Below, in pieces: positions 1 through 64,000 of a DNA stretch of 64,000 nucleotides (the stretch's first letter is position 1; the number at the start of each line of letters is the position of its first letter). The stretch lies in the NCBI GenBank assembly GCA_965112735.1, contig OZ218963.1:1116001-1180000 (forward strand). Reading direction: 5' to 3'. The position numbers and the translations under genes are program-made. The notes beneath the pieces are model-generated. The model made no database searches. It worked only from the letters and a program-made list of their open reading frames with translations, and was not told where the DNA came from. This DNA is from Phaeosaccion multiseriatum. Taxonomy: Eukaryota; Protista; Ochrophyta, other classes.

Positions 1-5
1 TATAG

Positions 6-1055
6 GATGAGGAGCTGCCGCCGTGGGTGCTGGACGGCCTGTGTCTGCAGTGCGGGGCTGCTCTGGTACCGGGACTGACGTGCAAGGTAAAAAGAGGCGA
101 TGTATACTTATTTGCAGTCACAACGACTGCTCGTCCTGAAGAAGTTGTGTGTGTTTGTGCTTGCCGGGCATCCACCAGGTGAGAGTGCGCCATCTCACCT
201 CTCGGGCGCGAAAGCGACGAAGGAGCCCCAATTCGGCCCCCACGAAGAACCAAGTGGTACAACAGTGCAGCGTGTGCAAGGTCTCCAACCCAATCCCAGG
301 AGCCCGTGCTACTGGTGCTCGTGGTGGGGCAGCGCAGGAAGGGCAGCTGGCCTCGCGGACACCAGCATCAGCATCAGCAGCGACAGCAGCAGCAACAGGA
401 GCGGATGGCAAGGGAAAGAAGAGGAAAAGAAGTGTGCCAGGTGAGAGAGGACAAGTGTGTTCTCGTGTGTGCTCGCGTGCGCAGATGGTGGATGTAACCG
501 TTCCCCCACCTCCCACCTCCCACCACATCCTCAGGTGACCAGTCTTTCATTGCCCTCGGACCCTCCAAGAGCACCGACCGACCGACTCCCAGGTAAGCAA
601 ACGACTTGGACCGAGTATCCCGTTGACCCCTATTCCTGGCCCTGCTTAAACGCTGCTGCTGCTGCTGCTCCTCCTGCTGCTTCTCCTGCTGCTGCTCTAC
701 TGCTGTCGCTGCCCCCACGTTCCCCCACGCGGCCTCCAGATGTGGAATAAGCAGCGCTTTCAGCTTCAAGCCCAAGTCAGACGCAGCTTCAAGCGGTTGG
801 AGTGCGGGGGGGTGGAGCAGCTCAGCCCGGGGGGTAGTGGGGGGGAGGGAGGGAGGAGAGGGAGGAGGAGGCGGTTTCAGTTCCAGTCTCCTGGAGCGAT
901 TAGAGGCTACCCACAAGACCAAAAAGAAGCGCAAAAAGCCCGCTGCAGCTGCGAGTGCGCTCGAGGGTGGCAGCGGCAGCGGCAGCGGCAGCGGCAGCGG
1001 AAACAAAAACAAAGAGCCTCGAGAATCGCTCTTACATAAAATACGTATTGGGTGA
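6..1055 (+). CDS. Rpp21/Rpr2/Snm1-family RNase P/MRP subunit (5' partial, spliced)
   Basis: Exon 6-86 encodes CLQCGAALVPGLTCK. After GT-AG intron 87-178 it continues VRVRH...VVQQCSVCK, giving the CxxC..L(I/V)PG.T..VR...CxxC zinc ribbon of the Rpr2 family. A low-complexity basic tail ends at TGA 1055. Confidence 0.7.
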
Positions 1056-1086
1056 TGACTCCTTGGAAAAAAAGCTTCTCTTCAGC

Positions 1087-2721
1087 CTAGTGATGTCCGC
1101 TCCGGCTTCGCTCTACAGGGGCTTGTGTACCTGGTGCTTCACAAGCTGCTGCTGCTTCAAAAAGCACTGCTGCTCCTGCACTTTCCCCCTCTACAGCAGC
1201 ACCAGCACCAGCAGCAGCAGCAGCTTCAAAAGCACCCGATGATTCTGGCCTTGCCCCTGCCCCTCCCTCCGCCTCTGCCCCTGCGGTTGCTGCTGCCTTG
1301 TGGTCCTCCCCTTCCCCCTGCGCCTGCTTGTGGTCCTCCCCCAGTCCCTGTGCCTGCTTGTGGTCCTCCCCCAGTCCCTGTGCCTGCTTGTGGTCTTCCC
1401 CCAGTCCCTGTGCCTGCTTGTGGTCCTCCCCCAGTCCCTGTGCCTGCCCCTGGGCCTTGCCCTGCCCCTGCTCCTCCCCCTGCCCCTGTCCCTGCCCATA
1501 TGCCTCCTCCTTGCCCTGCTCGACGGCGTAGTTGTGCAGCCTGAGCATGTGCCGCTGCAGCACATTCTTGTAGGCGAAGGTCTTGTCGCACTTGGGGCAC
1601 GCGAAGGGCCGCTTGCCCGAGTGCACCGCCCGCTGGTGCGCGTACATACCCCTCTTGCGCACAAAGTGTCTCATGCAGCCGTCTATGTCACACACAAAGC
1701 CACCCACCGTCTTCTCCCCGCCCTCCTTTATGTGGGTCGTTTTCCGCCGCTTTGCCTTGGGCCCTTGTCGCTGCGCATTCTCCCCCTCTTCCTCTTCATC
1801 CCCACTTCCCTTCAACTCCTCCTCCTCTTCCTCCTCCCCCTTTTCCTCCTCCTCCTCTCCTCCCTCCTCATCTCCCGCGTGGGCGGTGCGCAAGTGCCGG
1901 AGCATGGTCTTGAAGGAGCTGAAGCCGCGAGGGCACTCTTCGCACCGAACGTGGTGCATCTCCTGCCGATGGACCTTGAGAGCGGCCCTAGAGGGAAAGA
2001 CAGCGTGACACCCTTCATCCGCACACATGAAGCGTCGAAGATGTACAAGCTTATGGCGATCCATGCGTGACGCAGTCGGAAAGGCCTTTCCACAGCCCTC
2101 CACAGGACATGTGTACGTGGGCACGTCCGTCTGTCCGTGCACCTCCCTTACGTGTGCTCGCAGCTGCACCTTCTTCGCAAACGCCGCAGTGCATTTATGT
2201 CTCGACGCTGCTGCTGCCCCCGTGCCCCCACCACCTCCATCCTCTATCCAGAGAGAGCAGACGTGCGGAAGCGGGCGAGCGTGGATAGCCTCGTGCCGCC
2301 TAAGCCGTGATGAGCTAGAAAATGCCTTGCCGCAGCCGGGGTGTGTGCACACGTGCTCAGCCACCCCGGCGTGCGAGGCGAGGTGCCTATCAAGGTGGTC
2401 CTTTCGCGCATAGGCCTTGTCACAGCCCTCCCAGGTGCACACATAGGGCTTTTCTCCTGTGTGACTGCGCACGTGGCGCGTGAGGCGGGCAAGCTTGTTG
2501 AAAGAGCGCGAGCACTGGGGACATGTATATATCTTTCGCTTGCTACTGGTGCTGTTCGCCCTTTGCCCAAGGCCAACCTTCAGCGCATTGCCAGCCCCCT
2601 CCTTCCCCCCTTCGTCTTCCTCTGAGGAGTATTCCTCGGCTGTGTACTCTTCATCGTGGTCATCATCACTCTCCGGTCCCTCCAAGCTATCAAAGCCTCT
2701 GCCTAAATGGACGGCAGTCAT
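1087..2721 (-). CDS. GTF3A: Transcription factor IIIA-like, nine C2H2 zinc fingers, intronless
   Basis: 544-aa ORF with nine C2H2 fingers. The first three (CPQC..HVRSH-TGEKPY-CTWEGC..HLDRHLASH-CTHPGC..HEAIH) resemble TFIIIA, with mixed CxxC/CxxxxC and HxxxH/HxxxxH spacing. Confidence 0.75.
   Translation of the reverse strand: MTAVHLGRGFDSLEGPESDDDHDEEYTAEEYSSEEDEGGKEGAGNALKVGLGQRANSTSSKRKIYTCPQCSRSFNKLARLTRHVRSHTGEKPYVCTWEGCDKAYARKDHLDRHLASHAGVAEHVCTHPGCGKAFSSSSRLRRHEAIHARPLPHVCSLWIEDGGGGGTGAAAASRHKCTAAFAKKVQLRAHVREVHGQTDVPTYTCPVEGCGKAFPTASRMDRHKLVHLRRFMCADEGCHAVFPSRAALKVHRQEMHHVRCEECPRGFSSFKTMLRHLRTAHAGDEEGGEEEEEKGEEEEEEELKGSGDEEEEGENAQRQGPKAKRRKTTHIKEGGEKTVGGFVCDIDGCMRHFVRKRGMYAHQRAVHSGKRPFACPKCDKTFAYKNVLQRHMLRLHNYAVEQGKEEAYGQGQGQGEEQGQGKAQGQAQGLGEDHKQAQGLGEDHKQAQGLGEDHKQAQGLGEDHKQAQGEGEDHKAAATAGAEAEGGAGARPESSGAFEAAAAAGAGAAVEGESAGAAVLFEAAAACEAPGTQAPVERSRSGHH
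1295..1450. repeat. 30-bp coding tandem repeat in the TFIIIA C-terminus (QAQGLGEDHK x~4)
   Basis: cctgcttgtggtcctcccccagtccctgtg repeated in tandem. Confidence 0.9.
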
Positions 2722-2831
2722 TTATTTGGAAGAGAAAGAGGTGGGAAGGGGGCCACCAAATTGCAACCACCCTTTTAACAATTTGGAACCATCCACCTGA
2801 ATCACCTCAAACCCCAACCCCCCCCCCTAGC

Positions 2832-4125
2832 ATGGCGTGGCGCCTGCTTGTGCTCGTGCTTCTGCTGGCCTGTTGTCTGAAGCCCGTGGAAGGATTCTGT
2901 TCTCCGCCCTTGTCTCCTCGGAAATGGGGCCTCGAGCAGGGCCAGAATGGCATCAAGAGGGCGGCACCCTTCAGCAATCCGGTCTGCCCTCATGAGGGCT
3001 CTTCCGGGCCGTGGAGGCTCATGGCGTCTGGTGATAGCGACGGTAACAGCGAGGAGAAGACGGGAATCTACGGCTATTCCGAGAAAGTGATTGCATTGGA
3101 GCAATCTCAAGTCAAATTTCGAGGCTTACGGCTGGTGTCTTTGACCCTCGTGCTCATCTTAGGTATGCCCCCCCCCGTTAAATTGAATGCCCCTCCCCTC
3201 CCCCTTTTGGTTCTAAGCTGCTCTCTCCTCCCGCTCGGGCCTTGTCCGTCCCCGCTCAGCCTGGCTGGCCCTGGGCGTGTCGGGTGCCAGCTTCTTGGGT
3301 GTCGAGTCTGCAGACCGCTTGGCCGAGAATGCCCCCAATCCCCTCATTGATGTCGGGGTGGGCGGGCTGTGCTTCTACTTGTGGACAGTCGAGGTGGCAT
3401 CCAAAAGAGTGCGTCTCAGAAACATCAAACTGGACTTGGAGGGGTGAGTGCAAGACGAGAGAGAGGTAGATGCCTTAGCCTTACTCCTTCCTTGGCTCTT
3501 GGAATAGCCGCCCCTTACTGACTGCCTCCCACATTTGCGTACTCTTGTCGTTTCCCGTAGGGGAGGGGATGGCCTCGACATCGATGCCAAGATGGAGAGG
3601 CGAGAAGCCAGCGCCAGGGAGAGGGAGAGCGTTCCGAGGGGAGACGAGAATAGGTTCGTCAGGCGCGCCCAAGCGGAGGGCAGAGTGGAAGAAGAAGATA
3701 TGGGAGGACTCCCGGGGCTGGGGGGAAGCACCAATCGCAGCAGGAGAAAGGGCAGGAAGGGGAGGGCCGCAAAGAAGGGCAAAGGTCTGGCCGCCATCAC
3801 TCAGCTTGACCGCACGGACGACCGCGCCCAAACTACGCCGGAGCCTCAAGAAAAGGAGCAAGAAGCGGTCGAAGGGAACGAAGAGAAGAGAAAGGAGAAG
3901 GGTGGGCTCTTTGGCAACCCCCTGGAAAAGATGAAGGAGGGCTATGCCTCGGCCAATGCCATGGCTTACGTTTCAGCAGTCAAATTGAACGACGACTTGG
4001 AGCAGAGAGGGATTCTCGAGCCAGTGGCTGGAGGCAAGATGGACAAGGAAAGGAGGAAGGAGGAGAAGGAGCAGCAGCAGCAGCAGCAGCAGGATAAAAG
4101 CACAGCGGATAAGAAAGCAAAATAG
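2832..4125 (+). CDS. Plastid-targeted LPA1/DUF3493-like membrane protein (3 exons)
   Basis: Signal peptide MAWRLLVLVLLLACCLKPVEG|F. EQSQVKFRGLRLVSLTLVLILG, intron, then ...ENAPNPLIDVGVGGLCFYLWTVE resembles the DUF3493 two-TM motif. Charged C-terminal exon ends at TAG 4125. Confidence 0.55.
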
Positions 4126-4268
4126 AGGAGGGCCCGAGCGGTGGCCTTTTAGATTTGAAACAACACAAGAGTAGGTAAGTAAGTAAGTAAGTAAGAAAGG
4201 AAGTCAAAAGATTAGATTAGAATCCTCCTTAAAAAAAAAAGAAAAAGGCCCTTCTTTAACGACTGCTA

Positions 4269-5177
4269 CTGTGATTTCGCGGTTGAGTGGCACTTTTTAC
4301 GCCCAATTAAGAGTAAAACCTGGATGGGCGGACACACCCGTTTTGCGGACAGGGCCTACCCCCCCCCCACCCCCCCCCCCCCTTTTTCTTCTTTAGCCAC
4401 TACTGGCGCCGTACTTGCCTCCCTGTCTTGGCCCTGCCTCTTACGAACACATTGCCACCTTTAGAAGTCGGGAGTAAGTTACTAAGGGATCAGAGAATGA
4501 GAGAAATGGGAAAAGATATTACTTTTAGAAGCTTACGTAAGTGCGTCGCATACTTACGTAAGTACGTCACATCCTTACATAAGTACGGCACGTAAGGGAA
4601 TTGGGTGTCTGTCCGCTGGGAAAATGGCCCCCCCCTCGCCCCCCCCCCCCCTTTTTCCACTTTCCAGAGGTGCGTGTGAATTTCTGCTCAGCGTCCAGAG
4701 TAGCCATAGGTAAGGGAGGCACAATAAAGCCATCGGAACCTCAAACAACCTGTATCCTTCAGAGTTAGCAGCAAAACCGATTAGCTGTCCGTTCATCCAG
4801 GTTTTACTCTTACGCCCCATTAATTTTTTTTTACGCCAAATGACGACTTGTTTTACGACGTTTTACGACGTTTTACGACGCTTTAGCCCCCTATTTGACG
4901 CCCTTTTACGCCCTTTTACGCCCTTTTACGCCCTTTTACGCTCTTTGACGCCCTTTTATCTTAATTCGCCTTAATTTCGTCTAAAAAAAATCACGTAAAA
5001 AAAAATCACGGAAGAGGGCGTAAAAGGGCGTAAAAGGGCGTAAAAGGGCGTAAAAGGGCGTCAAATAGGGGGCTAAAGCGTCGCAAAACGTCGTAAAACA
5101 AGTCGTCATTTGGCGTAAAAAAAAATTAATGGGGCGTAATTGGGCGTAAAAAGTGCCACTCAACCGCGAAATCACAG
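4269..5177. mobile_element. Foldback/MITE-like non-autonomous DNA transposon with long TIRs and TA TSD
   Basis: TA|CTGTGATTTCGCGGTTGAGTGGCAC... is the reverse complement of ...GTGCCACTCAACCGCGAAATCACAG|TA. The arms continue as inverted (cccttttacg)n / (cgtaaaaggg)n arrays. Confidence 0.9.
4310..4810. mobile_element. Second MITE nested in the left arm of the foldback element
   Basis: TIRs AGAGTAAAACCTGGATG(GG/AA)CGGACA flanked by TA duplications (4308-4309, 4811-4812). Removing it restores the match to the right arm. Confidence 0.85.
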
Positions 5178-5200
5178 TAACTGCTTGCATCACGGTGCTG

Positions 5201-6173
5201 TCATAGTTCTTCCTCGTCTTCCTCCCCCTCCCCCCCGCCGCTCGCTACTCCCAGCCCGCCCCCTCTCTCCCCCCCCCGCCGCTGCTGCTGCAGGACCCTC
5301 GCCTCCTCCTCGCTCCAGCTGACCCTCTCGGCCTCAGGCAGAAGCTGCCAGTTTGGCGACTGCTGCGCTCGGTGCCACTTAAAGTCCTTCACATCTAGAG
5401 AGAGGGGGTAAGAGGCAAGAGACAAAAGGTCCATTCAGCCTCTCCTCTCCTCTCCACACCACACCACGCCCCCCGAGCGAGCCCCGCAGCCAACAAGGCA
5501 ATGTCCTTCAAGGCAATGTCCTTCCCTTCCTGAGCTTTCTCACCTGCCCATGCGCTCGGCACCCCTTGGAAGCCGGCGAGCTCAAAGTGCGTTTGCAGTG
5601 CCGGATAGGAGAAGGAGTACGGAGCGAAGCGCAGGCCGGAGCAGTCCTGTGCATGTGCAGTTGAACATACAAAGCGACGGGTCAGGTCGGGGGGGGTCAT
5701 GGGTGGAGCAGAGGGGAGAAGGAAGAGTCGCCTTCGTTTCCCTCCTTCCCTTGAGAGCGGGACGATGATGTGCCTGCCGTCCTTGCGGGTGGTACGGCGG
5801 ACACGCACCCCATCCCCCGCGTACGAGAGGCGCACGCACGCACGCACGCACGCACACCTACACCGCTTCAACAGCAGCACTAGACCGCTCCTCCTACCTC
5901 CAGTATTGGCCCGCTAAATGTGTGCACGTAAAAGTCGACCTTGGTGCTGTCGTGGATACGCAGCTGGCGGCCGCCGGCCATGATGGTGCAGTTGTGGCAC
6001 TCGTGCACGTACACCGAGCCACGCACAGGGCCGCAATACACCTGCAGCGGAGACACGGGACGGAAGGGACGCACACTTCAAACTCAAACTCAGCTCGAGG
6101 ACAGAGAGGACAGACACTTCAAGTGCGGTCGGCGGTTGGCGGCGAAGCGGCAGCCCGGCAGCGAAACAACATG

Positions 6174-6224
<51 letters not shown>

Positions 6225-7839
6225 TGCGTAAGTTCTGCTGCTCACCTTGCAGTCGGTGAGGTCCCGCAGCCGCAGCGCGTCCAGCACATCCAGCACCACC
6301 ACCACACATCCTACCAGTGCCGTCACGTTCAAGTCTCGCACCCCGCTGTCTGGCCTGCTCTCGGCCGCTGCTGTAGGCTTCAGCTCTCGCTCCCCGTACA
6401 CCAGGACCTCGTCTGTGCGATGTGAAATCTCCAGCGGGAAAGGCCCGTGCTTCTTGGTGGCGGCTGAGGGAGCTGCCGGAGGAGACCCCACGCCAGTCAC
6501 CAAGGGAGGGGGCAAAGAAGGCTCTTGCTCTGCTGCTCCTGCCCCCTCGACATTGCCACTATAACCCTTACTATTAGTGCTTTCGCTGCCTTGGCTGCCT
6601 TGGCTGCCCGGGGTCCATGTGGGTGGCGCTGCTCCTGCTCCCGCCTGCGCCTTTCCTTTGGCCTTCCTGCCGAAGGAAAACTTTTTCCGTGGTGCAAGCG
6701 CCCCGCGCATCCCCTTAATCTCACTGTCCAATTTGCCGACTTCCTCCTACGAGGGCAGGGAGTGCGGTGCGGTGGGTGCATTAGGAGTGAGGACAGAGGG
6801 GGGAGGATGTAAAGTGGCGCTGTGTTGTCTCTCTTCCAGTGCGGAGAAGACAAGAGGGAGGGAGAGACCGAAAGCCGGCCTATACATATAAGGATGGCCC
6901 ACACCCTCATTCTTGTGCCTATATAAGGATGGCCCACACCCTCATTCTTGTGCCTATATAAGGATGGCCCACACCCTCATTCTTGTGCCAACACAACTAA
7001 CTCACTTGCGCTCTTCGGTGATCGTAGTGGGGAAGAAACAGTGTCGCTCTCGCCACAGACTCCTGCAACAAGCAGCACAGCAGCACACACACCAGCGAGT
7101 AAGAGAAGGATGGAGGAATTGCCAGCCAGACATTGTAAGCTACTAGAGGGAAGAATGACGTGTTCAAAGAAGGCGACACGGTCGCTAGCTCACCTGCAGA
7201 GAGCGCACCCTCGCTACGAGTCCATCGAGAGAAGTAGACAGACTCTTTGCGGTCGTCTCGCTCGCTGTTGTGCCGCCTCCAACACCTCCGCTCCTGCTGC
7301 TGACCCCTGTCGCTGCGCTCTCGATGTCTTTCAGCGCGGCCGATATTGCTGGGAGGGGAGGGGGAGAGGGATGCGGAAATCCAAGACCCCATTGAGTACA
7401 ACAAGCGGGCTTTCGATGGGCCCTATTGGGGTATAGGGGCAGTTGTGGCTACGGCGCTCTGTGGCTCTTGTACTCAGGGGTAGAGTCAAATGCTTCGAGG
7501 TGTGTGGCCTTCTTCCTCTACTCACAGTCCTTCTCCCCTGTAAACGTTTTCCAGAATAGAGACACCGCGGCAGGCGCTTCGCCTTTCTCTCCACCGTCCT
7601 CCTCGTCTCTCCGCCTGTTTCCCAAGGAGTTTGAGCAGCGGCAGCACCAAATAAGACAAAACGGGCCAGCCCAAGTTGATTGACACACAAGGAACACAAG
7701 GCGCGGAAGAGGTCAGTCAGCATCCTCCTAAAATGTAACAGACTCTTATCACTCACATGTTGGCCGTCTTTTGTATTCTCGCCAGGTGCTTGGCCAAAAA
7801 AGCTTCATGTCTCTCCTGGGTGTGATCTACACCTTCCAC

Positions 7840-7872
<33 letters not shown>

Positions 7873-7887
7873 CTGCTGTCCCACCAT
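5201..7887 (-). CDS. TBCC: Tubulin-specific chaperone C (multi-exon)
   Basis: Exons encode PRKKFSF, LDALRLRDLTDCK, VYCGPVRGSVYVHECHNCTIMAGGRQLRIHDSTKVDFYVHTFSGPILE, DCSGLRFAPY and VKDFKWHRAQQSPNW. Start MVGQQKQQQ at 7887. Confidence 0.93.
6878..6990. repeat. Intronic ~35-39-bp tandem repeat x3 in TBCC
   Basis: gccta(ta)n-aggatggcccacaccctcattcttgt repeated three times. Confidence 0.9.
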
Positions 7888-8023
7888 GACTCAACGAAAT
7901 GCCTCCCCCCCCCCCCCTTTCGTTGACTTCCTCTACGATTGCAGGTTTTTAGTTTCAGTTGATGAGCTTTGGCGCCGCTTTCTCTTGTAAAGCGACCCTC
8001 TGAGAGAGGGACAGAGCTCGAGG

Positions 8024-10109
8024 ATGTCGCACTATGGTAGCTACGGCTACGATGAGGACGAAGAGGAAGAGGATAGCTGGGCAGAGGAAAGGTCTGTGTA
8101 TCCTGGATAGGACGTGGGGGCCGGTTGCTGGGGGGGGGGGGGGAGGAATGCATCTAACATCGTGTCTGGCGACTCTGCATACACAGGAACGTGGATGACA
8201 ACATTGTCTTTCTTGTGGACGCCCGGAAGGCCATGCACGAGCCTCGGCCCGAGGATGGAAGGGTGAGTCTTTGCTCCGAGCTGTATAGCAACACAATTGC
8301 GTGACTGACTTCAAGGCCCCTGTGTATCCTATCCTCCCTGCTCACGCACGAGCGACCCGTAGACGTACTTCGACTTAGCTCTGGAGGCTGCCCTGGCCCT
8401 CATGAAGAGCAAGGTGAGAGCTCCAATAGAGGGGAAGAGAGACAGGGCGACGTGAGTGTCTGAATGCAAGCGCCTTTGCGCCTCGTCATCCACCTCCGCC
8501 TTCTCAACGCTCAGGTGATGGTCACGCCCACGCACAAGATCGGCATCACTCTCTTTGGTACGACGAAGACCAACCAGGAAGAAGACATGCTCCCGAATAT
8601 TTGGGAGGTGAGGCCCTGTGCGTATACCATAGGCCTGCCTGCCTTGATTGATTGGGTGTGTGTGCTGGGGAGGTATCCACGAAGGAACAGTCCCATCCTG
8701 TAGCCATTCCCCGACCCTTAACCCTTAACCCTAACCTTAGCCCAAGCTGGCCTTATCTGAAGGAACGATGGACTGCGAGGCTGAACCCTAACCAATTAAT
8801 TGTGCGTCTTTCCTCTCGTGTGCTTGTTCCCTTCAGCTGCACTCTCTGGACGTGCCCAGCGCCGAACGCATCCGCGAGGTGGACTACATGCTGAGGTATG
8901 TCAATGGAGGGGAGGGGAGAAGCAACTAGCACTCAGCCTCCCTCGCTGCCATACACTTCCTGTGCCCAGAGTTCTCCCCCCCCCCCCACCAGCTTGAATT
9001 TGAGTCCGTTCATCCACCCTGTCCTTTGTGTGCCATAAAACTCTGCTGCCGAAAGGGATGAGGATTTCGACTTCGACGAGAAATTTGGAGGAAAGTTGGA
9101 CGACGGGACCATCAAGTGCCCGCTGTGGGCAGCCTTCAGGTGGTGTGACCTGAGGCGTCTGTGCTTGCTTGTCGCATGAGTCCTTCCCATGAAAGGGATG
9201 AAAGAAAGCATCCTCCCTCCCTCCCTTCCACCAGTCTGCTCTGCGTCAACCTGCTCACCCGCTGCCCAACCTGGGGCCCAACTTGGGGGGGGGTCCTGAC
9301 GCTCCTCCCACAGGTCAGGCACAGCGGCGCTCACCTCCAAGAAGGTCAAGACCGTCGACTACAGGCGCATCTGGCTCTTCACAAATGACGACGACCCATT
9401 CTCGGGACTACCCACGACGGCGGCAAAGAAAGAGGAAGAAAGGCGCATTATACGGGTGAGTTGTGCATGCCGCGGAAGAAGAGCTTCCTTTGTTTAGCAG
9501 TCAGTGGCACTCACCCTCACACACGCCTCTCCCCTCTTCTCTTCTCTTCTCTTGAGGTGGTGACTGACTCCATCGACACGGGTTTGATGATCGAGCTTTG
9601 GCCCTTCAACAAGGGCGGCAGCGCGGAACCCTTCGACCCCAATAAATTCTACACAAATGTCCTCGTTCTGGTAAGGGCGACGAGATGTCGATTCCTCACT
9701 CAGTCCTTCTGTATAGATGCAGGCGGCACTAGCTTCACCACCAAGGCGTCGCTAACACAGCCTGAGCCTTGGCAGCGCGTCGTCTATTCGCGACGTCATG
9801 TGCACTCGTGGTGCGCACCCAGACACCTCCCTCCCTCCCTCCCTCCCTCCCTCCCTCCCTCCCTCCCTCCCTCCCTCCCTCCCTCCCTCCCTCCCTCCCT
9901 CCCTCCCTCCTTTACAGATGCGTGCCCTGAGTCTAATCCGGATGTACTGTCCACACACCTCTTTCAGGACGGCGAGGAGGACAACACGAAGATCGTGCAG
10001 ATGGGCGATGATCAGACCTTTGCGTCTCTTATCAGTAAGGTGCGCACCACACACACACACACACACACACTTACGCACATACACATACGCATACACATAC
10101 TCACACACA

Positions 10110-10156
<47 letters not shown>

Positions 10157-12551
10157 GCGGAGCTTAGTGACACCTCTCCTTCTGACCTCATAACAGTCAC
10201 ACCTCTCCTTCTGACCTCATAACGCTGAGTCACACCTCTCCTTCGGACCTCATAACAGTCACACCTCTCCTTCTGACCTCATAACAGTCACACCTCTCCT
10301 TCGGACCTCATAACAGTCACACCTCTCCTTCTGACCTCATAACAGTCACACCTCTCCTTCTGACCTCATAACAGCCACACCTCTCCTTCGGACCTCATAA
10401 CAGTCACACCTCTCCTTCTGACCTAATAACAGTCACACCTCTCCTTCTGACCTCATAACAGTCACACCTCTCCTTCTGACCTCATAACAGTCACACCTCT
10501 CCTTCTGACCTCATAACAGTCACACCTCTCCTTCTGACCTCATAACGCTCAGTCACACCTCTCCTTCTGACCTCATAACAGTCACACCTCTCCTTCTGAC
10601 CTCATAACAGTCACACCTCTCCTTCTGACCTCATAACGCTCAGTCACACCTCTCCTTCTGACCTCATAACGCTCAGTCACACCTCTCCTTCTGACCTCAT
10701 AACAGTCACACCTCTCCTTCTGACGTCATAACGCTCGAGAATGCATGCACGGGCAAACACGGAGTGCCTCCCTCCGTCCCTCCCTCCCATGTATTCCGGC
10801 CCCTCTCACGCACGCCAACTCGCCAACCCTCTTTCTTCGCCATCCCGTCGTCACCAGGTTCGCAAACGCGAAGTGAAGAAGAGGCGGCTGTGCTCAGGTG
10901 AGGCACCCCACCCCTCCTCCTGCCTGCTGATTCAAAGCCAAGAACAACCCTCCACAGGCTGGCGACTGCTTACTGGCCTGAACGCAACACGCACGCACCC
11001 CTTTCGGCCCTTGATCACGCCCTCCCTCCCCTCCCGTCCTCTCCTCCCCCCCCCCCCCCCCCTCGACCGCTTGCACCCACAAACACGCAGTACCATTCAT
11101 CCTGCGTGAGGAGCCAGAGCTGGCGCTGCACGTGAGGGTGTTCAACCTCGCCTCCGTTGCCAAGCGGCCTGCTGCCACTGCGCTGGACGCCAAAACGAAC
11201 AAGGCAAGCACCTTTCTTCCCTTTTCTTGCCTCCTCGAGGCGTACGTCCCAAAGCTCTGCACGCATCCGCTTTTGTTGTGCTTGTCCCTTCGCCTTCTCT
11301 ACAGCAATTCAGTCCCCTGGCCCGATACCCCCCTCACCCGATGACCCGATGTGGTCTCCCCCCTCCTCCCTCCTCAGGCGATCAAGGTAGTGACAAGGAT
11401 GACCGACAACGACACCGGTGCGGCGCTCGACGAGCACGAGATACGGAAGTACGTGGAGCTCGGCCAAGAGAGGATCTACATGACGTCACAGGTAGGTCAG
11501 AGGATACGTAGTATGTATGTAGGTGTGTATGTATGTATGAATGTATGTATGTATGTCTGTCTGTCTGTATGTATGTATGTATGTATGTATGTATGTATGT
11601 ATGTATGTTTGTATGTATGTACGTATGTATATATATACCCCTGCCACACGGTATGCTTTCGCTGCCTTGCCTCTTTCTCTCTCCTTGTTTCTCTCATTCT
11701 CTCTCTCCCCCTCTCTGTATGTTCATATCCCTCCCTATCTCTCTCTCTCTCTCTCCCTCTCGCTCTTTGTCCCTCTCGTATGCATGTTGTATGCGACTGA
11801 CCACCCTGCTCTCTCATGTCATGTGTGTGCACAGGAGCGAGCGAAATTACAAGAAATGGGCCCGGTGGGCTTCCGTTTGCTCGGCTTCAGGTGGGGCACT
11901 GATGCGCGCAAGCGTGTGTGTGTGTGTGCGTGTGTGTGTGTGTGTGTAGGGCCTGGACTGCACAAGTCAGTCATTGATTGACTCTTCTGTGCACCCCCGC
12001 GATGCCCGCTTAGGCCCGTTGGCGACATTGTTAAGCCAGAGCTGGCCATGGGCGCTCCGTACTTCATCTATCCGGACGAACAGGCCGTCACCGGCAGCTG
12101 CAAGGTGACTTTCTCGCGGCATTTGCTTCAGTGCAAGTAGGCGGCGTCGGAAGCAGCGGGATGACAAGTTTTGCATCCGCGCCCCTCTTCCCTTATCCTT
12201 TTATCCCCAGGCGTTTGTGGCTCTGCACACAGCGATGCTGTCGAAGGGCGTGGCGGCGCTGGTGTCCTTCGTGAAGCGTGCGGGGAGCAAGTATAGAATG
12301 GCCGCCTTGCAGGCACAGGAGGAGGTCACCAATGATGAGGGGGAACAGGTGGGTGGGTGGGTGCGTGCGTGCGTGAGAGGGAGGGTGTGGGTTGGCGCGG
12401 GTTGGCGGGTTGGCGTGGGTGCGTGGGTAGGTGCTGCTGCTCGCTTGCTTGTTCAAAGTTTATGATGTGTGCTCGCCGAAAGACGAAGCTGTGGCTCCTA
12501 CGCACGGCGGCAAAAGAAGGAAGGCTTCCCCATGTAGTGTATTATGAAATA

Positions 12552-12590
<39 letters not shown>

Positions 12591-14442
12591 TGGATTCATG
12601 TTGATTCATTCATAGTTGGCCTCCCTCCCTTCCCCCGCGGCCTGCAGGTCCGTGCTCCAGGCATGCACGTCATCTTCCTGCCGTTTCGCGAAGAGGTGCG
12701 AGAGATCATGACCAACCCGGGGGGCGACATCAGTGGAGAGGAGGCCGAGGAGCAGTTGGAGGCGGCTACCGAAGCGGCCAAGCAGCTCACTGAGGTCAGG
12801 TCAAGTCGCGCCACCCGACAGAAGACAGATACAACACACCTCTTCCCACCAGCTCCTCCTTGGACACATATATACGAATAGTAACGAAAAGCTGCGTCCT
12901 CCCCCACCCATCCGCTAACGCTAACGCCAGTCTCCCCTTCCCCGCCCCCCTCTCCTCTCTCCTGCCTTGCCTCGGTATCGCAGCTGAAGCCGCTCCGCAC
13001 CCAAAACTTCCACTGTGGCATGTTCGACTCCCCCATGCTGCTCAAGTTTTACGCGGCGGTGCAGGCTCAGGCTCTTAAGGAGGAGGACCTCGACTTCGAC
13101 CTCGAACGGTGAGTGAGTGCTTGCCTGTCTCGGTCGTGGGTGCCTCCGTCTCAAGTCGTGTAGGGCGCACACACACACACACACACACACGCGCGTATGT
13201 GCGTTGGAATGAATGCGTCCTCATCCCTCACCGACACACCGCTGAGGTGTGGGTGTGGGCATGCATGACACCAGTTGGTTACTAAGCGCTCCTTCTCCCC
13301 CACCGCCTCGCGACGTTTCAACTTTCAACTTTCAACTTTCAACTGTCAACTGTCAACTGTCAACTTTCAACTGTCACCAGGGACGACACAACGCTACCCA
13401 AGCTGGACTACATCGATGCACAGGCCGCGGCCGCCATTGACGCCTTCAAGGTGCGTCCTGTCTGCCACATGATTCCCGTGCTGCTCGTCCTGTCTGCCAC
13501 ATGATTCCCGTGCTGCTCGTCCTGTCTGCCGTATGATTCCCGTGCTGCTCGTCCTGTCTGCCACATGATTCCTGTGCTGCTCGTCCTGTCTGCCACATGA
13601 TTCCCGTGCTGCTTGTCCTGTCTGCCACATGATTCCCGTGCTGCTTGTCCTGTCTGCCACATGATTCCCGTGCTGCTCGTCCTGTCTGCCACATGATTCC
13701 CGTGCTGCTCCGCCCACCGCAGGAGCATTTGCTCCGGTAGTGTGTTCTCTAATCCTCTTCAGCTCTCTTAGAGCACAGTAATTAGCACTGTTGAGACAAA
13801 TGTAAAGTTGTGCATAAGTAGTGCAGTTGTTTCAACCAGCTGATGACTGTGAATAACCAGGAGACAGGAGATCGCTAAAGGGGGGCTCGTAGAATGCGCT
13901 ACCCTGCCTTACGGCTTTCCCTTATGATGTCACTCTCACTCACTCTTGGTCTCCCTGCAATGCCTCATCATCATCCTCCTGCTGCTCTGCGACACTTCTC
14001 GCGGAACAAGTCCCCCCCCAAAAGTGTAGCTGCTTCAGTTGATTCGCCCTGCATCTCTCACCTCCCAGCCGGAATGATCGTGTGCTCTTGCTCCGTAGGC
14101 AAGCTTCGGCGCTGATAAGCCGGACGAAGAGCTTGTGAGCGGAAAGCGTAAAGCCGCAGGAGGGGGTGGGCCCGCCAAGAAGGTTGGTGCTGTCCCCCCT
14201 CTCTTTGTTGAGTCGTGTTTGCCATAGTCAAAGTAATCAAACTCCGTCTCCCCTTGTAACTACTGTACCAGGTGAAAGGCGACAACGAGTCCGACCAAGA
14301 CTTCTGGGCGAGGATTGTGAAGGACGGGTCCTGTGAGAAGGAAACCATACCGAGCATCAAGGCATACCTCAAGCTCATGGGGCAGCCCGTCTCCGGCACC
14401 AAGAAGGTCCTCCTGGACAGGGTCAAGGCTTTACACCCCTGA
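8024..14442 (+). CDS. XRCC6: Ku70 DNA end-binding protein (vWA + Ku core + SAP), many introns
   Basis: Exons encode DNIVFLVDARKAM, KIGITLFGT, RRIWLFTNDDDP, FDPNKFY, GFRLLGF, PYFIYPDE..VTGS, PGMHVIFLPFREEVRE and FDSPMLLKFYAAVQAQAL. C-terminal SAP domain TIPSIKAYLKLMGQPVSGTKKVLLDRVKA; stop TGA 14440-14442. Confidence 0.95.
9827..9910. repeat. (CCCT)n microsatellite, Ku70 intron
   Basis: Direct inspection. Confidence 0.95.
10167..10735. repeat. 29/33-bp minisatellite, Ku70 intron
   Basis: gtcacacctctccttctgacctcataaca (+/- cgct insert), about 18-19 copies. Confidence 0.95.
13453..13710. repeat. 32-bp minisatellite at the start of a Ku70 intron
   Basis: gtcctgtctgccacatgattcccgtgctgctc x~8. 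Confidence 0.95.
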
Positions 14443-14857
14443 TGGGCGCAGACCGATTGACAGTCCGAGCGAGCATCCTTAGAACGAGTACGCCCCTACC
14501 GGACATCCTTAGACCTCGCCCTGGCATATCGCGCCGCACACGCAGTTGCCTGGAGTGGCAGCTCCTGCATCCACTCATGCATCCAGTCATGCATCTACTC
14601 ATGCATCCAGTCATGCATCCAGTCACGTCGAAGGGGCCCGCTGCGTCGCTCCATCTGCCGCCCGCCGGGCCCTTCCCTGCTGCACAGCCGCCGAGCAATG
14701 GCGCCATTGTAAGACGTCGCCCCGCCACACTTGCTTCTCATCACAAACGTCACACGTGGTGGCTCTCATTGCTCGGTGGCTTGGGGGGGGGGGGGGGGGG
14801 ACGGCTGTTCAAAGCAGACCCCCCCCCTCCCTCGTTTCCCTCTTTTAGCTGGTGTGG

Positions 14858-16056
14858 TCACCGCTGTCCTGCCAGAGCCTTTTGCACGACCGGTAACAGG
14901 CACCCGGCCCAGAGCTCCAAACCCGCATCGGACGGGTGCAGCCGGTCAGGCATGAGCTGCTCGTCAATGTCTCCTCCCCCATCGACGAGGAACACTCCCC
15001 CGCAGTCTAATAGAATCATTTCGTGGGCCATCAAGTGCCTGAGCTTGGCCGGTACCTCTTCAAGCAAGACATTCACAGTCTTGACTTTGTCCCAGAGGGG
15101 GGTGTCGGACTGGCCTCGTGGGAAGAGCTTGTGAAGGATGAGGTGAACGTTGGGGCGCATGGCGAGGATGAGGTGCACCACGCTCACGATACCCTGCACT
15201 GTATCATGCACAGAGGAGCCAAAGCCGAGGTTATTGGTCCCGATGTGCAGGACCACCACCTTGGGATCCAAGACCTGTTTCGATTGTACAATGGCGTAGT
15301 GTACGAGGGCAAAAGGGTGTGGTGAGAGTTAGTCAATCGGTCGGGGCACGAGGGCAGGCTCTGTCATCGACCGCAGCTGCCTGTGCTTGGCTGCCAACTC
15401 AGCCTTGAGAAGCAGTGTGCGACCCAGGGAGCCCAAAGGGATTAAGCAAGGTTCGAATACAGAGGCACGGAAAACCAACCCAGCACCTAGAAGAGAGAGA
15501 GAGAGAGAGACAGTGATAGAAAGCCTCTCCGTTTGTATCTCGTCATGTGGCAGTCCCACGACCTTACCTCTGGCATCTCTCCGTTCATGAGTCTATAGAG
15601 GACGTGTCTCGTCTGATCTCCCGAGACACCAAGATTCAGAGCCCCCAGCGGCTCGAAGTGCTGGTCCCACGCCTCGGTTGTCGCCCCCGAGCGGGCCAGT
15701 CCAGTGCCATAGCTATGCCTGACGAGGCTCTACAGCGCAAAAGCAACAAATGTTTTAAATTGATTTGTTTGTTGTTTGCTGTATGCTTTCACAACGGCTG
15801 CACGCACCTCTCCACGGAACCTTTGAGTGATCGAGTCGCCAACGAAGAGAACGTTGACGTCAGCCCCATAGTCCTCCGCCTCATCCTTCAACAGCGCATG
15901 CATCTCGTACCACACCGGAGAGTCCGTCCTCGGTTCCCCGGCCTCCAGGGAAAGCCTCCTTTCATCTGATGGCAAGCCAAGCAAACACCGTGGACCCACA
16001 ACCAAGACACTCACGGCGAGTAGCAACGATAAGCCCTTCCGAGGAGCCGCCGACAT
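14858..16056 (-). CDS. SGNH/GDSL hydrolase, PAF-acetylhydrolase IB-like, with N-terminal hydrophobic leader
   Basis: Blocks VLFVGDSIT, GISGDQTRHVLYRL, PKVVVLHIGTNNL and MPDRLHPS. Confidence 0.9.
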
Positions 16057-16205
16057 TTTTTTTTTTTTCTCTCTCTCTTCTCTCTTCTCTGGGACATTAC
16101 TCTTAGGTACATAGATGGCAGCCAAAGGGCCGCGATGTTGATGTGCGCTTCGGACACTCATTTTTCCCTTGCTCCCTACTTATTTTCTACAAACAGACGA
16201 GAGGG

Positions 16206-17880
16206 ATGGGTTCCCGGGTGTTGCTGGCGACAGCTCTGGCCGTGCAATGCGTATGCACAGTCCATTCCTTCACCCTCACTCCACAAACCAGGCTGCCGTC
16301 TACTTCGAGGGAAGGAAGCAGGAGCGGCGGTAGTAAGAGGCGCCCTCGATCCCGTCTGCACATGTTTGATCCTTCGCACGCTGTGGACAGCGTGTCTCAT
16401 CTTTCGGAGGCCTTCGCTGCCACGGGCTTCTCGCTAGACTTTTCGGCCCTTCACGATGCCCACGCTCATGTTGAGACAGCTCAGGCAGCAGTAGCGACAG
16501 CGGCTGGTGGAGGGGTGGATGAGCAGCAGTGGTTAAGTTCAGTCCTCAACGGACTGGCCGACGAAGCGGCAGCAGTTCCCGAGGAGAAGAAGGCTGACTG
16601 GTTCGCGTCATGGACCAACTTCCTTGTGGGAAACATCAAGGTACTGTACGCAGCCCCAACTCGTGCTCTTACCGTCCCATTCCTTTCTCCGCCCCCCAGT
16701 ACCTCAAGCATACACAACTTCCACTCCTGACGCCCCGTTTCTTTCCCCCCTTTCTCCCAGAGCCTGAACAATTTCTACTCGAGCATGGGCATCGCCAACA
16801 GCTTCGGCTTGGCCATTGCCACGTTCACGTTTGTGGTCAAGATTTTCCTCTTCCCCCTCAACTACTTGCAAATCCAGTCGACAGAGGCTGTCAATGTCCT
16901 CAAGCCCGTGCAGGAGGAGATCAAAGAGAAGTTCGCCAACAACAAGCTGCAGCAGCAGGACGCCACAGCGCGGCTCTACGAGGCCACAAAGGTCAACCCC
17001 CTGGCGGGCTGCCTGCCGTCGCTCTTCCAGATCCCCGTGTTTATTGGGTTGTACCGAGCCTTGGCGCAGCTGGCGGCTGAGGTAAGAAGTTTGAAACGAA
17101 GCCAATGCTTTGCCCACTTGTGTCCTAGGCCCTGTACTGCGTATTGCGCCCCTCGTGGCTCACACACAATGGCTTTCCCACTCTCCTGACCCTTGCAGCA
17201 AGCTGTGGACCAGCCCTTCCTGTGGATCCCCAACCTCGAAGGTCCCGTCTTCGACAAGGGCCGAGGCATTCAATGGCTTACGGAGAATTGGCAGAACGGA
17301 GCCCCTTCCCTGGGCTGGCATGACACCCTGCTGTACGCGCTTGCTCCTGTGCTCTTGGTAGTGACGCAGACGCTCAGCATGCGCATGACCGCCCCTCCCG
17401 TCGCAGCTGACGACGAGGCTGCTCAACGGACGTCGACGGTGAGTTGTCCCATGTGGTCTTCCTTCCCTTGGGGAGGGAAAAGAGGGTGCGGGGAGGAGTG
17501 GCGGGCTGCAGGGAAGCTGTTCTAGTTGTGTTCTAGTTGTAATTCGAATCTGCTGTTCTAGTTGTAATTCGAATCGCGTCTTGGCTTCCCTGGGCCTCCC
17601 CTCCTCTGGTGCACGGCAGGTTCTGAAGTTCCTGCCCTTGCTCATCGGCTGGTTCTCGCTCAACGTGCCCGCGGCACTGACCGTGTACTGGATGGTCAAC
17701 AACTTTGGCACCACGGCCACCACTGTGGGTCTGAAGAAGTACTTCCAGGCCAACCCTCCCAAGCTCGACGTGAGTGTGTGTGTGCGTGTGTGTGTGTGTG
17801 TGCGTGTGTGTGTGTGTGTATGCGCTTCGTGTCTGGACCCTTTGTTCTCCCTCCCGCATGTCTGTAGATAGCTCTGATGA

Positions 17881-17931
<51 letters not shown>

Positions 17932-18171
17932 CGTCGCTGTCGTTCTTGCTCTTTCTTTTGTACTCTTCTGACGACCACCGACCCCACTGACTCACTTGAC
18001 TCGTCCTTCCCTGCTGCTGCTGCTTGTTGCCACCCCCTGACGCCCTGTGTGCAGATCCCCGAGGACATTCTCGAGGGCAGGGCGGAGTTCGACGTGCAGT
18101 CGCTGGAGGACGCCATCAAGGAGGCGCGCAGGAACGCGCAGCCGCCGCGTGCAAGCAGACGTATGGCGTGA
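16206..18171 (+). CDS. ALB3: Thylakoid membrane insertase ALB3 (YidC/Oxa1 family)
   Basis: Leader MGSRVLLATALAVQCVCTVHS|F. Motifs SFGLAIATFTFVVKIFLFPL, VNPLAGCLPSLFQIPVFIGLYRAL, PFLWIPNLEGP and LKFLPLLIGWFSLNVPAALTVYWMVNN. Confidence 0.95.
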
Positions 18172-18558
18172 GTGAGTGGAAGGGGTGGGGGTGCTGATCA
18201 CCCATCCTGCTTAGCTTTTCCCTTGCTCGCTGCGAGGCAAGGAAGGAGTGAAACAAAGCTGCGGTGCAAGATACAACTTTTTGTTATAGTTAATTCGTTA
18301 ATTCTGTCTGGGGAAGCTTGAAAGGAGATTGAAAGGAGATTGAGGGGACCCACCGTCCCGTCTTGCTCTCCAAAACTTTGTGTACGCTGCAAGGCGGAAT
18401 CGTTTTCAGAATTATACGAAATATTATGTAATACGTAAGTACTACGTACGTCTCCTTAAGTCGCTCGTTGATGGCAGAGGCAACCCCTCCCCCGCGCCTT
18501 CTTCTTGCATTGAATCCCCCATAAGTTGCTCCCCCGGCCCCCTGCCGTTTCAACCGTT

Positions 18559-19648
18559 TCAAAAGCGAGACATTCTGGCGAGGCGGGACCTGTGTCCCTT
18601 CTGCTTCTTGGCCTCTGCCAGGAACTCCATTGACTTACTGCTCGGCACGAAGCCGTAGTCCTGCATGTGACACACACAATAAAATACAGTGCAGTGCAGC
18701 GCAACACAAGGGGCAGAGGGAGAGAGGACATGTTCGACAGGGGACGAGAGGGGAGGGGGGGTGAGGCCGACACCTTGCTCGGTAGTTCGATCGATTGCGT
18801 AACGACCGACGACTTATCAAATGACTACAGTGTACACCACGGTACTCCATGTTGAGTTTAGGGAATCACAAGTGCTGTTGTCCCACTGCATTGTGTGTGT
18901 GTGTGTGTGCGCGCGTCGTCTTGCCCCGGGGGGTCGTCAGAGGGGCCGCCTTTTGGCATGCAGCGGAGAATCCCAGTGAGAGAGCCGCACCAAGCCCACG
19001 CTCCGGTGGTGGTATGCTTCTCACCTTGAAGTTGCCCTTCTCGTCCTCCCTCATCTGCACCAGAACCTGTACAGCGAGGGCCACGGCAGGCAGTAGAGAA
19101 GCAGCGCCACGGACGGTCAGAAACTGAGAGGGAGTGGCCTCTCCGCGTCGTCGCCAACCCCCCCCCCCCCCTCCAACACCCTCCACGCCTCACCTCGGGA
19201 AGGCTGTACATCGTGATCTTTGGTCGATAGGAAATCTTCTTGTTCTTGCGCCGCATGTCTCGGTACGCCTTGTTGAGGTCAGCGAGGTCGAAAAACAGGG
19301 GCTTTACCTGGTACAGCAAACAAGGGGGGGAAAGGTGGCGTAGTGAAAACGCGCATGACCAAGATGCAGCGTCAGTAGGGAGATGGAGCCTTGGGGTATT
19401 CCTTCGGCACAGCACAAAGGGACTTGTGTGTCTCCGTTGCCGCTGCTCTCCGCGAGACACACCAAGGCCACATCTTGGCTCACCTTGCAGCCATCCTTCT
19501 CTATCAGCAACCCCTCTACGGAGAAGACTGGAACCACACCAGGAGGCTTCGTTTTGATCTGACGAGAGAGAGGAGGGAAGGCAACAAAACAAGCCCAACG
19601 TGACGTGCTAAGAAGGCCGTCTTGTAGTTGGTTGGGGGGGTGTTGGGC

Positions 19649-19703
<55 letters not shown>

Positions 19704-20987
19704 CTCTCTACAGAGCTGTAATGTACCTGTGCTTGTTCGTAGTACTCCTCCATGGCCCGGTTATCCGGGTACATGAGAAAAGTCATGGTTTCACGCTGCC
19801 CCGAGCGAACGGAGCCAGTCTCCGTGGGGCCCTTCTCAATCATCGTAAACACCTTCTCTAGAGGCACCACGTAGATGCGCGCGTCCTTCTGGTAGTTGGG
19901 TATCTGCACCATCTCCGACAGCATCTGCTTGGCGTCTTCTAAATTGGTAAAGAACAAACCTGCCTGCTCGCTGGGCCCCACGGGGGTGAGGTAGGGCTGC
20001 CCCTGCGAGTTGACCACCATGAAAGCGGGCACACCAGCCAGCTTCTCCTCCAGCGTTCGACTCGAGAATCGCTTCCACGGACTCGCTTGGGCCTAGTGCA
20101 TTTTGCATTGTATACATAGAAACACACACGGCACGCGCATGAGCTGAGTAATAGCCTCCTAGTGCCTGTACACCTGCGGTACTGTAACCAGGCTGCGCGC
20201 GGAGTCTCTCTTCCGAGCGGCCCACAAAGCCTCTCCCGCCACCCCCCAACACCCTCCCGCCTCCCCGTTGGCTATGGCCTCAATTGGACTGACCTGGACG
20301 GTTCTGGTGATGGCGGGAACATCCAACCCTGCCCTTTTGATGGAGCTAACCAGCATCGTCGGACTGGCCACAAACACCATAAACGCCAACACAGCCTTGA
20401 GCAGCAGACTGTCCAGAACTCGCCTTCCTGTCCTCCGACTTGCGCTTAGTAGCCTTCGCAAACCCCACAGTCTTCCTCGGCCCTGCATCTGCGGCTCCTG
20501 TCCCATAACCTGTGCGCTTCTTTCCACCACTGCCCGCAGCGGAGATACGCCCCCCCTACTATCGGAAAGGTCGCGCAACGAGGCAGAAAAAGGCGGTTAC
20601 TTCAAGCCCCAGACGCGTTCATTGCAAGCGGAACGACAACAGAAGTGTGAGCATTCGACTCGCCCCCAGTGGCGGAAGGGTTGCGGCCGTACTCTCTGAA
20701 CAACACCAAACACAGCAGTTCCAAAGGGCCAACCCCCCCGCCCGTTAGCGTCCAACTCCTGCATCAGCATACCTTCTCCGCCGTCCAGTCATCGCTGCTG
20801 CTGCTCCTTCTGCTGCGGACAACCTCTCTCCCCGATGGGAACATGAGTGTTGGGGTCGGAGCATGCTGCATCTGCTGTTGATTCGCGTTTCCCTCGACAG
20901 CAGCGGCGACCTTGCTGCAGTAGGGGGTGAGTAGAAGGCATGGGACACATGCAACACACTCACTATGCACACCAGCGCCCGACGCAT
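18559..20987 (-). CDS. TIC22: Tic22-family plastid import component
   Basis: Leader MRRALVCIVSVLHVSHA|F. Motifs LEEKLAGVPAFMVVNSQGQPYL, GLFFTNLEDAKQML, VPVFSVEGL, KPLFFDLADL and final exon YGFVPSSKSMEFL. Confidence 0.88.
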
Positions 20988-21273
20988 CGCTCACTGTATA
21001 TGTGCCGCCCGCAAATCCCTGCCTAAAAGTACAAAACAAAAAATGCCTAAGAGTAAGGGTGTGATCGTGAGTGAGTGCGTGAGTGAGTGAGTGACAGCCT
21101 ACGCGAGAGCTAGAGTCGCTGACATTCAATAGGAGCCAAAAGACACGTCTGGCAGTTAGCCTCACCTTTGGAGCGGAAAGGAAAGAAGGAAGTGCCAATA
21201 TCCACATTCCATGGGTATTGCCTACACCTAGGTCATAGCGTATAGCATGTCCCAGGAGTGCTACTTGCAACGC

Positions 21274-21768
21274 TCCCTCCTTCCCCTCCCTCCCTCCCCT
21301 CCGTCCCTCCCCTCCCTCCCTCCCTCCCTCCCTCCCTCCCTCCCTCCCTCCCTCCCTCCCTCCCTCCCTCCCTCCCTCCCTCCCTCCCTCCCTCCCTCCT
21401 TCCCTCCCTCCCTCCCTCCCTCCCTCCCTCCCTCCCTCCCTCCCTCCCTCCCTCCCTCCCTCCCTCCCTCCCTCCCTCCCTCCCTCCCTCCCTCCCTCCC
21501 TCCCTCCCTCCCTCCCTCCCTCCCTCCCTCCCTCCCTCCCTCCCTCCCTCCCTCCCTCCCTCCCTCCCTCCCTCCCTCCCTCCCTCCCTCCCTCCCTCCC
21601 TCCCTCCCTCCCTCCCTCCCTCCCTCCCTCCCTCCCTCCCTCCCTCCCTCCCTCCCTCCCTCCCTCCCTCCCTCCCTCCCTCCCTCCCTCCCTCCCTCCC
21701 TCCCTCCCTCCCTCCCTCCCTCCCTCCCTCTCCCCCTCCCTCCCTCCCTCCCTCCCTCCCTCCCTCCC
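21274..21768. repeat. ~0.5-kb (CCCT)n microsatellite
   Basis: Direct inspection. Confidence 0.98.
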
Positions 21769-23320
21769 TGCATGCATGCCTTTCTCAAACCTGTGACAGC
21801 GTCAGGTGAGAGTATTACTTTGGGAGCTCCAGTGGCACTCCTTTGCTTGCTCTATTACTTGGGGGCTCTAGTACCTCTTCAGGTGTACCTCTTCAGGTGT
21901 ACCTCTTCAGGTGTACCTCTTCAGGTGTGGAGCATAGAGAGGCAGAGCAAGGAATGGAATGTTTGGGGGGGGGGGGGGGCTGTTGGAAGTAGGTGCCCAT
22001 GATGCAGGCAGACTAACGAGTGATGCGCTCTACCCGCCCCTCAGATAGGGAAGCAGAAAACTTGTACGAATTCGCCCCCAGTCTGTAATGGGCGGGCGGG
22101 GCGGCAAAGCATTGAATACGTCATTTGGACGAATGTAAGAATATATTCACAAGAGTTGCGGCTCAGCTTCCCTAATACAGAGCAGATCTCTCCGTTCCGT
22201 GCTATACTACATTCCAGCGCCTTCCCTCCGGTCCTCTCTCCTCCCACCAGGGGGCCTAGTAGCTATTCTCCTCCTCGCTCCTCTGAGCGACGTGGCATTT
22301 GTTGTGTACACCATTGTGGAGGGCAGCCATGCATGCCATCGCTCGGGCCCTCTGCCCTCTAACCATCAGCCATGCGGCAGGAGGCCACTTGTTCTTGCTT
22401 GGCATGCGGCATTCGTAGACAGCGCACTGGACGACGAAGGGAGTCGTGGAATGCAGCCCCCCTCCCGTTCGGCTCAGAGGAGGCAGAACGAGCGATGCAG
22501 TAGGTAGGACCCACGGTTGGCCGACGACGCTGACTCAATTCGCAGTAGAAGACGGGTGGTACCGCAGCGATCCCTCGTCGGCGTGGCTACCGTATCACTC
22601 GTCTACTTTCCCACTCCGCTACTTGCCATTGGGCTGCTGACACCGCCGGAGTGGAGCAAAGCAATGGCTGGCTTACGTCATCGCTCCTCCCGCTAAGCAA
22701 CATACTTCAGTATACTTCTTTTGTGTTGCTGCCTTGCTCGATCCGGCGTTAGCCTTCTCCTAGCAGCTCCATTACCCTAAACCTATCAGCGTCCTTAGTA
22801 TCACCAGGGGTGAGTATCAAGCCTCCGTGGTGCTGTACAGTGGACGCGATCACTCGGGTCACAGAAGAATGGCGACGAGTGCCGCATTAGCTACTAGCAG
22901 CCCTTCTTCCTCCCAGAGGCCTTTCCCCACCAGCTGAACTTGGCAACGAGCATGCATCGGTGCGCTCGGTGGACGTGAACTTTCGCCCCCCCCAAGAGCT
23001 CATTTTTCCCGCTGCCTCTTCTCCTGGGATGAGAAGAGTGGAGCCACTGCGCAGGACAAACGGCACGCCTGCCCCCTCTTTCTTCAAAGCCTCCTTCCTT
23101 TCCGTCCACTCCGCCCTCGCCCTTTGTCGCCGAAGCGCCTGCTGATGCTGTGCATGGCTCGCTCCTGACCCCATTGTTCTTCTCGTTGTTGTTTGATCTA
23201 GTTTTTCTTTCTTCTGGGGTGTCTTCGTAGTTTTCTGTTTTTGCCCTATCCAAACCGTTACAGAACGGTTTCGTTTTTTTCTTCTGACTCTCTCTTTCCT
23301 TTCTCCTTTCTCCCTCCTCA

Positions 23321-24194
23321 GTCACTCACTCACTCACTCACTCACTCACTCACTCACTCACTCACTCACTCACTCACTCACTCACTCACTCAGTCACTCA
23401 CTCACTCAGTCACTCACTCACTCACTCACTTACTCACTCACTCACTCACTCACTCACTCACTCACTCACTCACTCACTCACTCACTCACTCACTCACTCA
23501 CTCACTCACTCACTCACTCACTCACTCACTCACTCACTCACTCACTCACTCACTCACTCACTCATTCACTCACTCACTCACTCACTCACTTACTTACTCA
23601 CTCACTCACTCACTCACTCACTCACTCACTCACTCACTCACTCACTCACTCACTCACTCAGTCACTCAGTCACTCACTCACTCACTCACTCACTCACTCA
23701 CTCACTCACTCACTCACTCACTCACTCACTCACTCACTCACTCACTCACTCACTCACTCACTCACTGACTCACTCACTCACTCACTCACTCACTCACTCA
23801 CTCACTCACTGACTCACTCACTCACTCACTCACTCACTCACTCACTCACTCACTCACTCACTCACTCACTCACTCACTCACTCACTCACTCACTCACTCA
23901 CTCACTCACTCACTCACTCACTCACTCACTCACTCACTCACTCACTCACTCACTCACTCACTCACTCACTCACTCACTCACTCACTCACTCACTCACTGA
24001 CTCACTCACTCACTCACTCACTCACTCACTCACTGACTCACTCACTCACTCACTCACTCACTCACTCACTCACTCACGCACTCACGCACTCACTCATTAC
24101 TCACTCACTCACTCACTCACTCACTCACTCACTCACTCACTCACTCACTCACTCACTCACTCACTCACGCACTCACTCACTTACTCACTCACTC
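23321..24194. repeat. ~0.87-kb (CACT)n microsatellite
   Basis: Direct inspection. Confidence 0.98.
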
Positions 24195-24205
24195 AAACAA
24201 CACAC

Positions 24206-24472
24206 TCGGCCCCTGACAAGGTTCTGGGTTCCAGGTTCTGGCCGGCGCCAGCCGGCCAGGTTCCAGGTTCTGAAAAAAAACGTATAGTAGGTTCCAGGTT
24301 CCCCGGAAAAAGCCGTGTAATAAGGCAATGATAAGGTCCCCTGAACCTGGGTAGAACCTGGGTTCCAGGTTCTGGCCGGCGTCAGCCGGCCAGGTTCCAG
24401 GTTCTGGTCGGCGTCAGCCGGCCAGGTTCCAGGTTCTGGCCAGGGTCGCCTCAGAACCTTGTCAGGGGCCGA
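24206..24472. mobile_element. MITE, TCGRCCCC-terminus family (GGTTCCAGGTT subtype)
   Basis: Perfect 21-bp TIR TCGGCCCCTGACAAGGTTCTG; 7-bp flanking duplication AACACAC (24199-24205 / 24473-24479). Confidence 0.9.
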
Positions 24473-24657
24473 AACACACACAAAGAAAAGGCAGAGATGT
24501 TTTTCAAAAAAACCATCCACTGCCATCCGGAAATTTTGAAACTGTAAGTGGTCCCCCCTCTTTTTTTTTCTTTCTCTCTCTCTCTCTCTCTCTCGCTTCA
24601 TGAGTTCGGTGGACAGCCCTTTCTCTCCCCCCGTCCGTCACCCCTCTATCTCTCCTC

Positions 24658-27219
24658 ATGGGGTCGGCGGACAGCTGGTACGACCCCCTCCTCTTCTTTC
24701 TTCAACACGGAAAGTCTTCGAGCTCCAGCGTGGACTTTATCAAAACAAATGAGGCCCTCCGGCGATTTATCCACAAGCTGCGGATGAAGATGTCGGACGC
24801 TTCTCGGCTCTATCTTATCTACTCCAAGATAGACAAAGACAACTCGGGAAGCATCGACATCAACGAGGTAAAGCCCGGTCGTGCATCACCAGGCAGTTCT
24901 CCCTCTGCCTGCCTCCCCTCTCCTCTCTCACACCCTGTCCTTCACGTTCTTTGCCTATTTCGAAGCGAAATACTCCCCGCCTACATCAAGAGCTTTGAGC
25001 GTATCCGTGCCTTTGTTGCTACTCTCTCTCGCTCAACCTCATGCTCTCTCCAGGCAGCTCCCCTTACTCTCCCCCTCCTCTCCCCTCTCCCGCGCTTTTA
25101 TCCTGTGCAAGTTCTTTGCTTATTTCCAAGTGGAAAACACGGAGTATAATCGGAGAGCATTTCGTTTGCTGAGCTTCGAGGAGACAAGCAAGCACCTCCC
25201 TGTCAGCCATTACGAGCTCACTTGGGAAGAGGTGAGCGACCCTTGACACACCACTCCTGGCTGGTGCCACTGATGTGTCCGTAGTCACCCTCTCCGGCCC
25301 GATCCTCCCTCGCCCTATTATTTTGTGCATCCCCTCGCTTGTCTGATAGTGCTACCCTCTAGCCCACCTCTCTCCCCTCTCTCCGTGCTCGCCTTTCCCC
25401 CCCCAAACCGGGAGCACCACATCCCTTTCTTATCCCGCCCACCTTGCTTCCCATCTCTTCTCTCTCCTAGTTCTTCATTTCCCTCATAAACTATGGAACG
25501 CTCACCCACGAAACACTCGTGAGGTTCGCCTTCCACATGCTCGGCGGAGGCGACGCCGTGGTGGATCGAACGGACGTTCAACACTTCATGAGGATGATGT
25601 ATGAGGACGCCACCAAGGCTGAACTCAACACACAGGCCGTCATGGGCATCGTGCAGACAGATCAGAAGGGGTACTTTGGCTGGGAAGACTTTGCCAACGT
25701 GTCGGCAAGGCTGTCGTCAATTCTCTTTCCTGCCTTCACTCTCCAAAGAAAGATCCGAGGCCAGATCCTGTCACGCAGGTTTTGGGACAGCACCACGCGG
25801 AAACGGAAACGGGTAAGTGAGTCCTCCCTGGGAGGAAAGGCTCTCTGAGCCCTGGCGGCAGATGCGCATTTCGTTGTGGTTGCCGTCTGATTCAGGACGT
25901 TGGCCTTGCTCGGAAAGTCCTCTTTACTCTCTTGCTCGGCGACTTGCTTCTGCGCGTGACAGGCCTTCCCACGGCTAGACTATGGAGCGGACTTGATCAC
26001 GGAGTACGAGGTGTATCGGGAGGAGGAACTAGAGAGACAGAGGGGAGGCAATCGACGAACTAGCGTCATCAAGAGGGCCGTCAACAAGAGGGTCGAAGCT
26101 CAGTTGAAGAAGGGGGGTAGAGCGGGGCAGCTGGAGGAGTCACCTGCACCGAACAAGGAGGAGGAGGAGAACACGGCCGACGACGCTGGTGACGATGGCT
26201 CCGACGGCAGCGGCGACAAGAGCCGTTCAGGGAGTATCGTAGGGCCCTCCGCGGCCTCGGGGAGTGCGCAAAAGAGCGCCGAACGGAGACGCAGCACACG
26301 GCGTGTCAGTACCGCTGCCACCACGCGGAAGAGGTCGTCTTTGTTAGTGACGGGAGCCGACCCCAACCTTCACAACGAGCTCAAGAGTATGGCCAACTCC
26401 AAGGAGCGGCGCCGATCGAGCGTCAAGCAACGCGTGCGGGTGGCGGCGGCAGCAACAGATGAAGGAGCGGCCGCTGATAGTAGAAGAGTATCGAGCATGC
26501 GACCGCCCTCCGCCTCCGCCCCCCTGGAGAGTTCTCTGGCAGTGTCTGTGGCCAGCCCGGGCAGCAGCCAGCACTCGAACCATCCATCACCTGCCGCCTC
26601 TCGAAGGTCGAGTCAGGTCCTTGACGAAAAGAGAAGAGCTTCTCGCCGGCTCTCGGGGGCTCAAGGGAGGGGTGTAACTCTTTCCAGTCCCGAAGACAAG
26701 AAGAAGGGCAAGGGAGAGGGCTCGGACGACGAATCTCTTGTCAGTGGCGCACCTGCAAGTAGCGGCAGCCCGTACAGGCGAAGGTCATCCACTCGAGAGA
26801 GGAGAGTGTCGGCAGCAGAAGCCCCCGCCGCCACCCCTTCTAGTCCGTCTGGGCACGGCTCCCCTTCCCGGCGGGCCTCTGCCAACGGAAGGAGGCGCTC
26901 GTCACAGCACAGCAAAGAAGGAGGAGGAGCAGCAGTGACAGGAGCGGCCAGTGGGGGCAGCATCAAGAGAAAGAGCATCTTCGACGGCTTGCAAATCAAA
27001 GAGGTGCAAAGCGTGGCAGGAATGGGGACGAACGGCTCGGGGGGAAGGGTGCAGCGGCCAAGCTTAAGTGGGGGGCCTTACGCGAGGACGTCCATTGGAG
27101 GGGCGGGAGACATGGACAAGGCGCGGGCACAGGCAGAGGGCAGAAGCGACCCTCGGGCCATCGCCAAGCGCCTCAGAGAGGCTGAGCAGAGCCAACCGCA
27201 TGGAGAGGCGGGGGGGTAG
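24658..27219 (+). CDS. Calcineurin B-like EF-hand protein with N-myristoylation motif and long disordered Ser/Arg-rich tail
   Basis: Starts MGSADS. EF loop DKDNSGSIDINE, then LVRFAFHML and SILFPAFTLQRKIR, joined over GT-AG introns to a 400-aa low-complexity exon. Confidence 0.75.
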
Positions 27220-28129
27220 CAGGGCGTAGAGACATTGAGTGCCATCCTTTTCCTCCTCCTGCTGCTGCTCGATTCGGTCTATTTACACAGGAAGTCAAGG
27301 AAGAGGTCTCTCTTTTGACGGGCCTGGTGGGCAGGCAAGAGGGAGGTATGATAGAGCGGAGCGGAGCGGAGCGGAGCGGAGAGGCCATGGCTGACCGCGG
27401 GAGACCGCCGAGTCGAGCTCTAAACTCTCTCTGGCAGCTTTGCTTTATACCCTCCTCCTGTACTTACTCAAACACACTCTTTGGAATAACGATACTGTAC
27501 GATACATGGAAAAAGCTGGAGAGTGATAAAGCAAGAGGTCTTGCCTTGACCCCAATAATGACCCCAATACAATAATAATGGAAGGCTCCCGTGTGCTCTG
27601 TCTCATTGTCCTCTTCCGGAAAGCAACGACAACAAAATGGCGTTGCGTCTCATAAATTTCAATTCTTCGCTGCTTACGCCGTAGTGCCTACTGCCTCAAA
27701 GAAAGAGAAGGTGTATTGTATTGGGTTAATTAATTAGCAATTAAATGTACAAAAACGAACCTCTCATGAGATGATTAGATGTAGCACACGCAGATGGGAA
27801 GAGGAGGGAAGAACGAGTTAATTCAGTAACAATTAAATTATTTTATTTAAAAAGAGGAACCCTCTAATTAGATGATTAAATGTAGCACACGCAGTTGGGC
27901 AGGGCCAAGCTGAGCATGTTACGCGCCTCTGCTTTCCCTGAAGAGAGGAGAAGAGAAGAGCAGAAAGGAAGCACAACCAACACACACAGGAAGCAGCGCA
28001 GGCAAGCAAGCAAGCGTGGTTTGTTTGTTTGCTTGTTTGTGAGTGAGTGAATGAGTGAATGGCCTCATGTGCCTGCGATGCGAGCTAAACATTGGAGGCA
28101 ATCCGGGCCCACTTCTCAGTAGGGCTCAT

Positions 28130-29250
28130 CTACTGACGGTCGGGCCCCTCTCTGGAGCCAGCCAACGCCTGCTTGACTTGGTCCTCCTCACCTTCCAATT
28201 GCTTGTTGCCGAGCATGTTGAGCTCAACGAGGTTAGTGAGCTGCGAGAAGGAGCCGGGTACCCGCCCCGTAAAGTCGTTCTTGTCCAGGTATAGACTCTT
28301 GAGGTTGGTGAGTCTCCCGAGGGACTCGGGAGGAGGGCCTGTTATCCGATTGTGGCGCAAGCTGAACATCTCGAGCTTGGACAAGTTGCCCAGGCTCTCT
28401 GGCAGAAGTTCACTCAGCTGGTTGTTGTTCAAGTACAGCTGCAAATGGTGGAGGGAGGGGGGACGCGAAAGGCCGAGGGCGGTAGGTAGCAACAGGACAT
28501 TAGACGCCCTCCCCACGACCAACGCATGAAGAAGCTCTGCCAAGCTGGCCTGTTTCCAGACCATTCCAAGCTGGCCTGTTTCCAGACCATTCCAAGCTGG
28601 CCTCCTTGCAGACCCTTCCATCCACCCCGCCCGCCGAGGTGATGGAGTGGGTTGGGAGTCGGTGGCAGTGCCCACACAAAGAAAGGATCCGTCACACACA
28701 CACACACGCACTCACCCCTTCCAAGCTCTCCAGCCTGCCCAACGACGCTGGGACGGGTCCCTCGAGATAGTTGGCATTGAGCCACAGCTCCTTCAGAGAG
28801 CGAAGTTCCCCCAGCTCCTCCGGGATGGGACCACTGAGCTTGTTGTCCCGGAGACTCATGTACGTGAGGGATGAGAAGTTGCCGAAGGAGGCGGGAATGT
28901 TGCCTACCGTCACGGTTAGTCGGCAAAGGGCAGGGGAAAACAGGGGGGTTGAGAAGAGGAGGCATCCACACGAGGGAGGCTCTTCCTTACTTAATCTCGT
29001 TCCTACCTGACAGTTCATTCCCGGCCAGCGACAGCTCCCAGAGATGAGAGAGGTTCCCCAGACTGGCCGGTAGCTGGCCCGTCAACTTGTTCCCAGCCAA
29101 GTACAGCTTCCGCAGGCAAACCAACGCCCCGATGCTTGAAGGGATTTCGCCCGTGAGGTTGCTGTGAGTGAGTGAGTGGCAAACCGGAAGGGAAGGGAAG
29201 GGAAGGGAAGGAGTGTCGAGCGTCGAAGCCGAGTCGTGAGCATAGCCACC

Positions 29251-29284
<34 letters not shown>

Positions 29285-30217
29285 TCATCAACAACAACAA
29301 CATCAACAAGGGCACCCGCTCTGACACAAGCATGTCTACCCAAAGCACAGCACCCCCCTTACCTTCTGCCCAAATCGAGCCATTCGATGGTGGTGATGGC
29401 GGTCATCCGAGGGGGGATGGGTCCGTGTAGCTCGTCGTGGTAGTCGAGAATGACGGAGAGGGGCGCCAGGCGAGCTCTGGTCCACTCTTCGTTCTCCTCC
29501 AATGAGGCGAAATACGCCACAAACTCCCCCAGCCCACGAATGTGCACCTTTAGGGGTTTGCCGTTGCTGCTGTCGGACACGAAATGGGCACAGCACAGGG
29601 TCGGCAAGCGCTGCGTCCGTCAGGGATTTGAAAACGCAGCAGCCTCCCGCCCCCCCCAACAAACAAATGTCGTCTACTTACACTCCCCTCCTGTTTGGTA
29701 CACCAAGACAGAACGTACCTTTGCTCGGCCGAGCCCCCCCCCCCTCTGTCCTCTGCCGAGGCCCTCCTCTGCCCCAACCTGCCGACCTTCAGCCAGCTCC
29801 TCGACTGGGAAGTGGCAGCAGCGACTTTATACACATCTCTGAGAGTGAGGCACTGCGTCAGAGACTCGCACACCGTAGCCGTGCCCAGAGTGGACAGGAT
29901 GGACACTGGGCCGGCAAACGCAGCAGCAGAAGCGTCTCCCGTTCTTCTCCGTTGATGTGCGGGACTGATGTGTGGACATTTGGGATTGGGGGCGTAGGAC
30001 AAGTGCCTATTAGTGTCTTGCTGCTATCCGGTGCCAGGAGGAACGGTCAACGACTTCGGATGACACACAAGAGAATGCATCAGCCTATCAGCCTGAAGGA
30101 GGGCCAAGGGTGGAGTCCAGGAATTGCCCGAAACATCCTCAAACCCCTGCAAACTCACCTTTGCGCCGCTCCTTCCGGCGCTTGCGGCACGCTTGCATCC
30201 TCATCCATGGATTCCAT
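28130..30217 (-). CDS. Leucine-rich repeat protein (plant-specific-type LRRs), no evident signal peptide or TM
   Basis: Repeats LxxLxLxxNxL(T/S)GxIP in several exons. Probable start MESMDEDAS at 30217. Confidence 0.85.
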
Positions 30218-30590
30218 GATGTCTCAGCAGCTGTGAGCCCTCCCCCAAAGAAATTACTCTGTTCAGGCCTTACGAGAGAACGGCTCCTTGCCAAGCATTG
30301 GAAGGAGGAAACGCGTAGAGTGGGGAAGTCCACCCAAGATCAGTCAGGTTAAAAGCGGGAGGAGATGTATTTCCTGCCTGCCTGCCTGTCTCTTTCGCTG
30401 GAAAAAACTATCAAAAAACAAAACAACAAGCCCATTCCCCCATGTCAATGAATCCGCCCGGGTCACTGACTTATCATGTGCTTACTTTTCCCCTTGAACA
30501 TTTTTTTTTTTCATCTTTTTTTGGGGCCTCCACTCCCTCTTTCGGTGCCCTCTCTTTCCAGTATCTCCCGGCTGGGCATTCAACTGAGCC

Positions 30591-32522
30591 ATGCCTAAGG
30601 GGAAGGAAGAACCGATGTTTGATGTTTATGAAGAGGTTGATGCGCCCATTACAAAGTAAGCCTTGTAGGTATTATTCGTGTTTTTGGTCGCTCCCCATTG
30701 TCGACAACAGCTTGGCAGCCCCCCCCCTCTCTCTGGCTTGCGTCGAGCTAACGAAATGGCTGCTTTCCCCTCTCGCTGGGCAGGATGATTGTTGGGCTGG
30801 TGGTGTTGCACCTGGTGAGCGCGGCGGTGTTCAGCAAGGTGAAAGCCTTATCGGGGAAGCCCCATCTCATGGCGCACCAGCTGGTGTGTCTGGTTGTCAA
30901 TCTGTGGGGCTGCTACTTTGGTCTGCAGGCGTGGTTCGGAGGAGGGGTAGACGGCGTGAAGGATCGCCTCTATGCATTTGTACCGGCCGCTTACGTCATC
31001 GGAAGGGTGAGCAGACTCTTGGGATGGGCCAGGCCTGGCATCGGCTCGGTAGTGGACGAACTGTACCACATTGGTAGTGGTGGAGTGGATCGTGCTGGTA
31101 ATCTATGATTCTGGTTTAGACAGGGGACCGCTTCTTTTGACGAGTGACGAGGAGAAAAAGCTTCCCGTGTCTGTTTGAGTGGGGGCGACAAGACTGGACC
31201 CCAACGCCCGCCTACCGTACCCGTGCTTGCCGCCGCTTCTCCACACACCCGTCCCAGCCCAACACCGCGCTCCAGGTGTACGACTTGTTCGCCACAGTGC
31301 TGATGCCTGACCTGCGCAAGGCAGAGATGGTGGTACACCACATGGTGTCGGTGCTGCTCGGCTACTTGCTTCTTCGAGACAGGTATACGGGCGGGCGGCA
31401 AAAGAAGACAAAACGCCGATTTCGTTAAGTCTGCTCGGGCTTCCTTTGACAGCTTGTTGGGTGATATTCCCCTCGAATTACGCCAATCTGCCTTCTGTTC
31501 CGCGCACGGAGATGACTGACTGACAGCCGCCACTCCCGCTTCTCTCTGCCGCACAAACGCCGTATGGACGCTGCCTGGCCGGCACAGGTACTGTAACTAC
31601 TACTCCGTCTTCTTCATGGGCCTGGGGGAGATCTCCACCATCCCGCTCGTCTTTGTGGTAAGTGGAGTCGTGGGTTCCAAGGCGGGATGGTCTCGTCTCT
31701 CGTCGCGTGCCTGACTCAGTACCCTCCCTCCCTCCCTCCCTCCCTCCCTCCCTCCCTCCCTCCCTCCCTCCCTCCCTCCCTCCCTCCCTCCCTCCCTCCC
31801 TCCCTCCCTCCCTCCCTCCCTCCCTCCCTCCCTCCCTCCCTCCCTCCCTCCCTCCCTCCCTCCCTCCCTCCCTCCCTCCCTCCCTCCCTCCCTCCCTCCC
31901 TCCCTCCCTCCCTCCCTCCCTCCCTCCCTCCCTCCCTCCCTCCCTCCCTCCCTCCCTCCCTCCCTCCCTCCCTCCCTCCCTCCCTCCCTCCCTCCGTCCC
32001 TCCGTCCGTCTGTCCGTGCATCCGTCCCTCAACTCGCAGGACGTGCTAAAGTACGTGCCCCAGCTCGCGTCCGGTGCTGTGATGAACGGTCTCCGCCAGG
32101 CATTTGCCTTGTTGTTCCTGTCCATTCGGGTGGTGTACTGGCCTTTTATCTGCTGCGACTTTTGGTACGACAACTACACCGCGTATAAAGGTGAGACAAA
32201 GGTGACGCTGCCCCTTCCCTTAGACTCTTGCACTATTACTGCTGCTGCCCGTGCTTGCGCGAGCGGGGAACCGCTGACTTGTGTGCTGCACACACCCACA
32301 CTCCGACTTTGACTTCACAACGATGACACATGACGAGCGAAATGTGATGCATGCATGTGGTGTGCGCCCACAGGCGACGGCTTCCACAGCAATTACGTGG
32401 CCGGGTTCTTCATGGTGGCCAACATAACGCTCACGGCCCTGCAGTTCTTCTGGGGATGGCTCATCGTCAAGGCCATCGTCAAACACGCAAAGGGCTCGGG
32501 GGGCGACAAGAAGGACCAATAA
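30591..32522 (+). CDS. TLC (TRAM/LAG1/CLN8) domain membrane protein
   Basis: Motifs VYDLF...EMVVHHMVS, FFMGLGEISTIPL, FALLFLSIRVVYWP and LTALQFFWGWLI. C-terminal KKDQ resembles a dilysine ER-retrieval signal. Confidence 0.88.
31722..31995. repeat. (CCCT)n microsatellite upstream of an acceptor in a TLC gene intron
   Basis: Direct inspection. Confidence 0.95.
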
Positions 32523-33559
32523 TGAGCAACCGGACTCATATTTTATTTACACAGTGGGAGCCTTTAAGGGTGTTCTGCCCTTTAATAAATCATTCACAGC
32601 AATACGTACGGTCTACGCGCTTGAGGAAGCGGGGGGGGGGGGCTGGTGGCCCCGAGGTACATACACATCCCCCGTCTCTACATCTACACGCGGCTTCCTC
32701 CCTATCTCACTGACTTGGTAGTTACGCACACGAGCTCACGCGATCACACCCGTCGAAGAGCGCGAGCTTCATTTCATGTGCTGTTGTTGAAGACCCATGA
32801 GATTGCCAAAAAAAAACTTCAACAGCCCAGCCGGATCTCCTCTCTCTCCTCTCCTGGTTGACTGAGCGTCGAAGATGCTCTTCAATTTAAAGATCCTCTA
32901 CCTGAAGTCTGCAGGAGAATCGCGGGGGCCTCAGTGCCTGCGCTGTGCTTGTTGCCCCCTTGCCAACTCACGCTCCTTCCGCTAGGACGGCGTCTTCGGA
33001 AGCCTTATTGAACGCAATTCGCAGGGCAGCTTCTGCGGAGAGTGTGGGGGGGTCTTTTCCGATCTGTGAGGGCAGAACGAGAGAGTAATCTTAGAGTTGC
33101 GTTAAGTATTCTGGAAGAGAAGGAGGGGGGAGAGAGGGAGAGGGGGGGGAAATGGTAGAGATAGGAAACCTACCTTTCTTCCACAAAAGCCCATCGATCT
33201 TGGCCACGAACAGGGGAGCACCCCTTGCTAAGTGGAGATGAAGCGTCCTCCTGCTGCTCAGCACTTGTGCTCGGCGCCGGCACGTTCATTGTTTGCGTTG
33301 AGAACGACCCGGGAGTTGTAACGAAGTTTGGAGTTTCAGTTTGGTGGAACAATGTTGCTGACGTAGTCGAATGTCAGGCGGTAGGCATATATATACATAG
33401 CCCGCCTCTAGGCAGCCTCCCAGTGACCGTGGGCGCGTGCGTGGTGCCGCCCAGCCAGTGGGTAGCAGCACACCTGTAGGTCTGCACTCCTCGTAGGGCC
33501 AGCGAGGCGTTCCCATGCAATGAAACTGACTACTCTTTGCACTCTGGGCACTCCCGCGG

Positions 33560-33724
33560 TGCCGCCGTCCGCCTAGTTGGCTGGCGTCTGCCCTAGGCCG
33601 CGCGGGCCTCCAGCCCGCCTAGGCCGCCTAGGCGGCGGCATATAAATAGGCCCACTACGGCCCTCGCTAGGCCGGACAATTTTCCCAATAGGCCTACTAG
33701 GCCGCTAGGCGTGCATGGGGCCGA
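33560..33724. mobile_element. Partial TCGRCCCC-family element (CTAGGC subtype), right end only
   Basis: Ends ...CTAGGCGTGCATGGGGCCGA with many internal CTAGGC/GCCTAG copies; no intact left TIR seen. Confidence 0.45.
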
Positions 33725-34491
33725 CTTTGTTGGTGCAGAGCGCAAGTGAGGAGAAGAATGTCGCATCTCTGGGTGAGGATGTACAGGAGTGGTTGATTGT
33801 CTGGGTGGGTGAGCGAGTGGAATTTGAATTTTAGTATAGAGCGAAGTGACTCTGTACGAGCGACGTAGCTAAATCGTTTTCGTGCCTCCGTAGTTCGATC
33901 GTTTGGTGACGTCCAAACAACTTGGTGCTAGCGCTATGGTGTACGTGAATGAGAGAGAGGGTGCGTGCGTGACTGCGTCTGCGCAGAGTAAGCGGTGCCA
34001 GGCCCTGCCTGCCCCGGAAGAGTCCATGTAAGACGGGGCCTCACTGAAGTCATTGACTCATTGCCTTGTGCTGGCAGGCCTCGAGAAATAGCCCCCCCCC
34101 CCGGGTGCCCATCCGACAGCAGCAGCAGCAGCTTGTCCACGAAGGAACCCAAGTGCCCTTCTTGCACAGTGTCAAGACATCATCAAGTGTAGATTTTATA
34201 GCCGTGCTTTCAAGTCACAAGTGCAGAATGAAGCGCACAATAAACCCTAACCCAACCCCCTCTAACTACTTACTTAGCCCCTTCTAAACTACATGTACTT
34301 ACTTCCCCCGCCTCTTCTAAGTACTAACTTTCCCTTCCCCTTGTAAACTACATGCTCTTACTTCCCCAGCCTCTTCTACACTTCCTCTTTCCCCTCTCTT
34401 CTTTTTCCCTTCTAAACTGCATATACTTACTTCCCCTGCCTCTTCTTCCTATCAACAACTATTCAATTCTTCTGCTACGGCGCACAAGACA

Positions 34492-35550
34492 CTATGGCCA
34501 CTGTAGACCTGAGCTCGCTCCACTGCTGCGGAGGCAAGTATAGCTCCCGTCGCTCGCCTCCACAGTCCCCTCCGTCGTCTTGACAGTGCTGTCCGTTGTG
34601 TCTGTCGCATTGCTCTTCTGGAGCTGCCTCGCTTCCTCCTTCTCCTCTTGATGATGCACCACGGCAAGAACGGAGGCAGCGGAGTGCCGTCGTGGGGGCG
34701 AGAAGCTGAAGTGGTTGACAGGAGCAGAGTTCCCCCTCTCCTCGCCGGCCGCTCTTGTCTCTTTCGCTCCAAGGCCGAGTCCAGGAAGCGTCTTGGTCGA
34801 AAACACCCGAAGTTTCTCGGACACTAATTCTCTGGGGCGCCTCCACAGCCACATGAAAGGGAGGGTTTTCGGACCACCTTTCCTCTGCTTCTTTTCTTGT
34901 GAGGCTACATCGCTCATCCTGCTCGACGTGCTAGTGCTGTTGGTGCTGTTAGGGGACGTATCGCTCGTCTCCGCTGAGTGTGCACTTGATGCTCGGCGAT
35001 GTCTCATACTCTCCGCAAAAAAGTGTTCACCGGCAGCCACCGCTTTCTCCTCTTTCTGCTGTTGTCGTTGTCGTTGTTGCTCTTGCTGCAGCCTCTTGTG
35101 CCCAAGCGCTTCCTGCCGTGTCTGGCTTTGTCGCTGAATAACTTGGTCCTGAGGCTCCAGCCAAAACCTAGTCGGACTCATCGATCTAGGTCGAACATTG
35201 TCATCACGACGAACAAAGGAACGAGGAGGAGGAGTGCTGCTTCTTCGTCCTGCCCTCCTTGCGAGCTCTTGCGTCGCGTACAAGCGGTCACTGACGCCAC
35301 CACCTGCTTACTGTTCCTGGCCGGAAAGACGGTGATGATGGGAGCCAAGGCTTACGGCTCGGTCGTCGTGTCCACGTCTGAGTTCGCCATCAGTCGCTCG
35401 CCGGCAGGGAGACCACGCCGCTTTCCCTCGACCCATAGCATAATCGACCTCCCTCCTCCCATCGTCAGGTGCCCCATACCCAGCGATGCGAGACACGTCT
35501 TCGGGTCTAAGGACTGAATGCTCTCTTGTTCGTTGCGATGAGGAGTCCAT
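34492..35550 (-). pseudogene. Hypothetical intronless ORF interrupted by one in-frame TAA
   Basis: ORF MDSSSQ...GQEQ (TAA 35308-35310) continues in the same frame as AGGGVSDRLYATQELARR... for about 270 more codons. Confidence 0.4.
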
Positions 35551-35987
35551 TCGTCCTCGTTTGTGTACGTAATTGTCGTGTACATATAAATACGGCGAAA
35601 GGTGAAAGAAATGTAACGGCAAGCAAAAAATTGTAATTTTTTTTTTTTACAATTGTCGTCGCTCCTGGCGCAACAAACTTATTTTGCTTACCGGTCGCCT
35701 CGGCACCCTCCGCCGTTCGGGCTCTTCTCTTGGTTCTCCAATCGTGCACGCGTCCTCTCACCATGACACTCTCGCCTCACACACCCACACACCCACACAC
35801 CCACACACACTTTCAGTTTCAGTTTCTATGGTGAAAAAAAAAGAAGGGGATTTCTTTAAATTCCTCCCTCCTGTCTAGCGAGCCTTGACCGACGACGGCC
35901 CGCTGATCGTATCCAGTCCATCTCTGCTTCTCCTTGCCGTAAACGCCACCAATCGCCACAGCCAGCCACCGCCTAGTCAGTCCAGCT

Positions 35988-37478
35988 CTACGATTGCTCA
36001 ATCTCCGCGGCCGCTGGTGGCTCTGCACCGCTTGCAGCGCTGTCTTCTGTCTCCGCTGCTGCTGCTGCTGCTTCTGATGGTGCTGCTGCTGCGGTATCGG
36101 CCTCCGCCTCCCCTCCTTTCGCTTCGGCTTGCTTGGCGTTGGCCTCCTCCTTCTTGGCCCAGTAATCATCCATCTCCTTATCCATCCTTACGTTCTTGGG
36201 GTTCGGGCCCTTGCCAGCCTTGAACCAGTAGCTGAGAGAGAGAGAGAGAGAGCGCACACAGGCAAGAGGGATGGGCCAAACCACCGGCAGGGAGGGGGAT
36301 GTGTGAGTCAAAGGGAGGCAACTGCGCATTGCAACTCACGAGCCGAAAGGAACATTTCGGGCAGCCCTGGCAGGGATGGAGCCACGAAGAACGAAGATGC
36401 TCGGGGCATTCGTTTTCACTTTCTTCGAGAGGGACAGAGCTCGTTCGCTTCTTTGCAAATAAACGAAAGGTTGCACTCACTCGTCAAGGTCCATGTCAAG
36501 ATCTTCCGGTTTTGGCTGCTCCACCTTGCCCCCTCCCTTCTTCTTCACGGCCGTAGCCTGCTCCTGCTGCTTCTGGCCCTGCTTCTGACCCTGCTTCTGA
36601 CCCTGCTTCTGGCCCTGCTTCTGACCCTGCTTCTGGCCCTGGCCCTTACCCTTGCCCCCCGCGCCCGCCTTTGCCGCCTTCGGCCCCAGCTTCACCGCGG
36701 CCTTGCTGGCCTTCATCACCGCTTGCTTTTGCTTCGCCTGCTTTCCCTGTTTGGTGGCCGGCACCGTTGCCGACGGAGCCCGGACCGCACCTCCTCCTGC
36801 CTTTCCCCGCTTGCTCTGCTTGTTGCTGGGGCCCTTTTTGGCCGCGGTGGCGGAGACCTGATTAGCCCTTGCGATTGCTGCCTTGCGCACTGCATCCCTG
36901 CTTCCTCCGCCCCTGGGAAGGCAAGGAACAGTGATGTGGCGAGCGAGGGGGGTAGGGAGTCAGGGTCAGCAACGAAATACTCCACCCACCCCCCCAGAAA
37001 GTAGTCTGTGCTGTGGATTCAATGCGTTATCCTTACCGCTTCGTCTGAACTGCAGCCGATCGCGCGGCCTTGGCCTTCTGATTGACTACATTCTTCACTG
37101 TATTTCGCCCTGCGGATAATGTGGGGGGCCGGAGCAGGGCGCACGGGAGTCACGGAACGGACGGTAAGGTGCTCGGACGTCGGTGGCGGGGGCCGACAAA
37201 GACGTGTCAGCACAGAGCGGTGGACAGAGCTTGGCAAACGACTGGTGTAAACCGTTCTCAGGGCGAACTGGTCAAGGTGAAGAATGTGGCTGCGCCACAG
37301 GTGGGTACCCTCTCTTTCTCTCTCTCTCTCTCGTTCTCGCCGTACCTTCCGCCCTCCCACCTCCTCCTCCTCCTCCTCCTCCTCCACCGCCGCCGCCGCC
37401 GGCTCTCCCCCCTCCCTGGGTGTTCAGTCGAGGGCTCTTGGCCAGCTTGGCGAATCGGGTGGAAAGCGAAGCCGTCAT
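35988..37478 (-). CDS. CHTOP/Friend-of-PRMT1-like RNA export adaptor
   Basis: N-terminal SLSTRF and G/K/Q-rich middle. C-terminal duplicated motif EDLDMDLDE|YW...RMDKEMDDYW (FoP duplication). Confidence 0.7.
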
Positions 37479-37576
37479 TGCTTTTTGTTATTCAAAGATC
37501 TTGAAGGGGGAGAAGGGAAAGGGGCACCATTTGTGAAACTGAACGTAGTACAACATGTACACTAGACACTCTCCGA

Positions 37577-39147
37577 ATGCTGCACGAATTCCTGCAGAGG
37601 CGACGCGGCCCTGTCCCCTATGGAAGAGCTGGGCGGCAGAGGCAGCAGCAGCAGCAGCAGCAGCAGCAGATCTATCACCAACAACCCGTCCCACGGAGCT
37701 GGCTTCCTCAGCACGGTAGCCAACACTCGCAGCAGCGGCGCACTCGGAGGGGCCTTCTCCATCCCTTGACATGCTACCGATGGCTTCGGCAGCGAACATT
37801 TTTGGAGATTGTGGGACTCACGCTCTCTTTTTGGCTGGGAAGCTGGGTGATACGACTGCGATCGGGTAGGTCATGAGGAGCAGAGCCCTGAGTTGGGAGA
37901 ACGCCTCCGTTTTTTTCTGGGTGTGTGCCCCCCCCTCTCGGGGCGCTGCTCTCTCTTCTCCTGGGTGTGTGGCAGCCCACTCACATGACCGTGCCGCTTA
38001 GGGCCCCTTCTGATCCTGGACGCCTCCAATCTCATCTGTCCTTCCCGCTCTCCGTTCTCCTTTCCCCCCCCCCTCCCCTCCCCACAGGAGGTGCTGCCTC
38101 ATGCGGCACCGTCCTCAATCCAGTGACTGGTGAGGCGCAGCGAAAGAGTGCTACTCATGAGCGCAGAGTGGACCTTCTTCCATTCACGCCGTATCCGATA
38201 GGTGCGTCAAGGATGGTGAGAACGGTATTGGAGGGGGGGCAGGACGCCGAGAGGAATGGGTCATATGGCTGAGCGGTCAGGGCTCCCTTTGCTTCCGTTC
38301 CTTGTGCTGCTTCCTCACTCCCGTTCTCATGGGCTTGGGAGCAGTAACCCCTCTGCGCTCTTTGACTCTGAAACTGAAACTGCAGAATCAGGGGAGGCGC
38401 TCCGCCGTATTGAGGCGCTGCAGGCATCCGCACCCCGGGCACCGAAGGGGGTGTCACCAGCCACGGTGGGGCGGCGAACTCAATACAGGTAGCGGCTGCT
38501 CATCTGGGGCAGCAAGTCCACTTGTCGAGATGGTGTTCCTCTGAGTAGCTGTTTCTTTCGACTGCACGGGACCCCACCCCAGGACGACGCGGGCGTCATG
38601 CCTGTCAGAACTTGGACTCCTCTCTTCCCTTTTGCTTCCATCCTGTCGATCGGTGGGGGCTGATCCCCTCTCTCTCCCCCACACTGTTCCATTCCCACCC
38701 TCCCCACCTCTCGTCTGCTTGCTTGCGTACCTTCCTCTTCGTAGGGCGATACGAGAGTGGAACCGCGCCTCGAGGGAGGCACAAGAAAAAGGGCAAACTG
38801 GAGGGCAAACTGGAGGGCAAAGTGGCCTGTCCTCCCACGCACCGGCTCTCCGTGTCATCATCCAGGCCGCTGATGCCTCCCCTTCCAGTGCAGGACTGCT
38901 GGCGGGGCAAATTGCCGTCGTGCTGGACACATGGGGCAGCCAGCTTGAGGCCCTCACCGTGCACGTGTGCGAAGGGGCGGAGGACCTGAAACTGCGTCTG
39001 CTGGCAGAGCTGAGGAGGCTCGCAGACCAGGAGGTGGGGGCACGACATTTGGCGGGGGCAGAGGGAGACGGTGGTGAAGTGGGTGGGGCCGATGAGGTGG
39101 GCAACGATGCCACGAAGGACAGTGACGTCGGAGGAAGCAGGGAGGGG

Positions 39148-39182
<35 letters not shown>

Positions 39183-40160
39183 GCCGCCGCGAGAGATGGG
39201 GGCGAAGGCCAGGTTTGTCGCCGATGACGTTTCTCTGGATAACGGCCTGATGGCGAGTACTGCGGAGGCGCTGAGGAAGTGGATGAAGGAGGCGGGTGGG
39301 CTTGAGAAGGCCTTCTCAGTCCTCTCTCAGGCTGGGGAGTGCTCAAGTCAGAGACTGCGGGGGCCGTGTCGAGGTGAGTGAGCATACCGCCCCCAGTCGT
39401 TAAACTGTACGCAAGAGGGGGGGGGCAGCGGGAGGGGAGATTCACAGACTGCTCTTTTCCTCCGCTCGATTCGCGCCTTGTTTTTCTTTTCTTTTCTATG
39501 GCATACCCACCTCACCTCCACCACTGGTCCATCGCATTCGTTTCTCTCCCATGCGGCGGGCATTGCTCACCCCCCCCCCTCCCAGGAGTGGCAGCAGTAG
39601 CCGCAGACGGAGACGAGGCGACGGGCGCTTCTCTCAGAGGCCCCTGTTACCTTCTGCTCCTCGAGGAGGGGGTGGTGCCTTCACGGTCTTCGCTGGCGGG
39701 GCTGAGGGCAATGTTCCGCCTCGGAGTCGACAATGACAAGGACGGACATCCTCACCCGACAACAGGTGTGTGTGTGTGTGTGTGTGTGTGGTGTATGTAT
39801 GAGTGTGTGGTGTGTGTGTGTGTGTGTGTGGTGTGTGTGTGTGTGTGTGGTGTGTATGTATGTGTGAGTGTGTGGTGTGTGTGTGTATGTATGTATGAGT
39901 GTGTGTGTATGTGTGTGTGTATGTGTGTATGTGTGTGTATATGTATGTATGAGTGTCTGTGTGTGTATGTGTGTGTATGTGTGTGTGTATATGTATGTAT
40001 GAGTGTGTGTGTGTGTGTGTGTGTGGTGTGTGTGTGTGTATGTGTGTCCTGCCTGAGAGACATCATCATGCGAGCGCTCCCCAAGCATCCCAGTGGCCCT
40101 GCTGCCCCTGATGTGCAGCAGTGATGTGCTGCACTGCACGGTGCTGACTAGGCTCGGGCT

Positions 40161-40216
<56 letters not shown>

Positions 40217-43200
40217 CGTGTGTGTGTGTGTGTGTGCGTGTGCGTGTCTCAGGTGGCGCGGTTATCGGAGGCAGGGCGTTCGACTCCCTGGAGGGCCTAC
40301 CTGTTAGCACGGTGCGTCGATTTGTCGATTTGTGGAGTTTCGCTTCCTCATTGAGTAATTGCTCCTTCGTCTCTGTTGCTGGCGACGCCCACGTGGCGAC
40401 CTCTCCCGTCCCTTCTTCCTTCTTTATGGCTGTCCCTGCCGTCCGTTCTTTTTGGCTGTCCCTGCCGTCCCTTCTACATGGATGGCCGCGCAGTGACCGA
40501 CCGCACCGCCCACAGCACACAAGCACCCTCTCACCATCCCATCCAACACGCGTCGTCGTCGTGTCACTCCCCCCCCTGCTCTCAACTACCCCATCCATAT
40601 ACATATATATACATGTATATATTGTAAGCCCTCCTTTGAGGAAGGTTTTCGAGAAGTGGACGCCGTCGGAGGTCTCTATTTTGGCCCACGTGCGGAGCTG
40701 CGGGAGGGCTGTGCCGCCGTTTCGGCTGTTTCGGCACTGGCCGGGAGGATGAGCAGCAGAGACGGAGGAGGAGGTGGAGACGGAGGTGGAGACGGAGGTG
40801 CCAGTCACAGTCACAGTCACAGCTTGGCCCTGAGTTACGTGATGAGGGCAACCATGGGCGTTCACTCCTACCTGCCGCCGTTCATGGTGGGTGTGCGTGT
40901 GTGTGTGTGTGTGTGTGAACACTCTGCGCGAATACTGTGGGCGAGATGCCCAAGGAGGGGGGGGGGGGGCTGAAACTGCATTCTGCGCAAGAGACATTTT
41001 TCGGCACCAAAAGAATCAGGATCGGCTCATTAGCGTTAGCCCGTCGTACTTTACTCTTACCGCTCTCTCTTGGTCGGCGTCGCCACCCCTGAAGTACATG
41101 CGTACGTACTCTTTATTCGCACCCCCGCACACGCACCTTTGCTTCTCCTTCCACCCCTCCTTCCACCCCTCCTTCCACCCCTCCTTCCACCCCTCCTTCC
41201 ACCCCTCCTACCGGGCTTTGTGTGACGGCGGACCAAAGCATTTGGTGGGGGACGGCGGTACTGACCCCCCCGGGGCCCGGGCCCCAGCCGAGAGCCTCCG
41301 ATGGCTTGCGAATGCCCCCGCAGCACGGAGATGCATGGAGCCGAGCGGGCTCGAAACGGTCCTCTTGTTGGTGCGGCCGACAGACAGAGGCGCCGCAAAT
41401 GTGCAGGTGCGCGCAAGGGTGGAGGGTCTATCTACCCTGCGCCCCTACTTTGTTGGGCCTCTTTGTTGGGCCTCTGTGTTGGGCACAAGCAGTGGGATGA
41501 GACTGTTGCTTAGTCGTCGCGATGGCCCCGTTAGTGTTGTACTTCCTTGTGACCAAGTGCCCCACCTCCACCTTGTCACCCTGTCCTTCATTCCTTACGT
41601 AACCCCTCATCAAATGGGCCGGACAGTCGCTGTTTACAGCCTTCGAGGAGGGAGACACGTACTTTCCTGTCCTTGTCCTGGACCTTTCGGGGAGCGGTTC
41701 AAAGGTGGGTCAATCACGCCTCCTCTGTGTGTGTGTTTTGTTTCAGTTTCAGTTTCAGCATACTGAACTCGAACATCGAAAATCGATGTCGATACTGGCT
41801 CGGCTGTGCTGCTCACCCCCGTGGAGCCCCTTGGCTCCTTCTCCTTCCCCTCTTGGCGCTTCCATTTCTTCATCTTTTGTATGTATGGCCGAATCTCCCC
41901 CCCCCCCCATCCCTCACCCCTCACCCCCGCCACCCCCCCCCCGTTTACCCTCCCTCCCCCGGCGCAATTCCTTTCCGAAGGAGCTTGCACCTGTACAGAG
42001 AATGGGCACGCCTCAGCCTCAACAAGAGCCTCAACAAGAGCCTCAACAAGAGCCTCAACAAGAGCCTCAACAAGAGCCTCAACAAGACGGACTCGTGAGT
42101 GCTTTCTGTCCTATCCCACCAAAAGACAAAGCGAGCGCACCGGCCCTTGCCTTTGTCTCTATCTGGGTCTGTGTCTGTCAGTCCCACCCTTGCCCTCCTA
42201 CTGAGTCATGTGACCACGGAAACCATTCCAACCATCCCAGAGGTCCCCAACACTGCTCTGCTCTATCTGTCTGTATGCGTATGATGTTGTGTTGGCTCCA
42301 AGTTGAGACCTCCGTCGAGTTGGAGATGAGATGGTTTTCGACGGACACGCAGCGAGAGGGAGAGAGAGAGGGAGGGTGAGAGATGGGGAGGGAGAGAAAT
42401 ACACAGACAGAGAGAGTGAAGGAGAGCAGAGAGAGAGAGAGGGGGGAGGAGAGCAGGGAGAGATTGAGAGAGAAAGAGTGTATGGGAGAGAGGGAGAGAT
42501 TGAGAGAGAAAGAGTGTATGGGAGAGAGGGAGAGATTGAGAGAAAGAGTGTATGGGAGAGAGGGAGAGGAGGGGCTTCTGCGCTCTTGTTGGACCTGCGC
42601 TTACCGCCACCCACCATGTCTCCTCTGTCCCTCTGCTCTGTCCCTCTGCTCCCCCACCCCCCTCTGTCCCTCTGCTCCCCCACCCCCCTCTGTCCCTCTG
42701 CTCTGTCCCTCTGCTCCCCCACCCCCCTTTTGTCCTCTTATCCTGTCCCTGCCCCCGCCCCCCTTGCCACCCTTCTCTCTCGTAGGCTCACTTCGGAGTA
42801 GTGTGGGAGGATTCGGCAGCACCTGTGCTCCCTCCCTGCGGAGTCGAAGTGGCCTCCAACACAGCGCAGCTCGCTACCCTCGCCGCTCGTCTCTCTGCCG
42901 TCTCTATCATCGTTACAACTCGTAGCAACGGCCACGACCAGCGCCAGCAACAGCAACCGCACAGAGAGCGCAAGGGCAAGGAAGAAGAAGAGGAGGAGGA
43001 GGAGGAGGAGGAGAAGGAGGACAAGGATGAGGACGAGGACGAGGACGAGGAGGAAACGCCCCTGTCCATGGGGGTGGAATCGGTGGCGCGTCTCCTCTCG
43101 AAGAAGGTCAGTGGTCAGTGCGGCTCGAGCAAAGGCCGTGGCTTCCTTCTCTTTGTGTCCTCCCTCCCCTTTCCTTTGTATCGCTTGTCGTCTCCTAACG

Positions 43201-44767
43201 CTCTCGATGGCTCCTCGCCTAACGCGACCCGCCCTCCTGCCCGCCCGCCCACCCCCCTTCGTCCGTCCGTGTGCTTTCCGTGTGCTTCTACCCGACGCAG
43301 CATCAGCTGAGCGTGTCCGTCATCGACCTCAGTCCTCAACACCTGCAGCACGCAGACTGGATCGCGGCCCTCCGTCCCGTGGCCCTGGCGAGCTACAACC
43401 TGCCATCTGTGAGCGTGTCCGTCATTACCAACCGCCGACCCGCGTCCCTGCAGCGGCTGCTGCGGTCGCTGATGGCCTCTTTTTCGTTCGGCAAAAGCGT
43501 GTCTGTAGACCTGTACTTGGAGGCGACGGCAGACGACACCACACGGAGGCATGCAGAGGCCTTCGCAACGGCGTGGATGGCACCAAACGGGATGGCACCA
43601 AACGGGATGGCGACAGGAGCAGCAGCAGAGACGGCTCCGTATACGGCCGACGGGGGTGTGAGGTACGGAGGGGTGCGTCTTTACCTTCACTGCACTGACC
43701 AGCGATGAGCCCCTTGAGGGGAGGGCCCCTTGAGCGGGGGGGGGAGAGAGGATGGATGGTCAGGAGTCTCAGAAACGAGACTGATACGTAAGTATCACGT
43801 GTACCAATTCTCTCCGTGTCCTCTCTCTCTCCCTCGCGCGGTCTCTCTCTCTCTTCCTCCCCCCCTCTATCTCTATCTCTATCTTCTCTCCCTTCCTCCC
43901 TCCCTCCCTCTACATGTCTGCCCCCACCCCTCCTCTTGCGATGAGAAGACGGGATGGCAGTAGAGGAGAGGCCCAGATCCACTTGCGAGTCCTCAAGGGG
44001 GGGCTCATCCGGGCCGTGACCGAGAGTTACTACCCCCGTAACCGCCACCACTTCGGGCTGCTCTTAGAGGATGATGTTGAGCTTTCCCCGCACTGGCTCG
44101 GCTGGGCACTGCTTGCCACCCTTACGTATCAGTACGGAGAGGCCGCTGACTTCGTGGAGGGTCTCTACGGGGTCAGTCTGTACACACCACGGTGAGTGTG
44201 TTTGGGGGGGGGGGGGTGCCCATTCAATGAGACGAGCAGAGTAGAGCCGAGCAGAGTCGAGTCGAGTGCTTCTCAACTCTCACTCTTGCTCCCACCACCG
44301 TGGTCCCCCGCTGTGGTCATGTGTGGGCCCTGCTGCATGCCCCCCAGTGTGAACGAAATCGCTCCCCAGCGCTACCGCTACGACAGCAACGTCAAGATGA
44401 GCGTCCCCGTGCCAGGGCCAAAGCCAGACAAGGACAAGGAGAAGGACAAGGAGAAGGACAAGGACAAGGTGGCCTCGCCCTATCTCCACCAGACATTGTG
44501 CTCGTGGGGGGCCCTGTACTTCCCGGAGGCATGGGCAGAGTACAGGGTGAGTGAACGGCTGTGAGTGAGTGAACGGCTGTGAAAGAGTGAACGGCTGTGA
44601 GAGATTGAACGGCTGTGAGTGAGTGAACAGCTGTGAGAGAGAAGAGCTCTTGGGGGCACATTTAGAGGTCTGTGTCTGTCGAGGTCAGTCTTTGAGTCAT
44701 TCTCTCTCCGAGACCGCTCCGTCCCCCTTGACCGGCCCTCGTTTTGCGCCCTCTCGCTCGCCCTCTG

Positions 44768-44865
<98 letters not shown>

Positions 44866-46164
44866 GCATATCTGTCCGCTCGACTCCAGGAGCCACACGT
44901 GTCCGCTCACATCCCTCTCGCCAAAACCAATTCATGGAAGACGTCGTGGAAGAAGTGAGTGAGAGAGAAAAAGAGAGAGAAGAGAGAGAAGGAGAGATAG
45001 AGACGAAGAGAGAGAAGGAGAGAGAGAGGCGGGGGAATACAGAGTGCACGAATCGAGGAGGCTCGGAGGCAAAGAAGGGCAAATGGAGGCCTCGCTAAAC
45101 AAGCACCGACCGATCCGAGGGCGACTCAACTTTGTGCCCATACCCCTTTTGTACTCGTACCCATACGCTTGTTTATGGACCATTGACAGGTACTTCCTCG
45201 AGATGGTGTACCAGGAGCCCAAGTTCATGCTGTACCCCAACTACAGAAACCAAACGTCCCTCGCCACCAATTGGCTGGAGCCGGGCGAGCACATCGGTGG
45301 GTACTCTCACATGTGCGCTGCGTGTGTGTGTGCGTGTGCGTGTGCGTGTGTATATGTGTGTGCGTGTGCGACTCTGTCCTCTTTTCTTCTTCGCCGTCTT
45401 CCTTCTTCCACAAGGGAGAGAATTCAAATTGACTTATTCGAACGTATCGTTCGAACGGGTGTTGCACTTCCCTCTCCTTGAAGACAGCACCTCTCCAACC
45501 TTCCTGCACCTCTCCCTTTTTCCTGCGTGTTCGTTCGTCTGAACTCGCTTCAGTGGCCCAGAGCACGGGGCAGCAGCAGCAGCAGGAGCAGCAAGGGGGG
45601 GAAAGGGGGGGGCGGAAGGAAGGAAGGAAAGAGGCCAAACAGAGGGAGAGGGGCGACGCAAGGCACTTACCGAAAGACTACACCGTGCCCCTGCTCACTG
45701 AAGGTACAGAAGGACGGACGGAGGGAGGGACGGAGGGAGAGAAGGAGGGACGATGGATGAAGGAAGTGTATGTATGGATGCCGGGTGCAACCCACAGATC
45801 CCTTCGGCTTCTTGTAGGACCGCGGCAGTTACTTTTCTGCTTGCTTCACGTTGTCACGTGCAATACTCATCTGTGTCTTTTCTGTAACTCCTCAGCGGAG
45901 AGCATCCTACAGGGCCTGCCGATGGGCCGTCTCCCGCCCCCCTCCGCTCTCCCTCGTCTGGACGTGCTGGATCTCCCCGTACCCCCTCGAGGAGGAGGAG
46001 GGGAAGGAAGAGAAGGAGAAGGAGGAGGAGGGGAAGGAAGAGAAGGAGAAGGAGGAGGGCAGTCTGTTGAAGAGCGCTTGGCTCGGGCCGTGGAGCAAGG
46101 GGCGCCGGGCTTTGTGCACCTCATGGACGAGCGGAAGAGCTTCTGGCAGAGGCTGTGGCCGTGA
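37577..46164 (+). CDS. Type II membrane GT-A (GT2-like) glycosyltransferase resembling plant At5g60700-type proteins
   Basis: N-terminal TM. Motifs ITNRRPASLQRLLRSL, GGLIRAVTESYYP, GLLLEDDVELSP, GVSLYTPR, PYLHQTLCSWGALYFP, TNSWKTSWKK and LYPNYRNQTSLATNWLEPGEHI. N-terminal exon structure is uncertain. Confidence 0.75.
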
Positions 46165-47865
46165 AGGGATGCATGGATGAGTGGCACCCCATGGCTGTGA
46201 ATGGATCGAGGGCATCCTGTGACCGGCCCTGATTTGGCCTCCCTTGCTTTGCTTTGCCTCGACAAGTATTACTTGTCCGGCGCAGTGAGCGGACCACAGC
46301 TGCTGCATAAGCGACGAGCCTGCCGCACCTGCCTGACGAGAGCAAAAGTCGTCAAGGTGAAGTCCTGCCACCGCCAGAGGACGGATAAGGGAGGAGAGAG
46401 GAGGGAGGAGGGAGCCCCTCCACAGGTGTGTACCCAGGGGTGGTCATGTACCCAGGGGTGGTCATGTACCCAGGGGTGGTCATGTACCCAGGGGTGGTCA
46501 CCATGTCACTGCGCGGCTCCGATATCCCCCACGGCAGATGGCAGCAGATGGCAGCAGATGGCAGCAGATGGCACTGCACTGCGACGCATTGGGCAAATCG
46601 ATGGTTCTGAAACGTGAGCTGAGGGCTGAGGGAGAGGAGGGAGAGAAAGGTAAGTCATTAGCCATCAGTCGCAAAGGCACAGAGAGCGGCAAGCGGCGGG
46701 GTGTACAGCAGCCACCACCACCACCGCATCTTCTTTAGAGGGAGCTGAGCACCTTGAAGGGGACGTTGCTTGTTGTGCCCCTCCGTCCTTCTTTCTCGCT
46801 GCGCGTGCGTGCTGTGTGTGCGTGCGTGTGTGCGCGTTTCTATCGCATTTCTATGTACGCCCTCCAATCCAGCACCCCTCCTTTCCCCTCCTCTCTATTG
46901 ATTGCTGCTGCCCCCCCCTCAACGCAGCTGCTGAATAAGCCTCTGAGGCCTCTGAGTGCGCTCCACCACCTCGCCATCGACCTGCCCGCCTACCTGACCG
47001 TTCGTCCCAGCAGCAACGACGCCGCCGTCCATTTTTTTAAAACTGAAACTGCTTGGCTTGCTTCACTGACTTGCTTCCGGCTGAGCCAGTTGTGCTTGAG
47101 CCTGGGCTGGTGTGCAGGGGGGGGTGTGCGTGGTGAAGGAGGCGCCTCCACCATCGACGGAGAATTGACCAGCAGCAGGAGGGTGTCCCCGTTGCTGCTA
47201 CAGCTGTGTGCAACAGAGCACACCGGGGCTCCGGGGGAGGCAACAACGCCCTTCTCTCCATGCGTACCACCAACTGCCGTACCCGCTGCCCCCGGGATCG
47301 AGAGATGCTTAACGTACAAGCTCACAGTGGCGAGGATGAAAAAGTGGGCATACACAAAGACCTGTGAGCCCTGCACTCTCACATGGATGCGCGGATCGAT
47401 GTTGGATCACGGGATTATTTTTTTAATGAACTCAACTGAACATGGATACGCCAATCGGGCAAGGACGAGCAGTGTCTGTAGTCTCTGGGTGAGTACGAGA
47501 ACGAGCGTTTCATGCGTTTCATATGGTTGTGAGAAGCGACAGCTCCACCCCCAGGCCTTCGTTTCGGCACTTGGCTCTCTCTATCTGAGGGAGGACACAG
47601 AAGGAAAAGATGGAATTGTTGAATCAATCTTCGGGTATCGTATGTATTTATAATGGAAAGAAGATGTCCACCCTAACAAAAAAATAAAGAGAGAGAGAGA
47701 GGGAGACATGGCACTTGAAGGTCCGGACACGCCTCCTTGTCAAGGTAGGTGTACACCGCCCTTTGTACAGCATCATCGCCCAAAGGTTGCTGCTGCTCCT
47801 GCTGCTCACAAGAATGAGACTTAAGAAGAAGCGTGAGCGACAGCGCTGTTGTTGGTGCTTTCGCT

Positions 47866-49339
47866 TCACTCGACCCCCGCCTGGCCGTCCCCGGTGGGAG
47901 CGGGGGGCACGCTGTCTGAGTCCACGCTCCACTTCAGGACAACAGTGTTGTCCTCGGTGGTGTCGACCATGAGACAGACAGGCTGCGTGGGGAGCACCAC
48001 GCCCACGGCGCGGAGGCTGAGCGTCGCGGCTTGCACTACGCAGGTGGTGAAGAAGGAGGTGTCGTAGTAGCCTTTGGGCGACAAGAACACGAAGGACTGG
48101 ACCTGCGGGGTGAGAGGGGGGGGGGGTGACAGCGATGTCGAGTTCGGAGCGACGGGAAGAGATGTGTGTAAGGAGCCCTGAGAGAAGCCCTGACTGCAGC
48201 GAGTTTTGCCTCCCCAGACAGTATGATATCAGCCACAGGCCCCCCTTTCCCGCTTTGCAGGACAGCGCCCATGCATTGCAGGACGAGAGATGGAAACGAG
48301 GTGCTTACCGTGACAAAGTCGCCAGGGTCTTGGCCCGTCGTTGTGAGCCCGATCATGCACACAATCTTGACATGCGGCCCATTGAATGCCATCCTCGCCA
48401 TGTCCGTTGGAATGGCATCGCGCAAGGCGGGCTCCTCCGCCACGGCGGGAACTATCGCAGCGGCTGCGAGCAACAGAGAACCTGGCGCCGCCACCGAAGC
48501 TTCTCCGAGGGACGCGGCCGAAGCGTCTTCCGCATTGGCCGGGGGAAGGCCACTTGCCGCTGCGCCTTCGGCCTCTTCTGCTGCCGGAACCTTTAGCATG
48601 AGGTTGGCTCTCTCGCTGCTAAGGACCAGTCGCGCTGTTGGGGGAAGGGGCGGGTGACGGCAGCGGATCGTGTGAGGCACAGAGCGGTGCCAGTGGCGCT
48701 GCGAATGAAGGAGTTTATCGGGGACAGTTGCTCGGCTCACCGTTTTCACTGTAGTACTCGCTCAGCGTGCCAGCGGGGACTCCACATCGAGACCTTATGA
48801 ACAGCTCAGTCCTCCACGAGCTTCTCCAAGTCAAAGGCTCTGCCTCGGGTAGTTCTCCGAAACTGTTCACCCACAAGCGTTTCCAGAGCAGGTGGTTGGG
48901 GTCGCTCAACCACGCCTGCACGATCAACGGGGGAGGAGAGCCAAACACCCAAGAGCGGTGAGATGTAGCGAAGGCGCCAGCAAGGAGTGGGAGGAAGGCA
49001 GAGAAGACAGAGAGGGAAAAGGAGAAGAGGGGAGGTGGGGAAGAGGATAGCTCTTTCTTTATTTCACCCTTCCCTCACCTTGCACGTCTGGTTCACTGCC
49101 CAGAGGCTGTCCATGTCCAAGAGGGATACGACTTGTGCCCACAATTCCCCGGGCACATCGCCCCAGCAGGGCTTTGCGTCCGAACGGGGCTGCTTTTGGT
49201 TGCTGCGGCAGCTCGTCCGCTGTTTTCTGCGGCTGGGGTCTCTCCTCCTGCTGCTGCCGCTGCTGCTGCTGCTGCTGCTGCTGCTACTGCTCCTCCTCTT
49301 GCTGCTCCTCCTCTTGCTGCTGCTCCTGGTGGCGGCCAT
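47866..49339 (-). CDS. Putative F-box-like protein
   Basis: WGDVPGELWAQVVSLLDMDSLWAVNQTCK, then ...DPNHLLWKRLW, fits the F-box pattern; 3' end uncertain. Confidence 0.55.
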
Positions 49340-49532
49340 GGTGAATATGGCTTGCTGTTGATCGTCTGATTACCAGTTGTTGTGCATAAAAGAGAGAGAG
49401 AGAGAGAAGTTGAAGATACAACAGCCATGGCGGCCGTTATTACCACCCCTAAATAATAATAAAAAAAAAAAATAACTGTGTCAAGCGAGCAGCACCCCTA
49501 AATAATAATAATGTCTTTTGTGTCAAGGGGTA

Positions 49533-49733
49533 CTCGCGGTTGAGTATCGTTGAGTGCACTTTTGACGCCCCCCTGATTTTTTTGGGACACCAAATGACGA
49601 TTACTTTGACGACGTTTGTTGACGATATTGAAACTTAAAACTTAAGGCTGGCTTTTAAGCCCCTCTTTTCTACCCACTTTAAAGCCCTATTTGACGCACT
49701 TTGACGCCCTTTGACGCCCTTTTATCTTAATTG
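49533..49733. mobile_element. Degenerate single-arm relative of the 4269-5177 foldback element
   Basis: Shares tcgcggttgagt, cactttt, caaatgacga, cctatttgacgc and ctttgacgcccttttatcttaatt in the same order. Confidence 0.7.
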
Positions 49734-49929
49734 CGAGACCCAGATAGACACTAAAACCCGCATGGCCCTTACTTTTCGGGGTTTCATTCTGCAGGGCCGT
49801 AGAACTGAACTTGATGGAGGTTGGAGGAGGTCTGACGAGGGCAACAACATGCGCATGTTCAAACTCGCTAAAACAGTAGTTTAGGGTGGAAGGGGGGGGG
49901 GGGGGGTCGTTTGGGTGTCTGTAAAACCC

Positions 49930-50103
49930 ACGTGATTCTGAGGGAGGCGTGATTCGTGCTTCTCGGCGGTGCGCCTAAGAAATAAGGCAATGAATGACGT
50001 CAGTGCGTAGTAATAAGTCAAGGAAACGTCGAATGCGTGATTCGTGATTCTGTGCACCGCTACAGGCATTATTCGTGCTTCTCGTCCTCACGTCAGGGGT
50101 CGA
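49930..50103. mobile_element. Partial TCGRCCCC-family element (CGTGATT subtype), right end
   Basis: Ends ...CACGTCAGGGGTCGA, with internal cgtgattc / attcgtg repeats. Confidence 0.55.
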
Positions 50104-50688
50104 CTAAAACGGCGGTGTCTTTTTTAAAAAAAAACTAAAAGGTAAGTGCCTCTCGATAAGTACTTCTATTACTTTAACTGGGGTGCCCTCCCTGCATGCT
50201 AGAGGCGTGGTTGAAACAAGCCGCAGCCCTCTAATACTCTGCCTTGTAGTGTCACCAACCCCTTCCCCCTCTCTCCCGCCCGGCCGCCCACAACCAGCCA
50301 GCGCCCGTCACTAGTAGCGCTTCCCCCCCCCCCCTCCACTCCTCCCCCCTTCTTTGCAGCGGTTGCAAAGAGCACGCAGCCCTCAGTTTATCTGTTCACT
50401 CAGTTGATCTGTTCGCGCTGGCAGCAGCGGCCGCCTCCCCGTCCCCCAAACTCATCGCCTCGGTGCCTGACTCGTCTGTCCTGTCCTGCCTTCTCTCCCC
50501 AAGCTTTCTACGTCATGCTCTCTTGCGTCATGCCTCGTCTGGCTGCCCTTCGGCTGCCCTTGTTGCCCTTCAACAGCACCCGAGCCATTCATTCCATGGC
50601 CGCGCACCTCTGCCCTGCCCGCGCCGCCGCGTACCGGCTCCACCCATCCATCCATCAGCAGCTCAGGAGGTCTGCTCAGGAGGTCTGC

Positions 50689-52134
50689 TCAGGAGGTCTG
50701 TGCTGCCTTGAGGAGCCCTTGCCCCCGCAGCAGCTCCTCCGCCTTGGCAGCGTCGCCCCTCTCCTCGGTGGGAAGCAGCGCCTCGAGCTTCAAGCCGCTC
50801 ATCACCTCGGCCATAGCTTCATCAACACCATCACTACTCCCCGTCCCTTCCGTCCCCGCTGCCACTGCCGCTGGTGCTGCTGCTGCTGCTGCTGTAGCGG
50901 CCACCGCGCCACAGAGGCTCTTCTTCGTCTCCCCGAGGGTCAGGGCAACAAACTTGGCCATGTTTCCGCCGGCCTCGCCGAAGTCATCCAGGTACGACGG
51001 GGCGGTAAAAAGGAAAGAGAGGTCAAGCCCCCGGGCCCCCGGCTTCTTTGTTGCCCCCTCTTCAGCAGGAGCGGCAGCAGGAGCAGCCGCCAAAGAGCCC
51101 AACTGCTCCGCCAAATACAGATCCGCCTTCGGCACATCGATCTGCAAGTCCGGCAAAAACTCCAATACATCCCCGAAACCCTGTGGTGTGGTGACACCGA
51201 AAAGAAGAAAAAAAAGTGAAAGAACACGCACAGGAAAGGGCTTTCAGTTTGTTGGTTTCGTTACAGTTTCTTTTCTTTTTCTTTCCTTCCACACCTCACT
51301 CTCACCTCCCTCCGGTTGTGCCTCCCCACCCCCCCCCCCCATTCCTCTCACCTTAGCAAAGCACTCATCCGTGGCAAGTCCCTCCTCCCTCAGGGCGCGG
51401 AAGAAGCCCTTGAGAGCCATTCGGTCCTTGTCCTTCTTCTCCAGACAGTGGCTCAGACAGTTGGCGACGATTGCCCAGTGGTGCTCCGGGCAGCCGAGCT
51501 CTCTCACGCACTGCATCGCTTCCTCCGCGTCTTCCGTCGTCACGAACTGTGAGATGCGACGGATGGTAGCAGAGCAGACGGGAACGAACAGATGGCAGCA
51601 GATGGGCGGTATGCCGAGTCAGAACAAGAAGAAGCGAGGAGAGGGGAAAGTAGTACAACATTTCATTCTCCCACTCGCATGCAAGGAGACAAAACGAAAC
51701 GACAGCCCCCCCCCCCCCTCTCTCTCTCTCTCTCTTCACGGGGTGGAGGTGTCTTGCTCTTCTGTACTGCCCCCCCTGCCTCCCTCCCTCCTCTCCTCCT
51801 CCCCCTCCCCCTCCCCCTCACCTCCTCGAAGGCCTGCTTGCCCTTCTTCTTGGCCTCTGCTTCCGTCGTTCCGGCGCCCGGCGCTGCCGGAGAGGCAGAG
51901 GGTCGACCGCCTAATCAGTGAGAGTGAGAAGGCACACACACGCACCACACGCACGCGCACACACACACACACACACACACATATTGAGCAGGGCGAGGTT
52001 ACGTTTAACGCTTTCGCTTGCACAAGCCCGAGACATTCACTCCGTCTTCTCCTGCTGTGCCAAACGGGAAGAGCTGCCGATGGAAAGAGAGATGGAAGAG
52101 AGAGCGAGAGCAAGAGCGAGCGAGCGAGCGAGCC

Positions 52135-52168
<34 letters not shown>

Positions 52169-53324
52169 AAGAGACATTAAGGAGACACCTGCCCCCTCCT
52201 CTGAAACTGACCTTCAGTCGACGGCGAGTCGTCCACAGGGAAGCTCGTGGCGTTGGCCGGCAGCCCGTCGATGGCGATACTCGGGGAGGAAAGGGAGGAC
52301 GAGAGGGGGGGCCTACCCGAGCCCGAGCCAGACCTCGCACTGCCAGGCGTAGACCTCTTGCTTGACGCCCCCCCTCCCGGGCTCCGGTCTCTGCTGCGGT
52401 CCTTCTTGCCGCCCTTCTTGCCGTCCTTGTCCTTGCTGCCCTTGCTCCTCCTCTCCCCGCTGCTGCTGCCCCCTCCTGCCAACGCCGCAAAGCCCCCTCC
52501 TCCCCCGCTATTGCTGCTGCTGCTCGCACTTCGCCGAAGCCCTCCTGGCCCCGCCCCCCCCTTGCCGTCCTTCCTCGACGAGCTTCCGCCAGCCCTGTGC
52601 AGCGAGTCTTGTGTGCTCTTGCTCTTACTCATACCGCCCACCTGACTCCACCCACCCCCGTCCCCTCCCCCCCCCTTACGCCCCTTCACGGGCACCTTTT
52701 CCCATCCGTCGTCCTCTCCGTCGCCCCCGCCCTTGGCGCCTCCGTCCCCTCCCCTCGCTGGCGAGGCCGAAGACGACTTACTGAGACCCGGGCTGCTCCC
52801 CCCTCCTCCTCTGGACCCCGAGCGTGCGTCTTGGCTGCCCCCCCCCCCGGATGAGCTATTGCTCGAGCTATTCCGCCCCCCTCCGCTGCCGCCACCCCCC
52901 CCTCTATACTCACGCCCTCCTCTTTGCCGACCGGCCTCGCGAGCCTTCACCTCCTCTTCCCTGTTGTTGTTCGGCGTGTCAGGTTCGGCGTGTCAGGTTC
53001 AGTTTCAGTGTATTAGGCCCTACCAGACACCCATCAACAAATCCATACTGACCATCCTTCGAGGTGCGTGAAGCAAGGAATACAGTCCAGGGGAAACCCA
53101 GCCAACCCACCAACCCACCTCACACGTAGAGGCAGACAAACATACATACACACATACATACAGACAGACAAACATACATACATACAGACAGACAGAGACA
53201 AACATACACACGTACATACAGACAGACAAACATATACACATACAGACAGACAGAGACAAACAGAGTGCTCGCACAAAGTGTTTGCTGTGGACTTTCCTGA
53301 CTTCTTCTACCACCCCCTCTCCCC

Positions 53325-53357
<33 letters not shown>

Positions 53358-54842
53358 CTTTTGCTCTCCCCTGTGCCCTTTGACCCTGGATGAACGACCT
53401 GGCAATGTCCTGGTGCACTTGCGCGATGGTCTTCGCCTTGTCCACCTTCCTCCGGGGCACCCAGTGATTCTCGCGCAGCTCCAGTAGGTCCGCCAGCATG
53501 AAGCGAAGCCTGTGTGTCCAATCGCAAGGGTCAGTTTGCAGGTTTAGTTTCAGCTTGATGTTGATGAGTTTCAGGGTAACGAGGTCTTCGATATCAGGAC
53601 AGAGCAGAGCTCACACACCTGCTGCTGACGCTCTTGTCCTCGGAGATCTTCTTGATGGTCTTGAGGTACCTCTTCATCGCCTGTGTGTGTGTGTGTGTGT
53701 GTACATATACGTAAGGTACTTAGGAAACGGGATTAACCGCACATCGAACCCAGTCTGGGCCAGTCTGGGAGTAATGAGGGTGCTGGAACCCTACCCTCCC
53801 CCCCCCCCATCCTCCTCCTCCCCCCCCTCCCCCCCCTCCCCCCACAGACCTTCGCACACTCCTTGGCCTTTGGGTTGACGGGGGACTGTGCGCTATCGTC
53901 CAACGCCCTCCCCACACAAGTCATGAGCTTCACCATGCACTCGAGCTGTTCCTCATCCGGCTTGTCGGCGTCGCCAAGGAGGTCCACAAGGCTGGCGTGT
54001 ACAGCGCGCTCCTTCAGAAGGTCCACCTTGGGAATTAGAAGCATATAGGCAGGACAGGGCAGGGGGAGGGGGGAGTTGTTTGAAAGCGTTAAGTTGCGAG
54101 GAGTATCAAGAGGAAGAGTGTTGCGAGGAGTATCAAGAGGAAGAGTGTTGCGAGGAGTATCAAGAGGAAGAGTGGCGCTCTCTTGGAGGTCGAGCGAACG
54201 AGCGAGCGAGAGAGAGAGAGGCGGACAAAGAGGTTGAGGAGTGTGTGTTTGTTGCGTGTGGGTGAGGCGCGAGCACCTTCCCCATCTACCCTCCCTTCTC
54301 CATCCACTGCCATCTACCCTCCCTTCTCCATCCACTGCCATAAATTGAAGGCCTCACCCCCACCCACCTTGTACAATTCCCCGATGAAGATCATGTGACC
54401 GAGGTAGGCCTTTCGCAGGAGAAGTGTCTTCTCCGCCTTCTCGTCCTCCTCCAGCGTCTCGTCCTCCTGAGCGAGGCAGGGGAGTGCAGGGCGGCAGTTG
54501 ATGATACACACACACACACATAGGTATATCAGTCACTCAGTTGAGAGACAGGCAGGGCAGGGCAGTAGTTGGTGATACACAAAAACACACAAATTCTTCG
54601 TTGATTCTTCTTTGGTATCGGACTGTACTGTGTAGTGGCGACTACCCACGGTACGGTGACAACACAACGCAAGTCTACAGTACGCGTCCGTCTACACACT
54701 GGTCAGTGAATTGTAGTCTATGAGCGGTCAGTGAATTGTAGTCTATGAGCGGTCATCCCTTGGGAGGTCCTCATAAGTTTGTTCTCTTCATCCCAGCCTA
54801 CACTGCCAGTCAGCCAGCCACACTCGCAGCGTCCTCTGAGTG

Positions 54843-54883
<41 letters not shown>

Positions 54884-57800
54884 CACGCACACACACATAC
54901 ACACACACACATACACACACACACACACACACGCACACACACGCACACACACACACACATACCTGCACGGCTCTGAGCAGCTCCCCCTGGTCCTTCTCAT
55001 ACTCCTCCTGGCACTTGACCAGCAACATCTTCTTGAACTTCTTGGCCCCCTGGGCAGGCATATGGGCAAAGGAGAGTCGGACATCGACATCGACGTCGAG
55101 AACGTACCAGTGAAACCAAAAGAGTGGAGAGGGAGAGTGCAGGGAGTGAGAGGAAAGAAGCGTGTCTCGAGAAAATGACAGTTTCGGTCAGTGGATCGAG
55201 ATCAACAAACTGACTGAAAAAGTGATCTGAATCTGAAACTGAAACAGCCAAACCCTTCCCATTGACGTACGTACCTTGGCGCTGTCGCCACCGTCCACCA
55301 CCAGCCCTGGGAGGGGGGCGCGGGCAATGGCGAGGCATAACTGCGCATACATCGGCGCGAAGTGCGTCTCCATTCTCGCCTGTGCGTGTTTAGAGGTAGA
55401 GGTGTATGGGCCGGGCCAGGAGATCGACATTTAAGTATGGGGGTCCGACATTCGTCTTCGTGCCACAGGCAGCACTTGGGCCAGGTGTGGGTGCGTGTGA
55501 ATATGTGGGTGGGTGGGATAGTCCTTGCCCCTCTGATTGACTCTCGCTCAACAGTCTTGACGTCTCTAATGACTATTTCATCTCACGGACCTTGTCCACG
55601 ATGACGACGATGACTTCGTCGATGACATCCTGCGGGATGGGTGGAAGTGGGCAGGGGTAGAGAGGGAAGGAAGAGCAGGAACCAAGGGAGGGGGACAAGA
55701 GAGAAGAGGGAGGGGAGGAAGAGAGGAAGGGGCGAGAGTAGGCCGGGAGGGGTGTAGAAGAAGGTGAGGAAAAGGATATACCAAGGTGAGGTGTAGTGAG
55801 GTGTAGAAGAAGGTGAGGAAAAGGATATACCAAGGTGACGTGTAGTGAGGTGTAGAAGAAGGTGAGGAAAAGAATATACCAAGGTGAGGTGTAGTGAGGT
55901 GTAGAAGAAGGTGAGGAAAAGAATATACCAAGGTGAGGTGAAGTGAGGTGTAGAAGAAGGTGAGGAAAAGAATATACCAAGGTGAGGTGTAGTGAGGTGT
56001 AGAAGAAGGTGAGGAAAAGAATATACCAAGGTGAGGTGAAGTGAGGTGTAGAAGAAGGTGAGGAAAAGAATATACCAAGGTGAGGTGTAGTGAGGTGTAG
56101 AAGAAGGTGAGGAAAAGAATATACCAAGGTGAGGTGTAGTGAGGTGTAGAAGAAGGTGAGGAAAAGAATATACCAAGGTGAGGTGTAGTGAGGTGTAGAA
56201 GAAGGTGAGGAAAAGAATATACCAAGGTGAGGTGTAGTGAGGTGTAGAAGAAGGTGAGGAAAAGAATATACCAAGGTGACGTGTAGTGAGGTGTAGGAGA
56301 AGGTGAGGAAAAGAATATACCAAGCACCCACCCCATCACCAACTCCACCCGCTGTCCTGACACCCACTGTCCTGACGCCCACTGTCCTGACACCCACTGT
56401 CCTGACACCCACTGTCCTGACGCCCACTGTCCTGACACCCGCTGTCCTGACACCCACTGTCCTGACACCCACCTCGTCCCTGTGGCTGATCTGGTCCATG
56501 AAGGCCTGGCTAAGTCTGTCGAACTTCTCCAGAGTCATCTTGTTGAGAATGCCCCTCGCCTTGCGCATACACAGCTCTGGGCTGTCCTCGGTGGCCTGAG
56601 GAGGGAGCACAGCAACGTAAAAACGTGCGAGAAAGAAAGAAAGAGAGAGAGAGAGACAGAGAGAGATAGACAGAGGGATAGGGAGCGAGGTCGAGTTTAG
56701 TGAACCCCCCCACCTTACTCAATTCATTCACGCCACAGAGCCTTATCCTTAAGAGGCCAGTGAGGGGAAGAAATGAAGCTTCTTGAAGAGGCTCATTCAT
56801 TCTCACTCATTCCATTCACTCACCTTATTCACTTACTCACTCACTCACTCACTCACTCACGCACTCACTCACTCATCCCCTTACTCGCTCATTCATCACT
56901 CACTCATCCCTTCACTCACTCACTCACTCACTCACTCACATCCTCACTCACTCACTCACTCACTCACTCACTCACACCTCACTCACTCACTCACTCACTC
57001 ACATCCTCACTCACTCACTCACTCACTCACACACTCCACTCACTCATCCTCTCTATAACTCACGCACTCACTTCACTCACTTCCTCACTCATCCCCCTCA
57101 CCTACTCACTCACTCACTCGCTCGCCCCCTTCAATCAGTCACTCACTCACTCCACTCACTTTACTCACTTCCTCACGCCCCCCCTCACATACTCAGTCAC
57201 TCACTCACTCCACTCACTCACTCCACTCACTCACTCACTCACTCCACTCACATCCTCACTCACTCACTCACTCACTCACTCACATCCTCACTCACTCACT
57301 CACTCACTCACTCACTCCACTCACCTTCTTCTTCTCGTCCTCCGCCTTCATGTGGTCGGCTTTCCATCGACTCTCCTCGTTGACCGCGAGCGGCACACAG
57401 TCTTCTAAGGCGGGAGCAGTTTCGATAGGCCTTCGTCTATTTCCACCCCCCCGGTTTCCACTGCCTCCTCCACCTCCTCCTCTTCTATTATCATTGGACG
57501 ACCCCCCTCTACCCCCTCCTTGCCCCCCCCCTCCTCGCCCCCCCCCCCCTCCTCCTCCCCCCCCTCCTCGCCCCCCCCCTCCTCCCGCTCCCCCTCCTCC
57601 TCCTCCTCCCCCCCCCCCTCCTCCTCCTTGGCCGAACTCTTCTTTCCCATCCCACAGCAAGTTGAGTTGAGGCGGGGGGTTCAGATGATCTGGCTTGGGC
57701 GTCGCTCCGGGCTCGGGCCGAAGCTTGAGCAGCTCGGGAATGGTATACTTCCGGGATGCATACGGGTCTCCTCCTCCTCCTCTTTCGCCATTCAGGGGGA

Positions 57801-59125
57801 CAGCAAACGGCTTCCCAACCGGCGCATCGGTCGAAGCAGACGTAGCAGTTGGTGATACAGCAGCCCGTGGAGGGGATTTGCTCCGTGACCGTGGTCGAGT
57901 TGTCGTGTTGGGGGAGGGGGAGCGAGAGCGTCCGTGTGACGCCGCCTTGCCCTTGCCGGACGGGGAAGACAACACTGCTCGTGCTGGTGTATCACCAACT
58001 GCTGCTGCTTCTGCTGCTGGTGGTGACAGTGGTGCTCCTCCTGCCGATTCTGCTGCTTTCTCTGCCACCGGAGGGGCGGCGCCGGGGGGCAGGGGGGGCG
58101 GCACATCTTCCGCAGGGACGGCAGTTGATGGCGCTACCTCGTCCCCCTCTCCTCCTCCTCCTCCCCCTCCTCCTCCTCCTTCCCCAGCGGCTGCTGCCGC
58201 CGCCGCCGCCGCTGCTGCTGCTGCCGCCTCTTCCTTTCTGGCAGCCAGCCGAGCCAATCCCGACGGCGCCGCCTTCTTCCCTTCCTTTTGCTCGCCACCC
58301 TTGGCCTCGCTGCTGCAATCACGCGTACCATTGACGCCCAGCAACACGCGTTTCTCTTTATCGTCTCCTGAAGCTTCCACAGACTCATCAAACTGTAGCA
58401 CACAGAAACGCACAAAACAAACGAAACAAGGACGGGTGTTTGAACAAAGGGTGCAGGAGTCTGATCGATGCACAGCCCGCGAGAGTACCGTCATCATACT
58501 AAGAAGTTCCACAGATACGTGTATACGTTACGTACGTAGGTACGTACGGGGGCATGCACTTATGGGTGTGAGTGACCCAATGTCCCGATTTGTTCCTTAC
58601 CTTGGGCACAAAGACCGGTGCTCCCTTGTTGGGGGTCCATTCTTTCGCAGTTGCCTTAAGAACGGGCGTCTTCTCCTTGCTGACCCCTTCTCCCACAGCG
58701 GCCCCCTCGCCTGCGTCCACAGCCTTCTTCACTGGCGTCCCTTGTGTCGCCTTTCCTGCTCCTTCTCTTTCCCCTACTGCTTCTGCTGCCGCCGCCGCCG
58801 GCGCTGCCACTGCAGACGCCTTGGCTGCTGGTGAGGGTACTGGTGCTGCTGGTGCAGCTGGTGAAGCTGCTGCTTGTGCTCCTCCTTCTCCTTCTCCCGA
58901 CAAAGTCTTCTCAACAGAAGCGTCACCTTGCCCTCCTGCCTTCCCTCCCCCGCCCTTGACTTGTTGCTCAACGTCCTCCTCCTTGCCCTTGTTTGTGCTC
59001 GCGGCGGCCTCGCCACCCTCCTCCTGGCTGGGCTCGGCAATAGTCATGCTAACCGCTGCTGATGGCGTCCATTCGGAGGCCCCCGGTCGCAGCTTCAGTG
59101 CGTTCGGTGTGGTCGGCTTCGCCAT
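50689..59125 (-). CDS. EIF4G: Eukaryotic translation initiation factor 4G (eIF4E-binding motif, MIF4G, MA3)
   Basis: eIF4E-binding motif YTIPELL. MIF4G: [84 protein letters not shown]3: [12 protein letters not shown]...[11 protein letters not shown]. The start may lie further upstream (~59373). Confidence 0.93.
55752..56323. repeat. 49-bp minisatellite (~11.5 copies) in an eIF4G intron
   Basis: gtgtagaagaaggtgaggaaaagaatataccaaggtgaggtgtagtgag, period 49. Confidence 0.95.
56348..56472. repeat. 15-bp tandem repeat starting at an eIF4G splice donor
   Basis: Minus strand gtgggtgtcaggaca x8. Confidence 0.92.
56810..57323. repeat. Degenerate (CACT)n/(GTGA)n array in an eIF4G intron
   Basis: Direct inspection. 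Confidence 0.9.
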
Positions 59126-59730
59126 TGTCACTGCGCCGGCGTCTCTGGTCAACACAGAAGTCTGGAGGACGACAAAAACAACAACAAGAACACGAATAAC
59201 AAGCGAGAAAAAAGGTGTACAGTGAAAGGGCAGCAATGCTCTAAACGTGTACGGCAATGGGGCATTGCAGCAACAGGTGTGAGATCCTTGAGTAAATCCT
59301 TGAGAGGAGGGAGGGAGCGACGAGCCTTGGTGACTGACATTCCTCCCCTAGCAAATGGTTCTTTCCTGTCCATAATTAATTGGTCCTACCTCCAATCCTT
59401 CCCTTGTTACGGATGCGCTTGTGTCTTCACACAGGCCTGGACTTGTCACCAATCGAGTCCTGGTGTTGGGTGGCGGTAGCCGCAGCAGACACTGCTCCCA
59501 AGTCCGGGCACCTCAGTAGTTGGCGAGTAGAGCCTCGACCCACCGCTTACCCACACACAAGCACCAGCGCTCTATCTCCGCATATCTTCGCCGCTTCCAC
59601 ACCTTCCTCGCTTTTGCGGCGCCTCGTCGCCCGCTCCATCCAAACTAGTTTTCAGTTTCAATGCTTAGGACGACTCGACTCCAAATATAGAAACGGGTTT
59701 TCCGTCGTGTCGCTCGGTAAGTGTGTGCGG

Positions 59731-60070
59731 TCAACCCCTGACGTCGACCCTGGACAAGGTTACGGTGTGCGCCGGCCGTAATCAGTAATCAGGCCGGCTG
59801 GTCACCGGCTGTGTATCAGCAACCAGGCCAGCTGGCGCCGGCCATTTCCTCGCATAATCAGAAATCAGGCCGGCTGGCGCTGGTCATAGTCAGTAATCAG
59901 GCCGCCGCCGCCGCTGCCGGCCGTAATCTGATTACAGCCGGCTGGCGCCGGCTGTACTGAGTAATCAGATAATCTTGTCCAGGCAGGGTCGACTGGCTGA
60001 GGACGAATTACCGCCCACATTCTCGATAGAGCGCTAGCTAGCGGATAGCGGATAGTGCATCACGGGTTGA
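59731..60070. mobile_element. Composite of TCGRCCCC-family MITEs: inner element 59744-59992 inserted in an older outer copy
   Basis: Inner TIRs TCGACCCTGGACAAGGTTA / TAATCTTGTCCAGG(CAGG)GTCGA with TAATCAG repeats. Outer ends are TCAACCCCTGACG and GATAGTGCATCACGGGTTGA. Confidence 0.75.
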
Positions 60071-61026
60071 GAGGGGGAGCGAGGAGCGAGAGGAGGAGCT
60101 TGTCGTGACGAAGAAAACTGCGCCAAGCCTTGGAGCCGGCCGGTGTGTCCATATTCCCAGGCCTTCCTGTAGCCCCCTCCTCCGTCGTACCGTCGCTCCA
60201 GACGCTTCATGAGCCTTCTCGAGAAGGCAAGCAACCAGCCAGGCAGTGCGTGCTCCGGCGAGAGGGGCAACTCGTCCGCACCGTAGGTACTTGGGATGAG
60301 CAGACCAGCGTGTTGCTTGTCGCACTATAGTTAGCTCCCCCCCCTTGCTTGTCGCCTCCCTCGTCTGTGAGCGGGAGTCATCACAGGCATGATGACGGAG
60401 CAGGGCGGAGGGCCGAAGTCGCTTGTGAAGCCTTCGATCTCACAAGAGTATCAAGCCGCACCGACCGACTAGCTAGCACGGCGAAGTACGCTAAAGCACG
60501 ACAAAGCACGACAAGGCACGACAAGACACGACAACGCGGTGTCACCTCACTGACCTCCATAGAGTGCCTTGCCCCAGCACTTGACGTCGTCTCCTGTACG
60601 GACAGTGCAAAGAGAGGAGCACAACAGTTTCAGAAAGAGTCGCTCAGCCCAGCCAATCGACCGACCGCAAGACCGCAAGCTAGCAAGGTGGCCACTCTCA
60701 TATGCCAGGACAGAAGAAGGGCAACACAGCAACCACCCCCACACGTAGCGGTCTTGTAGCAGCCAAGCGGGTGTAGAGCGTGCCTCTGCTCTCGACCGCT
60801 CACCTGTATCAAGCAACGCGCAGGACGAATCGTAACTCGCCGCGATGGCCGTTGCGGTTCTACCCGTGCCCAAGTCAACAGCGGTCTATGACGTCACGGC
60901 ACATTCGTGGGTACATGACGGAGAGGCACAAGCAGGGGAGGGGGTGTAAGGGTTGGAGATGGCACTCGACGCAAACGTGAGGAAGCCGCCCACGACGTCA
61001 CGAAGGGCATTCCGACGGCGGAAAGG

Positions 61027-61126
61027 AGGAGGAGCGAGGAGGAGGAGGAGGAGGAGGAGGAGGAGGAGGAGGAGGAGGAGGAGGAGGAGGAGGAGGAGGA
61101 GGAGGAGGAGGAGGAGGAGGAGGAGG
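61027..61126. repeat. (GGA)n microsatellite
   Basis: Direct inspection. Confidence 0.95.
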
Positions 61127-61320
61127 GCGGGGTGGACGCGCGAGACACCGCCGCTGCGGCTTTTTGTAACGCCTGGCTGGTTCTTGGACGCGGTGGGGAC
61201 GGGTACAGTGGGTCTGATGCTGGCCAGTGCTTTGCGGGTGCCGCGCTTCAGAAGGGGGCCGCCCGCCTCGACTCCGCACCTGCCTCTTAATTCGCGGGAG
61301 GGAAGCAGTGCTTCCTAGCT

Positions 61321-61478
61321 TCGACCCCTGATACACTATCGCCACATTCTCGATAGCGCGCTATCGGGCCCCGGCGATAGCGGATAGCGCGCCGGCTGGC
61401 GGATAGCACGCCCCAACAACCCCCCAAAGCCGGCTGGCGCCGGCGATAGCGGATAGCGGATAGTGTATCAGGGGTCGA
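61321..61478. mobile_element. MITE, TCGRCCCC-terminus family (GATAGCG subtype)
   Basis: Perfect 20-bp TIR TCGACCCCTGATACACTATC; 6-bp flanking duplication CTAGCT. Confidence 0.9.
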
Positions 61479-62154
61479 CTAGCTAGCTAGCCCCCCCAGA
61501 CTGGCCGCTCTCAGCCAAGCAAGGCAGCAACACTAGCTAGAGCCGCTTGTCCTTCTCTCGCCACGCCCTGCCTTCTGCGCCTTTTTGTCGTTTGGGTACC
61601 TTCTCTCCTTGCTTGTGGTTTTGCTTCTTGTTGTCCTTCTCAGACCTCGCTCTCCTCGCGGAAGGAGAGCCAATCCCAGCTGTTGCGAATAATAATAAGA
61701 AGAGGTTTCCCGGCCGCCCTGGCTGCACACCAGTGCCTACCATCTGCCAGTGGTGGTAGCCTCGCTGTCTGCCTGCTGATCTGTCAGACCTTTTTTCTTT
61801 TTCTTCTTGTGTCCCCTCGGCTTTCACGTTTTCGGCCCGGCCGTGAGAAGTTCCTTGCAAACCCGAAATTGAAAATTTCGTCCCCCCCTTTATTCGCGAC
61901 GGAGCGAGAAGACTATTGCTCTGTATGTGCACGCCACGCCTCTCCACTTAGAGCGTCGCTAATAATAAGCTGAGGACAGGGACGCCTAGGAGAGAATCGG
62001 ATTCGACAATGGAGCGAGAAGCAGTAGCGACCTACGGAAACAGACATTTGCTGAAGAAGGGGGGCGACTGATGGGAGGTCAAGTAATTAGTGAACGTGCG
62101 TGTACGATCGGAAGGTCAAGGCTGAGGGGTGTTTGGGATTAGCTCTGTGCTGCC

Positions 62155-63246
62155 ATGTCAGAACGGCGGGGCCGCATCGAGTATGGAAAGTGCCCCTTCT
62201 GTACGGAAAGCTATCCTGTTGGGCGCACGCTCACGGAGCACGTCGAGAAGGCCCACAAAAAGTTGTTGGCGGGGGGGTCGGGCAGCACTCTCTCATCAGC
62301 AAAAGATGGGCCCAAAAAGGATGGCCGACGTACCCCAGGGAGGTACGCAGGACGAGCAGCGAGACAGGAGCCTGTAGCGGAACATGGGAATGTGTCAGCA
62401 GGTGCTTCTTCTGGATTGCGAGAGGGGAGGGAGTCTAAGCCCCTCTCCTCAAGTAGCAGGGGTGGGAGAGGGGATCACGCATCGAGAAAGGGACAAGAAC
62501 GGGCAGCACGAGGCCGCACTTCTCTTGGGTCAAAGGCAGCTGGGAGAAGCGCAAAGAGTGGTGGCCCGGAAAATGCCAACACCAGTACCGACAAGAAGGC
62601 CTTTTCGCAACCAAGTGGTGTCTTGGGGGGCAGGCGCAAAAGTCTTTCATCGTCTTCTGCCGCCGTGCCCCACTCTCCTGAGCCAAGAGGCAGATGCAGC
62701 CGCAGTAGCAGCACCACCAGCGCGAGCAGCAGCAGCAGCAGCAGCAACAGACATGCGACAAAGAGAGCCCTCTCCAATCTCGACCGTCCCGCGGATCACA
62801 ACATGGTATGTACCGGGGAGGGCGGGGGCGATCAAAAGCGGCGACTCCCGCGGGATAACAAGGGAGGAGACGCAGCAGTACCAGCAGCAGAAGGAGAGGG
62901 AGCGGGAGCAGGGAAAACTAAGAAAAAAGCCGCCGCCAAGAAGGGGGAAAGCGCGGCTGAGAAGCTCAAGGTCAAGCTCCAGCACAATTTGCTGTATAAG
63001 TTGTCTCCTAAGACTGCACGTGGTGGTGGTAGAGGCGATGAAGGAGAAGACAGTGATGAGAATAACGAGCATCTTCAACCAAAGGGGGGGTACTACAACG
63101 GGGGGGGGGGGTTGCGAAAGAAGAAGAGTGACGACGGAACAGGAGCAGCGGCGGCGACAGAGAGGCTTCACACTCGGGCTGCTGTTGCCCCTCTGACCCC
63201 GCCAGTCAGAAAGAAGCGAGGCCGTCCGAGCAAGGCAGACATTGCT

Positions 63247-63277
<31 letters not shown>

Positions 63278-63396
63278 AGAGTGACGGAACAGGAGCAGCG
63301 GCGACAGAGAGGCTTCACACTCGGGCTGCTGTTGCCCCTCTGACCCCGCCAGTCAGAAAGAAGCGAGGCCGTCCGAGCAAGGCAGATATTGCTGCT

Positions 63397-63436
<40 letters not shown>

Positions 63437-64000
63437 AGAGTGACGGAACAGGAGCAGCGGCAACAGAGAGGCTTCACACTCGGGCTGCTGTTGCCCCTCT
63501 GACCCCGCCAGTCAGAAAGAAGCGAGGCCGTCCGAGCAAGGCAGATATTACTGTTGCTGCTGCTGTTGCTGCTGCTGCTCCTGCTGCTGCAGCTCTTGCT
63601 GCGAGGGGTGACAAGTCAGAGGGAGCACAGGGAGTGTTCAATGCTTTGCTCATCGCTGCTACTAGGGTGGCAGAGTGTGCCGAGGACATGACTGGGGATA
63701 GCAGCGATCAGGCCTTGTCTTCTTCCGCGCACTTGAATAGTAGAGTTGGAGGGACGAGGAAGCCTTGTGCTGGTCGTCCCGCCAGATTCGCAGACGGGGC
63801 GGAGGAGGACGACAACTCTGGTGTGGACATCGGAGGGTTTGAAGGGCAGGAGGGGGATATCCATCGCGGCTTTACGTCCTCGTCTCGGGGGTCACCAAGA
63901 GTCTCGGGCGCGAAGGGAAAGGAAACAGCCAAGCGGGGGCGTGGGCGAGCAGATGCGGCGGCAGCAGGAGCAGGCGTAGCAACAGCAGTACTAGGCGAGG
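62155..64000 (+). CDS. Zinc finger + triple AT-hook protein (3' partial, runs off window)
   Basis: Frame read by hand and open from ATG 62155 to the window end. Begins MSERRGRIEYGKCPFCTESYPVGRTLTEHVEKAH and contains three PPVRKKRGRPSKA motifs. Confidence 0.75.

Follow-up and report, generated by a model that had tools for sequence, protein, structure and literature searches.

An undescribed group of cut-and-paste transposons in Phaeosaccion multiseriatum combines a constant tip with a series of subterminal hexamers

The window analysed here, a 64,000-nt stretch of the Phaeosaccion multiseriatum genome (contig OZ218963.1, positions 1,116,001 to 1,180,000), holds five loci that are genuine miniature copies of a cut-and-paste transposon group, so far undescribed, that is found genome-wide and marked by 6-7-bp target duplications. 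We put a probability of about 0.65 on the reading that the five loci are MITEs of one such group split into lineages, with the hexamers iterated inside each copy as putative docking sites for the transposase of its lineage. What is new is a set of further transposase paralogues at 33-43% identity; in one of them, all five copies have the 21-nt end of the window's GGTTC element without a mismatch.

Copies in the window

Two of the copies are clean, flanked by a duplication of 7 bp and of 6 bp respectively; one sits inside an old copy, and another two have a single recognisable end:

24206-24472, no strand assigned: intact 267-bp MITE of family C, with 23-nt perfect inverted repeats opening TCGGCCCCTGACAAGGTTCTG
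33540-33724, minus strand: solo end of family G, tip TCGGCCCCATGCACGCCTAG at 33724, GCCTAG/CTAGGC iterated; the start is approximate, with no identifiable left limit
49928-50103, no strand assigned: family-F copy, right end intact (TCGACCCCTGACGTGAGG inward from 50103), left tip truncated
59731-60070, no strand assigned: old outer copy, decayed and rearranged, tips TCAACCCC and TCAACCCG
59744-59992, no strand assigned: nested 249-bp MITE of family E, tip TCGACCCTGGACAAG, word (G)TAATCA(G), GC palindromes
61321-61478, no strand assigned: intact 158-bp MITE of family B, inverted repeats opening TCGACCCCTGATACACTATC, word GATAGCG, GC palindrome

A previous sequence-only reading had described five loci with TCGRCCC ends. 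The tips are present, but the 33.7-kb and 50-kb loci show one recognisable end each. The exact 11-mer TCGRCCCCTGA occurs at 24206(+), 24472(-), 50103(-), 61321(+) and 61478(-); TCAACCCCTGA is found at 59731(+), the inner nested copy opens with TCGACCCTGGA, and TCGGCCCCATGCACG terminates the 33.7-kb locus at 33724(-). The duplications ascribed to the clean copies can be read directly, as AACACAC (7 bp, at 24199-24205 and 24473-24479) around the family-C MITE and as CTAGCT (6 bp, at 61315-61320 and 61479-61484) around the family-B MITE, whose inverted repeats are perfect over 20 nt and reach 23 nt with one mismatch. Around the family-F copy, GTAAAAC and CTAAAAC form a 7-bp duplication with one mismatch, and the duplication of the nested family-E MITE has decayed (CTGACG/CTGGC). 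This inner copy breaks the outer one after 13 nt; the outer copy, decayed, rearranged and interrupted in this way, is indeed the older, as had been proposed, and it has B-type modules (GATAGCG) near its right end. A left partner for the 33.7-kb family-G end was sought and none was found; the 15-nt family-G tip recurs across the genome as convergent pairs 400-1000 bp apart, and the family-E tip also recurs genome-wide. The window has no Rfam genes.

With lengths of 158-267 bp against a usual MITE limit of about 800 bp, perfect inverted repeats of 20-23 nt, 6- or 7-bp duplications and many copies, these elements are MITEs by structure, and they share tip, module architecture and duplication length with seven 8.4-kb copies described below.

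Genome-wide recurrence of the tip

Within the window alone the tip is weak evidence, since the 11-mer with one mismatch matches 8 times where 3.8 matches are expected, and at least 8 turn up in 6 of 100 shuffles; it is the genome count that is decisive. In the 67-Mb genome, TCGRCCCCTGA has 1152 matches (563+589) against 27 (11+16) in the reversed control, mostly in convergent pairs with 100-360 bp between ends, and the first 100 matches listed include 27 convergent pairs of at most 360 bp. Two variant tips add 516 ends (5 in the control), bringing the total to at least 1668. All lineages keep the first 12-13 nt, TCGRCCC(C)TGAC. The genome-wide recurrence for which the sequence-only reading had suggested a search is borne out, and long copies with a transposase, for which it also suggested looking, are present.

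The autonomous element and further transposase lineages

The 28-nt end of the autonomous element has exactly 14 matches in the genome, which correspond to seven copies of 8350-8396 bp. They have 31-bp inverted repeats and the word ATAGCA; their duplications are 6 bp in four cases, 7 bp in three and 8 bp in none, and the overlapping 2-kb right-end parts are 98.7-99.8% identical. The right end carries four palindrome modules with ATAGCA words, the word being doubled in three of them, and the left end has the inverted repeat and an ATAGCA palindrome. The element encodes a C48-like ORF and a transposase, in which we recognise parts of an NHL propeller, a PHD finger and the E-containing motif ETFF..R; this reading covers the element on both sides of its middle 3.3 kb (C3:602838-606151, which encodes the transposase's N-terminal half with the DNA-binding domain) and rests on exons searched singly rather than as a joined model. 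This lineage, lineage 1, is the only one that looks intact. No MITE with its 28-nt end, at up to 3 mismatches, was found in the genome, and no tRNA lies within 1.5 kb of the 14 ends.

Other candidates for autonomous copies were rejected. Three long convergent pairs of the 11-mer on contig C1 (L001, L002 and L003) have ends from different families, and their ORFs are host-like or without a Pfam match. A search with Peptidase_C48 turned up a distinct transposon of 9.8 kb, whose ends are not those of this group, as well as three unrelated loci.

A 314-aa piece of the transposase matches the seven copies plus at least 10 loci at 33-43% identity; for most of these, as for lineage 1, a PHD match follows some 2 kb downstream. 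The genome thus holds more than one transposase lineage. For one of these, lineage 2, the 21-nt end of the window's GGTTC element is found, exact, at 5 of 5 copies of the paralogue. This family-C 21-mer has 71 matches in the genome and none in the control; the pairs at C10:3419255-3423225 (3971 bp) and C12:258231-262268 (4038 bp) each bracket a paralogue with its PHD match, and the copies on C3, C7 and C9 have the 21-mer in the correct place and orientation. At roughly one match per 0.9 Mb, placement at five of five would come about by chance with a probability of about 1e-10. The window's own family-C MITE appears in the genome listing as C14:1140206/1140472, so that its 21-nt end is shared with the lineage-2 transposase loci. 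The pairing of two enzyme lineages with two words is therefore supported, by direct reading for ATAGCA and by the exact 21-nt ends for GGTTC/GAACCT, which agrees in part with the earlier suggestion that one transposase lineage has diversified into subfamilies; it covers these two words, and families B, D, E, F and G stand outside it.

At about 4 kb, the lineage-2 copies are too short for the N-terminal 400-500 aa of the longest relative, P0007. They look internally deleted, and the N-terminal part appears to have been lost. No family-C end was found near five further paralogue loci (C11:2201657, C10:2891745, C16:619403, C1:410034 and C1:1866026). Of these five, the two on C1 fall within the rows listed for the canonical, D-, E- and G-type tips, and the C1 listings give no end of these types in their vicinity. 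Long end pairs of one family are also present, at C9:2020275/2025265 and C1:6347108/6352168. A search with E/G-type tips placed no ends at the two degenerate C1 paralogues.

Module anatomy and the hexamer series

The claim that a word particular to each element is iterated inside it is confirmed by the concentration of words in their own copies. Within 24206-24472 lie 11 of the window's 13 occurrences of CCAGGTTC; GTAATCAG has 5 of 6 within 59744-59992, GATAGCG 6 of 9 within 61321-61478, and both CGTGATTC and CGGCCTAG are confined to a single copy (4 of 4 each, at 50 kb and 33.7 kb respectively). The GC palindrome GCCGGC-N4-GCCGGC matches seven times in the window against 0.31 expected, six of the seven being within three elements. 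These components are joined in a module of about 30 bp, or roughly three helical turns, consisting of the 16-bp GC palindrome and a hexamer doubled at 7-bp spacing. The family-C MITE, for instance, has three GC palindromes and 14 occurrences of GAACCT/AGGTTC, and the family-F copy has GAATCA(C)/(G)TGATTC, doubled. The palindrome, which is the constant part of every module, is able to form a 6-bp stem.

Each inverted repeat also contains a single occurrence of the lineage's hexamer, 14-20 nt in from the end. In all six families that can be read (A, B, C, D, D' and E) it is the same as the module hexamer, as the sequence-only reading had noticed for most of its elements. With the palindrome spacer taken as TGGC, the doubled hexamers are ATAGCA, ATAGCG, GTAGCA, GAAGCA, GAACCA, GAACCT, GAATCA and TAATCA. 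These eight form a chain in which each is one substitution from a neighbour, and a single base separates the family-B word from the word of the autonomous element. A common scaffold allows families C, D, D' and F to be aligned, with words that differ; the window's family-F copy has the central scaffold in common with families C and D. In the D copies, C-type words are retained in degenerate central modules and the new word occupies the end-proximal ones.

Superfamily placement

The earlier remark holds: a TCG tip together with duplications of 6-7 bp matches the signature of no common superfamily. The Pfam P-element model PF21787 has no match in the genome, which is weak evidence because its control likewise matched nowhere. 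No P-family match was found in the element's exons or in 12 relatives, even at E values up to 10. PDB sequence searches with the transposase returned PHD and NHL matches only and no P transposase, and no THAP domain was matched in the relatives with N-terminal regions (P0007, P0012, P0027 and P0030). A Cys-rich stretch is visible in P0007. By sequence, then, membership of the P superfamily was rejected. The target duplications, of 6 or 7 bp and in no case 8 bp, compare with 8 bp (in a wider sense 7-8 bp) in P elements. In the alignment (A2), D301-x-x-H304 is nearly invariant; this D-x-x-H after the second Asp and the C-terminal E motif presumably resemble P motifs, which we treat only as a lead. 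Dada was rejected on two of the three features checked, since the inverted repeats are 20-31 nt long and the targets are varied, all nine duplication sequences being different. The hAT and CACTA groups have in common with this one only the iterated subterminal motifs; hAT tips follow YARNG, and the present elements have TCGRCCC tips and duplicate 6-7 bp.

The AlphaFold model of the relative P0030 has a mean pLDDT of 50 with a disordered N-terminal half, and Foldseek with this model, which is poor outside the propeller, returned six-bladed NHL propellers only. The transposase has 31 distant relatives. An Atlas search with P0007 and a word-based protein search with the 539-aa exon gave no match, and metagenome scans (P0001, P0002) found no match in either. 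The transposase group is not recognised by current domain libraries.

Proposed mechanism and alternative explanations

In the mechanism we favour, the TCGRCCC(C)TGAC tip would most likely be what the catalytic site cuts and joins, with insertion leaving a staggered duplication of 6 or 7 bp. The hexamers would most likely be where the transposase of the same lineage docks with its sequence-specific DNA-binding part, much as it is with subterminal repeats in Ac/Ds, En/Spm or Emigrant. Words may have shifted by single-base steps as enzyme and sites co-evolved, array duplication carrying each new word into the end-proximal modules, and the lineages would not cross-react. The strict form of this proposal, in which a single-base hexamer docking code with constant tip, palindrome and spacing makes the transposase/end pairs mutually exclusive, is tentative, and we lean against it. 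The uniformity of words within an element could result from array duplication alone, and family B, one base off the autonomous word, could be moved by lineage 1.

We regard as unlikely the alternative that a single enzyme, the lineage-1 transposase, reads only the shared 12-13-nt tip (perhaps along with the GC palindrome) and mobilises every family, the words being baggage from extinct parents homogenised by array duplication and not what sets specificity. It would account for the constancy of tip and palindrome across families, for lineage 1 alone looking intact and for the clean, apparently young B and C copies in the window; the lineage-2 copies, too, are about 4 kb with near-identical scores and thus seem to have multiplied as non-autonomous elements. 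It does not lead one to expect identity of inverted-repeat and module words in six families, the pairing of two enzyme lineages with two words, or the lack of MITEs with the lineage-1 end, and the position of new words near the ends of D copies, with old ones in the centre, suggests constraint near the ends. Improbable, in our view, is a different role for words and palindromes, namely a hairpin needed to process the ends, a binding site for a host factor or for the second protein, or a means of evading host silencing, with divergence for that reason. The stem-forming palindrome and the second, C48-like protein encoded by the element would suit such a role, and the inverted repeat of Drosophila P is a binding site for a host protein. 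Yet it is the hexamer that varies and the palindrome that does not, the hexamer tracks the transposase lineage in both testable cases (2 of 2), and a host factor is not expected to change with the element lineage. That the loci are a chance resemblance or low-complexity artefact rather than one family, as the non-significant window count might suggest, is refuted by the genome counts, the convergent end pairs, the clean duplications and the seven long copies with perfect ends.

Implications

A change of transposase/end specificity without loss of mobility is rarely visible, as usually only the diverged end-points survive. Here, in a single genome, tip and scaffold are constant, the eight words are connected through steps of one substitution, newer elements retain old words as relics in their centre, and two or more enzyme lineages pair with two words; this makes the co-evolution of enzyme and site directly testable. 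The system bears on how MITEs originate and stay mobile after their master copies decay, and is a record of a transposase group missed by current domain libraries. If the pairs were indeed mutually exclusive, the DNA-binding domains would yield a recognition code and orthogonal transposon systems from one lineage of propeller-bearing transposase.

Comparison with known systems

Dada elements (Kojima and Jurka 2013, PMC3706591) resemble the present group in their 6-7-bp target duplications and in a DDE enzyme of the group with D-x-x-H after the second Asp. They are without terminal inverted repeats and have fixed target sites in U6, U1 or tRNA genes, whereas here inverted repeats of 20-31 nt are found, targets vary, and the insertion sites checked contain no tRNA or Rfam genes.

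Ac/Ds (hAT), En/Spm (CACTA) and the Emigrant MITE with its pogo-like Lemi1 (PMC1636448) likewise have short motifs iterated subterminally, also in or beside the inverted repeat, and in these systems the element's own protein binds the iterated motifs. Their signatures are unlike those found here: 8-bp duplications in hAT, CACTA tips with 3-bp duplications in CACTA, and TA in pogo. In the literature searched, we found no subterminal-repeat element with a constant palindrome-plus-word module or a within-genome series of words differing by single bases.

Drosophila P and THAP9 (PMC7776569) share with this group 31-bp terminal inverted repeats, internally deleted non-autonomous copies, sequence-specific transposase sites internal to the tip (putative here) and a catalytic domain split by a large inserted domain (likewise putative here). 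Each end of the P element has a single 10-bp site; P also has 11-bp subterminal inverted repeats and a duplication of 8 bp, and its transposase has a THAP domain and an insert that binds GTP (PMC7776569). The present elements instead have numerous doubled hexamers at each end and duplications of 6-7 bp; THAP is not matched, and a six-bladed NHL propeller apparently stands where P has the GTP-binding insert.

Similar in genomic organisation are the nine P subfamilies of Anopheles gambiae, to six of which ten MITE families have been tied (Quesneville et al. 2006, PMC1562414); the ends of these MITEs resemble those of their own master, and some are hybrid-ended (PMC1562414). In both cases, many divergent subfamilies of one group of transposons coexist within a single genome. 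The present enzyme differs in having an NHL propeller and PHD finger and no Pfam P match, with duplications of 6-7 rather than 8 bp. The lineages here, unlike the A. gambiae P subfamilies, have the 12-13-nt tip and the palindrome unchanged; most of the difference between them lies in the hexamer, swapped across a modular array by single-base steps.

The five loci and the genome-wide recurrence of their tips

The window (C14:1116001–1180000, within a 67-Mb assembly of 22 pieces) is eukaryotic in character, with a G+C content of 55–60%, abundant microsatellites and split genes. On direct reading, the tips described by the sequence-only reading are present in all five loci, and the two clean copies carry the 7-bp and 6-bp flanking duplications that it had reported.

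Copies in the window
24206–24472: clean copy (24.2 kb); perfect 23-nt inverted repeats; 7-bp target duplication AACACAC
33.7-kb locus: a single good end
50-kb locus: a single good end
59731–60070: old, rearranged copy, with a complete copy (59744–59992) nested 13 nt inside
61321–61478: clean copy (61.3 kb); inverted repeats perfect over 20 nt (23 nt at one mismatch); 6-bp target duplication CTAGCT

As the tip count within the window alone is not significant, the significance of the tips is established by genome counts. Exact TCGRCCCCTGA occurs 1152 times in the 67-Mb genome, as against 27 times for the reversed control, and 27 convergent pairs at most 360 bp apart are found among the first 100 matches listed. 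The tips of the nested and 33.7-kb copies add 516 genome matches, with 5 in the control. The words are strongly concentrated within their own elements, as had been claimed: 11 of the 13 window occurrences of CCAGGTTC fall within one 267-bp element. The observation of a dispersed family with a common tip and a different word in each member is confirmed.

A long CTCA microsatellite (24100–24198) adjoins the 24.2-kb element, there is a long GAG repeat (61030–61120) 200 bp upstream of the 61.3-kb copy, and one autonomous copy, on contig C4, is inserted in a TCAC repeat; simple repeats may therefore be frequent landing sites of the family. The window also holds a foldback MITE-like element (4810–5139; arms of 131 nt, 87% complementary) with iterated words of its own, TTTTACGCCC and GTTTTACGAC, and tips unlike those of the TCG family, and an open frame of 544 aa that contains several C2H2 zinc fingers (1087–2721, minus strand). 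The other nine long window frames had no match when scanned against Pfam.

Words on a conserved scaffold

In every readable element the module is a 16-bp palindrome, GCCGGC-N4-GCCGGC (seven in the window, 0.31 expected), and then a hexamer that occurs twice at a spacing of 7 bp. Hexamers are named in the frame where the palindrome spacer reads TGGC.

Doubled words of the families
A: ATAGCA
B: ATAGCG (61.3-kb copy)
Copy in L001, a convergent tip pair on C1: GTAGCA
D: GAAGCA
D': GAACCA
C: GAACCT (24.2-kb copy)
F: GAATCA (50-kb copy; orientation not fixed by a palindrome)
E: TAATCA (nested copy, 59744–59992)

These eight hexamers form a connected chain, since each is one substitution from a neighbour. 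The module hexamer recurs at positions 14–19 of the inverted repeat (15–20 in E); the first 12–13 nt of the repeats are common to the families, which beyond that point diverge exactly where their modules differ. An alignment of families C, D, D' and F shows that they share a scaffold, whose central block is conserved. Because D copies carry the D word in end-proximal modules while C-type words persist in degenerate central ones, we read this mixture as the probable replacement of words within a frame that is itself conserved.

The autonomous element and its enzyme

A search of the genome with the PHD finger gave seven equal matches, at loci that carry the family tip at their ends. There are exactly 14 occurrences of the element's 28-nt end, with no more when three mismatches are permitted, and these correspond to seven copies of 8350–8396 bp. 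Their duplications are of 6 bp (ATACAA, AAATCA, TTATCA, CCTTCC) or 7 bp (TAAAGAT, TCACTCA, ATACACA). At the right end are four palindrome modules whose word is ATAGCA, doubled in three of the four; at the left end, the inverted repeat is joined by an ATAGCA palindrome and more modules. A C48-like ORF lies near the left end on the minus strand. The plus strand has an open exon of 539 aa, in which NHL-like blades are recognised, and a last exon that holds the PHD finger and a motif containing E; the exons were searched one by one, in a reading of the element on either side of its middle 3.3 kb.

Just upstream of the autonomous copy at C4:4892380, an A-type MITE (L037:791–1011) has the word ATAGCA on a scaffold resembling that of family B, and a B-type end follows from L037:1103; both are within 700 bp of that copy, forming a small insertion cluster. 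This A-type MITE has the look of an intermediate between family B and the ends of the autonomous element.

Neither the autonomous exons nor twelve relatives matched the Pfam P-element families. PDB sequence searches returned only PHD and NHL matches, a whole-library HMMER search only 31 relatives (five below 1e-30), and both metagenome scans (P0001, P0002) no match; the six relatives looked up are proteins without a name, from short JGI/IMG or Logan contigs. The propeller is the only well-folded part of the structure model of relative P0030 and matches six-bladed NHL domains; the presence of an NHL propeller and a PHD finger in the transposase is confirmed. D-x-x-H, a motif characteristic of the group formed by hAT, Kolobok, P, MuDR and Dada (PMC3706591), is nearly invariant in the relatives' alignment.

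A second transposase lineage and its words

Apart from the seven autonomous copies (lineage 1), a 314-aa piece of the transposase matched other genome loci at 33–43% identity; in most of them, just like in lineage 1, a PHD match is situated some 2 kb further downstream.

Paralogue loci
Lineage 2: five loci, one each on C10, C7, C3, C12 and C9 (41–42% identity)
Other paralogues: one locus each on C11, C10 and C16, and two on C1

The exact 21-nt end of the 24.2-kb element (family C) has 71 genome matches and none in the control. Such ends bracket C10:3419255–3423225 (3971 bp) and C12:258231–262268 (4038 bp), each holding the paralogue pieces and PHD in the expected order. Single ends in the right orientation lie 1.7 kb upstream of the C3 copy, 1.0 kb upstream of the C7 copy and 236 bp past the PHD of the C9 copy. 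This placement cannot be chance, because family-C ends have a density of one per 0.9 Mb. With exact ends at five paralogue copies, lineage 2 is, on sequence grounds, to be paired with GAACCT ends, and lineage 1 with ATAGCA ends.

The genome-wide 21-mer search placed no family-C end near the other five paralogue loci. Among the C1 matches listed, no canonical, D-, E- or G-type end is near the two on C1; those on C11, C10 and C16 lie outside the matches listed for these ends.

The proposal that one group has diversified into subfamilies is partly supported: two enzyme lineages with different words stand behind it, while binding of the transposases to the words and orthogonality of the subfamilies we infer. 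Its main rival has the single intact-looking lineage mobilising every family. Copies of lineage 2 lack room for the N-terminal 400–500 aa present in P0007, the longest relative. The pairing of each lineage with its own ends favours diversification.

Relative P0003 (1064 aa, C-terminal PHD finger) is on a JGI/IMG contig of 3952 bp, close to the 3971 bp of a lineage-2 element, and this contig may represent a deleted element of that type, assembled by itself. Convergent same-family ends, C-type and E-type, 4.4–5.1 kb apart at C9:2020275–2025265 and C1:6347108–6351499/6352168, could mark additional long elements that lack the transposase piece used in the search.

Comparison with known systems

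A separate 9.8-kb DNA transposon (L005–L012, L015–L018; e.g. C1:6834421–6844237), with at least six copies 99.6–99.8% identical and 157-bp inverted repeats starting (C)ATTTAGGTAAGGG, resembles the TCG family in its 7-bp duplications and Peptidase_C48 gene but has different ends. Dada likewise shares a 6–7-bp duplication, but lacks the inverted repeats of the TCG family and targets small RNA genes (PMC3706591); no tRNA or Rfam genes were found at the TCG-family insertion sites checked. Our literature search found no description of a constant tip and palindrome with the word swapped array-wide in single-base steps, or of this enzyme architecture. Iterated subterminal motifs are common to Ac, En/Spm and Emigrant/Lemi1 (PMC1636448), where binding is known, and to TCG elements, where we infer it. 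The P element, which has internal sites for its transposase and repeats of 31 bp (PMC7776569), matches the autonomous element in the length of its inverted repeat (31 nt). Anopheles P elements, like the TCG group, have diverged into many subfamilies within a single genome; in Anopheles, each of these has MITEs of its own (PMC1562414).
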